DNA of 64,000 nucleotides, taken from positions 26,079-90,078 of the forward strand of contig WGMB01000001.1 of assembly GCA_016125275.1 (NCBI GenBank), read 5' to 3'. The notes beneath the pieces are model-generated. The model saw nothing but the letters and a program-made list of their open reading frames with translations. It had not been told where the DNA came from and did not search any database. This DNA comes from Acidobacteriota bacterium. Its GTDB lineage: Bacteria > Acidobacteriota > Terriglobia > Bryobacterales > UBA6623. The translations under genes were made by a program, and so were the position numbers. Every line of letters begins with the position of its first letter. Within the stretch, counting starts at the first letter, position 1. Of this stretch, positions 1-64,000 are shown one piece after another.

Positions 1-2142
1 GACGTAGTTGACGGAGTAGCCGACGCGGACGGCGGACTTGCCGTCGCCGAAGGGGTCCCAGGCGAGGCCGAGGTTGGGTGCGAAGTTGTTCCGGTCGGGC
101 CGCCAGAGGGGGCGTCCGGTGGCGGAGCCCGCGAAGTCGAGGGTGGCGTCGGAGAGCAGGGCGCCGATGACGCCGTTGCTATTGGGCACGGGGTTGAGCA
201 TCAGGCCGTCGCGCTCGTCCAGACGGCCCAGGTACTCCCAGCGGACGCCGAGGTTGAGGGTGAGGCGCGGGGAGAGCTTGAAGTCGTCGTGGAGGTAGAG
301 CGAGCCGATGTTGAAGCGGTAGCGGCGGCGGTACTCGGCGCCGGGGACGTAGCCGGAGGTGCGGTCCTGGACGTTGAAGGTCTGGTTGGCGCGTCCGACG
401 ACTCCGGCGAGGGTGGCGAGCAGGTCCTCGGCGCGGAAGAGGTCGTCGGAGGCGATGCCGCCGGGGAAGGAGGCGGAGCTGAGCAGGTATTGGCTGTCGT
501 TGTCGAGGCCGACTTGGAGCGTGGGGCGGGTTCCGGAGAAGTCGTAGGTGTTGACGCGCACTTGCTGGAGCTGTCCGCCGAAGCGCAGGTTGTGGCGGCC
601 GAGCTGGTAGGCGGCGTTGTCGGTCCAGTTGAAGGTGTTGGTGCGGCGGCCCTGGGGGGCGAAGTTGACGACGGGGTTGGTGTAGAGGAAGCCGTCGGTG
701 AGCACGTCGGGGCGGGCGGAGGAGTTGGAGAAGTTGCCGTTGGTGAGGTTGAAGCCGAGGCGGGCTTCGTTGGTCCAGCGAGGGCCGGGGTTGAAGCGCC
801 AGCCGGCGGAGAGGAAGTGGCTGTCGACGTCGTCGCGCACGGCGGGGTCGGGGTTATAGGCGCTGTCGATGTCGGCGCGGTCGCTCTGCTCGAAGCCCGG
901 CTTGTAGGTGAGGCTGACGAAGCTCTTGGCGGAGGCGACCCAGTCGAAGCGGCTGGTGACGGCTTGGCGGTGGCCGTCGTCGCGGGCCAGGTAGCGGTAG
1001 CCGGCGGTGTTGAGCAGACGCTGCCGGGAGCTGTCGCCGAGGTCGAAGTTGTTGATCTGGTCGGCGGAAGGCGTTTTGGCCAGGGTTTCGAGCGCAGCGG
1101 AGTCGAAGCCGAGCGCCTGCATGTTGAGCACGTTCACCTTGCGGAGGTTGTTGTCGAGGTCGACGTAGGTGAACACGCCGCGGCGGGCGTCGGGCGTGAG
1201 GATGGTGGTGTTGACCAGGGTTTCGGCGCGGCGCCGGAGGACCTCGTAGTTGGCGAAGAAGAAGAGGCGGTTCTTGACGATGGGTCCGCCGAGGGAGAAG
1301 CCGGCCTGGTGGATGTTGAGGTCGGGCTGCGGCAGGCCCTGGCGGTTGGAGAACCAGTCGGCGGCGGCGAGAGCGTCGTTGCGGTTGTGCCAGTAGCCGG
1401 TTCCGTGGAACTCCTGGCCGCCGGAAGGGGTGGTGAAGCTGACCTGGGAGGAGCCTCCGCCGGCGGCCGTGGAGGCGTTCTGGGTGGTGACGGAGAACTC
1501 GGCGACCTGGTCGATCAGGGTGCGGCTGGGCAGGAAGTTGAGGCCGTTGGAGCGGATGTAGTTGTCCTGGATGTTGACGCCGTCGAGGGTGACGTTGGAG
1601 AAGGACGTGCGCTGGCCGTTGATGGTGGTGGGGCCGAGGCCGTTGGAGGCGACGCCGGCCTGGAGTTGCATGAACTGGAGAGGGTCGCGTCCGGTGAGGG
1701 GCAGGTCGACGATCTGCTCGCGGGTGACGACGGAGGTGACTTCGGCGTTGGCCGTCTGGACCGGGTTGGGGTCGGCGGTGACCAAGACTTCGAGAGAGGC
1801 GTCGCCGAGCTCGAGGCGAATGGGGGGCAAGGAGGTTTCGAGGGCGATGTCGATTTTGACTTGCTCGATCTCCACGGCGCGGAAGCCGTCGACCTCGACG
1901 CGGACGGTGTAGAGCCCGGGAGCGAGGTCGGGGAAGAAGAAGGCGCCGGCGTCGCCGGTTTCGCCGCGCACGGTGGAGCCCTGGGACTGGCTGCGGACCA
2001 GGACGGAAGCGCCGGGGACGACGGCGTCGGAGGGGTCCAGTACTGTGCCGGAGAGCCTGCCCGTGGCGGACTGGCCGTGCAGGCTTGCAGTGGCCCAAAA
2101 CAAGAGCCAAAGGCCCGCCGCGGTTGCGGTGCGCAATTTCAA
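1..2142 (-). CDS. TonB-dependent receptor with N-terminal carboxypeptidase-regulatory-like domain (3' end runs off the window)
   Basis: Open minus-strand frame, absent from the ORF track because it has no stop in the window. From TTG at 2142 it reads MKLRTATAAGLWLLFWATASLHGQSATGRLSGTVLDPSDAVVPGASV...PGLYTVRVEVDGF (signal peptide plus CarboxypepD_reg-like domain). The window edge reads LNLGVRWEY...FAPNLGLAWDP...VRVGYSVNYV, typical acidobacterial TBDR barrel strands. Confidence 0.88.
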   Translation of the reverse strand, partial: MKLRTATAAGLWLLFWATASLHGQSATGRLSGTVLDPSDAVVPGASVLVRSQSQGSTVRGETGDAGAFFFPDLAPGLYTVRVEVDGFRAVEIEQVKIDIALETSLPPIRLELGDASLEVLVTADPNPVQTANAEVTSVVTREQIVDLPLTGRDPLQFMQLQAGVASNGLGPTTINGQRTSFSNVTLDGVNIQDNYIRSNGLNFLPSRTLIDQVAEFSVTTQNASTAAGGGSSQVSFTTPSGGQEFHGTGYWHNRNDALAAADWFSNRQGLPQPDLNIHQAGFSLGGPIVKNRLFFFANYEVLRRRAETLVNTTILTPDARRGVFTYVDLDNNLRKVNVLNMQALGFDSAALETLAKTPSADQINNFDLGDSSRQRLLNTAGYRYLARDDGHRQAVTSRFDWVASAKSFVSLTYKPGFEQSDRADIDSAYNPDPAVRDDVDSHFLSAGWRFNPGPRWTNEARLGFNLTNGNFSNSSARPDVLTDGFLYTNPVVNFAPQGRRTNTFNWTDNAAYQLGRHNLRFGGQLQQVRVNTYDFSGTRPTLQVGLDNDSQYLLSSASFPGGIASDDLFRAEDLLATLAGVVGRANQTFNVQDRTSGYVPGAEYRRRYRFNIGSLYLHDDFKLSPRLTLNLGVRWEYLGRLDERDGLMLNPVPNSNGVIGALLSDATLDFAGSATGRPLWRPDRNNFAPNLGLAWDPFGDGKSAVRVGYSVNYV

Positions 2143-2223
2143 GAGACAAGAATACCAGCCGGTGTCCAGACTTCCGACACCGAAGTCGGTGCATTCCAAC
2201 CGAATCAAGATACAATTTTTCCA

Positions 2224-2682
2224 ATGAGGGTGTTGATCGCGGCGGACCACGGGGGCTACGAGCTGAAGACTCAGCTTGCGGAGCTGATGCGCAAGGAGGG
2301 CCACGATGTAGTGGACCTGGGGGCTCACTCCTACGATGCTGGCGACGACTACCCGGACTTCGCCTTGGCGGTGGCCGACGGCGTGGCGCGAGGCGACGGC
2401 GAGCGCGGCGTGATCGTGTGCGGCAGCGGCGTGGGCGCGGCGGTGGCGGCCAACAAGGTGCGAGGGGTTCGCGCGGCGCTTTGCCATGACACCTATTCGG
2501 CGCGGCAGGGCGTGGAGCACGACGACCTGAACGTGCTGTGCCTGGGCGGCCGGATCGTGGGCTCGGCGCTGGCCGAAGAGCTGCTGCACGCCTTTTTGGG
2601 GGCCAAGTTCAGCGGCGAGGAGCGCCACAAGCGGCGGTTGGCGAAGGTGCTGGCGGCGGAAGCGCGTTTGGCGGCTTCCTGA
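2224..2682 (+). CDS. rpiB: Ribose-5-phosphate isomerase B (RpiB/LacA/LacB family)
   Basis: MRVLIAADHGG, DDYPD, CGSGVG, ANKVRGVRAA, HDDLNVLCLGGR and RHKRR motifs. The true start is ATG 2224, at the 3' end of track ORF 289..2682. Confidence 0.95.
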   Translation: MRVLIAADHGGYELKTQLAELMRKEGHDVVDLGAHSYDAGDDYPDFALAVADGVARGDGERGVIVCGSGVGAAVAANKVRGVRAALCHDTYSARQGVEHDDLNVLCLGGRIVGSALAEELLHAFLGAKFSGEERHKRRLAKVLAAEARLAAS

Positions 2683-2701
2683 GGCCCGATCCACGCCGGA
2701 C

Positions 2702-3463
2702 TCAGATCGCGCCGCGGAGCTTGTACTGGATGAGGGCCAGCCACTCCCGCAGGGCTTCTTCGTTGTGCAGCACGTAGCCGGGAGAGGGGATCAACTCCAC
2801 GAGCCTGGGCGGCAGCGGAGGGGCGCGGAAATACGAGGGCGCCGGGAAGGCCTCGAACCCCTGTTTGCGAAAACAGCCCAGGGCGCGGCGCATGTGGAAG
2901 GCGTCGGTGACGAGCAGGATACGGCGGACGCCGCGCTCCCGCAGGATGGGCGCGGCCTCCTGCGCCTGCTGCGCCGTGGAGCGGCCGACTTGTTCGAGCC
3001 AGATGCGGTCGGCCAGAATGCCCCAGCCTTCCAGGAGCAGGCCCATCTCTGCGGCGACGGAGAGCTGTTCGGGGGCTTCCGAAAAATGCGGCCCACAGGC
3101 CAGGATGGGCAGGTCGCCGCGCCGCAGGCCGAGCTCGGCGGCGTAGCGCGTGCGACGGGCGGTGGAGTCGAGCAGCACGCCGTAGGGGAAGGCGGCCGAG
3201 GGCGGCTCGGCGGCGCCGGAGAGGACCACGATGGCGTCGGCAGGCGGCGGCTCGGGCAGGTCGACGAAGGGATACTCCAGTAACCGGTTGTTGACCCAGG
3301 CCACGGGCATCCAAGACAGGGCGAAGAGGGCGACCAGAGCCCAGCGCGCCCGCCAGTCCGCCCGCGGCTTCCGCCAAGCCGCCGCGCAAGCGCCCACCAG
3401 CAACAGCGGGTAGAACAGCTTGAGATAACGGACGGCGTCCCAGAGCTGGCTCAGGATCTCGAT
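2702..3463 (-). CDS. YdcF/ElyC/SanA family protein (DUF218)
   Basis: DAIVVLSG, RST.QQA and LLVTDAFHMRRA motifs, C-terminal LREWLAL, N-terminal TM segments. Start uncertain: TTG 3403 (track) or SD-supported ATC at 3463. Confidence 0.85.
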   Translation of the reverse strand: MEILSQLWDAVRYLKLFYPLLLVGACAAAWRKPRADWRARWALVALFALSWMPVAWVNNRLLEYPFVDLPEPPPADAIVVLSGAAEPPSAAFPYGVLLDSTARRTRYAAELGLRRGDLPILACGPHFSEAPEQLSVAAEMGLLLEGWGILADRIWLEQVGRSTAQQAQEAAPILRERGVRRILLVTDAFHMRRALGCFRKQGFEAFPAPSYFRAPPLPPRLVELIPSPGYVLHNEEALREWLALIQYKLRGAI

Positions 3464-3510
3464 GTTGGACTCCTCGATAACAACGCTGCGATCATTAAGA
3501 CAGGCGCCTC

Positions 3511-4167
3511 GTGAATCGGATTCTCTATCTTCACGGCTTTGCGTCCGGTCCGCAGTCGGCGAAGGGGCGCTTCTTCGCCAGTCAGTTCGCGCAGATCGGC
3601 GCGGAGACCGTGGTTCCCGACCTGAATGAAGATGACTTTTTTGGGCTGACGATTACACGCCAGCTTCGGCTCGTGGACCGCATCGTCCAAGAAGTCCATC
3701 CTACACTGCTGATCGGCTCGAGCATGGGGGGCTATGTGGCGGCCCTCTACGCCGCCGTGCGGCCCAACCTGGTTCCGGCGCTGACGCTGCTGGCGCCGGC
3801 CTTCGGCTTTCCGGGCCGCTGGATCGAGCGGTTGGGGCCGCAACGGCTGGAGGCGTGGCGCAGCGACGGGAGCATGCGGGTGCCGCACTACGGCACGGGA
3901 CGGCTCGAAGCGGTCGGCTATGGGCTGTTCGAGGACGGGCAGTGGCACGACGACCTGCCGCTGGTGACGCAGCCGGCGCTGGTGTTCCACGGCAAGAATG
4001 ACGCCGAGGTTCCAGCGCAGCTCTCGGTCGACTTTGCGCGGCTGAATCCCAGCGCTCGGCTGGAGTTGGTGGACTCAGACCACTCGCTGACCGATCAGCT
4101 CGATTTCTTATGGGCGGAGACGGCCCGTTTCTACCAAACGGTCCCGGCGCCGGCGGTCGGTTCCTGA
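3511..4167 (+). CDS. YqiA/YcfP family alpha/beta hydrolase (esterase, UPF0227)
   Basis: YLHGFASGPQSAK, nucleophile elbow GSSMGG, HGKND and SDHSL motifs. Confidence 0.9.
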   Translation: MNRILYLHGFASGPQSAKGRFFASQFAQIGAETVVPDLNEDDFFGLTITRQLRLVDRIVQEVHPTLLIGSSMGGYVAALYAAVRPNLVPALTLLAPAFGFPGRWIERLGPQRLEAWRSDGSMRVPHYGTGRLEAVGYGLFEDGQWHDDLPLVTQPALVFHGKNDAEVPAQLSVDFARLNPSARLELVDSDHSLTDQLDFLWAETARFYQTVPAPAVGS

Positions 4168-4181
4168 CCCCTAGAATTCTT

Positions 4182-4209
4182 TGAAACTCTCTTTTCGCGG
4201 CATGCGTAA
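4182..4209 (+). promoter_or_regulatory. Putative ECF-sigma (autoregulatory) promoter TGAAAC-N17-CGTAA
   Basis: TGAAAC at 4182-4187 and CGTAA at 4205-4209, directly upstream of the ECF sigma ATG at 4229. Matches the general AAC/CGT signature of ECF promoters. Confidence 0.6.
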
Positions 4210-4228
4210 CGAGCCTCAGAACCCGGGA

Positions 4229-4783
4229 ATGTCGCAAGTCGAGCGAGTCCTATTGGATCGGGCGTTGGCTGACCCCGACGCTTTCGCCGATATCATCGAA
4301 AGACACCAGGCGATGGTGTATTCGTTGGCGTACAATTTCTTCCAGAATCGGACCCTGGCGGAGGATATTGCGCAGGACGCCTACCTCGAGCTCTACCGAA
4401 ATCTCGGCAAGCTCGAGTCTGACCTGCATCTCGGCTTCTGGCTGCGGCAGACGGTCACGCGGAAGTGCATTGACCAGACCCGCCGCCTGAAGCACCGCCG
4501 GCATCAGGCGCTCGAAGACGCTCCCGAGCCTGGCTGGGAGCCGCCGGAGAGCGATCCGTTGCTGGCGGACGAGATCAACAGCAAGGTGGCGTTGCTGCCG
4601 GAGAAGATGCGGGCGGTGGTCATCCTGCGCTTTCAGGAGGACCTGAAGCTCTCGGAGATCGGTGAGATTCTCGAGATGCCCGTGAATACTGTGAAGACGA
4701 CTTTGCGCAGAGCCCTGCAACGGCTGAGGCCGAAAGTGGCTCATTTGGAGGAGGGAGCGGTCTATGGACCTATTCGAGCTTGA
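4229..4783 (+). CDS. ECF (sigma-70 group 4) RNA polymerase sigma factor
   Basis: Region 2 (AEDIAQDAY, FWLRQTVTRKCID) and region 4 (LPEKMRAVVILRFQEDLKLSEIGEILEMPVNTVKTTLRRA). Start taken downstream of the putative promoter. Confidence 0.92.
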   Translation: MSQVERVLLDRALADPDAFADIIERHQAMVYSLAYNFFQNRTLAEDIAQDAYLELYRNLGKLESDLHLGFWLRQTVTRKCIDQTRRLKHRRHQALEDAPEPGWEPPESDPLLADEINSKVALLPEKMRAVVILRFQEDLKLSEIGEILEMPVNTVKTTLRRALQRLRPKVAHLEEGAVYGPIRA

Positions 4784-5174
4784 GCTGGAGCGTCGCTTGG
4801 CGCGACGTGAACCGCCGCGCGGCTTCTCCAACAAAGTCATGGCGCGGGTGCGGGAAGAGATCCGAGAAGAGCCGGGGGAGGCCTCGCGAGCGCGCACGGC
4901 GCGGCCGAGGCGGATAGGTGTGAGGTGGCTGAGCGACGCGCTGTCGTGGGGGCGCGGCGGTCGCAAGGCTTGGACGTGGGGGGTGACGGGCGCTCTGGCG
5001 GCTACGCTGGCCGTGGGAGCGTTCGTCGAAAATCGCAAGGTCGAACAGCGCCGGCGAGCCGTGGAGCAGGCCCAAGCCGAACAGGCGGAAGCCGAGCTCG
5101 TCGATGCGCTGTTCGTGACCGGTGCGAAGATTCATCTGGCCCGGGAGAGAGCCGGGGCCTGGAAGGGGGACTGA
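4764..5174 (+). CDS. Probable membrane anti-sigma factor
   Basis: Overlaps the ECF sigma stop. N-terminal REPPRGFSNKVMARV followed by one TM helix. Confidence 0.65.
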   Translation: MDLFELELERRLARREPPRGFSNKVMARVREEIREEPGEASRARTARPRRIGVRWLSDALSWGRGGRKAWTWGVTGALAATLAVGAFVENRKVEQRRRAVEQAQAEQAEAELVDALFVTGAKIHLARERAGAWKGD

Positions 5175-5178
5175 GGTT

Positions 5179-5769
5179 ATGCGTCTCGCAGCAGCGGGAT
5201 TGTTGGCAATGTTCGTCAGTGCGCCGGTTTGGGGGCTTACCGGGGCGAAAGTCGATGTCGACCTGCCGAACTTGAAGAAGAAGGCGAATCAAGTGGTGGA
5301 GGTCAACCTGGAGGGGAAATCCCTCGAGGAAGGCAGCCGGCTGCTGGCGATTCGCCAGGGAATGAGCAACTCCGTCAAGTCCCTGCTCAACGGACTCAAA
5401 GGGATCTACCGGCGGACGTACCGGTTCGGCGGAGAGGTGGGTTCGGAGCTGGTGGACGAGGATTTGGCGCCGATTCGGCAGAAGATGACCGGCGAAGGCT
5501 GGGCGCCCATGCTGGACGTGCGCAACAACGCCACCCGGGAGTCGGTGACGGTGTACTCCTACACCGAAGGCGAATCGGTGGCGGGCGTCACGCTGGTCTC
5601 TTCGGACCCGAACGAGGTGACGGTGGTCAACATTGTCGGCGAAGTGGACCTGGACGCCTTGCTGGAGCTGAGCGAGGAGCTGGGGCTCTCGTCGATGAAG
5701 GTGACGGCCACGGAGCTCGAAAAGCAGAAGGTGGAACTGCCAAAGCCCAAGCCGGCGCAGGCTCCCTAG
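5179..5769 (+). CDS. DUF4252 domain exported protein
   Basis: Signal peptide; KANQVVEVNLEG, LKGIYRRTYRF and EVTVVNIVGEVDLDAL motifs; third gene of the ECF operon. Confidence 0.75.
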   Translation: MRLAAAGLLAMFVSAPVWGLTGAKVDVDLPNLKKKANQVVEVNLEGKSLEEGSRLLAIRQGMSNSVKSLLNGLKGIYRRTYRFGGEVGSELVDEDLAPIRQKMTGEGWAPMLDVRNNATRESVTVYSYTEGESVAGVTLVSSDPNEVTVVNIVGEVDLDALLELSEELGLSSMKVTATELEKQKVELPKPKPAQAP

Positions 5770-5842
5770 GCTCGGCCGACCGGCCGTTACGACCCACGCA
5801 GGCGCCGCTCGAGCGGCGCCTTTCTGGTATAGTCTGAGCCGC

Positions 5843-6493
5843 ATGGTTCGACTCATCGCTGTGGCGCTGCTGGCGTTCGTTCCCGTTTTGGCCCAGTCCG
5901 CGGAGGACCCTGATCGCTGGGAGCCGGCGATGCAGGACTTCGCCAAGCAGGACAAGGCGAGCCCTCCGCCGCAGGGCGGCATCGTCTTCCTCGGCAGCTC
6001 CAGCATCCGGCGTTGGGACCTGAAGAAGTCCTTCCCGGACCTGCCGGTGGTCAACCGGGGTTTCGGCGGATCAGTGATCGCGGACTCGATCCGCTATTTC
6101 GATCGCATCGTTACGCCGCTGAAGCCCAAGACGGTGGTCCTGTACGCCGGCGACAACGACATCGGCCGCGGCATGACCGCTCAAGAGGTCTTTTCGGACT
6201 ACAAGCGCTTCGTGGCCAAGGCGCACGCCTCGCTGCCGAAGGCGAAGATCGTGTTTCTGGCGATCAAGCCGAGCATCCGCCGCCGCTCGATGATGATGAC
6301 CGTGGCCGGGGCGGACAACCTGATCCGGGAGTACACCCTGACGCACCCACTGCTCGAGTATGTGGACGTCTATGAGCCGATGCTCGATCCGCGGGGCGAG
6401 CCGCAGCCGGATCTGTTCGTGGAAGACGGGCTGCACCTTTCCGACAAAGGCGTCGCGCTGTGGACGCGCATCCTGCGGCCGTACCTGGACTGA
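5843..6493 (+). CDS. Exported SGNH/GDSL hydrolase
   Basis: Signal peptide; FLGSSSI, NRGFGGS, YAGDND and DGLH blocks. Confidence 0.92.
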   Translation: MVRLIAVALLAFVPVLAQSAEDPDRWEPAMQDFAKQDKASPPPQGGIVFLGSSSIRRWDLKKSFPDLPVVNRGFGGSVIADSIRYFDRIVTPLKPKTVVLYAGDNDIGRGMTAQEVFSDYKRFVAKAHASLPKAKIVFLAIKPSIRRRSMMMTVAGADNLIREYTLTHPLLEYVDVYEPMLDPRGEPQPDLFVEDGLHLSDKGVALWTRILRPYLD

Positions 6494-6515
6494 ACGGCTG
6501 AAGGCGTACCCGGGG

Positions 6516-8177
6516 TCAGTGATGCTCGCCGATGGAGAAGTCCGCTAGCGGGATGTCGTAGTCGATGGGGCTGCGATGCTTGGGCAGCGGCGCGCGGTTG
6601 CGATAGATAGCCACGTGATTGTCGTGGTAGGCGTTGCTGCCCTGGATGTCGTACTCAGTGACCAGCTCGAACTGGCGGGAGCGCAACACGTCGAGCAACC
6701 GGCCGGTGTTGTCGAGCTTGTCCAGGAACGGCGCTGATTCCACGACCACGTACTCGATGCCGAGGCTGGTGATCTTGGCGCCGATGTCTTCGTGCGAGAC
6801 CGGCAGGGAGCGGATGGTGGAGATGTTCGAGCTCATGCTGAACAGCATCTTGTCTCCGCGGTAGAGCGTGAGGCCCTGCTCGTCGTGACGGCTGCGCAGC
6901 CGAAAAGCCACGTTGCCGTTGCCTCGTCCCGTGCCGAAGAACATGACCACGCTCTCCGGCTTGGCCAATCGCGCCAAATCGTCGGCGGCCCGGCAGTAGC
7001 CGGCCACCGTCGGCAAGGGCTGGGCCACGGCCACGCCGAACCGCACGAAGGCCCAGGCGAGCAGCACGGCCGGCAGCGCCCGCGCCGGCAGCACGGCGCG
7101 CAGGAACAAGGCGGCGGCGAAGAGCACGGGGACCAGCAGCGTCATCGTATGGCGCTGCTCCTTGAGGGCGATCAGACTGAAGACGAGGTAGCCGAATCCG
7201 AACCAGGCCAGCAGGATGCCCGCGCGCGGGGCGGCGTCGCGCAGGCGCGGCCGCCAGAGGATCAGGGCGAGGCCGGCGGCGGCGAGCGCGACGGTTTCCC
7301 AGCCGGCTTGCGCCGGCAATTGCTCCAGGTAGTAGGTCCAGTTGCGAAACGAGTCGAGCGGCAGCGCGGCCCCTTGCCCGGGACCGACCTCGACCGCCTG
7401 GGTGACGTTGAAGCGTCCGAGCGCCGCCATCAGCGCGGCGGCCGGCGCCAGCAGAATCACGGCGACCGCGCCCCAAGCCCAGACGGCGGGGCGCTGCAAT
7501 TCGCGCCATCCGCGCCGGCTCACCAGGACAGCCGCCAGCAGCGGGCCCACGAAGGCGGCGTTGTACTTGATGTAGACCGCGCCGACCAGCGGAAGGACCG
7601 ACCAGTAGACGGCGTTGCGGTCGGGGTCGTCCAACCGCCGGATGAACATGGCGATGCCGACGAGCAGGAGAGCGCACATGGGGACGTCGAGCATGACCTC
7701 GCGTCCCCAGAAGGCCACCTCGGGCAGGCACAGCGAGAGGAGCGCGACCGCGAAAGACTCGACCCGCCCGAGCCACAGCCGCGCCAGGTAGAAGACGGCC
7801 GCGCCGCCGGCGAAATAGAGCAGGCCGACAACGGCCAGCGCCGACGCCTCGGAGATGCCGAACAGGGCGAACATACCGCCCTCGAGCACGTAAAATCCGG
7901 GCGGGTACAGCCCGACCGAAAAGGCCGGGTAGCGCAGGTAGTAGCGCTCGGCGAAATGCAGCGGATCGGTGAGCGAGCTCTCGGTGACGAAGTCGTGCAC
8001 GAGCGCGCCGCCCATCGCGTGGCGCGGGCTGTCAGGCCACCAAAAGTCTTCGCCGCGGTAACCTACCGCTTCCAGAACGAGGACTGCCAGGAACAGACCC
8101 GCGAGGCAAGCGACCGTCGCCCCGTCGATCCGGCGAAGGATCGACCGCTCGGTGGAGTGCTGCATCAACATCGCCAC
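6516..8177 (-). CDS. Membrane glycosyltransferase, GT-C fold (ArnT/PMT-2, family 39-like)
   Basis: Many TM helices; D..RH motif after the first TM, YPPGFY, MLDVP, IKYNA and KEQRH. Start GTG 8177 or ATG 8171. Confidence 0.75.
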   Translation of the reverse strand: MAMLMQHSTERSILRRIDGATVACLAGLFLAVLVLEAVGYRGEDFWWPDSPRHAMGGALVHDFVTESSLTDPLHFAERYYLRYPAFSVGLYPPGFYVLEGGMFALFGISEASALAVVGLLYFAGGAAVFYLARLWLGRVESFAVALLSLCLPEVAFWGREVMLDVPMCALLLVGIAMFIRRLDDPDRNAVYWSVLPLVGAVYIKYNAAFVGPLLAAVLVSRRGWRELQRPAVWAWGAVAVILLAPAAALMAALGRFNVTQAVEVGPGQGAALPLDSFRNWTYYLEQLPAQAGWETVALAAAGLALILWRPRLRDAAPRAGILLAWFGFGYLVFSLIALKEQRHTMTLLVPVLFAAALFLRAVLPARALPAVLLAWAFVRFGVAVAQPLPTVAGYCRAADDLARLAKPESVVMFFGTGRGNGNVAFRLRSRHDEQGLTLYRGDKMLFSMSSNISTIRSLPVSHEDIGAKITSLGIEYVVVESAPFLDKLDNTGRLLDVLRSRQFELVTEYDIQGSNAYHDNHVAIYRNRAPLPKHRSPIDYDIPLADFSIGEHH

Positions 8178-8482
8178 ACTGTTTCTTCGGCTGCGGGGCG
8201 GGCGGGCCGCGACCGTTTTGCAAGGCGCGAAGAAATCATCGGCGGCAGGCTACGAGGCCTCCACATCCGGGAGAACTCCCGTGCGCGGGTGTGGGCATCA
8301 GAGCATCGACAACTCACGCGACAGGATTGAACCAGAACCCGGGGAGCCTGTTCCCCCGGCTCTTCCTCCCACTCTAAGGTATCACCTTCCTGGTCCGTCT
8401 AATGAAGGATTCAATGCGGGTAGATTCCCTGACCGACGGAAAGCGGGTTCCGATCCTTCGGGCGTCGTGCGAGCATAGCGCT

Positions 8483-10882
8483 ATGTTGCTTCGTAGTCTC
8501 TTGTTGCTGCTGTCGTTCGCCGCCGGGCAATCCCTCTGGAGCCAGGCCGGCAAAACCTTGCCGACGATTGCGGATAAGACTCAAAACATGGAGATGAAGC
8601 AGGGGTATTTCCCTGTATTTCTCGACCGGGAGCAGAATTCGGCGTACTTGCAAATCGATCGATTGGACGAGGAATTCCTGTACGTCGGATGGCTGAGCCG
8701 CGGTTTGGGATACAACCCGATCGGCCTCGATCGAGCGCAACTGGGCGAGAGCCGCGTGGTGCGATTTCGGAGGCTGGGGAGCCGAGTGTTGCTGGAAGAG
8801 CCCAATCAGCGCTATCGGGCGACGTCGGGCGATCCCGACGAGGTCCGCGCCGTGGAGGAGTCGTTCGCCTCGTCGGCGCTGTGGGGAGGGGACATCGTGG
8901 CGCAGACGGAAGGCTCGGTTCTGGTGGACCTGACGCCGTTTCTAGTGCGGGATTCGCATGGCGTCGCGCGGCAATTGCAGGAGTCCAATGGAGGGGATTT
9001 TCGGCTCGATCCCAAACGCAGCGCGTTGCTGCCGGACGAAGTGCGGACGTTTCCGCGCAACTGCGAGATCGAAGTCTTGTTGACCTTTGAGGGCGGCAAG
9101 CCCGGGCGGGGCGTGCGGGAGACGACCCCGACGCCGGAGGCGTTGACCCTGCGTGTGCGGCACTCGCTGGTGGAGCTGCCTCCGGCCGGCTACCGGCCGC
9201 GCCGCTTCGATCCGCGTGCGGGCGTGATCCCCACGTCGTTCGCGGACTACGCCGCCCCGCTCGACGCGCCCCTGGAGACGCGCCGGATCATCCGGCATCG
9301 GCTGGAGAAGCGGGACCCGGCGTCGGCGGTTTCCGAACCGGTCGAGCCGATCACCTACTATCTGGACCGGGGCGCGCCGGAGCCGGTGAGGTCGGCGCTG
9401 CTGGAAGGCGCCCGCTGGTGGAACCAGGCGTTCGAGGCGGCCGGGTATCGCGACGGCTTTCGTGTGGAGCTGTTGCCCGAGGACGCCGATCCGCTGGACC
9501 TGCGCTACAACGTGATCAACTGGGTGCACCGCTCGACCAGGGGCTGGAGCTACGGCGGCTCGGTGATCGATCCCCGGACTGGCGAGATCCTCAAGGGGGT
9601 GGTCACTTTGGGGTCGCTGCGCGTGCGGCAGGACCGGCTGCTGTTCGAGGGGCTGATCCCGTACTTCGGTCCGAGCAAGCCGGCGGGCCCGTCGCCGGTG
9701 GAGGTGGCCTTGGCGCGGCTGCGTCAGCTCTCCGCGCATGAGGTGGGCCACACGCTGGGCTTCGCGCACAACTTTGCGGCCTCGACCTATGGGCGCGGCT
9801 CGGTGATGGACTATCCGGCGCCGCTGGTGAAGATCACAGAGGACAGCCGGCTGGACCTGCGAGACGCCTACGCGGTGGGGATGGGCGCTTGGGACGAGAC
9901 GATCGTGCGCTACGCCTATTCCGACTTTCCGCCCGGCGTCGACGAGACGGCGGCGCTCGACCGGATCTTGGCCGAGGCCCATCAGAAGGGCCAACTGTTC
10001 CTCTCCGACGCCGAGGCCCGCCCGCTCGGCGCGCCGCATCCGCTGGCCTCACTGTGGGACAACGGGGCGGACCCGGTGGCGGCTCTGCGGCAGACGATGG
10101 AGGTCCGCCGAATCGCTCTGGAGCAGTTCGGGCTGGACAACGTGCCGACCGGGACGCCGCTGTCAGAGCTGGAGCTGTGGCTGACGCCGCTGTACCTGCA
10201 CCATCGCTACCAGGTGGAGGCCACCGTGAAGATGCTGGGCGGCCTCTCGTTCGACTACGGCGTGCGGGGCAAGACCGGCGAGAAGGTCGAGACGGTTCCG
10301 GCGGACCGGCAGGAAGCGGCGCTGAAGGCCCTGCTCGAAACGCTCGATCCGGCCGCCCTGGCGCTGCCGGAGAGGATTCTGGGGCTGATTCCGCCGCCGG
10401 CGTACGGGTACAACGATCGGCGGGAAGGGATGGAGAGCCGCTCCGGCCGGCGTTTCGATCCGCTGGCGGCCGCCCGGATCGCGATCGACACGACGCTGGC
10501 GGCGATGCTGGAGCCCGCGCGGGCGGCTCGTTTGGTCGAGCAACAGGCTCGGGACCAACAGATGCCGGGGCTGACGTCGGTGTTCGACGCGATCCGCAAG
10601 AAACTGCGCGTTGGCGGGGGCGGCGTGCCGAGCGACCGCTGGCAAGCCCTGGTGCAGAGCGAAGCCCAGGCGGCCTACGCGGAACAGTTGATGGCGTTGG
10701 CGAGAGAACGCACGGCGCCGCCGATGGTTCGGCAGGCGGCCGAACGGGAGTTGGAACATCTGGCGCAGTTTGCATCGACGCCGCCGGAGGTCCAGCGCTT
10801 TCTGAAGCGGCCGGCCGAGGAGGCTCAGCCCCCAGCCCCGCTGCCGGCGCCGCCGGGGAGTCCGATCGGGGCGCCTCTGTAA
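8483..10882 (+). CDS. Exported zinc-dependent metalloprotease (EcxA-like metzincin, DUF5117/DUF4953)
   Basis: Signal peptide from ATG 8483; zinc motif HEVGHTLGFAH, Met-turn SVMDY, DPRTGEILKG. Confidence 0.9.
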   Translation: MLLRSLLLLLSFAAGQSLWSQAGKTLPTIADKTQNMEMKQGYFPVFLDREQNSAYLQIDRLDEEFLYVGWLSRGLGYNPIGLDRAQLGESRVVRFRRLGSRVLLEEPNQRYRATSGDPDEVRAVEESFASSALWGGDIVAQTEGSVLVDLTPFLVRDSHGVARQLQESNGGDFRLDPKRSALLPDEVRTFPRNCEIEVLLTFEGGKPGRGVRETTPTPEALTLRVRHSLVELPPAGYRPRRFDPRAGVIPTSFADYAAPLDAPLETRRIIRHRLEKRDPASAVSEPVEPITYYLDRGAPEPVRSALLEGARWWNQAFEAAGYRDGFRVELLPEDADPLDLRYNVINWVHRSTRGWSYGGSVIDPRTGEILKGVVTLGSLRVRQDRLLFEGLIPYFGPSKPAGPSPVEVALARLRQLSAHEVGHTLGFAHNFAASTYGRGSVMDYPAPLVKITEDSRLDLRDAYAVGMGAWDETIVRYAYSDFPPGVDETAALDRILAEAHQKGQLFLSDAEARPLGAPHPLASLWDNGADPVAALRQTMEVRRIALEQFGLDNVPTGTPLSELELWLTPLYLHHRYQVEATVKMLGGLSFDYGVRGKTGEKVETVPADRQEAALKALLETLDPAALALPERILGLIPPPAYGYNDRREGMESRSGRRFDPLAAARIAIDTTLAAMLEPARAARLVEQQARDQQMPGLTSVFDAIRKKLRVGGGGVPSDRWQALVQSEAQAAYAEQLMALARERTAPPMVRQAAERELEHLAQFASTPPEVQRFLKRPAEEAQPPAPLPAPPGSPIGAPL

Positions 10883-10892
10883 ACTCTTGGGA

Positions 10893-11369
10893 ATGGAGTT
10901 TGGATGGATTCGGCGGGGGATTCTCCCGGCGCTCTTGTTCTCGATCGCTTGCTTGCCCGGTCTGCAGGCGCAGTCCCACGGCTACGGATTCGTGGGGTCG
11001 ACGATCGGCGACGCTCCGCTCGACGGCGCCTTTCGCTACGGGCTCGGCGCGGCCTGGGCCGTGTTTCCGCACGTGACGTTTGGCGGGGAGATCGGCCGGG
11101 TGAAGAGCAATGGCGGCGGGCTGATCGCCTCCGGCAACGTGGGCGTCCACCTGCGGCGGCGGGCCGCTTCGGGGTTTGACCCGTTCGTGACCGGCGGCCT
11201 GACTGGGGCGAAGGTGTACGGCGAGACTGCGGCTTGGACGAACGTGGGCGGCGGCGTCAACTACTGGTTCCAATCGCATCTCGCGCTGCGGGGAGAGTTC
11301 CGGACCTACCGAGGGGGCTCGGACCGCAACGGATTCTCCGAGCTGCGGTTCGGTATCTCGATCCGCTAG
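10893..11369 (+). CDS. Small outer-membrane beta-barrel protein
   Basis: Signal peptide, amphipathic strands (PFVTGG, NVGGGVNYWF, ALRGEFR), terminal strand LRFGISIR. Confidence 0.75.
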   Translation: MEFGWIRRGILPALLFSIACLPGLQAQSHGYGFVGSTIGDAPLDGAFRYGLGAAWAVFPHVTFGGEIGRVKSNGGGLIASGNVGVHLRRRAASGFDPFVTGGLTGAKVYGETAAWTNVGGGVNYWFQSHLALRGEFRTYRGGSDRNGFSELRFGISIR

Positions 11370-11453
11370 GAAGGCGCAAGAAGATCGTTGGCCGAGGCTC
11401 ACTAAAGGGGAACCTCTGCGTCCATTTCGCGTATTCCGCTAGGACGCTCGACC

Positions 11454-13865
11454 ATGCCTTTCGACCAACTGCGACAAGACCTGACCTACACCGCCCGCGC
11501 CTTTCGCCGCGATCCAGGCTTTTTCGGCATTGCGGCTCTCATCGTCGGATTGGGCATCGGCGCTTCTACCGCCGTGTTCAGCGTGGTGGACGCCGTGTTG
11601 TGGCGGCCGCTGCCTTTCGAGCAGCCGGAGCGACTGGTGCGCGTGGCCAACACGGGCGGCTCGGGCCTTTCGAGCGTGACGTCGCGCTCGTCGAACTTGC
11701 GCGACTGGCGAAAGCTGAACCGCACGTTCGAGGATCTGGCGGGCTATTTCGCGTTCTTTGACTACGAGCGGTTCACGCTGCGCGAGGAGGGCGAGGCCGA
11801 ACGCTTGGTCGGCGTGGGCGTGACCGAGACTTTTTTGCCGATGCTGGGCGTGGAGCCGGCGCTGGGTCGCGGATTTACCAGCGAGGAGTGCGCCTGGGGC
11901 GGCCCGGGGGCGATACTGCTGACGCATCGTTTCTGGCAGCGGCGCTTTGGCGGAGAGGCCGGCGTGGTGGGACGGACGCTGCGGCTCAACGATCAGGCCA
12001 TGACGGTGGTCGGGGTGCTGCCCGACTCGTTCGACTTCGCGTCGATCTTCTCGCCGGGCGCCCGCATCGACTTTCTGCGGCCGTTTCCCGTGGCTGACCA
12101 GACCGACCGCTGGGGCAACACTCTGGCGGTGATCGGCCGGCTCAAGCCCGACGTGGGCGTCGGCCAAGCGCAGAGCGACCTGGACCGCGTGAACGAGAGG
12201 CTGCATGAGGAAGATCCGCGGCGCTGGGGGCTCGGCGCGAAGGTCAGCGATCTGCGCGAGCACATTACGGGCAACTTCCGCGATTCGCTGACGTTGCTGG
12301 CGGCGGCGGTGGGGTTGGTGCTGCTGATCACGTGTACGAATTTGTCGAACCTGTTGCTGGCCCGGGCGGCTTCGCGGCGGCGCGAGGTGGCCGTGCGCAG
12401 CGCCCTGGGCGCCGGCAAGATGCGCCTGGTGCGGCAGATGCTGACCGAGTCGCTGACGCTGGCGGCCGCGGGAGGGCTGCTGGGCGTGACCGCCGCGTAC
12501 CTGCTGACGCGTGCGGCGGCGGCCACCGAGGCCGTCACGATTCCCTTGCTGCGGACCGTCGAAACCGACGCCGCCGCGCTGGGATTCGCCTTCGCGGCGA
12601 CGCTGGCGACGGGCCTCCTGTTCGGGCTGGTTCCGGCATTGCGGCTCTCCGGCGAGCACGAATCCTTGCGAGACGCCGGCCGCGGCATGAGCGAGAGCAA
12701 GGGGCGCGGCTGGTTGCGGGGGGCGCTGGTGGTGTCAGAAGTGGCGCTGGCGCTGGTGCTGCTGGTGGGCGCGGGACTGCTGCTGCGCAGCTTCCTGGCC
12801 TTGCTCGACACGGACCTGGGGTTCCGGCCGGAGCAGCGCATCGCCTGGCGGGTGGAGACCAACCGGGACTTCGACACCCTGACCCAGCGGGTGAGCTTCT
12901 ATGACCAAATGGTGCGCGCTGTACGGAACCTGCCGGGCGTGACCGCCGTAGGCCTCACGGACACCTTGCCGCTCGGCCGCAACCGCGAGTGGGGCATGGG
13001 CGCCAAGGGAGAGGTCTACGCCGACGGCGAGTATCCCAGCGCCTTCCCGCGGATGATCAGCCCGGGCTACTTCGACGCCATGGGCATCCAATTGGTCGAG
13101 GGCAGAGGATTTACGCCGAACGACACGGAGGAATCTGAGCCTGTGGTGGTGGTGAACGAGACGATGGCGGAGAAGCTCTGGCCCGGCCGCAATCCGATCG
13201 GCGCGGTCCTGGTGAACAACCGCGACTGGACCGTGGTGGGCGTGGCGGCGAACGTGCGCCACAGCTCCCTGGAAGAAGAGGGAGGCCTGGAAGTCTACTT
13301 CCCCATGGCCCAGCAGGGAGACTGGGGCGCCGTGGACTTGGTGCTGGAAACGACTCTGCCTGCGGAGTCGATGGTGGCTTCGGTGCGGCAAGCGCTGGGC
13401 GAGGTGGACCCCTTGATGCCGACCAGTGAGTACCAGACGCTGGACGCCATCGTGGACCGGGCCGCATCGCCGCGCCGCTTCCTGGTCTCGTTGCTCGGCG
13501 CCTTCGCCCTGGCGGCCGTCGTTCTGGCCTTGCTGGGGATCTACGGCGTGGTGTCGTATTCGGTGGGCCAGCGGCGGCGCGAGATCGGCATCCGTATGGC
13601 GCTGGGGGCGACCGACCGCAATGTGCGGCTACAGGTGCTGCGGCGGACGCTGGCGCTGGCGGCGTTGGGGATTGCGATCGGGGTAGCGGGCGCGTTGGCG
13701 CTGACGCGCGTGATGGGCTCGCTGCTCTACGGCGTCGGCGCGATGGACCCGGTCACCTTCGCCGCCGCCGTGGGGCTGCTGCTCCTCACGGCTTTGGCCG
13801 CCGGCTATTTGCCGGCGTTGCGGGCTTCCCGGGTCCACCCGGCTACGGTCTTGCAAGAGTCCTAG
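11454..13865 (+). CDS. Duplicated ABC-type permease (ADOP, MacB/FtsX family)
   Basis: QDLTYTARAFRRDPGF start, two MacB_PCD/FtsX halves (RRREVAVRSALGAG; RRREIGIRMALGA), end PALRASRVHP. No adjacent ATPase. Confidence 0.92.
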   Translation: MPFDQLRQDLTYTARAFRRDPGFFGIAALIVGLGIGASTAVFSVVDAVLWRPLPFEQPERLVRVANTGGSGLSSVTSRSSNLRDWRKLNRTFEDLAGYFAFFDYERFTLREEGEAERLVGVGVTETFLPMLGVEPALGRGFTSEECAWGGPGAILLTHRFWQRRFGGEAGVVGRTLRLNDQAMTVVGVLPDSFDFASIFSPGARIDFLRPFPVADQTDRWGNTLAVIGRLKPDVGVGQAQSDLDRVNERLHEEDPRRWGLGAKVSDLREHITGNFRDSLTLLAAAVGLVLLITCTNLSNLLLARAASRRREVAVRSALGAGKMRLVRQMLTESLTLAAAGGLLGVTAAYLLTRAAAATEAVTIPLLRTVETDAAALGFAFAATLATGLLFGLVPALRLSGEHESLRDAGRGMSESKGRGWLRGALVVSEVALALVLLVGAGLLLRSFLALLDTDLGFRPEQRIAWRVETNRDFDTLTQRVSFYDQMVRAVRNLPGVTAVGLTDTLPLGRNREWGMGAKGEVYADGEYPSAFPRMISPGYFDAMGIQLVEGRGFTPNDTEESEPVVVVNETMAEKLWPGRNPIGAVLVNNRDWTVVGVAANVRHSSLEEEGGLEVYFPMAQQGDWGAVDLVLETTLPAESMVASVRQALGEVDPLMPTSEYQTLDAIVDRAASPRRFLVSLLGAFALAAVVLALLGIYGVVSYSVGQRRREIGIRMALGATDRNVRLQVLRRTLALAALGIAIGVAGALALTRVMGSLLYGVGAMDPVTFAAAVGLLLLTALAAGYLPALRASRVHPATVLQES

Positions 13866-15235
13866 ACGGCGGGCGCCAGCCGCATGGCCGTCCGGCGGCC
13901 ACGGCCCACGCCGTGGTACTCGAAGCCCAGGGCGCTCATGGACTCAGGGTCGAGCAGGTTGCGGCCGTCGAGCAGCAAGGGGCGGACCATGCGGGCCTTG
14001 ACGGCGGCCAAATCGACCTGGCGGAACTGCGGCCAGTCGGTGAGGATCAGCAGCGCTTCGGCGCGATCGGCGGCGGCTTCGGCGGAGTCGGCCAACTCGA
14101 TGCCGGGCGCCTCGCGGGCGGCTTCGTCGGCGGCCTGCGGGTCGTAGGCGACGACGCGCGCGCCCTCGGCCTGTAGCCGCTGGATGACCGACACGGCGGG
14201 CGAGAACCGCATGTCGTCGGTGTGCGGCTTGAAGGCCAGGCCCCAGGCGGCGATGCGTTTGCCCTTCAGAATCCACAGCTCATCGCGCAGCGTCTGCACG
14301 AAGCGGTCGACCTGGCCGGCGTTGATGCGCTCGATCTCGCGCAGCAGGCTGAAGTCGCAGCCGTTCTTCTCCGCCATGCGGATGAACGATTGCAGGTCCT
14401 TGGGGAAGCAGAAGCCTCCGAAGCCGATGCCCGCTTGCAGGAACTTGGGGCCGATGCGCGCGTCCAGACCCATGCCGGCGGCCACCAGGCGGACGTCCGC
14501 TCCGACGGCGTCGCACAGCCGCGAGACCATGTTGATGTAGGAGATCTTGGTGGACAGGAAGGAGTTGGAGGCGTGCTTGATGATCTCAGCCGTGTTGCGA
14601 TTGGCGGCGATCAGCGGGGCCTGGCCTTCGGTGTCGACTTCCACGTCGCTCGGGCGCCAGGAGAAGGCGCGCTGGACGATCGGCTCGTAGACCTCGCGCA
14701 GCAGGCCCTCGGCCCACTCGCTCTCCACGCCGATGACGATGCGGGAGGGGAAGAGGAAGTCCACCACGGCCGTGCCTTCGGCCAGGAATTCGGGGTTCGA
14801 GGCGACCTCGGACTCGGCGGCGCCGTAGACGGCGAGGGTCTTCTCGAGACGCTCGCCTGTCTGCACCGGCACGGTGCTCTTTTCCACCAGAAGCTTGGGC
14901 GAACGAGCGGCGACGGCGATCTGCCGAGCGACGGCCTCTACGGCCGACATATCGGCCTCGCCGTCCGGCAACGGCGGCGTGCCGACGCACAAAAACAGCA
15001 CATCGGCATGCTCGGCGCCTTCGGCAATCGAGGCGGACCAGTGCAGCCGGCCGGCCGCAATATTGCGAGTCAACAACTCCTCGAGATGGGGCTCGAAGAA
15101 GGGCGTGCGCCCGGCCGCGAGGGCCTCCAGCTTGCGGGGATCGTTGTCCACACACAAAACGTCATGACCGATTTCGGCCAGACAAGCTCCCGCGACGAGG
15201 CCAACGTGACCGGCTCCAATGACACTCACTTTCAT
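13862..15235 (-). CDS. ugd: UDP-glucose/GDP-mannose 6-dehydrogenase
   Basis: GAGHVG Rossmann motif, KSTVPV, SNPEFLAEG, catalytic GFGGFCFPKD, GLAFKP.TDD.R. SD GGAGG upstream of ATG 15235. Confidence 0.93.
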   Translation of the reverse strand: MKVSVIGAGHVGLVAGACLAEIGHDVLCVDNDPRKLEALAAGRTPFFEPHLEELLTRNIAAGRLHWSASIAEGAEHADVLFLCVGTPPLPDGEADMSAVEAVARQIAVAARSPKLLVEKSTVPVQTGERLEKTLAVYGAAESEVASNPEFLAEGTAVVDFLFPSRIVIGVESEWAEGLLREVYEPIVQRAFSWRPSDVEVDTEGQAPLIAANRNTAEIIKHASNSFLSTKISYINMVSRLCDAVGADVRLVAAGMGLDARIGPKFLQAGIGFGGFCFPKDLQSFIRMAEKNGCDFSLLREIERINAGQVDRFVQTLRDELWILKGKRIAAWGLAFKPHTDDMRFSPAVSVIQRLQAEGARVVAYDPQAADEAAREAPGIELADSAEAAADRAEALLILTDWPQFRQVDLAAVKARMVRPLLLDGRNLLDPESMSALGFEYHGVGRGRRTAMRLAPAV

Positions 15236-15472
15236 CGAGCTGCTTCCTCCGTAAACCTGCTCCAATTGGAGCATAGCTGTGCAAGAATTCAAAACGGATT
15301 AGGGGAAAGGCTTAGACCGCCGGAGGCTTTGCACGACCGTGAAAGGCCGGGAAACCAAGCGACGTGCGGCCCTCGCGGCGCGCCCCCCGCAATACCCTCT
15401 GCGCTCCCCGTTACAGGGCCGTAACCAACCGGACTGTCCGGCTCGTCCAATGCCGGCAAGGAGGGCTTCGCC

Positions 15473-16546
15473 CTGTCCATCTGGCTGCTCCTAAAGTTCG
15501 TGGGTGGTCTGGCGCTGCTGGTGGGCGGCGCCTCTTGGTTGGTAAACGGGGCGTCCCGGTTCGCGGCTGCGGCGGGAGTTGCGCCGCTGGTGATCGGGCT
15601 GACGGTGGTGGCGTACGGCACCAGCGCGCCGGAGCTGGCCGTGAGCGTGCAGGCGGCCTTCGCCGGTTCGGCCGGGGTGGCGCTGGGCAACGTCGTCGGC
15701 AGCAACATTTTCAACGTGCTGGTCGTGCTCGGCCTGTCGGCCCTGATTGCGCCGCTGGCGGTCGATCGAGACCTGCTGCGGCGGGACATCGGCGTGATGA
15801 TCGCGGTCTCGGCGGCGCTGATGGCGCTGGCGGCGGACGGGAACGTGGGACGGCTCGACGGCCTCGGACTGGCGGCTGCCGGCGTGCTGTACACGGCCTG
15901 GCTGGCGAGGTCCGCCCGGACCGGGGATGAGCCGGCGGCCGAGCCCGCCTCTCTATTCCCCAACCGGGGTCTCGCAAGGGCCGGGGCGCAGTTGGTGGGC
16001 GGATTCGCCGCCTTGATCCTGGGCGCGGCCTGGCTGGTGGACAGCGCCACGGCCTGGGCCCAGGCGCTGGGCGTGAGCGACCTCATCATCGGCCTGACGG
16101 TGGTGGCCGCCGGCACCTCTCTGCCCGAGGTGGCGGCCTCGGCGGCGGCGGCCCTGCGCGGCGAGCGCGATCTGGCGCTGGGCAACGTGGTGGGCAGCAA
16201 CATCTTCAACATCCTGTTCGTGCTGGGGTTGGCGGCGGCGCTGTCGCCCGACGGCGTCGACGTCTCAGTGGGCGCCCGGCGCCACGATCTGCCGATCATG
16301 CTGGCGACGGCGGTGGTCTGCCTGCCCATCGCGTTCACCAAAACACAGATCGACCGTTGGGAGGGCGGACTGTTGCTGGGCGGCTATCTCTCGTACTCGG
16401 TTTGGCTGTTTCTTTCGGCCACCGAGCATGAAGCGGCCGGGCTGTACAGCGACTGGATGGTGTGGATCGTGATTCCCCTGACGGGGCTGATGCTGTTCGG
16501 TCTGGCCTTTCAGCAGTGGCGGCGAGGCTCTTCGGCGAAGGGCTGA
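15473..16546 (+). CDS. Calcium/sodium antiporter (CaCA, YrbG family)
   Basis: Two alpha repeats, GTSAPE...GNVVGSNIFN and GTSLPE...GNVVGSNIFN. Start CTG 15473 (SD AAGGAGG) or GTG 15500. Confidence 0.92.
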   Translation: MSIWLLLKFVGGLALLVGGASWLVNGASRFAAAAGVAPLVIGLTVVAYGTSAPELAVSVQAAFAGSAGVALGNVVGSNIFNVLVVLGLSALIAPLAVDRDLLRRDIGVMIAVSAALMALAADGNVGRLDGLGLAAAGVLYTAWLARSARTGDEPAAEPASLFPNRGLARAGAQLVGGFAALILGAAWLVDSATAWAQALGVSDLIIGLTVVAAGTSLPEVAASAAAALRGERDLALGNVVGSNIFNILFVLGLAAALSPDGVDVSVGARRHDLPIMLATAVVCLPIAFTKTQIDRWEGGLLLGGYLSYSVWLFLSATEHEAAGLYSDWMVWIVIPLTGLMLFGLAFQQWRRGSSAKG

Positions 16547-16594
16547 GCGGAAGCGGGTCGCTGCGGCCTCCGGCGCCGGTATACTCTGGGTTCC

Positions 16595-17923
16595 ATGAGG
16601 CTCCGTTGTCTGGCCGTCGGACTCCTGCTGACCACGGCCCTGTCCGCCGCTGAGCGGCCGAGCATTCCCGCGCGCCTGACGTTGCGCGAGGCGCTCTCCA
16701 TCGCACTGGATCGCTCGCCGGCGCTGCGGCTGGCCGCCGCGCGTGAGCGGCAGGCCGAGGGTGAGACGCAGTTGGCCCGGTCGGAGCTGATGCCGCACCT
16801 GGGCGTGACGGTCTCGCAGGCGAGCATGACGCGGAACCTGGCCGTGCTCGGGTTGACCGACAAGACCCTCGGCGGCCGGGACGTGCAGAGCCGCGTGGGC
16901 CCCTTCGGGGTCTTCGACGCCCGCGTGGCGGTGACGCAGGACGTCTTCGACCTCAGCGAGCGGCGCCAGTACAAGGCGGCGGGCCAGCGGCGCGAGGCCG
17001 CCGTGGCCGGGTCGCTGGACGTTCGCGAGGAGCTGACCTACAAGGTCGTGACGGCGTACATTGACGCGCTGCGCGCCCAGGCCTCCAGCGCCACCTTGCG
17101 CAAGCAGATGGCGCTGGCGCGACAGCTCCATACGATCACCGTGGACCGGCTGGAGCAAGGCGTGGCCAGCCGGCTCGACGAACGCAGGGCGCTGCAGCAG
17201 ACCCACAACCTGCAGCAGTTGCTGCTGGAGGCCGAGTCGATGGCCGAGACCGCCAAGCTACAGCTCTCCGCGGTGATCCACGCGAAGCCGACCGCGGAGT
17301 ACGAGCTGGCGGACGTACACCTGTTCTACGACGTCGCCTCGATCGAGCCGCAAGAGGTGGTGGGCAAGGCGCTGGCGGCGCGGCCGGACGCCAAGGCGGC
17401 CGCGGCGCGGCTGCGGGCCGCCGAAACCGACCGCAAGGCGGCCCAGGCGATCTCACTGCCGCGCGTCTCCTTCTATGCCGATTACGGCCAGAGCGGCAAC
17501 CAGCTCTACGCCAACCTCAATACCTATACCGTTCGGGGCCAGGTGGGCGTGCCGATCTACTTCGGCGGCCGAGCGTCGGCGGAGCGCCAGAGGGCGCAGG
17601 CCGGAGTGGACGCCGCCGCGGCGGAGCTGGAGCAGATTCAGGCCGAGATCGAAGCCGAGGCGCTGGCCGGCGCGGCGCAGGTCGAGTCGGCGCGGCGGCA
17701 GGTGGAGGTCGCCTCTGAAGGCGTCAGCCTGGCCGAAGAGGAGATCGACCTGACCACGGCGCGGTTCACCTCCGGCGCGGCCGACAACACTGAGCTGCTG
17801 GCGGCGCAGGACCGCTTGGCTCGCGCGGAAGAGAACCGCATCCGAGCGCTCTACCGTCTGAACTTGGCGCGGGCCGCGTTGCATCGAGCGACGGGCCAGG
17901 CCGAGCAGACCTACCGGAATTGA
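16595..17923 (+). CDS. TolC-family outer-membrane efflux protein
   Basis: Signal peptide, LTLREALSIAL, two OEP repeats (LMPHLGV / LPRVSFYADYG), first gene of an exporter operon. Confidence 0.9.
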   Translation: MRLRCLAVGLLLTTALSAAERPSIPARLTLREALSIALDRSPALRLAAARERQAEGETQLARSELMPHLGVTVSQASMTRNLAVLGLTDKTLGGRDVQSRVGPFGVFDARVAVTQDVFDLSERRQYKAAGQRREAAVAGSLDVREELTYKVVTAYIDALRAQASSATLRKQMALARQLHTITVDRLEQGVASRLDERRALQQTHNLQQLLLEAESMAETAKLQLSAVIHAKPTAEYELADVHLFYDVASIEPQEVVGKALAARPDAKAAAARLRAAETDRKAAQAISLPRVSFYADYGQSGNQLYANLNTYTVRGQVGVPIYFGGRASAERQRAQAGVDAAAAELEQIQAEIEAEALAGAAQVESARRQVEVASEGVSLAEEEIDLTTARFTSGAADNTELLAAQDRLARAEENRIRALYRLNLARAALHRATGQAEQTYRN

Positions 17924-19074
17924 TGCCCTTGCATAGACCAACTCTCGCCGGCGCCCTTGTGCTGCTCGCCCTGTGGACGGCGGGCTGCGAGCAATCCGCC
18001 CGATCCAACCCCGACGGAGAGATCCGCATCGCCGGCCGCGTGGAAGGCGACGAAACCAGCGTGGCGGCCAAAACTCCGGGGCGCGTGCTGGAGGTAGCCG
18101 TGCGCGAGGGCGACGAAGTGCGCGCCGGGCAGATGCTGCTGCGGTTGGAGGCCACCCAGGCCGCCGCTCGCCGCGAACAGGCCGAAGCGGGGTTGCGGGC
18201 CGCCCGAGAACAGGCCGAGACCGTGCGGCTGCGTCTGCCGACGCTCGAAGAGAAGCTGCGGCAGCTCGAGATTCAGAAGCGGCAGGCGGAGCTCGACGCG
18301 GCCGGGCGCGTGGCCGCCGGCGAAGGCCAGTTGGCCGCCGCGCAGGCGGACCTGGCGCGGGCCGAGGCCGAGCTGGGCCAGGCCCGCTCCGACGCGAACC
18401 GCTTTCGCATTCTGGCCGACAAGGGCGCCGCGCCGGAGCAGATCGCCGAGCAGATGGCGTCCAAGGTGAAGGCGACCGAGGCCGTGGTGGAAGCGGCTCG
18501 CCGGCAGGTCTCCTCCGCCGAGGGCGCTCTGGAGGTCGCCAAGGCCGCGCGGTCCAACGCGGCGCTGCTGGAAGCCGAGAAGACCGCACTGCGCCGGCAG
18601 ATGGACGAGGTGCAGGGCGCCGTGCGGGTGGCCGAGGAGGGCGTGGCGGCGTCGCGGGCGCAGCTCGAGCAGGCTTCGGCGGAAGTGGACGATCTGGCCG
18701 TCACGGCGCCGTTTCGCGGGCTGGTCGTGACGCGCTCGGTGGAGCCGGGGCAGGTGATTGCGCCGGGGCAGCCGCTGCTGACGCTGGTGGACACCTCGCA
18801 ACTCTACCTGCGCGGCTATGTGCCGCAGGAACGCATCGGGCAGGTCGAGGTCGGCGCGCCGGCCCAGGTGGCGCTCGACGCCGACCCGGACCGGCCGCTC
18901 GAGGGCCGGGTGCTGCGAGTCGATCCGGAGACGATGTTCACGCCGGAGAATACGTACTTCCAGGACGATCGCGTGCGCCAGGTGGTGGGCGTGAAGATCG
19001 CGCTGCCGGCCGATCCCGGTCCGGCCAAGCTGGGCATGACGGGGGAGGCTCGGCTGCGTCCCGGAGCGCGATGA
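17920..19074 (+). CDS. HlyD-family membrane fusion protein (YbhG-like lipoprotein)
   Basis: Lipobox-like WTAGC, lipoyl halves (VREGDEVRAGQ; APFRGLV...VEPGQVI), long coiled coil, FTPENT motif. Confidence 0.9.
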   Translation: MMPLHRPTLAGALVLLALWTAGCEQSARSNPDGEIRIAGRVEGDETSVAAKTPGRVLEVAVREGDEVRAGQMLLRLEATQAAARREQAEAGLRAAREQAETVRLRLPTLEEKLRQLEIQKRQAELDAAGRVAAGEGQLAAAQADLARAEAELGQARSDANRFRILADKGAAPEQIAEQMASKVKATEAVVEAARRQVSSAEGALEVAKAARSNAALLEAEKTALRRQMDEVQGAVRVAEEGVAASRAQLEQASAEVDDLAVTAPFRGLVVTRSVEPGQVIAPGQPLLTLVDTSQLYLRGYVPQERIGQVEVGAPAQVALDADPDRPLEGRVLRVDPETMFTPENTYFQDDRVRQVVGVKIALPADPGPAKLGMTGEARLRPGAR

Positions 19075-21008
19075 CCGGCGTCGTCATTCGCGCCCGAGGG
19101 CTGACGAAGGTCTACGATCGGGGGACCAAACAGGAGCTTTGCGCCCTCGACGCGGTCGATTTCGAGATCCGCAAGGGCGAAATCTTCGGCTTGATCGGCG
19201 CGGACGGGGCGGGCAAATCCACCTGCTTCAAGATTCTGGCCGGCGTGCTGGAGCCGACCGCAGGCGAGGTCGAGGTGCTGTTCCGTTCGCCGCGCGAGAG
19301 CCGCCAGCGGGTGGGCTACGTCACCCAGCCGTTCTCGTTGTATGAGGACCTGAGCGTGGCCGAGAACCTGCGCTATGCCGCCGGCCTGCGCGAGGTGGAC
19401 GAGGAGGCCTTTGCGGAGCGCAGCCGGCGTTACCTGGAAGCCTTTGACATGAAGGCCTTTACGGACCGGCTGGCGGGTCGGCTCTCCGGCGGGATGAAGC
19501 AGAAGCTGGCGCTGTCGTGCGCGTTGATCGCCGACCCGGCCGTGTTGCTGCTGGACGAGCCGACGACGGGCGTCGATCCGGTGAGCCGCAGGGATTTCTG
19601 GGACGCTCTGGGCGGGCTGGCCGACCGCGGCATGACGATCGTGGTGGCGACGCCGTACCTCGACGAGGCCGAGCGCTGCACGCGGATCGCCTGCATGGAG
19701 AACGGCAAGATCCTGGCGCAGTATCCGCCGGCGGAGTTCGTCTCACGGATGGCTCTGACCCGGCTGGAGATCCGCACCTGCGACCTGCAGCGCGCCGAGG
19801 AGATGCTGGAACGCCACGAGCGGGACGGCATTCTGGCGGATGTGCAGCGATTCGGCGACCGGCTGGACGTGCTGGTCTCCGACCCTGTCGCCGACCGCGA
19901 CCGCATCCTCGAAGCGCTGGAGGCGGAGGAGCTGAAGCCGGAGGTGCTGCGGTCCGGCGATCCGACGCTCGAAAACGCCTTTGTTGCGACGTTGCGGTCG
20001 AAACGCGGTCCCGAGTCGCACGCGCACTTTCCGGACAGGGCGACGGCGCCGGCCGAGCGCTGCGGCGAGCTGGCTCTGGGAACCAAGGGCCTCGTCAAAC
20101 GATTCGGCTCGTTCACGGCCGTCAAAGGGCTGGACCTCGAGATCCGCCACGGCGAGATCTACGGCTTGCTGGGGGCCAACGGGGCGGGGAAGACCACGGC
20201 GATCAAGATGATTTGCGGGCTGGTGCAGCCGAGCTCCGGCGAAATCAGCCTGTTGGGCCGCACCAAAGGCTTTCGGACGGCCGCGGTGCGCTCGCGCATC
20301 GGCTACAAGTCCCAGAAATTCACGCTGTATGACGACTTGACGATCGGCGAGAACCTGGACTTCTACGCCGCCATGTACGACGTGCCGCCCAAGCTGTGCC
20401 GGGCTCGCAAGGACTGGGCGCTCGAGGTTTCGGGCCTGCGCGGCGAGGAAGGCATGCTCACCGGGCGGCTGCCGGATGGCTGGAAACAGCGGGTGGCCTT
20501 CGGCGCGGCGGTGATGCACCAGCCCGACATCGTGTTTTTGGACGAGCCGACCTCCGGCGTCGACGCGCTGGCTCGCCGGGCCATGTGGCGGATGATCAAC
20601 GAGCTGGCCGACAACGGGGCGGCCGTGTTGGTGGTGACGCACTATCTGGAAGAGGCCGAGCAGTGCAACCGCATCGGCTTTATGGCGGCGGGGGACATGG
20701 TCGCGGAGGGCTCCCCGAGTGAGCTGGAGAAGCACATGCCGGGCGTGCTGCTGGAGGTGCGGGCCGCGAACGTGGCGGCCTCGCTGGGGGCCTTCCGGCA
20801 GGCTCTGGGCCGCGACCGCGTGACGCAGTTCGGCGAGCGGCTGCACGTGCAGGCCCCCGACGTCGGCGCCGGGGAACGCGAGATCCAAGCGATCGCCGAG
20901 GCCCAGAGCCTCGAGCTGCGGTCGATCGAGCCGATCCCGTTCAGCCTGGAGGACGTTTTCCTGGCGCTGATCGAGCGCCGTCGCGCCGCCTCCGACAAGG
21001 CGGCCTGA
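19071..21008 (+). CDS. ABC transporter with two ATP-binding domains (YbhF-like)
   Basis: GADGAGKS / LSGGMKQK / LLLDEPT and GANGAGKT / LPDGWKQR / VFLDEPT. The real start is ATG 19071, overlapping the HlyD stop. Confidence 0.92.
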   Translation: MTGVVIRARGLTKVYDRGTKQELCALDAVDFEIRKGEIFGLIGADGAGKSTCFKILAGVLEPTAGEVEVLFRSPRESRQRVGYVTQPFSLYEDLSVAENLRYAAGLREVDEEAFAERSRRYLEAFDMKAFTDRLAGRLSGGMKQKLALSCALIADPAVLLLDEPTTGVDPVSRRDFWDALGGLADRGMTIVVATPYLDEAERCTRIACMENGKILAQYPPAEFVSRMALTRLEIRTCDLQRAEEMLERHERDGILADVQRFGDRLDVLVSDPVADRDRILEALEAEELKPEVLRSGDPTLENAFVATLRSKRGPESHAHFPDRATAPAERCGELALGTKGLVKRFGSFTAVKGLDLEIRHGEIYGLLGANGAGKTTAIKMICGLVQPSSGEISLLGRTKGFRTAAVRSRIGYKSQKFTLYDDLTIGENLDFYAAMYDVPPKLCRARKDWALEVSGLRGEEGMLTGRLPDGWKQRVAFGAAVMHQPDIVFLDEPTSGVDALARRAMWRMINELADNGAAVLVVTHYLEEAEQCNRIGFMAAGDMVAEGSPSELEKHMPGVLLEVRAANVAASLGAFRQALGRDRVTQFGERLHVQAPDVGAGEREIQAIAEAQSLELRSIEPIPFSLEDVFLALIERRRAASDKAA

Positions 21009-21014
21009 GGTCGG

Positions 21015-22118
21015 ATGCAGCGAATTCTGGCGCAGTCGGGCAAGGAGTGGAAGCAGTTCCGCAGGGATCCGCTATCGATGTGGCTGGCCGTGCTGATGCC
21101 GGTGGTGATGGTGTTGCTGTTCGGCTACACCTTGTCGCTGGACCCGGACGGGTTGCGGCTGGTGATTCGCGATCTGGACAACTCGGCGCTGAGCCGGCGC
21201 TATGTGGAGACCTACATCGGCGCCGCGGACTTCCAGCTCATCGCCTGGGACAGCGAGCTGGCGGTCGAGCAGGCTCTGGAGACGGGAGCGGCCGAGATGG
21301 TCTTGCTGATTCCGCCGCACTTCGGGCGGGATCTGCTGGCCGGGCGGCCGGCGCAGGCTCAGGCGCTGATCGACGGCGCCGACGCGAATACGGCGCTGAT
21401 TCTGCGGCAGACGGCTTCGGCGCTGAATGCGTCGTTCCTGGCGCGGGAGAACCCGGCCCTGGCTCCGCCGGTGCGGGCCCGCATCCGCTACTGGTACAAC
21501 CCCGGCCTCTCCGACCGGCGCTTCTTCGGGACCGGCGCGCTGGGGATGGTGCTGATCTTCTTTCCGGCCCTGCTGGGCGCCATCGCAGCTTCGCGCGAGC
21601 ATGAGCTGGGGACGGTGATTCAGGCCTACGCCTCCACATTGACGCCGGCGGAATGGGTGATCGGCACGGCGCTGCCGTACGTGGCGGTCGGCTGCGTGGA
21701 GCTAGTGTGCGGCTATCTTTCGGGGGCGGTGGCGTTCGGTTACGACCTGCCGCCGGACCCCACGGCGTTCTTGGCGGCTTCGGTGGGCTACATCGCCATC
21801 GGCGTGCTGTTCGGCATGTGGGTGGGGCACGCGACGCGGTCGCAGAGCATCAGCATTCAGGCGGTGCAGTTGGGCGTGTTCCTGCTGTCGCTGCTGCTGT
21901 CGGGCTTCTTGGCGCCGCTCGAGAACATCCCGAAGGCCATCCGCTGGCTGTCGTACTTCATTCCGGCACGCTACTACGTGGAGGTAGTGCGCGACGCTCT
22001 GCTGCGGCAAGGCGGCTGGCGGACCAACGGCCTGGACGTGGTGATTCTGCTGGGGCTGGCGATGTTGGGCTTTTGGGGCGTGTGGTCGCAGGTGCGAAGG
22101 ATGCGGTTTCCGGACTAG
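21015..22118 (+). CDS. ABC-2 type permease (YbhS-like)
   Basis: KEWKQFRRD, WYNPGL, REHELGT and LLSGFLAPLENIP motifs. Confidence 0.9.
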   Translation: MQRILAQSGKEWKQFRRDPLSMWLAVLMPVVMVLLFGYTLSLDPDGLRLVIRDLDNSALSRRYVETYIGAADFQLIAWDSELAVEQALETGAAEMVLLIPPHFGRDLLAGRPAQAQALIDGADANTALILRQTASALNASFLARENPALAPPVRARIRYWYNPGLSDRRFFGTGALGMVLIFFPALLGAIAASREHELGTVIQAYASTLTPAEWVIGTALPYVAVGCVELVCGYLSGAVAFGYDLPPDPTAFLAASVGYIAIGVLFGMWVGHATRSQSISIQAVQLGVFLLSLLLSGFLAPLENIPKAIRWLSYFIPARYYVEVVRDALLRQGGWRTNGLDVVILLGLAMLGFWGVWSQVRRMRFPD

Positions 22119-23261
22119 ATGACGCGCTTTCTACGCCGCTATTGGGCTTTGACCCGTAAGGAGCTGCACCAGCTCCGGCGGGCGCCCAAGCTCGTCTTCC
22201 AGTTGACGATTCCGCCGACGCTGCTGCTGGTGATGTGGGGCTACGCCCTCAATCCCGAGGTCAAGAACCTGCGGACGGCCGTGATGGACGCCGACCGTAC
22301 GCCGGCCAGCCGCGAGATCCTGGCGATGCTGACCGAGCTGGAGGCCTTCCAGGTGAAGGCCAATTACCTGTCGACGACGGATCTCGAGAAGGCCTTCGAG
22401 GACCGTTCGATCGACGTGGGCATTCTGGTTCCGCCGGGGTTTGCACGTGATCTGCAAGCGGGACGTCCGGCGGAGCTGCAGGTGATCATCGACGGCGTGG
22501 TGGCGAACTCGGCGGCGGTGGCGGGCGGCTATCTACTGCGCGCCGTGGCTGATCACAACGAGAAGCTGCTGCGAAGGCGACTGCCGGTGACGCTCGAGGC
22601 GGGGCTCCCGCGGCTGGGACGCAGCGAGATTCGGGCGATCGCGATGTTCAACCCGGGCATGGTCTTCTCGTGGTTCTACGTGACGGCAATCATGGGCGTG
22701 GTGCTGTTCGTGGACGGCTCGCTGGTGGCTTCGGCGATTGCGGTGCGCGAGAAAGAGGTGGGCACGATCGAGCAGTTGCTGATGAGCCCGGCGCAGTCGC
22801 TGGAGATCCTGCTGGCGAAGACGACGCCGGTGCTGTCGCTGCTGGTGCTGGGCCTGATGGTCTCCACCTACACGGCGCACCTGGTGTTTGGGCTGCCGCT
22901 GCGAGGGTCGTTCGGGCTGTACCTGCTGGCCGGGGTGGTGGCCGGCTTCGCGGCGATGGGTTTGGGGATTCTGCTGGCCACCTATTCGAGCAACCAGCAG
23001 CAGGCGCAGTTGCTGACGTTCTTCATCAACCCCTTCGTGATGCTGTGCTCTGGGGCCTTTGCGCGCATCGAGAACATGCCGCGCATCTTCCAGTGGGCTT
23101 CGATGATCGACCCCTTGCGGTACCTGGTGGAGATCATCCGCGGCCTGACCGTGAAGGGCGCGGACCTGGAGCTGCTGTGGCGGCCGATGGGGGCGCTGAC
23201 GCTGCTGACGATCGCGCTCTACGGGCTGAGCGTGTGGCGGTTCCGGCGGCAGCTCAACTAG
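22119..23261 (+). CDS. ABC-2 type permease (YbhR-like)
   Basis: KELHQLRR, FNPGM, REKEVGTIEQLLMSP, ENMP and PLRY motifs. Confidence 0.9.
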   Translation: MTRFLRRYWALTRKELHQLRRAPKLVFQLTIPPTLLLVMWGYALNPEVKNLRTAVMDADRTPASREILAMLTELEAFQVKANYLSTTDLEKAFEDRSIDVGILVPPGFARDLQAGRPAELQVIIDGVVANSAAVAGGYLLRAVADHNEKLLRRRLPVTLEAGLPRLGRSEIRAIAMFNPGMVFSWFYVTAIMGVVLFVDGSLVASAIAVREKEVGTIEQLLMSPAQSLEILLAKTTPVLSLLVLGLMVSTYTAHLVFGLPLRGSFGLYLLAGVVAGFAAMGLGILLATYSSNQQQAQLLTFFINPFVMLCSGAFARIENMPRIFQWASMIDPLRYLVEIIRGLTVKGADLELLWRPMGALTLLTIALYGLSVWRFRRQLN

Positions 23262-23270
23262 CGCCGCCGG

Positions 23271-25940
23271 TTAGCGCACGGTGAAGAACTCGCCGGCCGC
23301 CAGCAGCATCTGGGCGTACTCGGGCCAGTCCGCGGTCGCCAGAAAGTCGCGGGCCAGGCCGAGCTCGGCTTCGCTGGGCGGCCGGCCGTAGGCCAGCGCG
23401 TAGGCCCGGCGGACCCGCGCGTCGGGGTCGTCGCCGGCCTCGGCCGCAACCCGTTCGGACAGCGCCCGCGCCTGCTCCATGACGAAGGGGCTGTTCATGA
23501 ACCACAGCCGCTGCAAGGGGCCGACGGTGACGCTGCGCTCTTCGGAGTGGCTCTTGGGGTCGGGAAAGTCGAACAGCGTCAGGGTGCGGTCCGGAGTGGT
23601 GCGGCTGATCTTGCCGTAGACCGCGCGTCCGGCGAAGTCATCCGTCATCGCCTTGCCGGGGCCGCCGGCGTCCAGGTCGAGCTTGCCGCTCACAGCCAGC
23701 AGCGAGTCGCGCAACACCTCGGCCTCCATGCGCTCCACCAGGTTCATCCGCCACAGGCGGAGGTTCTCCGGGTCCTTCTCGTCGTTGGCCGCCACGCGCT
23801 CGGAGCTGCGGCGATAGGCGGCCGAGAGCAGGATCAGACGGTCCATTTGCTTGACCGACCAGCCGCTTTCGACGAAGCGCGAGGCCAGCCAATCCAGCAG
23901 CAGGGGGTGCGTGGGGCGTTCGCCGAGCTGCCCGAAGTTACTGGGGCTGTTGACGATGCCGCGGCCGAAGCGCCGTTGCCAGATGCGGTTGACCATCACC
24001 CGCGCGGTCAGCGGGTTTTGGGGCGAGGCGATGGCCTGGGCGAGCTCCAGCCGGCCGCTGCCGTGCGTAAAGTTTTCGGGCTCGTCGTCGCTGAGGATCG
24101 CCAAGAAGCGCCGGGGGGCCACCGCGCCGGGGTTCTGTTTGTCGCCCCGGATGGCGATGTGAATGTCCTTGGGCTTGGCGGCGTCGGTATAGGCGTGCAG
24201 GAAGGGATAGGGCTTGGGCGAGGCCTTTTCGAGGTCGGCGAGCTCGGCCCGCAGCTGCTCGGCGCGCTCCAGGAAGACCCCTGACAGGAAGCGGTCGAGC
24301 TTGGCGCCGCTGTAGTAGTAGAGGCCGCCGTCAAAGGGGTAGCCGTCCTTGCGGAAGGCGCCGGCGGCGAGATCGCGCCACAGGTACCACTTGACCGGTT
24401 CGATGAACTCGAGGTTGGTGTTGAGCAGCGTCTTCTGGTCTTTGACGCCGTCCTTGCCGCCGAGCTTTACGTAGTTGCGATCGTCGATGGCCCGCTTCTC
24501 TTCGTGGATCGCGAGCAAGGTCTTCTCGAAGCTCTCGGCGGCGGCGCGCACCTGCTCGGGCTCGGCGCGGTCGGCCGCCCACAGCGCTCGCCACTCGTCG
24601 AGGTAGGGGTGCTCCAGCTCCGGGGAATTCAGGTAGGCGATCCAACGCTCCAGCGTCTCGCTGTCCACCGACCAGGCCTCGGCGGCCTCGGCGACCGAGG
24701 CTCCGCCGCGCTCGGCCTGCCAAGCGGCCTGCAGGTAGGCGTCGGTGCGCTCCATCATGGCGTCGATGAGTTGGTCGCTCTGACTCTCCAGGTAGTCGTC
24801 GAGGGTGCGCTTCTTGTGGCTCACCAGCTTCTGGGCGGCCTTGTAGCGGCGGACCTGGGCGTCGGGCGCCAGCGGGATCTCACGCGGCGTGGAGCTGTCG
24901 AAGATCCCCTGCAGGGAGTAGAAGTCGCTTTGCGGGATGGGGTCGAACTTGTGGTCGTGACATTGGGCGCAGCCCACCGTCAGGCCCAGGAATACCCGGC
25001 TGGTGACGTCCACACGGTCGTCGTCGCGATCCCGCAGCGCGTGGAAGCCCAGACCCGGAAGTAGGCGGTCGCAGTCTTCGCCCTGGAGCAGGTCGGCGGC
25101 CAGTTGCGCCTTCACGAACACGTCGTAGGGCATGTCCTGGTTGAAGGCCTGAATCACCCAGTCGCGGTAGCGCCAGGCATTGGCCAAAGGCGTATCGGTC
25201 TGGGCCGCGGACTGGCCGTCTCCGTAGCGGGCCAGGTCGAACCAGAAGCGCGCCCAGCGCTCGCCGTAGCGCGGCGAGGCCAGCAAGCGGTCCACGACCT
25301 TCTCCCAGGCGTCGGGGGACTGGTCGGCGACGAAGGCTTCCACTTCCTCCGGCGTGGGCGGCAGTCCGTGCAGGTCGAGCGTGGCGCGGCGGATTAGCGT
25401 ACGGCGGTCCGCGGCGGGCGCCAGGGCCAGGCCGTCGGCCTCGATGCGCGCTTGGAGAAAGCGGTCGAGCGTGGTGGGGGCGGCGGCTTGGTCCTTTACG
25501 GGCGGCGGCGCCGGATCGCCGATCGGCTGGAACGACCAGAACCGGCGGGCTTCCGGCGCGATCTTTCCGGGAGGCGCTTGGCTGACCTGGGCGGCCTCCG
25601 GCCAGACGGCGCCGGCTGCGATCCAGGCTTCGAGCGCCGCGACGGCTTCGGCCGGCAGGGGCTCGGTGGGCGGCATCGCCAAGTCCTTGCTCTCCCTTCG
25701 GACGGCCCGCAGCAGCAAGCTCTGGTCCGGCTCGCCCGGCGCGATGGCCGGGCCGCGGCCGCCTCCGGCCAGCATGGCGTCACGCGAATCCAAGCGCAGG
25801 CCGCCCATCTTGGCGTCGGTATGGCAGGCGAAACACTTGGCGGCCAGCAGGGGCCGGACGCGGTTCTCGAACAGGTCGGAGCCGTCGGGAGCCGCCGGCA
25901 GAGCCGCAGCGGCGAGCAGGAGAAGGAACGGCAGGCGCAT
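23271..25940 (-). CDS. PSD1/planctomycete cytochrome c domain protein (PSCyt1-DUF1549-DUF1553)
   Basis: Signal peptide; heme motifs CFACH and CAQCHDHKFDP; LLASPRYGERWA; NPLTARVMVNRIW; PTHPLLLDWLA. Confidence 0.92.
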   Translation of the reverse strand: MRLPFLLLLAAAALPAAPDGSDLFENRVRPLLAAKCFACHTDAKMGGLRLDSRDAMLAGGGRGPAIAPGEPDQSLLLRAVRRESKDLAMPPTEPLPAEAVAALEAWIAAGAVWPEAAQVSQAPPGKIAPEARRFWSFQPIGDPAPPPVKDQAAAPTTLDRFLQARIEADGLALAPAADRRTLIRRATLDLHGLPPTPEEVEAFVADQSPDAWEKVVDRLLASPRYGERWARFWFDLARYGDGQSAAQTDTPLANAWRYRDWVIQAFNQDMPYDVFVKAQLAADLLQGEDCDRLLPGLGFHALRDRDDDRVDVTSRVFLGLTVGCAQCHDHKFDPIPQSDFYSLQGIFDSSTPREIPLAPDAQVRRYKAAQKLVSHKKRTLDDYLESQSDQLIDAMMERTDAYLQAAWQAERGGASVAEAAEAWSVDSETLERWIAYLNSPELEHPYLDEWRALWAADRAEPEQVRAAAESFEKTLLAIHEEKRAIDDRNYVKLGGKDGVKDQKTLLNTNLEFIEPVKWYLWRDLAAGAFRKDGYPFDGGLYYYSGAKLDRFLSGVFLERAEQLRAELADLEKASPKPYPFLHAYTDAAKPKDIHIAIRGDKQNPGAVAPRRFLAILSDDEPENFTHGSGRLELAQAIASPQNPLTARVMVNRIWQRRFGRGIVNSPSNFGQLGERPTHPLLLDWLASRFVESGWSVKQMDRLILLSAAYRRSSERVAANDEKDPENLRLWRMNLVERMEAEVLRDSLLAVSGKLDLDAGGPGKAMTDDFAGRAVYGKISRTTPDRTLTLFDFPDPKSHSEERSVTVGPLQRLWFMNSPFVMEQARALSERVAAEAGDDPDARVRRAYALAYGRPPSEAELGLARDFLATADWPEYAQMLLAAGEFFTVR

Positions 25941-26057
25941 GGGCAGGCGGCTCACGATTTCGCCCACCACTATAGGAGGGCCCCCGGGCGAGGTCAATCG
26001 AGTGGCGGTCGCGCGGGGCGGGCGTTGCTATGCTGGGACGAACGAGGACCGAGAGGT

Positions 26058-26504
26058 ATGAGCTTTGCACCCGGCGGCTGCGCCACCTACGACGACGTCA
26101 ATCTGATCCTGCGCTTGTACGAAATGCGCCGCGAAACCCGCTTGCGCGACGCGCGCCGCTGGTTTGTCGCGCATTTCCGCGCCAAGACCGTCGAGGAGTT
26201 TCAGGCCCTGTGCCCGGCCGGCTCCGAGACCAATGAGTCGTTCCGGATGGTGGTGAGCTACTGGGACATGGTGGGGTCGTTCATCACGGCCGGCGTGCTG
26301 CAGAAGGAGCTGTTCTTCGAGAGCAACCGCGAGATGCTGCTGGTGTGGGAGCGCCTCCGCGACCTCATCCCGGCCTATCGCGAAATGAACAAAGACCCCA
26401 AGAGCTTCAGCAATCTGGAAAGCGTCTGCGAGGATTTCGCCAAATGGGTGGAGCGGCGCGGGCCGGAGGCGTACCCGGCTTTTGTGAAGCGCGTTCGCGG
26501 CTGA
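26058..26504 (+). CDS. Conserved hypothetical protein (DUF4760-like)
   Basis: SD GAGG before ATG 26058; LILRLYEMRRE..LR.AR.WF and VVSYWDMVGSF motifs; good codon usage. Confidence 0.65.
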   Translation: MSFAPGGCATYDDVNLILRLYEMRRETRLRDARRWFVAHFRAKTVEEFQALCPAGSETNESFRMVVSYWDMVGSFITAGVLQKELFFESNREMLLVWERLRDLIPAYREMNKDPKSFSNLESVCEDFAKWVERRGPEAYPAFVKRVRG

Positions 26505-26603
26505 ACCGGATCGGGGCGATTGGGCTCTCTGCTAGGATGAATTTCGTGGGGAAACGTACTCCTTCCTGGAGACGCCCATGAGGCCTTCCCCTTTCCTGGA
26601 CAT

Positions 26604-27170
26604 ATGGTGAAAGAGCAAGAAGAACCCACGCCATCCGAGGGCGCCCAGGCTCCGAATATGGCTCCCTCCACCGACCCCGATCATCAGATCGACGCGGGCG
26701 ATCCCTCTGAATTGCAGCGCCTCGTAGAAGAGCGCGACCGGGCCGTCTCCGAGAAGGCCGAGCTCATCGACCGCTACCAGCGGGCGCAGGCGGAGTTCGA
26801 AAACGCCCGCCGCCGCATGCAGCGCGAGCAGGAGGAGAGCCGCGAGTACGCCGCCGCCGGCGTGGTCGAAGCCCTGCTGCCGACGCTCGACGACTTCGAG
26901 CGAGCGCTGCAGGCCGACAGCGTCGACCCGGAATTGCAGAAGGGCGTGGAGCTGATTCACTCCCGCCTTTGCGATATCCTCAAGCGGTTCGGCCTCGAGC
27001 CCATCGAAGCCGGCGAGTATTTTGACCCCAACCTGCACCAAGCCGTGGACCGCGCGCCGACGGAGGATGACGCCGAGGATCAGCGCATTCTCGAGGTCTA
27101 TCGCAAGGGCTATCGTTTCAAGGACCGTCTGCTGCGCGCCGCGATGGTCAAGGTAGCGGTGAAGGAATGA
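26604..27170 (+). CDS. grpE: Nucleotide exchange factor GrpE
   Basis: [46 protein letters not shown]. Confidence 0.96.
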
Positions 27171-28309
27171 GCGCCGGCGTGAGCAAACGCGACTATTACG
27201 AAGTACTGGGAGTCGAGCGAAACGCTTCGGCCGACGTGATCAAGAGCGCCTACCGCAAGTTGGCGCTGCAGTATCACCCCGACCGCAACCCCGGCGATCA
27301 CGCGGCGGAAGAGAAGTTCAAGGAAGCCGCCGAAGCCTACGCAGCCCTGGGCGACCCCGCCAAGCGGCAGCAGTACGACCGGTTCGGCCATGCGGGCATG
27401 ACCGGGGCGGGGCAGGGCGGCTTCAACCCGGCCGACTTTCAAGACTTCGCCGACGTGTTCGGCGACTTTTTTGGGTTCGGCGACCTGTTCGGCGGCGCCG
27501 GTCGCGGCGGCGGCGGTCGTGGCCGCGCGCGGGCGCGGCGCGGCGCGGACTTGCAGTACGAGCTGGAGATCGACTTCGAGGACGCCGTCTTCGGCATGTC
27601 GACCGAGATCCAGTATCCGCGCACGGAGACCTGCGAAGTCTGCCAGGGTTCCGGCGCCAAAGCCGGCTCCAAGCCGCGCGCCTGCCAGACCTGCGGCGGA
27701 CGCGGGCAGGTGTACTTTCAGCGCGGATTCTTCTCGGTGGCGCAGACCTGCTCGACCTGCCGCGGCGAGGGCCGCGTGGTCGACGACCCCTGCGACGCCT
27801 GCCATGGCCAGGGGACCAAGCGCAGCAATCGCCGGCTGAAGGTGAACATCCCGCCGGGCGTCGACAGCGGCGTGCGGTTGCGGCTGTCCAACGAGGGCGA
27901 AGCCGGCGCGGCCGGCGGACCTCCCGGCGACCTCTACGTGCTGATCCGGGTGCGCGAGCACGAGGTCTTCCACCGTGAGGAGAACGACCTGCACTGCGAG
28001 ATTCCGGTGAACGTGGCGCGGGCGGCGCTGGGCGACGAGATCAAGGTGCCGTCGCTCGAAGGCGAGCAGAGCCTGAAGATCAACGCCGGCGTGCAGAGCG
28101 GCAGCCGCTTCCGGATCAAGGGCAAGGGCGTGCCGGACGTGAACAGCGGCCGTCGCGGCGACCTGATCGTTCACATCAAAGTCGTGACGCCGGAGAAGCT
28201 CACCAAGGAGCAGCGCAAGCACTTCGAAGCGCTGCGCGACCTGCTGCCGGCGGACCACAAGCCCAGTGAAAAGGGGTTCCTCGAGCGCTTCAAGGAATTC
28301 TTCGTCTAA
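27167..28309 (+). CDS. dnaJ: Molecular chaperone DnaJ
   Basis: J-domain with HPD, G/F-rich region, four CxxCxGxG zinc-finger repeats, C-terminal domain. Confidence 0.97.
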
Positions 28310-28316
28310 CCGGACG

Positions 28317-28336
28317 GCCGGACGGGAGCGTCCGGC
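28317..28336. terminator. GC-rich hairpin between convergent genes (possible terminator)
   Basis: GCCGGACG-GGAG-CGTCCGGC, an 8-bp perfect stem between the dnaJ stop and the oxidoreductase stop. No clear U-tract. Confidence 0.35.
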
Positions 28337-29419
28337 TCAAATCTTCACGACTCGTCCGGCGTCGGCGGCTTCGCGCGACCGCAACACGATCTCAGTGACC
28401 CGGAACAGCTCGGCCTGGGTCAGCATCGGCGTGGTCTTGTTGTAGACCGAGTCGAGGAAGTTCGCGAACAGCGACGGCGCCTGCGGCCGGTCCTCCACCT
28501 CATGGAGCGGCTTCTTGTCGGTCATCAGCGTGACCTTACCGCCCATGTACTCAACGACACCGTCGGTGCCCGCGACTCTCAGTCGGTCGTCGCCGTGGCT
28601 CGTGCCGGCTTCGGGACGCAGGTAGTCCAGGCGCACGTCGGCCGTGCCGCCATTGTCGAGCTGGTAGCAGATGGCGGCGGTGTTCTCCATCTCCTTCACT
28701 TGCGGAAAGCCCACGTTGCCGTGGAACGCGGCCGTGGCGACCATGTCGCGTCCGCTGACGAAGCGCAGCAGGTCGACGGTGTGGCAGGCGATGTAGGGGA
28801 TCGTGCCGCCGAAGCGCTCACGCTCCATCATCCACTCGGGGCGCTCGCCGAGTTGGTAGGATTTCTGCCCGGAGAGCTGCACCGGCTCGCCGATCTCGCC
28901 GCGGTCGACGATCCGCTTCATCGCCAGGTATTCGGGGTCGAAGCGCATGGGCAGCAGCATGGTCAGGGGCGTCTTGGTCTTGTCGGCGACCTTGCGCACC
29001 TTGCGCATGTCCGCGATGCTGAGGGCGATGGGCTTCTCGGCGGCGGTGGGCAAGCCCTTTTCGAGGCAGGCGATGACGGATTCGGCGCGGCGCCAGTTCT
29101 GGTCGCAGATGCAGACGGCGTCGAGCTTCTCGGCGGCCAGCAGCTTGCGGTAGTCGTCGTAGCGCTTGGCCTTGGCGAGCTCGGGGTTGCCGGCGGCTCG
29201 CTTCTCCTCGCGCTCGCTGGTGATCTCGACGGCGACGATCTTGACCTGCGGATACTTCCGCGCCACGCTGACGGCCTCGCCGAAGTGCCCTTCGAGGCCG
29301 ATGACGGCGACTCGGACCTCCTTGGGCAGCTTGACGTCCGACACCGCGGCGGAGGCGGCCAGCGGCATCGCAGCCGCCCCGGCTCGCAACAGCTCTCGAC
29401 GATTCCAGCTCGTGGACAT
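28337..29419 (-). CDS. Gfo/Idh/MocA family oxidoreductase with Tat signal
   Basis: MSTSWNRRELL twin-arginine signal, VRVAVIG, AEKPIA, GGTIPYIACHTVD. Confidence 0.9.
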   Translation of the reverse strand: MSTSWNRRELLRAGAAAMPLAASAAVSDVKLPKEVRVAVIGLEGHFGEAVSVARKYPQVKIVAVEITSEREEKRAAGNPELAKAKRYDDYRKLLAAEKLDAVCICDQNWRRAESVIACLEKGLPTAAEKPIALSIADMRKVRKVADKTKTPLTMLLPMRFDPEYLAMKRIVDRGEIGEPVQLSGQKSYQLGERPEWMMERERFGGTIPYIACHTVDLLRFVSGRDMVATAAFHGNVGFPQVKEMENTAAICYQLDNGGTADVRLDYLRPEAGTSHGDDRLRVAGTDGVVEYMGGKVTLMTDKKPLHEVEDRPQAPSLFANFLDSVYNKTTPMLTQAELFRVTEIVLRSREAADAGRVVKI

Positions 29420-29638
29420 GGCCTGATTGTACGACGGCGGGCCGGCGGCCAACCGAAATTCCGGGTGTGGTGGGGGGAAACTCGCCGGCGACGCCCGGAG
29501 GGTCCTTGACGGCCTCTCCGGAGGCTGAGCCGGGGGATCGTTTGGGCCAAATCTAGGGCGTTTCGAGCATCGCTTCCCGGAACGTTGCGCTTGCGCCGGT
29601 TTGCGCCATCGGGGACACTACGGGACCGTGCGCCCCCC

Positions 29639-29974
29639 ATGGAAAACAGAAGTGACAACCGACGCTTTCGCCGAACGAGAGATCATGGGCCGCAGACCCT
29701 CCAACTGAGCTACCAGGAAGTCGACGGCACTCCGCACGAGTGTGAAGCGAAGCTGTGGGACTTTAGCGAGGGCGGCCTCGGCATGGACAGCCCGCGCGCC
29801 TTCCAGCCCGGAGACGTCATCCAGATCAAAGGCTCGTTGCGCGGGCCGGCTTACTCGATGGCGCTCGACGCCCGGGTGCGCGTCGCCTACTGCCGCCGGA
29901 TGCACAAGGATTCGCACCGAGTGGGCGTGGCGTTTCTGGACGTTTCGTACCGCCGCATTGAAGAGCAGCCGTAG
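29639..29974 (+). CDS. Stand-alone PilZ domain protein (c-di-GMP receptor)
   Basis: RxxxR (RRFRR) and DxSxxG (DFSEGG) motifs, ending VGVAF. Confidence 0.85.
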   Translation: MENRSDNRRFRRTRDHGPQTLQLSYQEVDGTPHECEAKLWDFSEGGLGMDSPRAFQPGDVIQIKGSLRGPAYSMALDARVRVAYCRRMHKDSHRVGVAFLDVSYRRIEEQP

Positions 29975-30025
29975 GCGGGCGCCTTCCGCCGCCGCCGCTG
30001 TCGTTTTTGCTCACAATAGACGGCA

Positions 30026-31327
30026 GTGCGTTCGATTCTTTCCATTGCCGCGGCGTTGGCCGCAATCGGCATGCCCGCCGCCGGCCAAGCTCCCGCCGAC
30101 CGCGGACCCCTCAACAGCGGCGTCCCTTCGTGGCTGACGCTGGGCGTCGCGCAGCGGGTGCGCTACGAGTGGCAGACCGACATTGGGCTGAACCCGGCCG
30201 ATGACGACGGCTTTCTGGTGCAGCGGCTGCACCTGAGCGCCGACGTGCGGCCCTCGTCGAAGCTGCGCTTCTTCGTGCAGGGCCAGGACTCGCGGGCAGC
30301 CGGCCTGACCCAGGGCGCGCCGCGGCCGGCGATGAAGGACCGCATGGACCTGCGCCAGGGCTACGTGCAGATCGGCGACGCCAAGGAGTGGGGCTGGGAC
30401 CTCACCGTGGGCCGCCAGGAGCTGGTGATCGGCTACGAGCGGCTGATCGGCGTGAACCAGTGGGCGAACATTCCGCGGACATGGGACATGGCCCGGCTGG
30501 GTTTGCAGCGCGGGCGGGATCGCGTGGAGATCTTTTCCGCCTCGGTCGTACAGGTGGCCGCCAAAGGCTTCGACGAGGTGGCGCCGGGCGAGAACGTCCA
30601 TGGGACGCATGCGGTGCTGCGGTCGGTGCTGCCGGGCCATCGCTTCGAGCCGCACGTACTGTGGCGGACGCGTCCGCGGGTCACCGACGAGCGCGGCTTC
30701 GTGGCCGACTCCGACATTTGGACGTTCGGGTTCCGGCTGGCCGACGACTCCGACGGGCCGTGGGAATACGAGTTCGAGCTGGACGGCCAGCGCGGCGACT
30801 ACGGGCTCGACCAGCTCCGGGCGTGGCGCATGGTCGATCTGCTCGGCTACACCTGGAAGCAGAAGCCCTGGAAGCCCCGGCTGCTGACCGAGTACACCTT
30901 CGCCAGCGGCGACAAGCGACGCGGCGACGGCAAAATCGGCCGTTTTGACGCCTTGCCGGCGCGGGCCCACCGCATCTGGGGCATGATCGACCAGGTGGGC
31001 GGGCGCAACGCCAAGATCCTGCAGAACGGCCTGCATCTACGGCCCGCCCCCCGCTGGACCCTAAGGGCGGATCACTACTTCTACTGGCTGGCGACGCCGA
31101 CCGACGACCTCTACCGCCACAACGGGCGCTTGTACCTGGCGCTGCCGGCCAACAACACGGCGACCTACATCGGCCATGAGGTCGACGTGCAGGCGGGCTA
31201 TTCGGTCAATGAATGGCTGAGCCTGGGCGGCGGCCTGGGACGCCTCTACGCCGGGCCGGTGATCGAGCGCTACGCCTCCGGCGCTTCGCCCGCGCTGGGG
31301 TTCGTCTTTCTGCAACTCACCCTCTAG
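30026..31327 (+). CDS. Alginate export (AlgE-like) family outer-membrane protein
   Basis: Signal peptide; RVRYE, DLRQGY, VGRQELVIGYERLIG..W, ASGD and IGHEVD motifs. Confidence 0.85.
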   Translation: MRSILSIAAALAAIGMPAAGQAPADRGPLNSGVPSWLTLGVAQRVRYEWQTDIGLNPADDDGFLVQRLHLSADVRPSSKLRFFVQGQDSRAAGLTQGAPRPAMKDRMDLRQGYVQIGDAKEWGWDLTVGRQELVIGYERLIGVNQWANIPRTWDMARLGLQRGRDRVEIFSASVVQVAAKGFDEVAPGENVHGTHAVLRSVLPGHRFEPHVLWRTRPRVTDERGFVADSDIWTFGFRLADDSDGPWEYEFELDGQRGDYGLDQLRAWRMVDLLGYTWKQKPWKPRLLTEYTFASGDKRRGDGKIGRFDALPARAHRIWGMIDQVGGRNAKILQNGLHLRPAPRWTLRADHYFYWLATPTDDLYRHNGRLYLALPANNTATYIGHEVDVQAGYSVNEWLSLGGGLGRLYAGPVIERYASGASPALGFVFLQLTL

Positions 31328-31342
31328 CCGGCGCTTGCGGAC

Positions 31343-32224
31343 TCAGACGCTCAAGACGGGGCACGGGGCGCGACGGATCATGCCGAAGGCGTGCGAGCGC
31401 AACCCGGCAAAGAGCCCGTCGTCGCGGCGCCTGCCGATGACGAGCAGGTCCAGGTTTTGCTCTTCGGCCGCTCGCGCGACCACGTTCTCGGGCTCGCCGA
31501 TGTCGACCAGGACTTGCGCATCCGCGTTGATCTCGTCGAGCATGGCGGCTGTCCTCGTGCGGATGTGATCTTCCAAGACCCGGCCGAGTTGCGGCGCCGC
31601 CCGGGTTCCGCCGCCATCCTCCGAAATCGCCGGGATGGCGTGGACCACTTCGAGCTCGGCGCGGTAGGCGGCCGCGAAGTCGTTGGCAAAGCGAAGGACG
31701 CGGCTGCTTTGCTCTTCGAGGTCGATGGCGCAGCCGATCCTCCGGTAAGGACGCAACGAGAAGGTCTCGATGTCGTCCACGTGGGCGCCGGTGAAGACGG
31801 GGCACTCGGAGTCGTTGAGGACCTTGGTGGTGACCGAGCCGAGCAGGAAACGTCGAAACGGCCCGGCTCCGGCGGTGGGCATCACGACCAGATCCACGTC
31901 GAGCTGCTTGATGGTGTCCTCGATCAGGACCGCCGGAGGACCGTTGACCACCACACGGTCGCCGGGGTGGCCGGGCGCAACTTGCTCCACGAGCGCGTGC
32001 AACTTCTTGCGGATAGCCGCCAAGTGGTCCGGAGTCGGCGTCCAGAAGGCCCCGGCGGCGCCGTACTCAGTGAGGAACGCGCTGTCGTACGGCAAGTCGG
32101 GAATCACGTGGAGGAAGACGACGCCGGCGTTGAAGTGTTTGGCGATGTTGATTCCGTGCTCGATCGCCCGCCGGGAGCGGGACGAGAAATCGACCGGAAT
32201 CAGAATCTTGTTGATATCCAGCAT
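31343..32224 (-). CDS. Universal stress protein (tandem UspA domains)
   Basis: KILIPVDFS, DLVVMPT.G...FLLGSVTTKVL..CPV, second domain DLLVIGRR...APCPVLSV. Start ATG 32224. Confidence 0.92.
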   Translation of the reverse strand: MLDINKILIPVDFSSRSRRAIEHGINIAKHFNAGVVFLHVIPDLPYDSAFLTEYGAAGAFWTPTPDHLAAIRKKLHALVEQVAPGHPGDRVVVNGPPAVLIEDTIKQLDVDLVVMPTAGAGPFRRFLLGSVTTKVLNDSECPVFTGAHVDDIETFSLRPYRRIGCAIDLEEQSSRVLRFANDFAAAYRAELEVVHAIPAISEDGGGTRAAPQLGRVLEDHIRTRTAAMLDEINADAQVLVDIGEPENVVARAAEEQNLDLLVIGRRRDDGLFAGLRSHAFGMIRRAPCPVLSV

Positions 32225-32318
32225 GTGCCCGGGGGACGCGGGCTGGCCCGCCGTTGTTTCACGGCGAGGGACAGGGAGGTAACAGCAGGGCGCGACGGGT
32301 TGTCCCTGGGGTGAGCCC

Positions 32319-33209
32319 ATGTCGTATCGTGTCGCCATCGTCGACGGGGTCGGGCGCGAGGTCGGTCGCGCGGCGCGCGAGCAGGTGCGGAAGGCGCTCG
32401 GCGAGATCAGCTCCGAGAAGCTGGGTTTGGGCGGGCGCGTGCATCAGGTTCGTAAGCGGTTGAAGAAGGTGCGCTCAGCTTTACGGCTGCTTCGACCGCG
32501 CCTGCGGACCTCCTACGCTGCGGAAAACGCCCACTTCCGGGATCTGGGCCGTCTGCTGGCGCCGCTTCGTGAGGCGGATGCGGCGGTGGAAACGCTGGGA
32601 CGGCTCGCCCAAACCGGTCTGGGAAAGGACGACGGGCGCGCGCTGGGCCGTTTGTTGGAGGCGGCTGTTCGACGCCGGGACGAGCTGACCTCCGACGACG
32701 CGAGGGTTCGGGCGACGCTCGAAGAGGCCCGCCTTCGGTTGGCCGACGGGGTCCGCCGGATTGCTGCTTGGGAGGTCGATGGCGACGGTTTCGACGAGAT
32801 CGGAGCCGGCCTCGCCAAGACCTATCGACAGGCCCGGAGCGCCGGCCGCGCGGCTGCGAGCCGGCAGACGGCCGAGGCCTTCCACGAATTTCGTAAACGC
32901 GGGAAGGACCACTGGCGCCACGTCGGCTTGCTTCGAGACGTTTGGCCGACGCCGATGAAAGCGCGCGCCCACGAGCTCCACGCGCTGGGCGACCTATTGG
33001 GCGACGACCACGACCTGAGCGACGTGGTCGACCTGGCCGAGCGGATCGGGGTTTCGGAGGGACAAGCGGATCTGCTCGAAGAGCTGCGGCTGCGCTCCGC
33101 GAACCTGCGGGAGCGAGCGGATTCTCTGCGCATCCGGCTCTTTGCGGAGAAGCCCAAGCGCTTCCGGCAGCGCTGCCAAACGCTGTGGAACGCGCCGCCT
33201 CTTAGCTGA
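32319..33209 (+). CDS. CHAD domain protein (polyphosphate-binding family)
   Basis: HQVRKRLKKVRSALRL, HEFRKRGK and LGDLLGDDHDL conserved His motifs. Confidence 0.88.
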   Translation: MSYRVAIVDGVGREVGRAAREQVRKALGEISSEKLGLGGRVHQVRKRLKKVRSALRLLRPRLRTSYAAENAHFRDLGRLLAPLREADAAVETLGRLAQTGLGKDDGRALGRLLEAAVRRRDELTSDDARVRATLEEARLRLADGVRRIAAWEVDGDGFDEIGAGLAKTYRQARSAGRAAASRQTAEAFHEFRKRGKDHWRHVGLLRDVWPTPMKARAHELHALGDLLGDDHDLSDVVDLAERIGVSEGQADLLEELRLRSANLRERADSLRIRLFAEKPKRFRQRCQTLWNAPPLS

Positions 33210-34437
33210 GCAGGCCGACCACGGCCAAGTAGAGCATGTAGGTCGAGAACAGCAGCGTGATCGCCATGCCGAAGTGCAGCAAGGGCGACGGCGGGTGCTT
33301 GCCTGCGACCTCCTTCTTGGAGATCAGGACCCAGACGAAGAGCACGAACAGCGGCATCACCAGCGGGCTCAGCGCCTGCGAAGCGATCATGATCGGCACC
33401 GGTCGGCCTCCGAACAGAGGCACGATCAGGCCGAACAGGGCCGCTACGATCACCATGCCGCGAAACAGCGGCGCCGTCATGTCCCGCTCTTTGCCGTTGA
33501 AGTCGGCGTAGAGCCAGGGACCCAGCAGGTAGTTGGGGAACAACGACGACAAACCGGCGGCCAGAATGCCCAGCACGAAGCCGGCCACGGCCAGCTTGCC
33601 GGCCAGAGGCTCCAGCGTGCGCACCATGTCGATCGCCTGCTCCACCGGCTGATGCTCGACGAACAGGGTGCCGGCGGCGCAGGCCATGATGGCGGCGTTG
33701 ATGAAGAACAGCAGGGTCATCGAGACGGCCGAGTCCCGTACGGATTCGCCGTACTCCGCCATCGTCCAGCCTTTCTCGAGCACCAGCACGCTGCGGGTGA
33801 TGAGCACGACGCCGGCCATGGTGGTGCCGACCATGCTGGCGATCAGCAGAGCCGGGTTGCCCACATCGGGGATCCTGGGCGCGAGGCCCTCGATCATCGT
33901 CGAGGGGTCCGGGGCGACCAGCGCCGCCGTGAACAGGAACGCCACGCCCATCAGGGCCACCAGGGCGGCCAGCAGATTGAGGAAGAACTGGTGACGGCCC
34001 ACCCAGTACAGACCCAGCAGCAGCAGGGTGAAGCCGATCGCGCCGGCCAGCGTGGGCAAGCCGACGCCGAAGAGCATCCCCGTCCATTCGCGAAACACGT
34101 CAGTGACGATTGCCATGACGCCTACGATCGAGGCCAACTGGGTGCTCACCAGCGCCAGGATCATGAAGATCGTGACCGGCGCCCCGAAATGCCGCCGGAA
34201 CAGGTGCAGCGTCGTCTCGCCGGTGAGGATCGTCAGCCGGCTCAGCGCCACGACCATGATGTGCGTGAACAGGGACGCCAGAATCAGCGTCCAGGTCAGC
34301 GACATGCCGTAGCTGGCGCCGGCCGAGGCCATCGTCGTCACCGAGCCCGTGCCGATGACGTAGCCGATCATGAAGATGCCCGGCAGGATGGAGGAGAGAA
34401 ACTTCAGCGCGGGAGACGTCGGCGCGTTCGATGGCAT
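33202..34437 (-). CDS. NRAMP-family divalent metal transporter
   Basis: PGIFMIGYVIGTGSVTTM..AGA.YG..L.W and MVGTT motifs; about 11 TM helices. Start ATG 34437. Confidence 0.85.
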   Translation of the reverse strand: MPSNAPTSPALKFLSSILPGIFMIGYVIGTGSVTTMASAGASYGMSLTWTLILASLFTHIMVVALSRLTILTGETTLHLFRRHFGAPVTIFMILALVSTQLASIVGVMAIVTDVFREWTGMLFGVGLPTLAGAIGFTLLLLGLYWVGRHQFFLNLLAALVALMGVAFLFTAALVAPDPSTMIEGLAPRIPDVGNPALLIASMVGTTMAGVVLITRSVLVLEKGWTMAEYGESVRDSAVSMTLLFFINAAIMACAAGTLFVEHQPVEQAIDMVRTLEPLAGKLAVAGFVLGILAAGLSSLFPNYLLGPWLYADFNGKERDMTAPLFRGMVIVAALFGLIVPLFGGRPVPIMIASQALSPLVMPLFVLFVWVLISKKEVAGKHPPSPLLHFGMAITLLFSTYMLYLAVVGLLS

Positions 34438-34501
34438 TGGGCCGTGAGGATACTCGAAATCAAGGGGACGCAGCAAGCGAGGGCTCGGCGGGGAGGCCCT
34501 C

Positions 34502-36340
34502 TCAGCGCATCAGGAACCACCATGCCGCAGCGGCTGCGGCGATCAGGGCCACGACCACCGCGACGGCGATCCAGACCTTTCTGCTCTTGGGCCGCGGCTT
34601 CGCGGCGCCCTTCTTGGCAACTGGCCGCGGCTTGTCCGCTACGGCCGTCGCGTGACGGGTGTCCTCGATGCGCGACAGGATCGACGCCAGCGCTTCCGAC
34701 GCCTCTTCATAGGACGTGACGGCGGTGGCGGGGTTCTTGGAGATCATCTTGGCGACGAGCTCGGAGAGCGCCGACGGCACCCAGTTCCGATTCTGTCCCA
34801 GCGGCGGGGCGGCCTCGCCGGGGTTGCTCTGCCACTGCATCCAGGCCATGTTGGGCTGCGGGTCTTCCTCGTGCGGAAACACTCGCACGAAGCCGTCGCG
34901 GCCGGCCAGCCATTCGTAGGCGATGAAGCCGAGGGCGTAGAGATCCGCGCGAGCCACGTCCGGGGCCTCCAGCGGGGCCTCGAGGAGCCATTCCGGCGCT
35001 CTGTACTTGGGCTGCGTGACGGCCACGGTCTGGCCCGGCTCGGGCGGCGGGGCCGGGTCGATCTGAAAGTCGTCTCCGTTCAGGTAGATCGTCGAAGGCG
35101 ACAGCGCGGCGTGGTAGAGGCCCTCGGCGCGCAGGGTGATCAGGCGGTCGAGGATCTTTTGCAGCGCCGTCACCACGGGCAAGGTGCGCCCGGGCTCGGG
35201 GGCGATCTTCTCCGCCAGCGTGCGACGCGTCTTCTTGGGCCGTGGCGGCGGGGTAGCCGCTTTGGGCTTGGGGGGGGCCTTGGGCTCGGGCGGCGCCGGC
35301 TTGGCGGGCGGCGGCGGAGGCGGCGGTTCGGGCTCCGGCTGGGGTTCAGGCTCAGGTTCGGGCTCCGGCTCGGGTTCCGGGGCGCGAGGGAGCGGTTCGG
35401 CCACCGGAGGAGTTTCCACCACGGCGGGAGGAGGCTCGGGCTGGGAAATCGGCTCAGGCTCAGGTTCCGGTTGGGGCTCAGGCTCGGGCTCGGGCTCCGG
35501 TTCCGGGGCAGGTTCCGGTTCCGGTTCCGGCTCCTCGACGTACGGGCCGCCCAACTGCTCCAGCAACTCGTCGACGCTGTTGAAGCGCTGCTCGGCTTCG
35601 GGCTCCAGGCAGCGCTCCACGGCCGCCGCCAGATCCGCAGGGGTTTCGGGGGCCAGCTTGGCCACCTTCGGCGGGGGCTGCATGAAGCGCGAGATGACGT
35701 CCACGCCCTTCAGCGGCGCCTCGCCGGTGAGCATCTCGAACAATACGGCTCCGACCGAGTAGAGGTCCGAGCGAGCGTCCAACGGACGCCCCAACAGGTG
35801 CTCGGGCGAGCGGTAGGGGGGCGCTCCGCCGGGCAGCGCGATCGTCTGCTGCACGGCTACGTCGCGGGCCATCTCGAAGTCGCGCAGCTTCCAGCGGCTG
35901 TCCGCGCCGAGAACCAGGGCGTCGGGGCGAATGTCGCGGTGAATGATCCCCTTGGAGTGCAGGAACGACAGCGCCGAGCACAATTGGCGGGCGATCGGCA
36001 GCAGCTCCTCGGCGCTGAGACGCCCTTTGCGGGCCCGCAGCTCGGCCAGGGAGTCGCCGGGGGCGTACTCGGTCAGCGCGAAGGGCAGGCCGCGATGCTC
36101 GCCCAGCTCCAGCACGGCCAGCAGATGCGGGTGCCGCAGCTCGCTGGCGACGCGTCCCTGACGGAGAAAGTCCTCGCGATGCTTGGCGTTGCGCGCCGAG
36201 ACCTCGTCGATGATCTTGAGCCCGAACCGGCGGCCGCTGGTGCGGTCGAGCGCCTCGAACAGCTCATGCCGCTCCCCGCGGCCCACCGAACGGAGGATTT
36301 CAAAGCGATCGGCGACGAGCTGTCCGGCGGCGAGGTCCAT
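34502..36340 (-). CDS. Membrane-anchored tandem Ser/Thr kinase-like protein (both domains degenerate) with Pro/Glu linker
   Basis: Domain 1: [33 protein letters not shown]. (EP)n linker. Domain 2: [23 protein letters not shown]-terminal [23 protein letters not shown]. Confidence 0.85.
35324..35536 (-). repeat. Two blocks of degenerate 6-bp repeats encoding (Glu-Pro)n
   Basis: GGTTCC/GGCTCG/GGCTCA-type hexamers on + at ~35324-35380 and ~35450-35536, translating as EPEPEP... on the minus strand. Confidence 0.85.
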
Positions 36341-36378
36341 GAGCGAGGCGATCCCCCGCCCATTTTTTCACAAACGCC

Positions 36379-37191
36379 CTATTCGCCGGACTGGAGCTGC
36401 AGCCAGACCTGCGGCGGCACGAAGGGATGCTTCTGCGCGGGCTCCATGCCGTGCTGCACCATCTTGATCTGGTAGCGGGCGATCGACTGGTGGACGCCCA
36501 TCGTCACGCCCTCCAGCCCGACCTCGTAGTCTGGGAAGGCGGAGTCGGGGAAGCGGACCTTCCAGCCGTAGCGGCCCTCGTAGAACTTGGGCTCGCCCAT
36601 GCCCCAGGCCTCGGTCGTCTTGGTGATCTGGGCCAGCTTTTCCGGGCTGACGTCCGGCGGCGTGCCGGCCTGCTTGAAGTACTTGAGGTCCTGCTCCCAG
36701 CGGATCTTGGCCGTCTGGTACTCGCGGTAGTTCTTGTACTGCGTGCTGACGGGCTTCTCGCCGAACACGTCGACGAAGCCGTCGGGAAGCTGCGCGGCGC
36801 CGCCCGTGGTCGCACCGGTTCCGCCGGCTCCTCCGGTGGCGATGTTGTTGGCGGCCTCGGCGCGCTTCCAGGGTTCCTGGCCGGTGAAGGGGTTCACGTA
36901 CCACCAGCCGCCGCCGTACTCTTCCGGCGCCTGGTGATAGGGGCCGTTGGGGGTTTTCCAGGAATCAGGCACGTCGGCGCGGTCGCCGACGGCCGTCCGC
37001 GGCGCGGGCTGCTGCGAAGCGGTGGGCGTGGGGTCGGCCGGGGCCTTGACCGAACCGCTGAGGGGTTCGATCGCCGAAGTGTCCAGCGCGTCGCGGAAGG
37101 AGCCGCCCTTGCGGGCGTCAGTCTTCGTCGACGGCTGCTTGAGCTCGGCGTCAACGCCTCCGGGAAGGGTGAGCTTCTGGTTGATCTTCAT
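36379..37191 (-). CDS. Hypothetical protein, candidate T3SS substrate
   Basis: ATG 37191 (MKINQKLTL...). Strong codon bias, disordered N-terminus, aromatic-rich core, no Sec signal, preceded by the locus promoter motif. Confidence 0.75.
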   Translation of the reverse strand: MKINQKLTLPGGVDAELKQPSTKTDARKGGSFRDALDTSAIEPLSGSVKAPADPTPTASQQPAPRTAVGDRADVPDSWKTPNGPYHQAPEEYGGGWWYVNPFTGQEPWKRAEAANNIATGGAGGTGATTGGAAQLPDGFVDVFGEKPVSTQYKNYREYQTAKIRWEQDLKYFKQAGTPPDVSPEKLAQITKTTEAWGMGEPKFYEGRYGWKVRFPDSAFPDYEVGLEGVTMGVHQSIARYQIKMVQHGMEPAQKHPFVPPQVWLQLQSGE

Positions 37192-37242
37192 GGCAATGTG
37201 CAGCCTTCGACCCCGCGAGCGGCCCAAGGTCCCTGCACAGAT

Positions 37243-37269
37243 GTTATCGCTTGGCGCGGCGGGAAGTTG
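37243..37269 (-). promoter_or_regulatory. sigma28-like promoter copy 1 (CAACTT-N14-CGATAAC)
   Basis: Minus strand reads CAACTT-CCCGCCGCGCCAAG-CGATAAC, 51 nt upstream of ATG 37191. Confidence 0.8.
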
Positions 37270-37369
37270 CCCCCCTGCGAAGGGGAGCTTCGGCAATTCC
37301 CGAGAATTGGTATCGTATGGCTTGTCGGTTGGGCCGGAAGAAGTTGCTGCCGGACGCGGTGAGGTCACC

Positions 37370-38053
37370 TTGGACGCCCGCTTGATGACCTTGATCGAGA
37401 AGCATCGGCCTTACGCCCGCGCGATCGCGGCGGAGGTGCTGCGGAAGCTCCCTCCCCACGCGGAAAGGGACGAGCTGGAGGCCGCCGCGGACCTCGGACT
37501 GGTGGAGGCCGCGCAGGCCTACGACGCCTCGCGCGGCGTCCAGTTCAAGACCTTCTCCTATTACCGCATCCGCGGCGCGATTTACGATTCGATCCGGCGC
37601 GCGACTTGGCTGTCAAAGTCCGAGTACGACAAGGTGCGCTTCGAAGCCGCCGCCAACTCCTACATGGGCGACCAAGCCGAGGGCTCCGCGCCGGACGGCA
37701 CGGCGGAGCAGATGCTCGACTCGCTGGGCCGCGCCAGTGAGTCGCTGGCCGTCTGCTACTGGATGTCTCTCGAGGCCGAGGGGATGCCCTCGCCCGAAGA
37801 CCCCTCGCTCGACGCCGAGGGGCAGCTGCTCGAGGATGAGCAGAGCCGCCTGCTGCGGGCGGCGATCCAGAAGTTGCCCGAGAACCAGCGCGTGGTGCTG
37901 CAGGGCTACTACTTCGAGGGCAAGAAGTTCAACGAGGTCGCCGACGCCTTGAATCTGTCCAAGAGCAGGGTTTCGCGCATCCACGCCAAGGGCCTGGAGG
38001 CCCTGCGGGACGCCTTGACCGGCTCGCTCGCCGCCGCTCCGGCCGGATCGTGA
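37370..38053 (+). CDS. FliA/WhiG (sigma28)-like RNA polymerase sigma factor
   Basis: GLVEAAQAYDASRGVQFKTFSYYRIRGAIYDSIR (region 2) and LPENQRVVLQGYYFEG...VADALNLSKSRVSRIH (region 4). Start TTG 37370 or ATG 37385. Confidence 0.9.
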   Translation: MDARLMTLIEKHRPYARAIAAEVLRKLPPHAERDELEAAADLGLVEAAQAYDASRGVQFKTFSYYRIRGAIYDSIRRATWLSKSEYDKVRFEAAANSYMGDQAEGSAPDGTAEQMLDSLGRASESLAVCYWMSLEAEGMPSPEDPSLDAEGQLLEDEQSRLLRAAIQKLPENQRVVLQGYYFEGKKFNEVADALNLSKSRVSRIHAKGLEALRDALTGSLAAAPAGS

Positions 38054-38054
38054 G

Positions 38055-38081
38055 CAACTTTTTCGGCGGCGCGACGATAAC
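38055..38081 (+). promoter_or_regulatory. sigma28-like promoter copy 2
   Basis: CAACTT-TTTCGGCGGCGCGA-CGATAAC immediately after the sigma stop, 10 nt before ATG 38092. Confidence 0.8.
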
Positions 38082-38091
38082 TCCAGCGAAC

Positions 38092-38628
38092 ATGGCAGAC
38101 CCGGTCATTACTCGATCCATCACCTCGGGCGTCACGCCGAAGCCGACCCAGACCGAAGGGCCGGCCAAGGGACAGTCGTTCGAGCAGGTGCGCCAGAGCA
38201 TGGCGGAGAAGATGCAGTCAACGGCGCAGATGCCGCCCGAGGCCGCCGCTCCGACCGCGGAAGTGAAGAAGTCTCTGGCGACGGAGCTGCACAAGAAGCT
38301 CCAGAACAGCCAGATGAAGACGCCGCAGCAGGTCTTCGGTCCCGAGATGCAGGACCTCGGCGGTAAGATCAACGGTTTACGGGTCAAGGTCGAGAAGACG
38401 CCGAACACTCCGGAGCTGTCGCCGCTGCGAACCCGTCTCGAGAAACTCGAGTCGCAGTTTTCGCAGACCGGCGCCCGGCTGGAGAAGCTCACGTCCACCA
38501 ACGACCCCCGGGCCATGCTGCAGTTGCAGGTCGAGGTCCATCAGATGACCCAGAATTTCGAGATCGTCTCCAAGGTAGTGGAGCAGGTGAACAGTGGAGT
38601 CAAACAGATTATTCAAACCCAGGTTTGA
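38092..38628 (+). CDS. sctI: T3SS inner-rod protein, SctI-like
   Basis: C-terminal DPRAMLQLQ...FEIVSKVVEQVNSGVKQIIQTQV fits the YscI/HrpB2/PrgJ-type helix; directly upstream of sctJ. Confidence 0.7.
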   Translation: MADPVITRSITSGVTPKPTQTEGPAKGQSFEQVRQSMAEKMQSTAQMPPEAAAPTAEVKKSLATELHKKLQNSQMKTPQQVFGPEMQDLGGKINGLRVKVEKTPNTPELSPLRTRLEKLESQFSQTGARLEKLTSTNDPRAMLQLQVEVHQMTQNFEIVSKVVEQVNSGVKQIIQTQV

Positions 38629-39433
38629 TCCGGCGCGGCGTTGGGGCCTCGCCGTCGTCGCCCTCGCGGCCTTGGCTTCGACGGGTTGTTTGCGGCAGGA
38701 GCTCGTGAGCGGGCTCGACGAGCGCGAGTCGCAGGAGATCATCGTGCTGCTCGAGTCCTACGGGCTCGACGGCGTGCGCGAGATGGTCGCGCAGGAACGC
38801 GCCGAGCCGACTTGGACGGTGCTGGTCCGCGGTGGCGACCAGAACCGCGTGACGGCTTGGAAGGTCTTGCAGGAGAACGGTTTGCCGCGCGAGCGCGTGC
38901 AGGGCTTGAGCGACGTGTTCGCCGAGCAGGGCATGATTCCCACCGAGACCCAGGAGAAGGCCAAGATTCTGGTGGGCCTGTCGGGCGAGATGAGCCGCAC
39001 GCTGCGCTCGATCAAGGGAGTGGTGGACGCCCGGGTGCACGTGGTGCTGCCGGAGGACAATCCGCTGGTGGACGAAGAGCGGCGCGCCAAGCCCTCGGCT
39101 TCAGTGCTGATCCGCTACGCGGGCGACAAGCCGCCGATTGCCCAGGCTGACGTGCTGCGCTTGGTGGCGAAGGGCGTGGAAGGCTTGCAGGAGGACCAGA
39201 TCGCGGTGGTGTTCCACAAGGTGGAGCAGACGCCGATTGCGCAGTCGGACCTGGCCTGGGCGCCGACGACCGACGAGTTGCTGGTGGCGTCGCTGGCGCT
39301 GCTGGGCGTGCTGGGTCTGCTGAGCCTGATTCTGCTGGGCCGCCTGCGGGCCCAGACCGGGCGCGTGAAGCAGCTCGAGCAGTTGCAGCTCGCGGCGACC
39401 CAGCCCACGCGCACGGAGGGAGGTAGGGCCTGA
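38594..39433 (+). CDS. sctJ: T3SS inner-membrane ring lipoprotein SctJ
   Basis: Lipobox LASTGC, L.SGLDERESQEI, GLPR, GMIPT..QEK, IKGVVDARVHVVLPE, PSASVLI, C-terminal TM. At about 280 aa it is too short for FliF. Confidence 0.93.
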   Translation: MESNRLFKPRFDPARRWGLAVVALAALASTGCLRQELVSGLDERESQEIIVLLESYGLDGVREMVAQERAEPTWTVLVRGGDQNRVTAWKVLQENGLPRERVQGLSDVFAEQGMIPTETQEKAKILVGLSGEMSRTLRSIKGVVDARVHVVLPEDNPLVDEERRAKPSASVLIRYAGDKPPIAQADVLRLVAKGVEGLQEDQIAVVFHKVEQTPIAQSDLAWAPTTDELLVASLALLGVLGLLSLILLGRLRAQTGRVKQLEQLQLAATQPTRTEGGRA

Positions 39434-39720
39434 GCCCCCGTACGCTGGCTCTGGCGCTGGCCCAGCGCGGCGAAGACCGCCGGGAGGCGCTGCTGATGCG
39501 CCTGCCGGAGGATCGCCGCGAAGCTGTGCGGGCGGAGCTGGAGAGCCTTCCGGCCGACCCCGCCGCCGAGCTGCGCCGGTTGCGCGAGGCGGAGCTGGCC
39601 GAGCTGGAGCGGCGGCGGCGCGAGACCTGGGGCTCGGTGTGGGGACGACTGCCGCCGGCGTTGCGCGGCTGGGCCTGGAATCCGACGGTGAACGATGGCT
39701 GGACGAATCCTCAAGGGTAG
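39430..39720 (+). CDS. Small helical protein in the sctK position
   Basis: Fills the sctJ-sctL gap. In-frame CTG at 39430 overlaps the sctJ stop (CTGA) 5 nt after GGAGGT; alternative ATG 39496. Confidence 0.55.
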   Translation: MSPRTLALALAQRGEDRREALLMRLPEDRREAVRAELESLPADPAAELRRLREAELAELERRRRETWGSVWGRLPPALRGWAWNPTVNDGWTNPQG

Positions 39721-40315
39721 CTCGGAGACCGTCGGCGGAGACCCCCGGCTGGTCAAGCGCTCCGTCTACGAAAGCGGACGCAGCGCCGAGGAGATCCTGG
39801 AGCAGGCCCAGGCCGACGCCGCCGCCTTGCTGGAGAAGGCCGAGGCCGAGCGCGACGCCCTGTTCGAGGAGGCTCGCGAAGCCGGGCGCGCCGAAGGCTT
39901 GGAGCGCTGGAACGCCCTGATTCTGGAGGCCGCCCAGGCCCGCGACAAGGCTCTGGCCGAGGCCGAGACCGAGATTCTGCAACTGGCCGTGCACATCGCC
40001 GAGAAGATCCTCGGTGAGCAGCTCCGCCAGGACCCCGGGTTGACCGCCAGCATCGTCCGCGAAGCCTTGCGCAGCGCCCGGCGGGACAAGGACGTCACGC
40101 TGCGGGTGCATCCCGACGCCGCGGCCGCCGTCGAGTCGCGGCTGCACGAGCTGCGCGACGGCTCGCCGCAGGGGGCTCTGTTCAGCGTCCGCGCCGATCC
40201 GGCCGTGGCACCGGGCGGCTGCATCATCCGCACCGAATCCGGCTCGGTGGACGCCCAGCTCGAAAGCCAACTGCGCTGCATCGAAGAGCTGCTGCTGCGG
40301 GAGGCCCGGCGATGA
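39695..40315 (+). CDS. sctL: T3SS stator SctL (FliH family)
   Basis: [13 protein letters not shown] repeats, [37 protein letters not shown]. Confidence 0.92.
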
Positions 40316-41625
40316 GCGCGGGGCACAACCTCAGCCGCTTTCTGCGCGTGGTGGACCGCGCCACGCCGGTGGAGGTGCGCGGGCGGGTGAAGGAGGTCAT
40401 CGGCCTGCTGGTGCGCGCCAGCGTGCCGGAGACCTGGATCGGCGAGGTCTGCCTACTCTATTCCGGGCGCTCCAGCGAAGCCTTGCAGTCCGAGGTGGTG
40501 GGCTTTCAGGACGGCGACGCGCTGCTGATGCCGCTCGGCGACCTGCGCCACATCGGCCCGTCGAGCGAGGTGAAGCCGACCGGACGCAGCCTGACGATTC
40601 AGGCCGGCGACTGCCTGCTGGGCCGCGTGCTCGACGGGCTGGGGCGGCCGATGGACGACCTGGGGCCGCTGGAAGGCGCCGTCGAGTGGGAGGTCGAGCG
40701 CAATCCGCCGGACCCCATGCGGCGGCGCAGGGTGCTGGAACCGCTCTCCACCGGCGTGCGTTCGATCGACAGTCTGCTCACCTGCGGCGAAGGCCAGCGC
40801 GTGGGCCTGTTCGCCGCCGCCGGCGGCGGCAAGTCGACGCTGATGGGCATGATCGCCCGCAACACCGAGGCCGACATCAACGTGATTACGCTGGTGGGCG
40901 AGCGCGGCCGAGAGGTGCGGGACTTCTTGGACGAGAGTCTGGGTGAGGAGGGGCTGAAGCGTTCGGTGGTGGTCTGCGCCACCTCTGACCAGCCGTCGCT
41001 GGTGCGGCTCAAGGCGGCCTACGTCGGCACGGCGATCGCGGAGTATTTTCGGGACCAGGGCAAGAAGGTCCTGCTGATGATGGATTCGGTGACGCGTTTC
41101 GCCCGCGCCAAGCGCGAGATCGGCCTGGCGTGCGGCGAGCCGCCGGCGCGGCAGGGCTACACGCCGTCCGTGTTTACCGAGCTGCCACGGCTGCTGGAGC
41201 GCTCCGGTAACTCCTCGGACGGCTCGATCACGGCCTTCTATACGGTGCTGGTGGCCGGCGACGACATGAACGAGCCGGTGGCCGACGAAGTCCGCTCCAT
41301 CCTCGACGGCCACATCGTGCTCTCTCGCGCGCTGGCCGCTCAGGGCCACTACCCGGCCATCGACGTTTTGCAGTCGGTGAGCCGCGTAATGTCGGCCGTG
41401 GTCGGCAACGACCATCAGATGCAGGCGCGCAAGATGCGCCGGCTGATGGCGGCGTACGAGAAGCAGCGCGACCTGATCCTGCTCGGCGCCTACGAGTTCG
41501 GCAGCGACCGGGAGGTGGACGAGGCGATCGAGAAGATCGAGTCCATCCGCGGCTTCCTGCAGCAGGGCGTGATGGAGCCTTCGACGTTCCAGTCGATGCT
41601 CGATCAGTTCCAGACGGCGGTTTAG
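40312..41625 (+). CDS. sctN: T3SS ATPase SctN
   Basis: Walker [12 protein letters not shown] (YscN-type), [10 protein letters not shown], Walker [42 protein letters not shown]. Confidence 0.96.
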
Positions 41626-41627
41626 GC

Positions 41628-42116
41628 ATGGCGCGCTTCCGCTATCGCTTGCAGGCCGTCCTCGACCAGAAGAAGGAGGTGCGGGAGAGGGCTCAGGAGG
41701 AGCTCACCCGGTCGCTGCGGGCCCAGCAGGAGGCCGAAGAAATACTCGCCCAACTGCGCAACAAAGAGCAGGAGCTCCGCGATAAGAAGGCAGAGCTGAG
41801 AACCGAGATGGTGACCGTTCAAGCCAGCGCTCAGGAGTTGCGGAGGCGCCGGGACTACATCCAACGCGTGGGCGAGGAGCTCGACGCGGCCGGTGCGGAG
41901 GTGTTCGGGCAGCGCATCCTGGTGGACGAATGCGTCGAGAACGTGGACCGCGCGCGGCTGATTCTGGCCGACGCCATCCGCGAAGCCGAGGCGCTCGAGA
42001 AGCACCGCGAGAAGCAGGAAACCGAGTTCTACGCCGAGATCGAGCGCAAGGAAGCCCTGGAGCTCGACGAGGCGGCCACGCAGTCCTACCTCAGGAGGCG
42101 CGGCGATGCGAATTGA
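41628..42116 (+). CDS. sctO: T3SS stalk SctO (FliJ family)
   Basis: FRYRLQAVL start, coiled coil, ALEKHRE...E..ELDE end; follows sctN. Confidence 0.88.
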   Translation: MARFRYRLQAVLDQKKEVRERAQEELTRSLRAQQEAEEILAQLRNKEQELRDKKAELRTEMVTVQASAQELRRRRDYIQRVGEELDAAGAEVFGQRILVDECVENVDRARLILADAIREAEALEKHREKQETEFYAEIERKEALELDEAATQSYLRRRGDAN

Positions 42117-42888
42117 GCCCAAGGCCGCCAAGCCGCTGAAGGCGGAAGGCGATGCGGCGGCGAGCCCGTCGGAGGCGTCCACGGCGCCCGGGTCCAAGCA
42201 GGCCGGGTCCAAGCCGGGCTCGGATTTCCGCAGCGTTCTCGAAAAGGGCAGGGGAGAGTCGCCGCAGAAGCCGTTGGCACGCGGCAAAGGCGGCGCGGCC
42301 GGCAAGCCGCCTTCGCGCTTGGCGTCGAACGCCCCGCTCCCGGGCGGAGACCCGCGGGAGGGAGCGGCCTCCCGGCTAAAGCCGGAGGGCCCCGGCCGCA
42401 GAAAGCAAGAGGAACCGGCGCCGCCGACGGACTTGGCCCCCGAGGCGCTGGCGGCGCCGTTACGGAACCAGGCTGAGCAGGTCTCCGCCCCCGCTCCGGC
42501 CGCACCCGCGACTCCGGTCGAGCGCATCGCCGACGAGATCGTGATGATTTCGCGGCCCGACGGCTCCCGCGAGATTCAGGCGGAAGTGGACTCCAAGGTG
42601 ATGGCCGACCTGCGCATCTCGGTGACCGAGCGCGACGGCCGCCTGGAAGTGAAGCTGCTGACCGACACGGCGTCCACCCGGCGCGAGCTCGAGAAGGCCA
42701 TGCCGCAGCTCTCGGCGGCGTTGCAGGCGCGCAACTTGAATGTGTCGACGGTGCAGGTGGTTCCGCGGGCGCAGGCGGCGCTGTCGACGCCGGAGCGGCC
42801 GCAGGACTCCCGGCAGGGACGCCAGGGCGAAGGCGGCGGGCAGGGGCGCGGCGGCCGCGGCGACCGTGACGAGCGAGGCCGCCGATGA
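42106..42888 (+). CDS. sctP: Length-control/ruler protein SctP (FliK-like C-terminal domain)
   Basis: Disordered Pro/Ala/Lys N-half, compact C-domain (LRISVTERDGRLEVKLLTD...RRELEKAMPQLSAALQARNL), located between sctO and sctQ. Confidence 0.75.
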   Translation: MRIEPKAAKPLKAEGDAAASPSEASTAPGSKQAGSKPGSDFRSVLEKGRGESPQKPLARGKGGAAGKPPSRLASNAPLPGGDPREGAASRLKPEGPGRRKQEEPAPPTDLAPEALAAPLRNQAEQVSAPAPAAPATPVERIADEIVMISRPDGSREIQAEVDSKVMADLRISVTERDGRLEVKLLTDTASTRRELEKAMPQLSAALQARNLNVSTVQVVPRAQAALSTPERPQDSRQGRQGEGGGQGRGGRGDRDERGRR

Positions 42889-44294
42889 GTGCGACGGCCA
42901 CGCCGTTGAATCTGACGCAACTGGAGGGTTGGTCCAAGTCCGAAGCGGCGGCCTGGAACGCTCTGCTGGCGGCTCTGCCGGCTGACGACGCTTGGTCGAG
43001 CTGGCTGGAGGCCGTGGCCGCCGAGACGTTGTCGCGCCCGTCGGGCCGCCGTCCCAAGCTGACCATCTCCAAGGTGATCCAGAGCGACGAGCCGCCGGTG
43101 GTGCAGGCGATGGAGGGCGAGCGGGTGGTGCTGGGGCGCGACGCCGAGTGCGACGTGGTCCTGCCCGAAAAGGTCATCACCAAGCAGCACGCGGCGGTCT
43201 ACCTGGAAGACGGGCGCTACTGGCTGGAGGACCTGGGCAGCGCCATGGGGGTCTTCCGGCGCAACAAGAAGCTCGAGCCGCACATGCCGGTCGAGCTCAG
43301 CGAGCAGGACCAGTTCAGCATCTTCCCGTACAACTGCCGGTTCGAGATCGAGGCCGTGTGGGCGCCGGAACAGGACGTGGCGCTGGGGGCCGTGGAGACG
43401 AGGGTCCAGACCTGGGCGGACTTCGAGCAGGCCGGCGGGGCCGGACAGCTCGTGTTTCCGCTGTTCGTCCACCCAGCCGGCCGGGCTCTGTTCGTGGAGG
43501 TCGAGGCGGGGCTGGCGGAAGAGATCGTGACGGGATCGCTGCCGGCGCTGGGCGAGTCGGCCGAGGCCGCCGGGCTGCTGGAGGTGGACCGGGCCCTGCT
43601 GGAGGTCTGGCTGCTGACGCTGGCGGACCGCTTGGGAGACAGCCTCGAGGCCGACATGCAGTTGACGCTGGGGACGCGTCCCGGGCCGGAGACGGCTTGG
43701 CCGCTGCTGCGCGGCGTGACGGTTGAGACGAGCCTGCGGATTCGCGGCCGGGGCCGGACGCTGCGCTTGTTTTTGCCGTTTCGGACGCTGGAGCGGATGC
43801 GCTACGCGCCGTCGCTCCAAGGCGCCGCGCCGGAGCAGGTGAGCTGGCGCTGCCGCGTGACGATCGCCACCGAGCGGTTCGAGGTCGGCGAGCTCAGCCA
43901 CCTGGAACCCGGCGACGTGCTGCTGCCCGACATCGGCGTGACCCTGTGGCTGCCCGGCGAGCAGCGCGCCGGCTGGCGCTGCACGGCCGACGCCGGCTAC
44001 TCGAGCCTCGAAATCGGCGAATATTTTGAGACGGAGTTGGACGTGTCAGATCAAGGCCCTCAGGCGGAAAACCTCAGCGAGCTCCCCGTGGAGCTGCATG
44101 TCGTCGTCGGCGACAAGCGCCTGACCTTCGCGGAAGTGCAGCAGTTGCGGCCCGGCTCGGTGATCGACCTCGAGCGGGCGCCGGACGCCCCGGTGGAGCT
44201 GTGGGCCAACGGCGCTCGCGCCGGCCGCGGCGAGCTGGTGGAGATCGACGGGAAGTTGGGCGTGAAGGTGACGGAATGGTTGCGCAAACCCTAG
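42885..44294 (+). CDS. sctQ: C-ring protein SctQ with an inserted FHA domain
   Basis: C-terminal SpoA domains (L..LEPGDVLL; LPVELHVVVG...L.PGSVIDL...GELVEIDGKLGVKV). FHA at about aa 57-156 (LGRD..CDVVL...ITKQHA...LEDLGS.MG). Confidence 0.9.
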   Translation: MSATATPLNLTQLEGWSKSEAAAWNALLAALPADDAWSSWLEAVAAETLSRPSGRRPKLTISKVIQSDEPPVVQAMEGERVVLGRDAECDVVLPEKVITKQHAAVYLEDGRYWLEDLGSAMGVFRRNKKLEPHMPVELSEQDQFSIFPYNCRFEIEAVWAPEQDVALGAVETRVQTWADFEQAGGAGQLVFPLFVHPAGRALFVEVEAGLAEEIVTGSLPALGESAEAAGLLEVDRALLEVWLLTLADRLGDSLEADMQLTLGTRPGPETAWPLLRGVTVETSLRIRGRGRTLRLFLPFRTLERMRYAPSLQGAAPEQVSWRCRVTIATERFEVGELSHLEPGDVLLPDIGVTLWLPGEQRAGWRCTADAGYSSLEIGEYFETELDVSDQGPQAENLSELPVELHVVVGDKRLTFAEVQQLRPGSVIDLERAPDAPVELWANGARAGRGELVEIDGKLGVKVTEWLRKP

Positions 44295-44698
44295 TCCGGG
44301 CCCTGCCTTTGGCGTGGTTGCAGCTCGCCGACGCCGGCTCGGTCGGCTCGGAAGGATTCGTAGAGATCGTATGGTGGGACTACTTCAAGGTCTTATTGGT
44401 ATTGGCGGCGCTGGTGGCGGGGGCGTATGCGCTGGTGCGCTACGCCGGGCCGAGGGTTCCGCACGCGGCCGGCGGCGCGGGGCCGGTGAGGGTTTTGGGG
44501 CGCTATCCGCTGGAGCCGCGCAAGACGCTCTACCTGGTGAGGGTGGGCGAGCAGACGCTGCTGGTAGGGGCTGCGGAGGGCTCGCTGAGCCTCCTGCACA
44601 CCGTGCCGGAGGGGTCGATCGACTTGGCGGCGTTCGAGCGGCCGAAGGTCTCCGGGGCGTTCCTCGAGAAGTTGCGGGAGCTGCAGGCGCGCAAATGA
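44276..44698 (+). CDS. fliO: FliO-like export-gate assembly chaperone
   Basis: Single TM, then VRVLGRYPLEPRKTLYLVRVGEQTLLVGAAEGSLSLL, the FliO cytoplasmic pattern. Directly upstream of sctR. Start approximate. Confidence 0.8.
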   Translation: MVAQTLVRALPLAWLQLADAGSVGSEGFVEIVWWDYFKVLLVLAALVAGAYALVRYAGPRVPHAAGGAGPVRVLGRYPLEPRKTLYLVRVGEQTLLVGAAEGSLSLLHTVPEGSIDLAAFERPKVSGAFLEKLRELQARK

Positions 44699-45423
44699 AG
44701 CGACTGGCTCCAGCTCTGGCGGCGCTGCTGCTGGCGGCGCAACCGTTGGCCGCGCAGACGCCGTCGGCGGATTCGCTCACCAACCCGGTGGTGATGGTGA
44801 TCGTGCTCGGCGCGATGGCCCTGGCGCCGTTCGTGATGATCATGCTCACCTCGTTCGTGAAGATCGCGGTGGTGCTGTCGATCCTGCGCAACGCGCTGGG
44901 CACGCAACAGGTGCCGCCGTCGCAGGTGATCACCGGGCTGGCGTTCGTGTTGACACTGTTCGTGATGTCGCCGGTGGCCGAGCGCATGTATGACGCCGCC
45001 GGGGGCGTGCCCGAGACGCGCGAGATCTTCTCGCAGGCCAGCGTGCGCAACGTCTACGAGGCGGTCAAGCGCGGGCGCGAGCCGCTGCGCGAGTTCCTGC
45101 TCAAGCACGCGCATGACAAGGACCGCATCCTGTTTCTGGAATTGGCGGCGCGGCTGGACGGCGCGGCCCCCGGGCGCGAGGATTTTCGGGTGCTGATCCC
45201 CGCTTTTGTGACTAGCGAGCTCAAGGAGGCTTTCCAGATCGGCTTCCTGCTGTTCATCCCGTTCATCGTGGTGGATATGGTGGTGGCGAACGTGTTGCTC
45301 GCGATGGGCATGCAGATGCTCTCGCCGGTGATCATCTCGCTGCCGTTCAAGCTGCTGCTGTTCGTAATCGTCGACGGCTGGTATCTGGTGGTGCGCGGCC
45401 TGGTGCTGAGCTACGCCGGCTGA
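44695..45423 (+). CDS. sctR: T3SS export apparatus SctR (FliP family) with cleavable-type signal peptide
   Basis: TSFVKIAVVLSILRNALGTQQVPP, LIPAFVTSELKEAFQIGF, LPFKLLLFVIVDGW. N-terminus MKRLAPALAALLLAAQPLAAQ. Confidence 0.95.
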   Translation: MKRLAPALAALLLAAQPLAAQTPSADSLTNPVVMVIVLGAMALAPFVMIMLTSFVKIAVVLSILRNALGTQQVPPSQVITGLAFVLTLFVMSPVAERMYDAAGGVPETREIFSQASVRNVYEAVKRGREPLREFLLKHAHDKDRILFLELAARLDGAAPGREDFRVLIPAFVTSELKEAFQIGFLLFIPFIVVDMVVANVLLAMGMQMLSPVIISLPFKLLLFVIVDGWYLVVRGLVLSYAG

Positions 45424-45436
45424 GGAAAGGGTTGCC

Positions 45437-45703
45437 ATGGATTCAGAAACCGTCATTCGACTACTGCGGGAAGGCTTGCTGCTGATCGTGCTGGTCTCGG
45501 CCCCGCCGATGCTGGCTTCGCTGGTGGTGGGCCTGACGGTCAGCATCTTGCAGGCCACCACGCAGGTGCAGGAGCAGACGTTGAGCTTCGTGCCGAAGCT
45601 GCTGGCGATCTTCTTGACGCTGGCCGTGGCCGGGCCCTGGATGCTGGCGCAATTGGTGCACTTTACTGACGCCGTGATGTCCGCCATCGTGGAGGTCCGC
45701 TAG
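45437..45703 (+). CDS. sctS: T3SS export apparatus SctS (FliQ family)
   Basis: LQATTQVQEQTLSFVPKL signature, 88 aa. Confidence 0.95.
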   Translation: MDSETVIRLLREGLLLIVLVSAPPMLASLVVGLTVSILQATTQVQEQTLSFVPKLLAIFLTLAVAGPWMLAQLVHFTDAVMSAIVEVR

Positions 45704-45711
45704 GCAAGCCC

Positions 45712-46545
45712 GTGGACGAGTGGATCCCCACCCTGCGCGAGATCGCCCGTTCGCTGGGCCTCGGCGGCGACCCGGCGGCCTACCTGGCCGTGTTCGGGCT
45801 GGCGTTGGCGCGCCTGGTCACGGCGATTTCGCTGGCGCCCTTTCTGGGCGGCAAGAGCGTCCCCAACCAGGTGAAGGTGGGTTTGGCCGCCGCGATGACG
45901 ATTCTGCTGTTTCCGCTGCTCGATCCTGTGGCCGAGGCGCCGCCGCCGACGTTGCTGTGGGTGGCGCTGCTGGTGAAGGAGGTCCTGATCGGCGCCCTGC
46001 TGGGGCTGCTGTCGCAGTTGGTCTTCTTCGCCATCCAGATGGGCGGAGCGCTGATCGACACGCAGCGCGGCATGAACCAGTTCAGCTTTTTCGCGCCGCA
46101 GCTCCAGGGCAATACCTCCGCGCTGGGGCTGCTGCAGTTCCAGGCCGCCCTGGTGGTCTTTCTGGCGCTCGACGGCCATTTGGTCTTTCTGCAAGCCCTG
46201 GCGGACAGCTTCCAGACCACGCCGGTGAACGCCTTTCCGCCGGTGGTGGCCGACGGCATGGCCTTCGTCGACCGGCTGGCGCGCTTCTCGGCGGACCTGT
46301 TCCTGATCGCCCTGCAACTGGCGGCGCCGGTGATGGCGGCGCTGTTCCTGATCGACGCCTCGTTCGGGGCGCTGGGCAAGATCGCGCCGCAGATGCCTGT
46401 CCACGGCGAAGCGCATACGCTCAAGAGCCTGGTCGGCCTGCTGATCGTGTTTCTGGCCTTGCCGCTGCTGATCCAGCAGTTCGGCGTCTCGATGGTGGAC
46501 ATGCTGGCCGGCGTGAAGGAAGTGGTGCGGAGGCTGTCGGCATGA
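45712..46545 (+). CDS. sctT: T3SS export apparatus SctT (FliR family)
   Basis: KEVLIGALLG, GALIDTQRG, LALDGHL, LAAPV, LGKIAPQM. Confidence 0.93.
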   Translation: MDEWIPTLREIARSLGLGGDPAAYLAVFGLALARLVTAISLAPFLGGKSVPNQVKVGLAAAMTILLFPLLDPVAEAPPPTLLWVALLVKEVLIGALLGLLSQLVFFAIQMGGALIDTQRGMNQFSFFAPQLQGNTSALGLLQFQAALVVFLALDGHLVFLQALADSFQTTPVNAFPPVVADGMAFVDRLARFSADLFLIALQLAAPVMAALFLIDASFGALGKIAPQMPVHGEAHTLKSLVGLLIVFLALPLLIQQFGVSMVDMLAGVKEVVRRLSA

Positions 46546-47609
46546 GCGGCCAGAAGACGGAGCAGCCGACTCCGAAAAAGCTCCAGGACGCGCGCAAGAA
46601 GGGCCAGGTCCCCAAGAGCCAGGACCTCACCAACGCCTTCCTGTTCATGACCGCCGCCGGAACGCTGGGGATGATCGGCGCGAGCTTGGTGGAGCGGCTC
46701 GAAGGGCTGATCCTGAGCTTTCTGGACGAGAGGACCTTCCAGGGAGACGCGCCGCCGTCGGAGCTGTTGTCGAGGGCCGGCGAGGCTTTCTGGACGGTGA
46801 TTCTGGCGCCGCTGCCGGTGCTGGCCGGCATGGCCGCGGTCTCACTGCTGATCGGCTTCGTGCAGGTGCGCGGGCTGTTCGCGCCCGAGGCCATCAAGCC
46901 CGACATCAAGAAGCTCAACCCGCTCGACGGCTTCAAGAACATCTTTGCCAAGCCCAAGACCTACATCGAGCTCGGCAAGAACCTGCTCAAGTTCGCCGTG
47001 GTGCTGGGGATCGTGTACGCGAACGTCAAGTCGATCCTGCCGGAGCTGCTGCTGACGCCCCGGGCGCGGCCCGAACAGGTTTTGCCGCTGGTCGGCGACC
47101 TGCTCAGCGACCTGCTGCTGCAGATCGGCACGTTCTTCCTGGCGCTGGGCGCGGCGGACTTCATCCTGCAGCAGAAGCTCCATCTCAAGGAGCTGATGAT
47201 GACCAAGGACGAGGTGAAGCGCGAGTTCAAGTCCGACGAGGGCGACCCGCTCATCAAGGGCCAGCGGCAACAGCTCCACCACGACCTGCTCAGCGAGGGC
47301 TCCATCGCAGAGACCGCCAAGGCCGACGTGGTGGTCGTCAACCCGACCCACCTGGCCGTGGCGCTGCGCTACGTGGAGGCCACGATGTCGGCGCCGAGGG
47401 TGACGGCCAAAGGGCAGGACGAGCGCGCCAAGGAGATTCTGAAGCTGGCTCGGCGTCACGACGTGCCCATTCTGCGCAACATCCCCTTGGCGCGCGGACT
47501 CATCAAGATCGAGATCGGCCACGAGGTGCCCGAAGAGCTCTACGCGGCGGTGGCCGAGGTGCTCAACTGGGTCTACCAACTGCGGCAGGCCGAAGCGGAG
47601 GAAGCATGA
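46542..47609 (+). CDS. sctU: T3SS substrate-switch protein SctU (FlhB family)
   Basis: KTEQPTPKKLQDARKKGQV, MTKDEVKREFKSDEGDP, autocleavage NPTH, VAEVL. Start ATG 46542. Confidence 0.96.
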   Translation: MSGQKTEQPTPKKLQDARKKGQVPKSQDLTNAFLFMTAAGTLGMIGASLVERLEGLILSFLDERTFQGDAPPSELLSRAGEAFWTVILAPLPVLAGMAAVSLLIGFVQVRGLFAPEAIKPDIKKLNPLDGFKNIFAKPKTYIELGKNLLKFAVVLGIVYANVKSILPELLLTPRARPEQVLPLVGDLLSDLLLQIGTFFLALGAADFILQQKLHLKELMMTKDEVKREFKSDEGDPLIKGQRQQLHHDLLSEGSIAETAKADVVVVNPTHLAVALRYVEATMSAPRVTAKGQDERAKEILKLARRHDVPILRNIPLARGLIKIEIGHEVPEELYAAVAEVLNWVYQLRQAEAEEA

Positions 47610-48016
47610 GGATTCTGGACGCATTGAACCCGATACAAGCCGGCGGAGCGCGCTCGCGCGAGCTGGCGAGGCAGGACGGCGTCTCCTTCCGCGAGCGCAT
47701 GAAGAAGCTCGCGCCGCTGCGGGCGGCGGGCTGGCGGCAGTTGCTGCGGCTGAACCGGGAGACGCAGGTCGACCCGTGGATCGCGCCGCCCACCGCGCCG
47801 CCGGGCTACGGAGTCTCCGATGCGGCTTCGGAGCGAGCGCAGATCCGCGGGATCGTCGACCAGCGGCTGCCCGCGCTGGCCGAGTACGCCGCCCCGGACG
47901 GCCTGCAACAGCGCAAGGACGCCGTCGGCAAGATGCTCGATCTGCTCGACCGGCAGCAGCAGGCCCAGGACCAGATCGCGGCGCGTGGCGCGCGGGCGGC
48001 GGCGCAGCACGGGTAG
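47606..48016 (+). CDS. Hypothetical T3SS-associated protein (possibly SctX-like)
   Basis: Translationally coupled to sctU (ATGA), 136 aa, C-terminal amphipathic helix, followed by a TPR gene. Confidence 0.6.
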   Translation: MRILDALNPIQAGGARSRELARQDGVSFRERMKKLAPLRAAGWRQLLRLNRETQVDPWIAPPTAPPGYGVSDAASERAQIRGIVDQRLPALAEYAAPDGLQQRKDAVGKMLDLLDRQQQAQDQIAARGARAAAQHG

Positions 48017-48022
48017 GACGGC

Positions 48023-48433
48023 ATGAAAGAGTTCGGATTCAGCGACAGCGATTTCTACGCCATAGCCCGGCGGGCCTATGAGCTCAGCCTGCAAGGCGCC
48101 TACGAGCCGGCGGCGACGCTGCTGGAGGGGCTGCGCGCAATCGACCCTTTGGATCGCCACAGTCTGCTATCGCTGGCCGCGGTGCGGATGAAGCAGGGGC
48201 GCGCGTCCGAGTCAGCGGCGATGCTCGAGGCCTGGCTGGCGGAGAGACCCCGGGACGAGCAGCCCCGGGCCCTGCTGATCGAGGCTCTGCTGGAGCTCGG
48301 ACGCGTTCCCCAGGCTCACGCCGAGCGTTTGCGCCTGGAGGCCGGCGGCGGCGTCCTGTCGCAACGGCTGGAATTACGGCTGCGGGCGGCCGAGCAGAGT
48401 GCGGATCGGACGCTGAGCCCGAGGCGTCGGTGA
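48023..48433 (+). CDS. TPR protein (SctY- or SycD-like chaperone)
   Basis: FYAIARRAYELSLQGAYEPAATLLEGL..IDP TPR pattern, 136 aa. Confidence 0.7.
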   Translation: MKEFGFSDSDFYAIARRAYELSLQGAYEPAATLLEGLRAIDPLDRHSLLSLAAVRMKQGRASESAAMLEAWLAERPRDEQPRALLIEALLELGRVPQAHAERLRLEAGGGVLSQRLELRLRAAEQSADRTLSPRRR

Positions 48434-48452
48434 TTTTTTTGAGGAGTCGGGT

Positions 48453-48479
48453 CAACTTCATCTCTCGGGGAGCGATAAC
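48453..48479 (+). promoter_or_regulatory. sigma28-like promoter copy 3
   Basis: CAACTT-CATCTCTCGGGGAG-CGATAAC, 81 nt upstream of ATG 48561. Confidence 0.8.
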
Positions 48480-48560
48480 TCGGGCGTAAGTCAGGGAACA
48501 AAGAAAAACCCCGGCGCAAGAGTTTCGGAGAGACAGTCAGCAGGCAGCAAACAGGAGGAA

Positions 48561-49733
48561 ATGAAAATGAATCTCAACCCTTTGAAGTCGATGATCCAGG
48601 TCGTGACCGCCCCGATGGGGCCGCTGGGCGGCGTGGTCGCCAACGTGTTGGGGGGATTGCTCGAAGCCGGCGCAAAGGGCAAGCAGCAGCTGACGGCTCT
48701 GCAGGCGCAGTATCCGAAGGCCTCGGGTTTTACGGGTGGACAGCAGACCGCTTCGCGGCCGCAACCGTTCTCGATCAACGTCATTCAAGTCACCGTCAAC
48801 CCGATGGACAACTTGCAGAAGGCCCCCGGCGCCGGCGCGCTGCAAAGCTTCGGCAAGGTCGGCGAAGTGGGCAACGACTCGCAGTGGGGCCAGTTCGCCA
48901 ACCAGGCCAACGCCCGCATCACCGGCAACGACAAGTCCTTCAACTTCAACGGGACCAACCCCTGGCTGGGCGGCGGCGACAAGAGCGACATGGCGGCCGT
49001 GGGCTGGGCGCTGCAGAAGAACGACAAGGTGAAGTTCAACTCCGACACCAAGCAGTTCTTCGTGACCAACGCCGACGGCTCGACCAAGAACGTGGCTTCG
49101 CTCGATGAGGTGAAGGCCCAGATCGCCAAGAGCGGCGGCGCGAACCCGAACAACGGCGCGGCCTACAACGCGGTCGGCTCGTTCCTCGACGGCCGGGTCG
49201 GCCAGGCCCAGGCGCAGTCCGCCAGCCAGCAGCCGCAGGGCGCCGAGGACATCATCAAGGCCCTCTCGGAGCTGTTGCAGAAGCTGCTGTCGGCGCTGAC
49301 CGGCCAGGGCTCCGCCGCCTCCGGCGCTGCCAGCGGCTCGTCGGCCCCCGCGTCCACCGGCGGAACCGGCTCGAGCGGCTCGGTCTCGGCCCCGGCGGCG
49401 ACCTCCAGCTCCCCCGCGGCGAGCGGCACGGGCTCGGCGTCCGGCTCCGGCGACGTGGCCTCCTCCGGCGCCTACGAGCCCGGCCAGGGTCTGCTCAGCG
49501 GCGTGAGCTCCTCGATGGATTCGGCGGTCTCCGCCATCGGCTCGAAGGTCGACAGCATGATGGACCAGGCCGAGAAGCTGATGATGTCCGACAAGCCCTC
49601 GGACCAGATGAAGGCCCAGCGGCTGATGCAGCAGGCCAACCGCATCCAGGAGATGTTCTCGAAGATGATGGAGGACATCCAGAAGAGGTTCAGCGCCGCC
49701 CTCGGCCGCGCCGGCTACCAGAAGGCCCAGTAA
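48561..49733 (+). CDS. Probable abundant T3SS-secreted protein (Cys-free, Gly/Ser-rich, needle-like C-terminal helix)
   Basis: SD CAGGAGG, own promoter, very biased codons, S/G/A linker, C-terminal QRLMQQANRIQEMFSKMM, adjacent class II-type chaperone. Confidence 0.7.
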   Translation: MKMNLNPLKSMIQVVTAPMGPLGGVVANVLGGLLEAGAKGKQQLTALQAQYPKASGFTGGQQTASRPQPFSINVIQVTVNPMDNLQKAPGAGALQSFGKVGEVGNDSQWGQFANQANARITGNDKSFNFNGTNPWLGGGDKSDMAAVGWALQKNDKVKFNSDTKQFFVTNADGSTKNVASLDEVKAQIAKSGGANPNNGAAYNAVGSFLDGRVGQAQAQSASQQPQGAEDIIKALSELLQKLLSALTGQGSAASGAASGSSAPASTGGTGSSGSVSAPAATSSSPAASGTGSASGSGDVASSGAYEPGQGLLSGVSSSMDSAVSAIGSKVDSMMDQAEKLMMSDKPSDQMKAQRLMQQANRIQEMFSKMMEDIQKRFSAALGRAGYQKAQ

Positions 49734-49747
49734 GGAAATCTCCAGTC

Positions 49748-49776
49748 GGGTCGGCCGCCTCCTCCGCGGCCGACCC
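49748..49776 (+). other. Perfect 11-bp stem-loop (mRNA stability element or leaky terminator)
   Basis: GGGTCGGCCGC-CTCCTCC-GCGGCCGACCC, 14 nt after the stop at 49733. No U-tract. Confidence 0.6.
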
Positions 49777-49832
49777 AAGAGTTTCACCAGACAACCGAGA
49801 CAAAGAGCAAGAAGACGGGAGACAGATTCAAA

Positions 49833-50324
49833 ATGCCGAACGAAACCGCAGTGACCGATGTGACTCTGGACCAGATCCTCGACGGCGAAGCGACGATGAA
49901 CGACATCTTCGGCTTCAGCGACTTGCAGATCCAGTCCATCGCCGTGCTGGGCTTCCAAGCCTACGAGCAGGGCCGCAACGACGAGGCGCGCATCCTGTTC
50001 GAGGGCCTCACCGCGCTGGACAGCAAGTCCTACTACGGCTACGCCGGCCTCGGCGTGCTGGCCCTGGTGGAGGATGACGTCGACGCCGCCGTCGACTACC
50101 TGCGCCAGGCGGCCGAGCGCACCTCCGGCGACGCGGCCGTCTACGCCAACCTGGGCGAGGCTCTGTTCCGCCAGGGCAAGGTGGAGGAAGCCGCCGACGC
50201 TTTCCAGAAAGCGATCGAGCTCGATCCGGAAGGCAAGGACCCGGGCGCCAACCGTGCCCGGGCCATGATGTACGGCGTCAGCGTCGTGCTCGAAGAAGCC
50301 GCCAAGGCGATGGAGCAGGAGTAG
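49833..50324 (+). CDS. SycD/LcrH-like (class II) TPR chaperone
   Basis: Acidic, 163 aa. GEATMNDIFGFSDLQIQSIAVLGFQAYEQGRNDEARILFEGL..LD..YYGYAGLG, three TPRs. Confidence 0.82.
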   Translation: MPNETAVTDVTLDQILDGEATMNDIFGFSDLQIQSIAVLGFQAYEQGRNDEARILFEGLTALDSKSYYGYAGLGVLALVEDDVDAAVDYLRQAAERTSGDAAVYANLGEALFRQGKVEEAADAFQKAIELDPEGKDPGANRARAMMYGVSVVLEEAAKAMEQE

Positions 50325-50344
50325 TGGCCGGGCGGGCCGGGGCA

Positions 50345-50362
50345 GGGCGGCGCGAGCCGCCC
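50345..50362 (+). other. GNRA-capped hairpin between chaperone and sctV
   Basis: GGGCGGC-GCGA-GCCGCCC within a longer GC-rich imperfect stem. Confidence 0.4.
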
Positions 50363-50416
50363 CGGCCCCGCTCCCGCCGATGGCGCGCAGCGGCAATCGG
50401 GTAACCTGGAGAGCTT

Positions 50417-52531
50417 GTGATCGAGGATCTGAAGAAGCAGTTGACCGAGATGCTGGCCCAATTGAGGGCCGGCAATATTGCTTTGGTGCTCACGCAGTCG
50501 GCTGACGTCATCCTGGTGATCGCCGTCGCGGCGATGGTCGGCCTGATGATCGTCCCGCTGCCGACGTTTCTGCTCGACATCTTCCTGACGGTCAACATCA
50601 CCGTCGCCCTGGTCGTGCTGATGGTCTCGGTCTACGTGAAGGAAGGACCGCAGATCGCCTCGTACCCGACCCTGCTGCTGATCACCACGCTGTACCGGCT
50701 GGCGCTGGATATCTCGACCACGCGCCTGATTCTGCTGCAGGCCGACGCCGGCGAGGTGGTCTACTCGTTCGGCAACTTCGTGGTGCAGGGCAATTTCGTC
50801 GTCGGCGCGGTCATCTTCCTGATCATCACGCTGGTGCAGTTCCTGGTGATCACCAAGGGCGCCGAGCGCGTCGCGGAAGTCGCCGCGCGCTTCACCTTGG
50901 ACGCCATGCCGGGCAAGCAGATGTCGATCGACGCGGACATGCGCGCCGGCACCATCAGCTTTGAGCAGGCCCGCAAGCGGCGCGAAGCGCTGGCGCGGGA
51001 ATCGCAGTTCTACGGCGCCATGGACGGCGCCATGAAGTTCGTCAAGGGCGACGCCATCGCCGGCATCATCATCGTGCTCATCAACATCATCGCCGGACTG
51101 ATCATCGGCGTGATGCAGTTGGGCATGGAGGTCGGCGAGGCCGTGCAGGTCTACTCGGTGCTGACCATCGGCTCCGGCTTGGTGTCGCAGATTCCGGCGC
51201 TGCTGATCGCCATCTCAGCCGGTCTGGTGACGACGCGCGTGGCCTCCGAGCACGAGGATTCGAACCTGGGCAAGGATGTGGCCCGGCAACTGCTCTCGCA
51301 GCCCAAGGCGATCGCCATCGCCTCCGGCCTGTTGCTGGTGCTGGCGATCACGCCGGGGCTGCCGTTCATCCCGTTCGTGCTGATGGCGGCCGCCACCGGG
51401 GCGATCGGCTACAACCTGATCCGGACGGCGCCGGTGGGCGGCGAGGGCGACGACGAGGACTCCGCGCTGGAGGCCGCCAAGGAGCCGGAGATTCGGCCCA
51501 CCGCCGCGCTGGCGCTGCAAGTGGGCTCGGAGCTCGAGCGCCACGTGGATCCCTCCACGCCGGAGGGCGAGCAGTTTCGGCAGTTGCTGGTGCAGGTGCG
51601 GCACGCCTTGTATCTGGAGACTGGCGTGATCCTGCCGCCGGCGCAAGTGGTGGTGCAGCCGGGCCTGGCTCCGAACGCCTATCAGATCTGGGCGCACGAG
51701 ATTCCGCTGGCTTCGGGCGAGATCCGCGCCGACGCGGTGCTGATCAGCGGCGGCGCCTCCGACGTGTTTCTCTACGGGATTCGCGGCGAGGAGACGCGCA
51801 ATCCGGCCACCGGGCGGCCGGCGCTGTGGGCGCATCCGTCGATGCGCGAGAGGGCCGTGGCCGCCAACTTGGAGTCCTGGACGCCGGGCGAAGCGCTGGT
51901 GCTGCACCTGACGCACTTCTTGCGCGAGCACGCCGCGGAGTTCCTGGGGCCGCAAGAGGTCCAGTGGATGACCGACAAGCTGCGCCAGATGTATCCGACG
52001 CTGGTGGAGGAGGTCACGCCGAAGCCGGTTTCATTGCAGGCGCTGACCCAGGTGTTGCAGCGGCTGGCCGCCGAAAAGGTCTCGATCCGCGACCTGAAGA
52101 TGATCTTCGAGGCGTTGTCGTCGGCCGGCCAAACCGACGGCGACCCGGCCCGGCTGACCGAGCGCGTGCGTTACGCGCTGCGGCGCCGCATCTGCTACTC
52201 GCTGTCTGCCGGCAAGCCCCTGCTGCACGTCTACCAGCTCTCGCCAGATCTCGAGGACGCCTTCCGGGACTCCATCCGGGAGTCCTCGGGCGGCGCCTAC
52301 CTGGCGATGGACGAGGCCAGCATCCGGGCCTTCAGCAAGGCCGCCCAGCGCATGTTCGGCAACCTGCCGGCCACCGCGCAGACGCCCGTCATCCTCACCG
52401 GAGAGGACGTGCGCCCGTTCGTGCGCCAGATCCTCTGGCACGATTTTCCTGAAGCCGCCGTGCTGAGCTACGACCAGCTCACCGCCGACATCAACATCGT
52501 TCCGTTGGGAACGCTCGAGGCCGCCGCCTAG
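50417..52531 (+). CDS. sctV: T3SS export gate SctV (FlhA family)
   Basis: ITKGAERVAEVAARFTLDAMPGKQMSIDADMRAG, FYGAMDGAMKFVKGDAIAG, LVSQIPALL, EKVSIRDL, VLSY. Confidence 0.97.
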   Translation: MIEDLKKQLTEMLAQLRAGNIALVLTQSADVILVIAVAAMVGLMIVPLPTFLLDIFLTVNITVALVVLMVSVYVKEGPQIASYPTLLLITTLYRLALDISTTRLILLQADAGEVVYSFGNFVVQGNFVVGAVIFLIITLVQFLVITKGAERVAEVAARFTLDAMPGKQMSIDADMRAGTISFEQARKRREALARESQFYGAMDGAMKFVKGDAIAGIIIVLINIIAGLIIGVMQLGMEVGEAVQVYSVLTIGSGLVSQIPALLIAISAGLVTTRVASEHEDSNLGKDVARQLLSQPKAIAIASGLLLVLAITPGLPFIPFVLMAAATGAIGYNLIRTAPVGGEGDDEDSALEAAKEPEIRPTAALALQVGSELERHVDPSTPEGEQFRQLLVQVRHALYLETGVILPPAQVVVQPGLAPNAYQIWAHEIPLASGEIRADAVLISGGASDVFLYGIRGEETRNPATGRPALWAHPSMRERAVAANLESWTPGEALVLHLTHFLREHAAEFLGPQEVQWMTDKLRQMYPTLVEEVTPKPVSLQALTQVLQRLAAEKVSIRDLKMIFEALSSAGQTDGDPARLTERVRYALRRRICYSLSAGKPLLHVYQLSPDLEDAFRDSIRESSGGAYLAMDEASIRAFSKAAQRMFGNLPATAQTPVILTGEDVRPFVRQILWHDFPEAAVLSYDQLTADINIVPLGTLEAAA

Positions 52532-52544
52532 GAGTACCGCAGAC

Positions 52545-52817
52545 ATGTCCAAACCGAACACCCCCGCCAAGGCCGTCGAAAGCGCCGAAGACGTTTCCTG
52601 GCGCTCCTTCCCGACGCTCGAGAAAGTCTTCAGCTCGGACCTGGAAGGCTTCTACGCCCGGGTGCAGGAGACCTGCGGCGAGCTCAACGCCATCATCGAA
52701 GGCTCGGAGAACCCGCGCGAGGCCGCCCGCGCCCGCAGCGCCATGGCGGCTTACGGCAAGACGCTCGAGCTGTTCCACGAGATCCAGAGCGAAATGGACA
52801 AGGCCGGCGCTCGCTAG
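52545..52817 (+). CDS. Small helical hypothetical protein (possible YscE-like needle co-chaperone)
   Basis: SD AGGAG, 90 aa, two predicted helices, upstream of the needle-like gene. Confidence 0.6.
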   Translation: MSKPNTPAKAVESAEDVSWRSFPTLEKVFSSDLEGFYARVQETCGELNAIIEGSENPREAARARSAMAAYGKTLELFHEIQSEMDKAGAR

Positions 52818-52823
52818 AGACGG

Positions 52824-52850
52824 CAACTTTTTCGCCGGTCCGGCGATAAC
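52824..52850 (+). promoter_or_regulatory. sigma28-like promoter copy 4
   Basis: CAACTT-TTTCGCCGGTCCGG-CGATAAC, 54 nt upstream of ATG 52905. Confidence 0.8.
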
Positions 52851-52904
52851 TCGGGTGAAAGCAGCCAGACGGGCTCAGCCAAAGAGAGGCGAGGAGAAAG
52901 CACG

Positions 52905-53261
52905 ATGTCAGTCCAGCGCGGTTTGGGAGCGGCCTACACGCCGAACTATACGATCCAAGACATCAACAAGATGACGCAGCCGCCGACGAAGTCGAGCGGC
53001 GGGTCGGGCTTCCGCAAGACGCTCGGCGCGGTCGTCGGAGGGGTCGGCAACTTGGTGGCCCCGGGGCTGGGCAGCGCCATCGGCAACGTCATCAGCGGCG
53101 GCTCGCTCGATTCGACCGGCCTGCTCGGCAGCGAGTCGACGCAGTTTCTGGAGATGCAGCGCCAGATGCAGATGGAGAACCGGGCCTTCGAGACGGCTTC
53201 GGTCATCATGAAGAATCGTCACGATGCGGCGATGTCGGCCATTCGGAACATGAAGAGCTAG
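52905..53261 (+). CDS. Needle-subunit-like protein (SctF-like) with Gly-rich N-terminal extension
   Basis: C-terminal LEMQRQMQMENRAFETASVIMKNRHDAAMSAIRNMKS has the L..Q..M...S..MK..D....I.N pattern of PrgI/YscF-type needle helices. Own promoter and SD GAGGAG. Confidence 0.65.
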   Translation: MSVQRGLGAAYTPNYTIQDINKMTQPPTKSSGGSGFRKTLGAVVGGVGNLVAPGLGSAIGNVISGGSLDSTGLLGSESTQFLEMQRQMQMENRAFETASVIMKNRHDAAMSAIRNMKS

Positions 53262-53272
53262 GCGAGGCGAAT

Positions 53273-53680
53273 ATGGCCTGGACGGTACGAACGACGCGAG
53301 AAGATTTGCAGACGCTGCTGGAGGCGGGCTTCATCCTGCGGGCGGCGGGGCGTCTCGACGATGCGCAGGTGGTGTTTCAGGGCGTGCAGGCGCTCTCGCC
53401 GAACCTCAGCGTGGCCGAGGTCGCCCTGGGGACCGTCGATTTCGAGCGCGGCGACTTCGCGCGGGCGCGCAAGCGCTACGAGCGCGTGATCGAGGCCAAT
53501 CCGCGCGACGCCTGGGCGTACGCGCAGTTGGGCGAGACGGAGCTGTTCGACCGGCGCTATGCCGAGGCCAAGACGGCCCTCGACAAGGCGGTGGAACTGG
53601 ACCCCAAGGGTCCGCAAGGCGCCCTGGCGCGCCGGCTGCTCAAGCTGTTGGAAGAGGTTCGCGCCGCCGCCGGCGCGTAG
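53273..53680 (+). CDS. TPR protein (possible YscG-like needle chaperone)
   Basis: LLEAGFIL...GRLDDAQVVFQGVQALSP, three TPRs, immediately after the needle-like gene. Confidence 0.75.
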   Translation: MAWTVRTTREDLQTLLEAGFILRAAGRLDDAQVVFQGVQALSPNLSVAEVALGTVDFERGDFARARKRYERVIEANPRDAWAYAQLGETELFDRRYAEAKTALDKAVELDPKGPQGALARRLLKLLEEVRAAAGA

Positions 53681-53705
53681 TGAACCGTCAGCGAGTGCTA
53701 AGACG

Positions 53706-54041
53706 ATGAAGATCAACTCCCGGCCTCCGCAACCCATTCAGCCCTCCGGCGGCGACGACCGCGTGAAGGGCGCCGAAAGCCGCAAGGCGTTCGAGCTGGG
53801 TGCGGGAGAGCAGGGCGCGCGATCGCTCGGCGCCCTCCGCTCGCGCTTCACCGCGCGGGATCTCGACCAGCCCGACAAGGCCGACCAGGCCGTGCGGGAA
53901 GCCTTCGCGGCGCTGGTCCAGGATCAGCCCGTGAGCGGGGCTCTGCCGGAGGAAGGACGGAAGCAACTGACAGACTTTATGGCCCAAGACCCGATGCTGC
54001 AACAGAAGATGCTCTCCTACCTGCGTAAGGCGCTCCTGTAA
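53706..54041 (+). CDS. Hypothetical T3SS-associated protein
   Basis: MKINSRPPQP disordered start, helical C-terminus (LTDFMAQDPMLQQKMLSYL). ATG 53706. Confidence 0.65.
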   Translation: MKINSRPPQPIQPSGGDDRVKGAESRKAFELGAGEQGARSLGALRSRFTARDLDQPDKADQAVREAFAALVQDQPVSGALPEEGRKQLTDFMAQDPMLQQKMLSYLRKALL

Positions 54042-54048
54042 AGCCGAA

Positions 54049-54543
54049 GTGGAACTCCTGCTCTTTGTCACCGACGGCTCCTCTGAGGCGCCGCAGCAAC
54101 ATCGCTTCCCCGAGCCCGAACGGCTGACCCTGGGCCGCGGACCGCAGAGCCCCGTGCTGCTCGACGGCCCGGCCGTCTCCCGCGAGCACCTGACCCTCGA
54201 CGTGCGCGACGGCGAGCTGTGGGCCACCGATGTGAGCAGCAACGGCAGTTGGATCAACGGCCGCACCATGCAGTCCGGGGCGCCGCAGCGGGTCGGCGCC
54301 GGCGACGAGATCCGCATCGGCGACTACCTGTTGCGCTTTCGCCTGGAGCGCGACGAACCGGTTCCGGCGCCGCCGGACGCCGATCCGCCCAAGGCCGCCG
54401 CGGAGGCCGCTCCGGCCGCCGCGCCCCCTCCGCCCCTGTCTCTGGTCAAGGCGATGCTCTCCGGCGTCACCTTCCTGGAGTGGACGGCGTTGGCGGTGAT
54501 CCTGATCGCGGCGGCGCTGATCAGCGTCTGGTGGCTGCGTTAG
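54049..54543 (+). CDS. FHA domain protein with C-terminal TM anchor
   Basis: Canonical FHA residues LGR...VSREH...SSNG, Pro/Ala linker, TM WTALAVILIAAALISVWWLR at the extreme C-terminus. Confidence 0.88.
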   Translation: MELLLFVTDGSSEAPQQHRFPEPERLTLGRGPQSPVLLDGPAVSREHLTLDVRDGELWATDVSSNGSWINGRTMQSGAPQRVGAGDEIRIGDYLLRFRLERDEPVPAPPDADPPKAAAEAAPAAAPPPPLSLVKAMLSGVTFLEWTALAVILIAAALISVWWLR

Positions 54544-54973
54544 GACTCTCGCAAGCCCTCCGTAACCGTCGTTACACGCGCCGAATCCGGGTACGGGGGT
54601 ACTTTTCGTAGACCGGGCGATCCCCCTAGAGGCGTCTCTCGAACACTCGATCGGCATAAGGGGGATGCATCATCCCCGGCTGGGGCCTCTCCCAGTCATT
54701 CCAAGGAACCCAGCGCCGTCTTCCCCGGGGCGGGGAGGGCTCGGACCCAGCCGCAGGGCCTTTTGGCAGGGCATTCCGTACGATAGCGTCGCCCCGACGC
54801 CGGGTCTCGGGCTAGGAGCCGGTCGGGAGTCGCCGCCCTCAGGCGCAGAGAGTGGCCGAGCCGGTCGTATGCCGAGCGGCGCATAGCGGTCCTGCAACCT
54901 TTGATCTAGAAATTGAAGAGGCGCGGACGAGCTGTTATTTCAACCCTCATCGTCCGTGGCAGGAGCCGTTCCG

Positions 54974-56221
54974 ATGTACCGCTCTAACCTGACCGCCAGA
55001 CTTTCTCGCCGGGCCGGTCAGACGATGATTATGCTGGCGATCTGCGTTTTCGCCATGCTGGGAGTTCTGGGTCTGGTGCTCGATGGAGGCCGGATCTACT
55101 TTGAGAAGCGGCGAGCCCAGGCGGCCGCCGACGCGGGCGCCGTCGCGGCGGCCCAGGAGATCCGCCGGGGCCATCGCGAGACGTCTTGGGTGCGGGGCGC
55201 GGCCCTCACCGACACGGATCTCAACGGCTACAACGATCAGAACTCGACTATCGTCGTCAACGTTCCGCCGTCCAGCGGATCGCGGACGGCCGATGACAAT
55301 TTCGCCGAAGTGCTGATCAGCCGCACCTTGCCGACGACCTTCATCCGGGCCGTCGGGATGCGGACCGCCGAGATCAACGTGCGATCGGTCGTGGGCCTGC
55401 TGCCCGACTCGTTCTTCTGCATCTACGCGCTCGATCCCGACGCAGACGGAGCCTTTACCAACAACGGCACGACCTCGTTCGAGGCCAACTGCGGCATCAT
55501 CGTCAACTCCATGGACGCTGAGGGCTTTCGTGGTCTGGGGACCGGCGCCTGCACCAAGGCCACCAATATCTCCATCGCCGGCGGCTACTCGGTGGGGTGT
55601 TCGAACCCGGATCTGCAAACCACGCCCGACACCGGCATCCCGGCGGTCCCCGATCCTCTCGCGCACCTGCCGGAGCCGGATCGCGCTTCGCTGCCGATGG
55701 GTTCCACCACCGGTCCCGCCACCGACAGGGTCTACTCGCCCGGCGTCTACAGCAACAAGATTCAAGTCACGTCCGGCAAGAAGGCGACCTTCCTGCCCGG
55801 CGTGTATTACCTGGAGAAGGGCTTGCAGTTCTCCGGCGGCACGATCGTCGGCGACGGCGTGACATTCTACAACCACAATGACCAGGGCAGCGACGTGATC
55901 TCGATTTCGGCGGCGGCGACGGTCAACATCAACGCGCCGAAGACGGGCACGTACATGGGCATCCTCTTCTTCGGCTCGCGCGACTCCCCGTTCTCGCCGC
56001 CGAACCACAACATCGCACGCGGCTCGTCGGGCTCGAACTACACCGGGACATTCTACTTCCCCAACGAGCACATCGACTTTGCCGGAACGCCCGCGGGCAG
56101 CGTCGGCTGGACGATCATCGTCGCCCGCACGATGGATTTCTCCGGCGATACGGGAGCGGCCGTCGTCAATCCGCCGCCGCCGGACGAGAATCCGCTGCTG
56201 GTCCCCATCATGGTCGAGTAA
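54974..56221 (+). CDS. TadG-like pilus-associated protein (Tad N-terminal domain)
   Basis: RRAGQTMIMLAI prepilin-like TM, LVLDGGRIY...AQAAADAGAVAAA, beta-rich C-terminus with PDPLAHLP and PGVY repeats. Confidence 0.85.
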   Translation: MYRSNLTARLSRRAGQTMIMLAICVFAMLGVLGLVLDGGRIYFEKRRAQAAADAGAVAAAQEIRRGHRETSWVRGAALTDTDLNGYNDQNSTIVVNVPPSSGSRTADDNFAEVLISRTLPTTFIRAVGMRTAEINVRSVVGLLPDSFFCIYALDPDADGAFTNNGTTSFEANCGIIVNSMDAEGFRGLGTGACTKATNISIAGGYSVGCSNPDLQTTPDTGIPAVPDPLAHLPEPDRASLPMGSTTGPATDRVYSPGVYSNKIQVTSGKKATFLPGVYYLEKGLQFSGGTIVGDGVTFYNHNDQGSDVISISAAATVNINAPKTGTYMGILFFGSRDSPFSPPNHNIARGSSGSNYTGTFYFPNEHIDFAGTPAGSVGWTIIVARTMDFSGDTGAAVVNPPPPDENPLLVPIMVE

Positions 56222-56237
56222 ACGAGGTTCAAGAGCC

Positions 56238-56705
56238 ATGCAAAGCAAGCAAGTGCAAGGTCATCAGAGGTCGGGACGGCGCCGCGGCAACGCAATGGTC
56301 GAGTTTGGTCTGGCCTCCAGCGTCATCTTCTTGATGGCGGTCGGCGCCGTGGATTTCGGGCGGCTCTTCTATGAGTCCATTGCCATGGCCGGGGCGGCCC
56401 AGGCCGGTGTGCAACGAGGCACCTTCTCGCCGCTGGCCTCCAAGGATACGTCGGCCATTCTGAGCAGCGCCGCCGCCGGCCTGTCCGACGTTCGCGACGC
56501 CAACGTCACCACGGAGCAGTTCTGCGACTGTCCCTACGCTCCGGGCGTGGCCGTCGACTGCACCACGGCCCGCTGCACCGGCTACGGCCTCTCCCGGCTG
56601 TATGTGCGGGTGCGGGTGACCAAGACCTTCTCGACGTTCGGGCCTTGGCCGGGGATTCCGGAAGAGACCCCCATCGACCTGTCGAACTGGGTTCGCGTCC
56701 GCTAG
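56238..56705 (+). CDS. TadE-like minor pilin
   Basis: RRRGNAMVEFGL prepilin G|xxxxEF, then VDFGR...AAQAG and a Cys-rich C-domain. Confidence 0.88.
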   Translation: MQSKQVQGHQRSGRRRGNAMVEFGLASSVIFLMAVGAVDFGRLFYESIAMAGAAQAGVQRGTFSPLASKDTSAILSSAAAGLSDVRDANVTTEQFCDCPYAPGVAVDCTTARCTGYGLSRLYVRVRVTKTFSTFGPWPGIPEETPIDLSNWVRVR

Positions 56706-56738
56706 AGGGAGCCCGCAGCCATCCACAAGGAGATCGCC

Positions 56739-57170
56739 ATGCGCCACGCCTCAGAGCCTCACCGCAACAATAATCCTCGCAGCGGCCAATCGATGGTGGA
56801 GTTCGGCATGACCTTCACCCTGGTCATGATGCTCTTTCTCGGCATCTTCGAGATGGGCCGAGCCATGTGGAGCTTCACCACTGTTTCGTATGCGGCGCGC
56901 CAGGCGGCCCGCTACGCCATCGTCCGCTCGCAGCTCGGCGCGGAGGGCGCCGACAGCGCCGCTATCGACAACATGGCCAAGGCCAGCGCGATCGGGCTGG
57001 ACCCGGATCGGCTCACGGTTTCGAAGAGCTGGACGCCGGACAATCACCGCGGCAGCCAGTTCGTCATCACCGTGCAGTATCCGGTCGACTTCGTGGGCGC
57101 GAGCCTGTTCATGAAGAACAGGAACACCCTGACGGTCAGCTCCACGGCGTCCTACACGATTTTGAACTGA
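56739..57170 (+). CDS. TadE-like minor pilin
   Basis: RSGQSMVEFGM, IFEMGRAMW...AARQAARYA. Confidence 0.9.
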   Translation: MRHASEPHRNNNPRSGQSMVEFGMTFTLVMMLFLGIFEMGRAMWSFTTVSYAARQAARYAIVRSQLGAEGADSAAIDNMAKASAIGLDPDRLTVSKSWTPDNHRGSQFVITVQYPVDFVGASLFMKNRNTLTVSSTASYTILN

Positions 57171-57258
57171 GTCCGACCTAACCCGGACTCCCGACGGATC
57201 CCGGCTACCCGCGGACACCCTGCGTCCTCGGACCTTCCCCAACCCCTCTCCGGGACCA

Positions 57259-57290
57259 AAGGGGCGGCGCTTGCCGCCCCTTCTTTTTTT
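57259..57290 (+). terminator. Rho-independent terminator of the tad trio
   Basis: AAGGGGCGGC-GCTT-GCCGCCCCTT followed by CTTTTTTT. Confidence 0.85.
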
Positions 57291-57304
57291 GTCCGGCGCC
57301 GGCG

Positions 57305-62188
<4,884 letters not shown>

Positions 62189-62224
62189 CCGTCGTCCTCG
62201 ACCTTCCAATTGTAGTGTCGCTGT

Positions 62225-64000
62225 CTAGGGTTGGCGGGCCTGCCGCCGAATCCTTTCGGCGCGGTCCAGGGCCAGGGCGGCCTCGGCGTCGCGCTTGCGC
62301 AGCCGCAACAGGGCGGCGTAGTCCTCCAGAATCGGCGCCAGCGCCACGGGGTCCTTGCCGTAGGCGCCTTCCACGGTCTCCATGGCCTGCTCGTAGTAGC
62401 GCTGCGCCTCGGCCAGCTTGCCCTGGGTGGCTTGTACGGTGGCCAAGTAGCTGAGCGTGCGGGCGGCGCTGGGGTGGCCGGGGCCGAACGTCTGGCGGCC
62501 CGCGGCCAGCGAGCGGCGCAAGGCGGCCTCGGCCTCGTTGTAGCGTTTGGCGGCGAAGTAGGCCTTGGCCAACTGGTCGAGCGTGGCGGGCAGCCGCTTG
62601 GCGCCGGAGTCGCCGGCCGCGTCGAGGATGCTCACCGCGCGTTCGAGCAACGACTGCGACTTGCCGAACTCGCCGCTCTCCAGGGCCACCTCGCCCAGGT
62701 TGCTCAGGGCCACCGCGACTTCGGGATCGTTGGGGCCCAGCCGCCGCTCGATTGCCGCGAGCCCGGCCCGGTAGAGTCGTTCGGCGCTGGAGAACTTGCC
62801 GCGCAGGCGGTAGACCGTCGCCAGATTGTTGCGCGCCAGCGGCAGGTCCGGGTGGTCCGGGCCCGCCTTCTCCAGAATCGCCACGGCGCGCTCGAAGCTC
62901 TGTTCGGCTTCCAGCAGGCGGCCCTGGTCGCGGTAGAAGCGGCCCGCTGCGTCGAGCGCTTCCACATGACGCAGGTCGTCGTCGGGGTAGCGCTCGGCGG
63001 ACAGCTCCAGCGCGTCGCGGAACAAGCCTTCCGCCTCGGCGGTCCGGCCTTGGTTGGCCTTGGAGGCCGCCAGGCCCAGCAGCAGAGAGGGCTCCAGATC
63101 GCGGGCTGGATCGCCGAGGGCGCGGGCGTCTTCGAGGGCCTGCGCGAAGGCGGCTTCGGCTTGGGTGAAGCGGCCGAGGTCGGCGTAAACCTCGCCGAGC
63201 GTCTCGCGGATCTCGATGCGGCGTCGGTCGACGGGTAGGTCCTGCCGCAGCCGGAGGGCCTCCACCAGCCGCGGCTCGGCGTCCCGCGGGCGGCCTCCGT
63301 CGCGCTCCAGGGCGCCGAGGGCGAACAGCACGTCGGAGCGCTCGGCGGCGGAGGCGTCCGGGCGGTCGAGCGCTTCTTGGTAGAGGGCGCGGGCGGCGTC
63401 TTCGGCGCCGGCCAGCCGCTCGGCGCGCGCCAGCAGCAGGATCGTCCGCAAGGGCCGCTCGCCATGGCTCAGAGAGGACTCCAGCAGCGGCCGAGCTCCT
63501 GCGCGCTTGCCGGGCTGCTCCAGCAGGCTCTCCCCCAGCAGGGCCTCGGCCTCGGCCAGCTCCTTCGGCGGGGTTCCCGGGCGGGATTGGAGCCATTCCA
63601 GGGCCTCGCGCAGCAGGGGCTCGGCTCGCTCGGCGCGGCCTCGGCTCAGCAGCAGCTTGCCCAGCATGCGCCGGGTCGTCATCGTCGCCGGGGCGCGCGA
63701 GCCCAGCCGCGCCTCCTGGCGGGGCAGCAGATCCTCGAGCAGCGCCGCGGCCTCCTTGGCCTCGCCGCGGTCGACGTGCAGGGCGGCCAGGCCGGCTTCC
63801 ACCCGCAAGGTGTCGGGGTGATCGGGGCCGAAGGACGCCTGGTAGGCCTCCAGCGCCTGCTGGTAGAGCGGCGCCGCGGCGTCGTACTCGCCGCGCAGGT
63901 GCCGCAGCGCCGCCAGCGCGCCCGTCGCCTCGGCCATGGGCCCGCTGGCGGGGCCGAAGGCCTTGCGCCGGATTTCGATGGCCTGTTCCAGCAGCTTCTC
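62225..64000 (-). CDS. Multi-TPR protein (kinesin-light-chain-type repeats), 5' end outside window
   Basis: Repeated GPDHP/GPNDP...NNLA..Y...G....AE.LY..AL units; the frame stays open to base 64000. Confidence 0.88.
   Translation of the reverse strand, partial: EKLLEQAIEIRRKAFGPASGPMAEATGALAALRHLRGEYDAAAPLYQQALEAYQASFGPDHPDTLRVEAGLAALHVDRGEAKEAAALLEDLLPRQEARLGSRAPATMTTRRMLGKLLLSRGRAERAEPLLREALEWLQSRPGTPPKELAEAEALLGESLLEQPGKRAGARPLLESSLSHGERPLRTILLLARAERLAGAEDAARALYQEALDRPDASAAERSDVLFALGALERDGGRPRDAEPRLVEALRLRQDLPVDRRRIEIRETLGEVYADLGRFTQAEAAFAQALEDARALGDPARDLEPSLLLGLAASKANQGRTAEAEGLFRDALELSAERYPDDDLRHVEALDAAGRFYRDQGRLLEAEQSFERAVAILEKAGPDHPDLPLARNNLATVYRLRGKFSSAERLYRAGLAAIERRLGPNDPEVAVALSNLGEVALESGEFGKSQSLLERAVSILDAAGDSGAKRLPATLDQLAKAYFAAKRYNEAEAALRRSLAAGRQTFGPGHPSAARTLSYLATVQATQGKLAEAQRYYEQAMETVEGAYGKDPVALAPILEDYAALLRLRKRDAEAALALDRAERIRRQARQP

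Follow-up and report, generated by a model that had tools for sequence, protein, structure and literature searches.

We report a putative promoter class, GCAACTT-N14-CGATAAC, whose four members (S1 to S4) precede transcription units of a non-flagellar type III secretion system (T3SS) in an acidobacterial genome, and which is most likely, with a probability that we put at about three in four on the strength of sequence comparison, read by RNA polymerase carrying the divergent FliA-like sigma factor encoded in the same locus (Table 1). The uniqueness of the motif, the conservation of its positions, its co-occurrence with one clade of sigma factors and the residues peculiar to the recognition helix of that clade are direct observations; we infer that S1 to S4 are transcription starts and that it is the locus sigma specifically that reads them. 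The window, meaning the whole stretch of DNA analysed, is 64 kb long.

Table 1. Promoter-like sites and genes of the secretion locus (window coordinates).
Feature	Coordinates	Strand	Description
Ser/Thr protein kinase gene (adjacent to the locus)	34502..36340	-	Pfam Pkinase; carries no motif
270-aa gene behind S1	36379..37191	-	No family matched; orthologue found only in the closest relative
S1, GCAACTT-N14-CGATAAC promoter-like site	37243..37269	-	Exact match; points at the 270-aa gene, 51 nt to ATG 37191
Divergent FliA-like sigma gene	37385..38053	+	222 aa from ATG 37385; Pfam Sigma70_r2 and r4
S2, promoter-like site	38055..38081	+	Exact match; 10 nt to ATG 38092 of the sctI/F-like gene
Operon behind S2	38092..48433	+	Pfam matches; gene order common to related loci
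S3, TCAACTT-variant promoter-like site	48453..48479	+	Exact match; 81 nt to ATG 48561 of the 390-aa gene
Unit behind S3	48561..52817	+	390-aa protein (no family), TPR protein (163 aa), sctV (FHIPEP), 90-aa ORF
S4, promoter-like site	52824..52850	+	Exact match; 54 nt to ATG 52905 of the 118-aa gene
Unit behind S4	52905..54543	+	118-aa protein, TPR protein (135 aa), small ORF, FHA/YscD-N-like protein (164 aa)

Results

The locus carries the T3SS core genes sctJ, L, N, Q, R, S, T, U and V, assigned from Pfam matches (YscJ_FliF, FliH/T3SS_SCTL, ATP-synt_ab with T3SS_ATPase_C, FliMN_C, FliP, Bac_export_3, Bac_export_1, Bac_export_2 and FHIPEP). The operon behind S2 reads sctI/F-like (178 aa), sctJ, small ORF, sctL, sctN, sctO and sctP-like, followed by an FHA-sctQ fusion, sctR, sctS, sctT, sctU, a 136-aa ORF and a TPR protein. 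No match to the secretin family PF00263 (sctC) occurs within C3:26079-90078, the nearest being a weak match at C3:129719, and the T3SS locus holds no FlgM-family gene, the genome's only FlgM match being flagellar. TadE/TadG-like pilin genes lie directly after the locus, at 54956-57170. Kinase matches are found near the sigma gene in L046, L048, G442, G441 and G439, and the adjoining Ser/Thr kinase may serve as an input to the FHA-domain parts.

The small proteins of the locus give weak leads only. The 178-aa protein matches T3SS_basalb_I and T3SS_needle_F with E about 1e-3, below the cut-offs, the Atlas leads for the 118-aa protein are 0.87 (needle) and 0.82 (HrpA), both below 0.9, and hhalign among the three proteins returns probabilities of 12-29%; the 118-aa protein is tentatively described as needle or pilin-like. 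An initial reading of this DNA, the first-pass annotation, had assigned the sigma a regulon of the basal-body/export operon and filament-like genes. Control of the export operon together with small secreted-protein-like genes is supported by the gene content, but the term 'filament-like' for the S3 and S4 genes has only such weak leads behind it.

Exact matches to CAACTT-N14-CGATAAC number four in the window, against a mean of 0.00 in 100 dinucleotide-preserving shuffles, and a scan of the whole assembly (7,553,324 bases in 20 contigs) returns the same four and none beyond the window; about 0.03 would be expected per genome by hand calculation from base composition (67% G+C). The four copies of the first-pass annotation were recovered at the same coordinates and on the same strands, all intergenic under our gene calls and oriented towards a gene, with gaps of 10, 51, 54 and 81 nt to the start codon where 10-81 nt had been claimed. 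The base 5' of CAACTT is G in three of the sites and T in S3. The proposal that these four sites define the regulon did not hold: dropping the final C of the motif (CAACTT-N14-CGATAA) adds one genome match, at C14:296720, and this fifth full-strength site, GCAACTT-N14-CGATAAG, stands outside the T3SS locus, before an orphan gene encoding a 466-aa protein. At 13/13 bases, GCAACTT-N14/15-CGATAA has four genome matches and none in the reversed-sequence control. Since both spacers and flanking sequence differ among S1 to S4, the sites are not copies of a repeat element.

S1 sits in the divergent gap between the 270-aa gene and the sigma gene, S2 starts 2 nt past the sigma stop codon, S3 20 nt past that of a TPR gene and S4 7 nt past that of the 90-aa ORF. 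The sctI/F-like gene that follows S2 is the first of the export-apparatus operon, and a transcript that began at S2 would have no space for a ribosome-binding site ahead of that gene's ATG. Immediately 5' of S3, at 48409-48428, is a hairpin that resembles a terminator and has a T run; the terminator scan was overall not above chance.

All four sites contain CGATAA, the sigma-28 -10 core. The fliC promoter of P. aeruginosa has GCCGATAA at -15 to -8 and TCTAAAG at -36 to -30 (extract of PMC12784957). When the sites are aligned on CGATAA, the -35 tetramer is GCAA in three and TCAA in one, at the place where sigma-28 has TAAA, and TAAA itself is found in none. Every site reads (G/T)CAA-N15-NNCGATAA, with the 15-nt gap to an 8-nt -10 element of the fliC promoter, so that the sigma-28 geometry claimed earlier is upheld: the gap is that of TAAA-N15-GCCGATAA, with GCAA in place of TAAA. 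The two bases 5' of CGATAA are AG, GA, AG and GG, and no site has the extended -10 'GC'.

The same genome has a full flagellar system, in which FliA adjoins flhA, together with a second FliA-family gene; its two canonical FliA/WhiG sigmas score 235.8 and 212.9 bits (TIGR02479). CTAAAG-N15-GCCGATAA precedes flgM, classical sites of the TAAAG-N15-GCCGATAA type precede a cheY-like gene and cheA, and a similar site precedes a rod-like gene. The -35 box of the flagellar and chemotaxis genes is TAAAG or CTAAG, paired with GCCGATA(A/T), not GCAAC, and the scan of this genome found no GCAACTT-type site at flagellar genes.

The best NCBIfam family for the locus sigma is likewise TIGR02479 FliA_WhiG, at 123.5 bits, under the curated cut-off of 189.6. 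The protein aligns across the full FliA model, positions 1-223, the middle region included, and among solved structures its best relatives are FliA chains. The gene may start earlier, at TTG 37370. An ECF (group 4) sigma, with sigma-2 and sigma-4 only, does not fit the full-model alignment, FliA/WhiG as best specific families or the FliA solved relatives. In a tree with RpoD-like sigmas as outgroup and canonical FliA references of acidobacterial origin only, separate branches set off the 86 clade rows (SH-aLRT 94) and the 7 canonical FliA rows (95), which places the locus sigma in a clade of its own, outside canonical FliA.

Residue Q228 of P. aeruginosa FliA makes base-specific -35 contacts, and Q228A lowers transcription (extract of PMC12784957). 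The corresponding column holds R in 85/85 clade members (one further row is gapped) and Q in 7/7 canonical acidobacterial FliA; two residues before S224, K or R stands in 85/85 clade members, K in the window sigma, versus E in 6/7 canonical FliA. We located these positions by aligning the sequences with a single cryo-EM structure. In it Q228 contacts -36/-35, which are not precisely the bases changed in S1 to S4, so that we infer the connection of residue with base. The window sigma has K in place of R97, the residue that recognises the extended -10 'GC'; across loci, which are not phylogenetically independent, C at -14 accompanies R-type sigmas in 14/15 sites and K-type sigmas in 24/62.

We collected 80 related loci (1,356,984 bases) with the sigma alignment; these are kin, so counts overstate independence. 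At least two T3SS core genes are present in 73 of them. At 11/13 bases or better they contain 134 sites, versus 20 in reversed and 25 in shuffled sequence, under a scoring rule derived from the window's own motif that makes box frequencies partly circular; 43 of the 134 stand before an sctI-like gene. The motif, at 11/14 bases or better, is found at the 3' end of the sigma gene in 44/80 loci, and in 26/80 the TAA of CGATAA doubles as the sigma stop codon, with the next ATG 10-14 nt on.

Both boxes recur at corresponding operon starts in related loci, with unrelated spacers: the S2, S3 and S4 positions are repeated in this way in G023, G037, G442, G441 and G439. Sites occur close to the sigma gene in the divergent arrangement (as S1) in L046 and G441, before the orthologous 390-aa gene (as S3) in L046, L047, G442 and G439, and between the orthologues of the 90-aa and 118-aa genes (as S4) in L047, G442, G441 and G439. 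All related loci with both boxes at corresponding operon starts have a divergent FliA-like sigma gene. The -35 box becomes GAAACTT in loci labelled UBA10199 or Myxococcota. Five other genomes hold GCAAC-N16/17-CGATAA 11-24 times, against 0-6 in the backwards control, with the matches clustered on the T3SS contig, and positionally conserved sites extend to distant genomes of 43 to 67% G+C.

In two genomes, G097 and G195, no FliA reaches the family cut-off, the sole FHIPEP gene is that of the T3SS and there is no flagellar export gate; both retain a locus-type sigma and the motif, with three sites in L056 and one in L060. That single site is the only one of L060, a locus without canonical FliA, and none stands directly after its sigma gene. 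Among 40 close relatives just two have the locus sigma, and most have FliA paralogues.

Discussion

The CGATAA core and its spacing are those of sigma-28 promoters, and the genome has a flagellar system with FliA by flhA and a second gene of that family, so S1 to S4 might be read by canonical FliA/WhiG, with secretion coupled to the flagellar programme and the locus sigma directed to other targets. Canonical sigmas share the CGATAA preference, and cross-recognition is therefore possible. We nevertheless regard this as decidedly unlikely, given the different -35 boxes of the genome's own flagellar and chemotaxis genes, the lack of any GCAACTT-type site at flagellar genes in the scan, the persistence of motif and locus sigma in G097 and G195, and the rarity of the locus sigma among close relatives that mostly possess FliA paralogues. 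A division of labour, in which flagellar FliA gives a basal level through the common -10 and the locus sigma amplifies it, would profit from the core shared by both promoter classes, from a GAAACTT box that comes nearer to TAAA and from the some -35 variation that sigma-28 promoters allow. It faces the same objections, and the invariant Q-to-R and E-to-K/R changes of the recognition helix favour separate specificity; we hold it to be unlikely.

A transcription factor, whether an activator or a repressor, might instead bind the two boxes, which would then not be the promoter itself. The 10 nt between S2 and its start codon, an unusual distance for a promoter, suggest this, but we judge it very improbable: the site is asymmetric and strictly oriented to the downstream gene, its short boxes lie 14-15 nt apart, its -10 box matches the sigma-28 core exactly, and the related loci conserve a sigma gene but no transcription-factor gene. 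The overlap with the sigma stop codon, with an ATG so soon after, also fits a promoter for near-leaderless mRNA. The sites are few, as a chance match or functionless copies of a dispersed repeat might be, though the shuffles and the expected count, the differing flanks and spacers and the positions conserved across genomes of such different composition leave that explanation a negligible probability. The claim of the first-pass annotation that the locus sigma reads the sites finds comparative support in a motif that travels with the sigma clade, a -35 helix that differs systematically, separate canonical sites for the flagellar genes and the two genomes that keep the motif without canonical FliA.

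Under the preferred reading, by the locus sigma, a sigma clade tied genetically to non-flagellar T3SS loci without a secretin would have kept a sigma-28-like -10 (CGATAA) and spacing, shifted its -35 specificity from TAAA to GCAAC and ceased to depend on an extended -10 'GC'. Production of the sigma would then turn on four units together, on a single tier: the export apparatus and sorting platform operon (S2), sctV with the 390-aa protein (S3), the small protein, needle-like or pilin-like, with a TPR partner (S4) and the divergent 270-aa gene (S1). Away from the locus, the orphan gene on contig C14 would be a further target, and perhaps not the only one. By sigma-28 geometry transcription would start about 8 nt past CGATAA, giving S2 a leader of only 3-5 nt and a near-leaderless mRNA.

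No such site stands in front of the sigma gene in the window, as had been noted before, so expression of the sigma would be the master switch. Read-through from the sigma gene into the S2 operon is possible. Sigma-54-type promoters precede the sigma gene in 9/78 related loci, none of them acidobacterial, and a higher-tier activator of the sigma gene can only be supposed.

The system resembles flagellar sigma-28/FliA in its best family and solved relatives, its CGATAA core and box spacing, and a sigma gene beside type III export genes. It differs in its promoters (GCAAC for TAAA, the extended -10 'GC' lost), in a sigma that scores below the family cut-off with R for Q228 and K for E near S224, in the absence of a FlgM-family gene from the locus, and in that the sigma would drive the export apparatus itself, beyond late genes. 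In plant pathogens and in Bordetella, the ECF sigmas HrpL and BtrS drive the non-flagellar T3SS genes with which they are encoded, the hrp box being GGAACC-N15/16-CCACNNA. There too the secretion system has a dedicated alternative sigma encoded alongside it, whose promoter box tags effector and structural genes across the genome, but those sigmas belong to group 4 and use other boxes, whereas the locus sigma is group 3 and FliA-derived.

Chlamydia trachomatis likewise combines a FliA-family sigma with a non-flagellar T3SS. Its sigma-28 regulon by CRISPRi comprises two genes, hctB and tsp, and its T3SS genes are mostly sigma-54-dependent (extract of PMC10597470), whereas the FliA-like sigma here is placed to drive the whole T3SS, if our promoter assignments are correct. 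The 'needleless' T3SS* of Myxococcus xanthus works with the Kil Tad-like pilus, and the word 'sigma' is absent from the portion of that account available (PMC12075869). The locus described here shares with it the want of a secretin and the TadE/TadG-like genes directly after, and Myxococcota-labelled records have the same sigma clade beside T3SS genes; the small SctF/SctI-like candidates are a difference, so that our locus may not be needleless. The plasmid T3SS of Desulfovibrio vulgaris is under sigma-54 and an enhancer-binding protein; sigma-54 is predicted to control its operons directly, and the available portion of PMC4641369 mentions no FliA-type sigma for it. In both cases the T3SS of a bacterium that is no classical pathogen is assigned to an alternative sigma, and the sigma-54-type promoters before some related sigma genes are a parallel, but the locus here has a FliA-type sigma. 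Most likely, a flagellar-type sigma factor has been re-tuned to switch on a whole secretion machine in a soil acidobacterium.

Four exact sites in a type III secretion locus

Pfam and NCBIfam scans show that S1-S4, the four CAACTT-N14-CGATAAC sites, lie in a non-flagellar type III secretion (T3SS) locus, which also encodes a divergent FliA-like sigma factor (the locus sigma; see the table). The motif occurs exactly four times in the window and in none of 100 dinucleotide-preserving shuffles, and the flanks and spacers of the sites differ, so that they are not copies of a repeat. A script search of the whole assembly (20 contigs, 7,553,324 bases, 67% G+C), in which the window is C3:26079-90078, returned the same four sites and no others. 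The four exact copies noted in the first-pass annotation are thus borne out. The pattern that it proposed for a genome-wide scan, CAACTT-N14-CGATAA without the last C, adds one site, on contig C14.

The related motif GCAACTT-N14/15-CGATAA is matched at all 13 bases four times in the genome (S1, S2, S4 and one site on contig C14) against none in a reversed-sequence control. At 12 or more bases there are seven matches against three, while at 11 or more the 32 matches against 33 in the control are noise, and CAAC-N16/17-CGATAA gives 12 matches genome-wide against 1-14 for decoy patterns. Looser definitions of the motif were rejected for this genome, in which no site short of full strength is reliable. 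One looser match, GCAACAA-N15-CGATAAG, lies within the sctO coding sequence (41758-41786, plus strand) and is kept in the closest relative (locus L046, near position 7593); it may reflect conserved codons only.

Features of the T3SS locus and other promoter classes (unprefixed positions are those of the window; C, contig of the same assembly; L, individual locus)
Feature	Position	Strand	Remarks
S1	37243-37269	-	exact match; 51 nt to next start codon
S2	38055-38081	+	exact match; 10 nt to next start codon
S3	48453-48479	+	exact match; 81 nt to next start codon
S4	52824-52850	+	exact match; 54 nt to next start codon
Ser/Thr kinase gene	34502-36340	-	adjoins the T3SS locus
270-aa gene	leftward, behind S1	-	no family in Pfam/NCBIfam scans
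Locus sigma gene	37385-38053	+	222 aa; stop codon 2 nt before S2 start
Operon	behind S2	+	sctI/F-like, sctJ, sctL, sctN, sctO, sctP-like, FHA-sctQ fusion, sctR, sctS, sctT, sctU, ORF without family, TPR protein
FHA-SctQ fusion	42885-44294	+	inside the T3SS locus
Unit	behind S3	+	390-aa protein without family, TPR protein, sctV, 90-aa ORF
Unit	behind S4	+	118-aa protein, TPR protein, small ORF, FHA/YscD-N-like protein
FHA/YscD-N-like protein	54049-54543	+	inside the T3SS locus
TadE/TadG-like pilin genes	54956-57170	+	directly 3' of the T3SS genes
Classical sigma-28-type sites, (C)TAAAG or CTAAG-N15-GCCGATA(A/T)	C18:110426 (-), C14:1731856 (+), C12:317527 (+), C9:172855 (+)		L067, L070, L071, L072
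Sigma-54-type promoters, e.g. TTGGCATAAGAAGTGCA	110-208 nt upstream of sigma gene		L128, L135, L147, L148, L150, L154, L155, L156, L159

No secretin gene is present in the window, and no motif site stands in front of the TadE/TadG-like genes. Several related loci likewise have a Ser/Thr kinase gene close to that of the sigma, and together with the two FHA-domain proteins the kinase suggests phospho-threonine control of the sorting platform. The S1, S3 and S4 gene products gave nothing above the Pfam or NCBIfam cut-offs. Comparison of the sctI/F-like, 118-aa and 390-aa families with hhalign gave probabilities of 12-29%, over their C-terminal helices; for the 118-aa protein the leads from Atlas all scored below 0.9, and for the 390-aa protein it offered none of use. 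The search for the FlgM (anti-sigma) family had a flagellar gene on C18 as its sole match and established no candidate in the T3SS locus. At 48409-48428 (plus strand), 25 nt 5' of S3, a terminator-like hairpin with a run of T behind it overlaps the end of the TPR gene and fits a separate transcript beginning at S3, a remark only, given that the terminator scan is at chance level (9 found, 10.0 expected).

Which sigma factor reads the sites

The best family of the locus sigma is FliA/WhiG (TIGR02479), at 123.5 bits under a cut-off of 189.6, and its best solved relatives are FliA chains. The question of which sigma reads S1-S4 arises because the genome also has a flagellar system and two other FliA-family genes: on C14 a canonical FliA gene (235.8 bits) stands beside a second FHIPEP gene, C8 carries another gene of the FliA family (212.9 bits), and C18 has flagellin genes. 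CTAAAG-N15-GCCGATAA, of the classical sigma-28 type, precedes a FlgM-family gene, and the genes behind the classical sites as a group are FlgM-family, CheY-like, cheA and rod-like. Judged by sequence, these sites form a promoter class of their own, distinct from that of S1-S4; the genome-wide scan found no GCAACTT-type sites at flagellar genes. In two other genomes, G097 and G195, no FliA scores above the family cut-off and the only FHIPEP gene is the T3SS copy, yet their T3SS loci keep both the sigma and the motif sites (three in L056, one in L060).

Recognition residues provide a further comparison. In the open complex of Pseudomonas aeruginosa sigma-28, Q228 and S224 of the sigma-4.2 helix are described as contacting the -35 element TCTAAAG, the Q228A substitution as strongly cutting transcription, and R97 as reading the 'GC' of the extended -10 element (PMC12784957). 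Residues were mapped by alignment to solved FliA with a numbering offset of +5, verified at D66, Y76, I79, R97 and R101. The locus sigma carries R at the position of Q228, K in place of the E two residues before S224, and K at the position of R97. Across the clade to which it belongs (86 rows, one with a gap), the Q228 column is R in 85/85 and the E column K or R in 85/85; seven canonical acidobacterial FliA proteins have Q in all seven and E in six, respectively. In a quick maximum-likelihood tree with RpoD-like sigmas as outgroup, one branch (SH-aLRT 94) sets the 86 clade rows apart and another (95) the seven canonical FliA proteins. Protein and promoter also co-vary: a C lies directly 5' of CGATAA at 14 of 15 sites whose sigma has R at the R97 position against 24 of 62 with K, though the loci are related, so that the Fisher p of 1e-4 makes the association look too strong. 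The locus sigma is of the K type, and S1-S4 have G, A, G and G before CGATAA.

Four lines therefore point to the locus sigma, namely the classical promoter class elsewhere in the genome, the situation in G097 and G195, the recognition residues and the co-variation of protein and promoter. We put the probability that S1-S4 are promoters read by the locus-encoded sigma at roughly three in four, and comparative evidence supports the first reading of the sites as such. If the fliC promoter is taken as a guide, transcription by the locus sigma, once this is made, would begin about 8 nt after CGATAA, at the four units at once and also at the fifth site on C14. A search for sequencing runs that cover window positions 44000-53900 listed none of RNA. 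The leader of the S2 transcript is predicted to be 3-5 nt, which would make it a near-leaderless mRNA; as an alternative, translation of the first S2 gene could have its source in read-through from the sigma gene.

Conservation of the sigma and its motif

Orthologues of the locus sigma are rare: 2 of 40 relatives have one, and of 400 further genomes taken as a sample of the phylum, 6 match at E 1e-35 or better; public records that match it are labelled Solibacteraceae, Terriglobales, Bryobacterales and similar. Ten orthologues were aligned for a wider search; it matched at least 591 stretches, of which the best 80 loci were analysed. Their records are labelled Acidobacteriota, Myxococcota, Deltaproteobacteria/UBA10199, Planctomycetota and others, 73 of the 80 have at least two T3SS core genes beside the sigma gene, and in 44 the 3' end of that gene carries the motif (GCAACTT-N-CGATAAC, matched at 11 or more of its 14 bases). 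In 26 of these 44 (among L082-L120, L048 and L049) the sigma's reading frame ends on the TAA of CGATAA and the ATG of the next gene comes 10-14 nt later, which implies that the putative promoter of the next operon is written into the last codons of the sigma and that the mRNA would be near-leaderless. The window sigma differs in having as its stop codon a TGA shortly 5' of the motif.

Over these best 80 loci (1,356,984 bases) 134 sites match at 11 or more of 13 positions, compared with 20 after reversal of the sequence and 25 after shuffling; 43 of the 134 precede an sctI-like gene and 16 precede sctR. The wider set of loci read spans 43-67% G+C. Longer stretches read from five genomes (G023, G037, G442, G441 and G439), whose sigmas are 45-56% identical to that of the window, have sites at the S2, S3 and S4 positions with unrelated spacers. 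GCAAC-N16/17-CGATAA gives 11-24 matches in five other genomes against 0-6 in a backwards control, clustered on the T3SS contig. Conservation of the motif in related loci is thereby confirmed, and its two conserved boxes, free spacer, fixed orientation and operon-start positions are, as sequence features, the pattern that promoters show.

Variation between lineages was also seen. In 16 related loci the site just 5' of sctR falls inside the last part of the FHA-sctQ gene, and in some a site precedes sctU; sites of this kind are also seen on G441 C18 and G439 C2. Both are absent from the window, so that lineages differ in how many putative promoters their main operon contains. In the UBA10199/Deltaproteobacteria-labelled loci L150, L154, L157, L159 and L128 the box 3' of the sigma gene is GAAACTT-N16-CGATAAG, with a -35 nearer TAAA, a spacer two bases longer and the helix Arg retained. 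One genus (L057:18736-19971, minus strand, and likewise L058 and L059) has the sigma gene without T3SS genes within 20 kb and GCAACAT-N14-CGATAAC before an SLT lytic-transglycosylase gene directly upstream of it; in this genus the sigma may be autoregulated.

Control of the sigma gene and extent of the regulon

From the lack of a motif at the sigma gene the first-pass annotation had deduced a higher-tier activator. The motif is indeed absent before this gene in the window. The intergenic regions between the 270-aa gene and the sigma gene in the window and its closest relative gave no meaningful alignment in the search for the sigma gene's own promoter, and a generic sigma-70 scan found one site against 1.1 expected. 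A sigma-54-like string in the window, TGGTATCGTATGGCT, was rejected for its wrong spacing. Of 78 related loci, 9, all from outside the Acidobacteriota, have a sigma-54-type promoter (YTGGC-N8/9-TGCW) 5' of the sigma gene, against none in reversed and opposite-strand controls and about 1.3 expected from the loci's own density. Higher-tier input therefore exists in some lineages; for the window sigma gene the proposed activator is hypothetical.

The same annotation held that the four sites define the regulon; the sites stand, but the set is incomplete, since at least a fifth member lies on C14, outside the window. This full-strength site, GGCAACTT-N14-CGATAAG (region C14:296719-298163; L074:70-1517), is 20 nt 5' of the ATG of an orphan 466-aa protein with a Pro/Ala-rich N-terminus. 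The protein falls into no Pfam family, and the T3SS-bearing genomes G023, G037, G097 and G195 contain no match to it; it is a candidate secreted T3SS substrate. A weaker site, GCAACAA-N14-CGATAAC at C3:94952 (minus strand), precedes a gene for a TonB-dependent-receptor-like protein.

Comparison with known systems and significance

Sigma factors dedicated to a machine are familiar from the flagellar FliA system and, among the T3SSs of pathogens, from HrpL and BtrS, which are ECF sigmas; the arrangement here would work alike. The locus sigma differs from HrpL and BtrS in not being an ECF sigma; the -35 of its sites resembles the 'AAC' of ECF -35 elements. It differs from canonical FliA, too, in failing the family cut-off and lacking the FliA -35 residue, as S1-S4 differ from sigma-28 promoters in lacking TAAA and the extended -10 GC; in contrast to the flagellar system, a site here precedes the export apparatus itself. 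We file the putative sigma-promoter pair as a secretion-system-dedicated alternative sigma. Searches of the openly readable literature turned up no account of a non-flagellar T3SS locus in Acidobacteriota or Myxococcota that encodes, or is driven by, a FliA-like sigma. Chlamydial sigma-28 is described as controlling two genes, the chlamydial T3SS being mainly sigma-54-dependent (PMC10597470), and the Desulfovibrio T3SS is reported as predicted to be directly sigma-54-dependent (PMC4641369). With no secretin and with adjoining Tad-like genes, the present locus recalls, from its genes alone, the 'needleless' T3SS* of Myxococcus xanthus, which is described as working with the Kil Tad-like pilus (PMC12075869). 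A scan with a Myxococcota-labelled sigma returned four close MAG records and six distant ones, none from a named Myxococcus.

These observations can be joined in a single reading, in which the clade is a flagellar FliA that was carried along when the export apparatus was first recruited for secretion and was then re-tuned as a single-tier regulator. The clade may since have been co-inherited with secretin-less, early-type non-flagellar T3SSs (Acidobacteriota, Myxococcota, UBA10199-like and others); the E-to-K/R and Q-to-R changes in the -35 helix may have re-tuned the sigma to an orthogonal GCAAC-N16-CGATAA promoter; the whole machine and its substrates may run as a single-tier regulon; and in many lineages a promoter may be embedded in the sigma's last codons, its TAA doubling as the stop codon, and lead into a first gene that is near-leaderless. 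As a whole we consider this reading tentative and rather unlikely to hold throughout.

To our knowledge, type III secretion is almost unstudied outside proteobacterial pathogens and chlamydiae. A 2012 survey describes non-flagellar systems as reported only in Chlamydiae, Proteobacteria and Verrucomicrobia (PMC3459982). Here sequence alone suffices to pair a sigma with its putative promoter, a pairing that spans at least 80 loci and several phyla and gives a regulatory model of one sigma and one promoter class without internal tiers, unlike the flagellar cascade. The motif lists candidate secreted proteins in uncultured soil bacteria, one orphan outside the locus here and a dozen or more sites in other genomes; were the joint reading true, it would be a genome-wide finder of secreted effectors in such bacteria, possibly predators. 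The system is also a natural example in which two recognition-helix residues are associated with an altered -35 box, a paralogous sigma in the same cell retaining the old specificity, and it may bear on how injectisome regulation descended from flagellar regulation.

Follow-up and report, generated by a model that had tools for sequence, protein, structure and literature searches.

An open reading frame in the window analysed here (the whole stretch of DNA studied, 64,000 nucleotides from the genome of a relative of the Bryobacterales) encodes a genuine SctQ, a sorting-platform protein of type III secretion systems (T3SSs), that carries an inserted FHA domain. This FHA-SctQ is the defining mark of a secretion system, apparently not yet described and without a secretin, in soil Acidobacteriota, which are among the most abundant soil bacteria, and the usual docking proteins seem to be missing from it. 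How the sorting platform is tied to the membrane ring is a central question of type III secretion, and in all injectisomes studied to our knowledge the tie is a chain running from the FHA-like domain of SctD via SctK to SctQ. A large and diversified lineage with no detectable SctK or SctD and with an FHA domain on SctQ itself amounts to a natural experiment in how pods dock. It also connects type III secretion with Ser/Thr kinase signalling, a link for which, as far as we know, the documented cases so far come mostly from type VI secretion and from Chlamydia CdsD. A literature search covering titles and the beginnings of abstracts returned no FHA-SctQ or FHA-FliM fusion and no acidobacterial non-flagellar T3SS (NF-T3SS). 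The excerpted text of a 2012 survey reports NF-T3SS from Chlamydiae, Proteobacteria and Verrucomicrobia only (PMC3459982); such systems can now be placed in Acidobacteriota as well.

The identity of the protein (469 aa) as SctQ follows from a match to TIGR02551 of 105.1 bits (cut-off 100.8), in which aa 211-465 align to model positions 14-300 of 300, from a PF01052 (FliMN_C) match at aa 396-466 (E 3.6e-22, 78.5 bits, cut-off 23.8) and from its operon context, with sctN/O/P and sctR/S/T/U adjoining. The original prediction had read an FHA fold ahead of SpoA domains from the sequence, had proposed an AlphaFold model as a check, and had named as grounds for abandoning the idea a segment that does not score as FHA or a fusion unique to this assembly. 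The segment does score, aa 81-146 matching PF00498 with E 4.8e-15 and 56.2 bits (cut-off 20.7), and the AF2 model (mean pLDDT 79.8, and 84-94 over aa 50-160) indeed places a beta-sandwich at aa ~50-161 ahead of a FliM/FliN-like half. The insert thus combines a profile score above the cut-off with the 11-strand beta-sandwich fold by which we recognize FHA domains. Foldseek aligned this part with the FHA domains of MDC1, Ki67, OdhI, GarA and Rv1747 (TM(target) 0.80-0.88, rmsd ~2 Å), and the C-terminal half with the FliM(SPOA)::FliN structure 4yxc (E 3.4e-10) and with FliM of flagellar C-ring structures. PF16697 just reaches its cut-off (34.4 bits vs 33.2), covers the FHA part only and also arises in control genomes without a T3SS. 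No transmembrane (TM) helix is predicted in FHA-SctQ. The sctQ ATG shares the sequence ATGA with the stop codon of the upstream sctP-like frame, and the start of sctQ translation is coupled to sctP. The FHA domain is the second most conserved region of SctQ (mean pairwise identity 0.44 vs 0.33-0.34 in the middle parts), with G84, R85, D116, G122, F147 and P148 invariant throughout the window's clade (26/26). Table 1 collects the coordinates of these and all other features.

Table 1. Features of the T3SS cluster and its surroundings (positions in the window).
Feature	Position	Strand	Remarks
Ser/Thr protein kinase, 612 aa	34502..36340	-	Pkinase E 2.3e-42; TM aa 585-603; divergent from T3SS operon
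329-aa gene upstream of kinase	36379..37368	-	sole Pfam match: weak TPR_23
Upstream half of T3SS operon	36947..42888	+	order conserved in acidobacterial loci
FliA-like sigma factor	within 36947..42888	+	domain begins at aa 148 of longest ORF
SctI/F-like	38050-38628	+	192-aa ORF; weak SctI and SctF matches below cut-offs
SctJ	38594-39433	+	
SctL	39695-40315	+	
SctN	40312-41625	+	
SctO	41628-42116	+	
SctP-like	42106-42888	+	
SctQ with inserted FHA domain (P0001)	42885..44294	+	469 aa; sctP upstream, sctR downstream
SctQ N-terminal segment, aa 1-56	42885..43052	+	two helices in model; N25, P32, W40 invariant
SctQ FHA beta-sandwich, aa ~57-160	43053..43364	+	Pfam core aa 81-146 = nt 43125-43322
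SctQ core (FliM-like middle and first SpoA-like part), aa ~161-395	43365..44069	+	TIGR02551, Foldseek FliM, hhalign to locus L038
SctQ C-terminal SpoA/FliMN_C domain, aa 396-466	44070..44282	+	PF01052, Foldseek 4yxc
SctQ pocket residues	G84, R85, T99, H102, S119, A120, M121, G122		alignment to solved FHA domains
Downstream half of T3SS cluster	44314..54041	+	
SctR	44314-45423	+	
SctS	45437-45703	+	
SctT	45712-46545	+	
SctU	~46551-47609	+	
SctV	50417-52531	+	
Three LcrH/SycD-like TPR proteins	48023-48433, 49833-50324, 53273-53680	+	
ORFs without assignment	47606-48016, 48561-49733, 52545-52817, 52905-53261, ~53700-54041	+	most have same-place homologues in other acidobacterial loci
Tail-anchored FHA protein (FHA+TM), 164 aa	54049..54543	+	Pro/Ala linker, C-terminal TM helix, no periplasmic part
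Second Ser/Thr kinase, 1634 aa	57305..62209	-	TPR and PEGA domains; flanks cluster

Gene order is conserved across the acidobacterial loci with FHA-SctQ (20 loci). In this lineage SctJ has an extended cytoplasmic tail (aa ~244-279). The motif R-W-Q-R-S-K-I-E-x-L-E within it is conserved in the majority of crown-clade loci, with more variation in the window and among the deep branches; no such tail is present in the SctJ proteins of Proteobacteria and Myxococcota that were inspected. The gene next to the 612-aa kinase has a paralogue on another contig of the genome (C18; 39% identity, E 5e-41), which identifies the minus strand as the coding one. Small conserved frames of the cluster were considered as needle, co-chaperone or SctK candidates and gained no support from Pfam. 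A trio of TadG/E-like minor pilins that follows the cluster in the window is not kept beside it in five other genomes.

Searches for the missing parts gave little. The SctD model TIGR02500 has no match in the window and a single one, with E 0.026, on another contig of the genome; of the SctK models, PF06578 has none in the genome and PF09482 only one, outside the cluster (E 0.13). The genome has five secretin (PF00263) matches, all outside the cluster and the nearest a weak one ~50 kb away, and the gap between sctJ and sctL measures only ~260 nt. The system is one without a secretin in its cluster and without a detectable SctD or SctK, where 'detectable' is to be taken literally, because conservation of SctK and of the periplasmic SctD part is poor and silent profile searches are therefore not proof of absence, and because several cluster frames of 90-136 aa, most of them with acidobacterial homologues, are unassigned.

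The phosphothreonine pocket of the SctQ FHA domain can be judged from an alignment with ArnA, CT664 and Rv1747, in which G84-R85, T99-K-Q-H102 and S119-A-M121-G122 correspond to GR, SxxH and S-x-N-G. The G-R pair, the T-x-x-H in place of S-x-x-H and the MG in place of NG had all been anticipated, and all are found at residues 84-122. The window SctQ lacks the complete canonical pocket (Arg, Ser and His, Asn): Thr99 stands for Ser and Met121 for Asn, with Arg and His retained. Throughout the window's clade (n=26) R85 is invariant and H102 is kept in 24 members; the Ser position is taken by Ala (12), Thr (11, constituting the window's subclade) or Gly (3), and the Asn position by Leu (15) or Met (11), preceded mostly by A, R or Q. 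The pocket of this clade is half degenerate. All five deep-branching relatives, by contrast, have an SctQ FHA with the full set of R, S, H and N, which shows that the domain goes back to a canonical phosphothreonine reader; among 67 representatives, Ser occupies its position in 21 and Thr in 12. Within this one family the pockets grade from canonical to degenerate, which offers ready-made mutants for the phospho-reading idea. Since Ser has given way to Thr and Thr-Asn to Ala-Met despite the kept R85 and H102, ligand binding in the window's clade would depend on phosphate weakly or not at all; against a loss of phospho-dependence, R85 is invariant and T99 could still form a hydrogen bond with a phosphate. 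A GarA-like autoinhibition motif with an N-terminal phospho-Thr was also considered for SctQ and rejected, E-T-L-S occurring in the window's subclade alone and no Thr being invariant.

Taken as a whole, the lineage does seem phospho-linked. The FHA+TM protein at the end of the cluster has canonical, invariant GR, SREH and S-x-N-G motifs, its best NCBIfam match is TIGR03354 (TagH; 58.9 bits, below the cut-off of 120), and OdhI and GarA are its nearest structures (33-34% identity, TM(target) ~0.8). An orthologue occupies the same cluster end in all six other crown-clade genomes examined and is found beside the cluster in none of the five deep-branch genomes, whose SctQ FHA is the canonical one; the protein thus cannot be a universal partner, FHA-SctQ being more widespread. 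A complex prediction pairing SctQ aa 1-190 with its aa 1-135 scored 0.00, which counts as 'no answer' and is neutral on binding. The 612-aa kinase, which combines a linker rich in Pro and Glu with a TM helix at its extreme C-terminus, is tail-anchored like the FHA+TM protein. Kinase-domain matches occur within 10 kb upstream of sctQ in 7/20 loci, and three of the 15 Ser/Thr kinases scoring above the cut-off in the genome fall into the ~35 kb around the cluster (C3:60.8-95.8 kb), the 1634-aa kinase being one of the three.

As the best explanation we propose, with somewhat less than even confidence, that the FHA domain of SctQ acts as an adaptor for docking the pods, within a system that uses phosphothreonine signalling. 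SctK normally binds the N-terminal end of SctQ in other systems, and the FHA domain would accordingly sit on every sorting-platform pod at the tip nearest the membrane, taking the adaptor role that in classical injectisomes falls to SctK bound to the FHA-like domain of SctD. Docking of the C-ring through FHA, as originally suggested, is plausible for these two reasons: SctK and SctD are not detectable, and the domain sits at the SctQ end to which SctK is known to bind elsewhere. Two candidates for its partner are the FHA+TM protein and the C-terminal cytoplasmic tail by which SctJ is extended. In the window's clade, the FHA+TM protein may have become the canonical reader, and together with the tail-anchored and flanking Ser/Thr kinases it might control assembly or firing.

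The original prediction went further, suggesting that docking might depend on Thr phosphorylation of a membrane partner. As regards the lineage this fits the canonical deep branches, the FHA+TM protein and the local kinases; as regards a switch read by this SctQ FHA it fails to agree with the altered Ser and Asn positions in 26/26 members. The corresponding reading, in which the SctQ FHA is itself a working phosphothreonine reader with T99 in place of Ser, so that pods dock only once the neighbouring kinase has phosphorylated a membrane partner, as a T3SS counterpart of the PpkA-Fha1 switch, seems to us unlikely, if worth serious thought. The invariant R85, the nearly constant H102, the hydroxyl-bearing Thr of the window's subclade, the canonical ancestral pocket and the tail-anchored kinase directly upstream, in a neighbourhood enriched in kinases, all speak for it, and the excerpted text of PMC2765968 supplies a T3SS precedent, the phosphorylation of FHA-bearing CdsD by PknD in Chlamydia. 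However, Asn of N-G is not found in any of the 26 members, 15 of them have Ala or Gly for Ser, and all seven loci with an adjacent kinase have Gly or Ala there; moreover, no obvious partner exhibits an invariant Thr, and the cluster contains another FHA domain with a perfect pocket. A broader scenario, which we regard as rather improbable, is that Acidobacteriota own a secretin-less T3SS lineage in which Thr phosphorylation acts as a gate on the assembly or firing of the sorting platform, the pod protein being the reader in the deep branches; in the crown, the reader role would have passed to the tail-anchored FHA protein, acting together with tail-anchored kinases, leaving the pod FHA as a structural link that replaces SctK and SctD. 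If so, the machine could be a contact-triggered antibacterial weapon, or be predatory like the Myxococcus Kil/T3SS* pair.

Also unlikely, in our estimation, is that the SctQ FHA serves recruitment rather than docking, bringing in substrates, chaperone-substrate complexes, a kinase or another regulator, with attachment to the membrane ring left to other parts, such as the N-terminal helices contacting the SctJ tail. FHA is a general protein-binding module, and the excerpts of PMC8460266 and PMC12428579 describe the kil clusters of Myxococcus as rich in it; the extended SctJ tail could by itself be a docking site, and an FHA-less SctQ from a related locus (L038) begins, judged by eye, with a similar-looking N-terminal segment. 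A candidate ligand with a conserved motif has, however, not emerged, and the strong conservation of F147-P148 and the loops fits docking and recruitment alike.

Compared with YscQ, SpaO, Spa33 and HrcQ, the protein shares the C-terminal SpoA domain, a TIGR02551 score above the cut-off, the position between sctP and sctR and the SctL/SctN/SctO neighbours, and differs by ~105 extra residues with an FHA fold behind the N-terminal segment and by having no detectable SctK, with which the N-terminus of SctQ usually pairs. Like the cytoplasmic domain of SctD (YscD, PrgH, MxiG, EscD, CdsD), it provides a T3SS with an FHA fold, presumably at the ring-pod interface; unlike there, the fold is fused to SctQ, and the SctD layout with a TM helix and periplasmic ring-building domains is absent, the separate FHA+TM protein stopping right after its TM helix. 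CT664 of Chlamydia, which we take to be CdsD, is the third-best PDB sequence match to the SctQ FHA, whereas the top Foldseek matches listed are generic phosphothreonine readers, none titled YscD, PrgH, MxiG or EscD. That the FHA fold of described injectisomes belongs to SctD, as the original prediction held, agrees with the excerpted text of PMC10433427. The 'needleless' T3SS* of Myxococcus xanthus, or Myxo-type NF-T3SS (Abby and Rocha 2012), is similar in that no secretin and several LcrH-like chaperones are described in the excerpts of PMC10433427, PMC12075869 and PMC3459982; T3SS* is, however, reported with SctD in the first of these, and none is detected here. T3SS* is characterized by the lack of a needle or rod subunit and by functional pairing with the Kil Tad-like pilus; in the window, the 192-aa frame at 38050 has weak SctI and SctF matches below the cut-offs, and the TadG/E trio stands beside the cluster here only. 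The cluster resembles the PpkA/PppA/Fha1-TagH set of type VI secretion, in which a kinase, a PP2C phosphatase and a canonical FHA protein are encoded with the secretion genes, in joining a canonical FHA protein to Ser/Thr kinases; PpkA-Fha1 is a threonine-phosphorylation switch that controls type VI, not type III, secretion, and the TagH score of the FHA+TM protein is below the cut-off. The excerpted text of PMC8460266 mentions PpkA-Fha1 in passing. The likeness of the FHA+TM protein to GarA and OdhI concerns structure and not their context of TCA-cycle control, and that to actinobacterial FhaB/FipA the FHA plus single-TM layout (NF049868 match, below cut-off) and not cell division. A KilF-like FHA-ATPase was considered and rejected, the four other strong FHA frames of the genome having been read by eye, without an HMM scan, as other proteins: a sigma-54 activator, an FHA-TM-transglycosylase and two FHA-GAF-PP2C proteins.

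The fusion is widespread. A full-length match was obtained in 20/59 genome loci, all 20 being MAGs (19 titled acidobacterial, one unlabelled), and 10/15 other matches of the SctQ search combine FHA with FliMN_C. So do 63/65 representatives at 50% identity, and three Atlas clusters (83, 64 and 131 members), with Acidobacteriota as the commonest phylum, have FHA in 100% and FliMN_C in 99-100% of their members. Canonical SctQ and FliM were expected to be free of FHA, and a scan of 21 other SctQ/FliM proteins indeed found it in none. No fusion occurs in 121 sampled and five chosen Myxococcota genomes, a set that does not include the M. xanthus T3SS* locus, and no hidden FHA was seen in SctQ-like proteins of that phylum (short T3SS loci L053 and L063; orphan L163, with kinases nearby); at locus L062, SctV is 58% identical, yet the SctQ frame is without FHA. 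Because the fusion recurs in many independent assemblies, it is neither a chance product nor a mis-join, and the view that it results from faulty assembly or annotation, or is a decaying functionless relic, can practically be dismissed: a relative (G120) with the FHA and SpoA parts in two overlapping frames (189 and 345 aa) and frameshifts in several long-read MAG loci would favour it, but one single open frame recurs in assemblies from many studies, the FHA is conserved above the SctQ middle and the start codon is coupled to sctP, so this view is already contradicted.

In the SctU tree, L038 nests inside the FHA-SctQ clade (clade support 100/96, L038 fork 92/82), and the core of its FHA-less SctQ aligns by hhalign to aa 174-469 of the window protein; the FHA domain is thus shown to be an insertion of ~105 residues between the N-terminal segment and the core of SctQ. 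The acidobacterial clade joins the short T3SS loci of Myxococcota with support of 95/73. Finally, YscQ, SpaO and Spa33 have an internal translation start that yields a short SctQ-C product, and a putative counterpart in the window sctQ is a GGAG followed six bases on by an in-frame GTG near 44043.

The protein encoded by sctQ combines an FHA domain with a SctQ core, an observation that proved real and robust. Its start is credible, since the sctP-like ORF just before it ends in a stop codon that shares bases with the sctQ ATG (ATGA). A Pfam scan identified FHA at aa 81-146 (56.2 bits versus a cut-off of 20.7), FliMN_C at aa 396-466 (78.5 bits) and, marginally, the YscD cytoplasmic family (34.4 versus 33.2 bits); the NCBIfam SctQ equivalog TIGR02551, covering aa 211-465, was passed with 105.1 versus 100.8, and the protein has the SpoA domain, the full-length score and the operon position expected of a SctQ family member. 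The AF2 model, built with 26 homologues as input (mean pLDDT 79.8, 84-94 in the FHA region), starts with two N-terminal helices, continues with a beta-sandwich (aa ~50-161) and closes with the SctQ core. Foldseek matched the C-terminal half of the model to FliM(SPOA)::FliN and FliM of flagellar C-rings, and the sandwich to the FHA domains of MDC1, Ki67, OdhI, GarA and Rv1747 (TM-score by target 0.80-0.88, rmsd ~2 Å). The original prediction of an FHA fold ahead of the SpoA part, made from sequence alone, is thus borne out by Pfam, the model and Foldseek, and its assignment of the pocket residues agrees with a phmmer alignment to solved FHA domains, in which G84-R85 correspond to G-R, T99..H102 to S-x-x-H and M121-G122 to N-G. 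The protein is not an SctD, from which it differs in having neither a TM helix nor a periplasmic part; no SctD-type chains (YscD, PrgH, MxiG or EscD by title) occur among the structural neighbours listed by Foldseek. Internal starts yielding a short SctQ-C product are known from other SctQ genes, and a GGAG followed six bases on by an in-frame GTG, ~83 codons ahead of the stop, could be a candidate for one here.

The gene sits within a complete non-flagellar T3SS operon, in which sctJ and sctL are separated by only ~260 nt. Small ORFs without assignment are interleaved with the TPR genes, most of them with homologues in the corresponding position of other acidobacterial loci. There is no secretin gene in the cluster, and the nearest of the five PF00263 matches in the genome (97.6% complete, 7.55 Mb) is weak and lies ~50 kb off. 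A search of the genome for SctD with TIGR02500 gave only a match with E 0.026 on another contig, and the SctK families PF06578 and PF09482 found nothing in it. The longest sctR ORF has ~150 additional N-terminal residues ahead of the FliP domain, for which Pfam gave no match; they may represent a FliO-like gene or fusion, since a separate FliO gene occupies this position in Myxococcota loci. Further downstream, a 90-aa ORF, a 118-aa ORF and a TPR gene follow each other in an order which we take to resemble yscE-yscF-yscG (the needle subunit and its two chaperones), although Pfam provided no support for such a set; homologues of the 118-aa ORF also adjoin sctJ in Myxococcota short T3SS loci. 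The DnaJ encoded in the window shares 82% identity with its counterpart in a Bryobacterales MAG, which places the organism in Acidobacteriota.

Features of the T3SS cluster and its surroundings
Feature	Position	Strand	Remarks
PSCyt1/PSCyt2/PSD1 gene	23271-25997	-	908 aa
Ser/Thr kinase	34502-36340	-	612 aa; divergently upstream; putatively tail-anchored
Gene without assigned function	36379-37368	-	divergently upstream; paralogue on contig C18 of the same genome
Operon 5' of sctQ		+	FliA-like sigma factor, SctI/F-like, SctJ, SctL, SctN, SctO, SctP-like
sctJ	38594-39433	+	
sctQ with FHA	42885-44294	+	469 aa
Candidate internal start in sctQ	44031-44045		
Operon 3' of sctQ		+	SctR, SctS, SctT, SctU, SctV; three LcrH/SycD-like TPR proteins
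sctR	44314-45423	+	
90-aa ORF, 118-aa ORF, TPR gene	52545-53680	+	
FHA+TM protein	54049-54543	+	164 aa; last gene of cluster
Tad minor-pilin-like trio	54956-57170	+	
TadG-like gene	first of trio	+	421 aa; large C-terminal part
TadE-like genes (two)	~56280-56705; 56739-57170	+	

The fusion is not an artefact of this assembly. In a set of 5.8 billion proteins, FHA and FliMN_C occurred together in 10 of 15 other matches, from 77% down to 32% identity, the remaining five being a 276-aa FHA-only piece and four FliM-type proteins. Among species-representative genomes, full-length matches were found in 20 of 59 loci (the other 39 matched the C-terminal part only), all of them from MAGs, 19 titled as Acidobacteriota lineages and one unlabelled; the gene order around sctQ is identical across these loci, with the sigma factor present in 17/20 and sctN in 20/20. 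When 1.84 billion representatives were searched with a profile, 217 proteins matched at E ≤ 1e-30, and 63 of the 65 near-full-length proteins chosen from the best 150 carry both domains at E ≤ 1e-5; a more distant set, with sources including Acidobacteria and Candidatus Schekmanbacteria, has FHA, FliM and FliMN_C in one protein. In three large ESM Atlas clusters (83, 64 and 131 members), every member (100%) has FHA and 99-100% have FliMN_C; all are named ‘hypothetical protein’, with Acidobacteriota as the commonest phylum. From a sample of 401 genomes of the same phylum as the window, one of them flagged as unpublished (G024) and used for no result, five divergent matches (G057, G071, G084, G114 and G120) were taken further, and all five are FHA-bearing and located in the same kind of cluster. 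In G120, the protein is spread over two overlapping frames (locus L161:9966-11454), one of 189 aa for the N-terminal segment and the FHA with its canonical pocket, the other of 345 aa for the SctQ core; either the gene is truly split or the assembly carries a frameshift. Scans of 21 SctQ/FliM-like proteins encoded at loci in Myxococcota and Pseudomonadota detected no FHA, in keeping with the original premise that canonical SctQ and FliM have no such domain, and FHA and SctQ parts shared a frame in neither the five chosen nor the 121 sampled Myxococcota genomes (threshold E ≤ 1e-14). Myxococcota do contain SctQ-like orphans of 370-519 aa, with FliMN_C as their only domain, outside T3SS clusters (loci L163, L165, L054, L056 and L164, genome G441); Ser/Thr kinases lie at a distance of 5-9 kb from them (two each at L163-L165, one each at L054 and L056).

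FHA-inserted SctQ marks an apparently undescribed acidobacterial T3SS lineage. In an SctU tree (IQ-TREE, 46 rows from loci with an SctU HSP of 250 aa or more; midpoint rooting only, with several long branches and compositional outliers), the acidobacterial clusters form one clade (support 100/96), joined (95/73) with Myxococcota short T3SS loci and the second export-gate locus of the same genome, and this grouping stands apart from the sampled proteobacterial injectisomes. Nested within the acidobacterial clade (92/82) is locus L038, from a MAG titled Deltaproteobacteria, whose SctQ (L038:8924-10213) has FliM and FliMN_C but no FHA in Pfam. By eye, its N-terminal segment is similar and the core follows straight after; in hhalign, its residues 68-428 pair with aa 174-469 of the FHA-bearing SctQ from the window (98.8%). 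Aa ~57-160 are therefore an inserted module that can be lost; L038 is either a control that nature provides without the FHA or a contig binned wrongly. The FHA module has a mean pairwise identity of 0.44, as against 0.33-0.34 for the SctQ middle and 0.57 for the last SpoA domain, a pattern indicating constraint on the module.

In Rad53-type structures, the Arg and Ser residues contact the phosphate and the Asn contacts the peptide backbone. Within the window's clade (the crown group), represented by 26 full-length proteins, G84, R85 and, close to the end of the FHA region, F147 and P148 are invariant, and H102 is kept in 24; the Ser position holds A (12), T (11) or G (3), and the Asn position L (15) or M (11). 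Among 67 representatives of the wider family, the Ser position is G in 22, S in 21, T in 12, A in seven and another residue in five, the Asn position is L in 30 and N in 10 and otherwise mostly hydrophobic, and Ser and Asn co-occur in only nine, the most distant ones, four of which no longer have the Arg. Each of the five acidobacterial proteins on deep branches shows G-R, S-x-x-H and N-G. We conclude from these alignments that the fusion started from a canonical phosphothreonine reader whose pocket decayed in the crown group, the window's pocket (R, T, H, A-M) being intermediate between the two states.

A textbook FHA domain (GR, SREH, S-S-N-G) is provided by the last gene of the cluster, whose product continues into a linker rich in Pro and Ala and ends immediately after a C-terminal TM helix; the structures nearest to its model are OdhI and GarA (33-34% identity). 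As in the window, this FHA+TM gene terminates the cluster in 6/6 other crown-clade genomes examined (four times just past the end of the locus, once on the contig with the second half of the cluster, the sixth being L007). The five deep-branch genomes yielded no counterpart adjoining the cluster; they have only generic FHA matches elsewhere, and their SctQ FHA itself is canonical. This complementarity, a pattern in seven and five related genomes and not a statistic, suggests that the lineage has long read phosphothreonine and that, in the crown group, a separate reader anchored in the membrane took over this task. Fifteen kinases in the genome pass the Pfam cut-off, three of them around the cluster (C3:60.8-95.8 kb). 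The divergently transcribed one contains, in addition, an extended linker of Pro/Glu repeats and another stretch resembling a kinase, and its C-terminal TM helix ends like that of the FHA+TM protein (A-rich, then WW, then L/R); judging by these termini, both proteins would be tail-anchored with the remainder cytoplasmic. A kinase-domain match is located within 10 kb upstream of sctQ in seven of the 20 loci, in four of them divergent and adjacent as in the window, and two further genomes have downstream kinases. The kinase link is independent of the SctQ pocket, since its Ser position is G or A in all seven.

The roles of SctK and of the SctD FHA domain in classical systems are treated in excerpts of 10.1101/2020.09.22.308627 and PMC9907115. 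We tentatively favour, at somewhat below even chances, a compound reading in which the SctQ FHA would occupy the end of the pod nearest to the membrane, which in classical systems is the SctK-binding end of SctQ, and serve as an adaptor tying pods to the membrane, while phosphorylation by the tail-anchored kinases would control assembly or firing and, in the crown clade, be read mainly by the FHA+TM protein. Putative partners of the SctQ FHA are the FHA+TM protein, in the crown group only, and the cytoplasmic tail of SctJ, which is extended after the TM helix in the acidobacterial clade (C-terminal ~36 aa) and could be a pod docking site. Most crown-clade loci have R-W-Q-R-S-K-I-E-x-L-E in this tail, the window and the deep branches being more variable, and the tails seen in proteobacterial and Myxococcota loci are short. 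The original prediction, that the C-ring docks through FHA, possibly only onto a Thr-phosphorylated membrane partner, was half right: the domain belongs to the FHA fold family, though without the complete phosphothreonine pocket, and docking is what we infer, but the SctQ FHA as phospho-reader, with its invariant G-R, is unlikely given the substituted Ser and Asn positions. That the constrained module serves recruitment and not docking seems rather improbable, and a fusion that is merely an artefact or relic, with 20 full-length loci known, is scarcely credible.

The fusion would surprise a T3SS specialist and is experimentally tractable, although all 20 full-length carriers are MAGs and the mechanism is inferential. 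Judging by titles and abstract openings, the literature searched yielded no account of an FHA-SctQ or FHA-FliM fusion or of an acidobacterial NF-T3SS, and a 2012 survey, as excerpted, places NF-T3SS only in Chlamydiae, Proteobacteria and Verrucomicrobia (PMC3459982); databases already contain FHA-SctQ proteins under automatic annotation, one JGI name giving both domains. A precedent for a kinase-FHA-T3SS connection, from an excerpt of PMC2765968, is the phosphorylation of CdsD by PknD of Chlamydia. As a whole, the secretin-less acidobacterial system resembles the Myxo-type T3SS of Abby and Rocha and the ‘needleless’ T3SS* of Myxococcus xanthus (excerpts of PMC3459982 and PMC10433427), the latter working with the Kil Tad-like pilus among FHA-rich kil clusters (excerpts of PMC12075869, PMC12428579 and PMC8460266). 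Unlike the acidobacterial SctQ, however, the SctQ proteins inspected from Myxococcota loci other than the M. xanthus T3SS* have no FHA.

Three Tad minor-pilin-like genes directly follow the T3SS cluster and recall the KilL/M/N ‘Tip’ triads, which work with T3SS* in Myxococcus (PMC12075869, in excerpt); no homologues of the trio were found beside the cluster in five other genomes. The second export-gate set of the genome (SctR/S/U-like, 24-42% identity; C18:119908-133530) has an FHA protein ~10 kb away, by eye fused to a sigma-54 activator, and the paralogue of the divergent gene without assigned function (C18:105168-105719) also lies near it. Finally, this acidobacterial genome encodes a protein that combines the ‘planctomycete cytochrome’ domains PSCyt1, PSCyt2 and PSD1.
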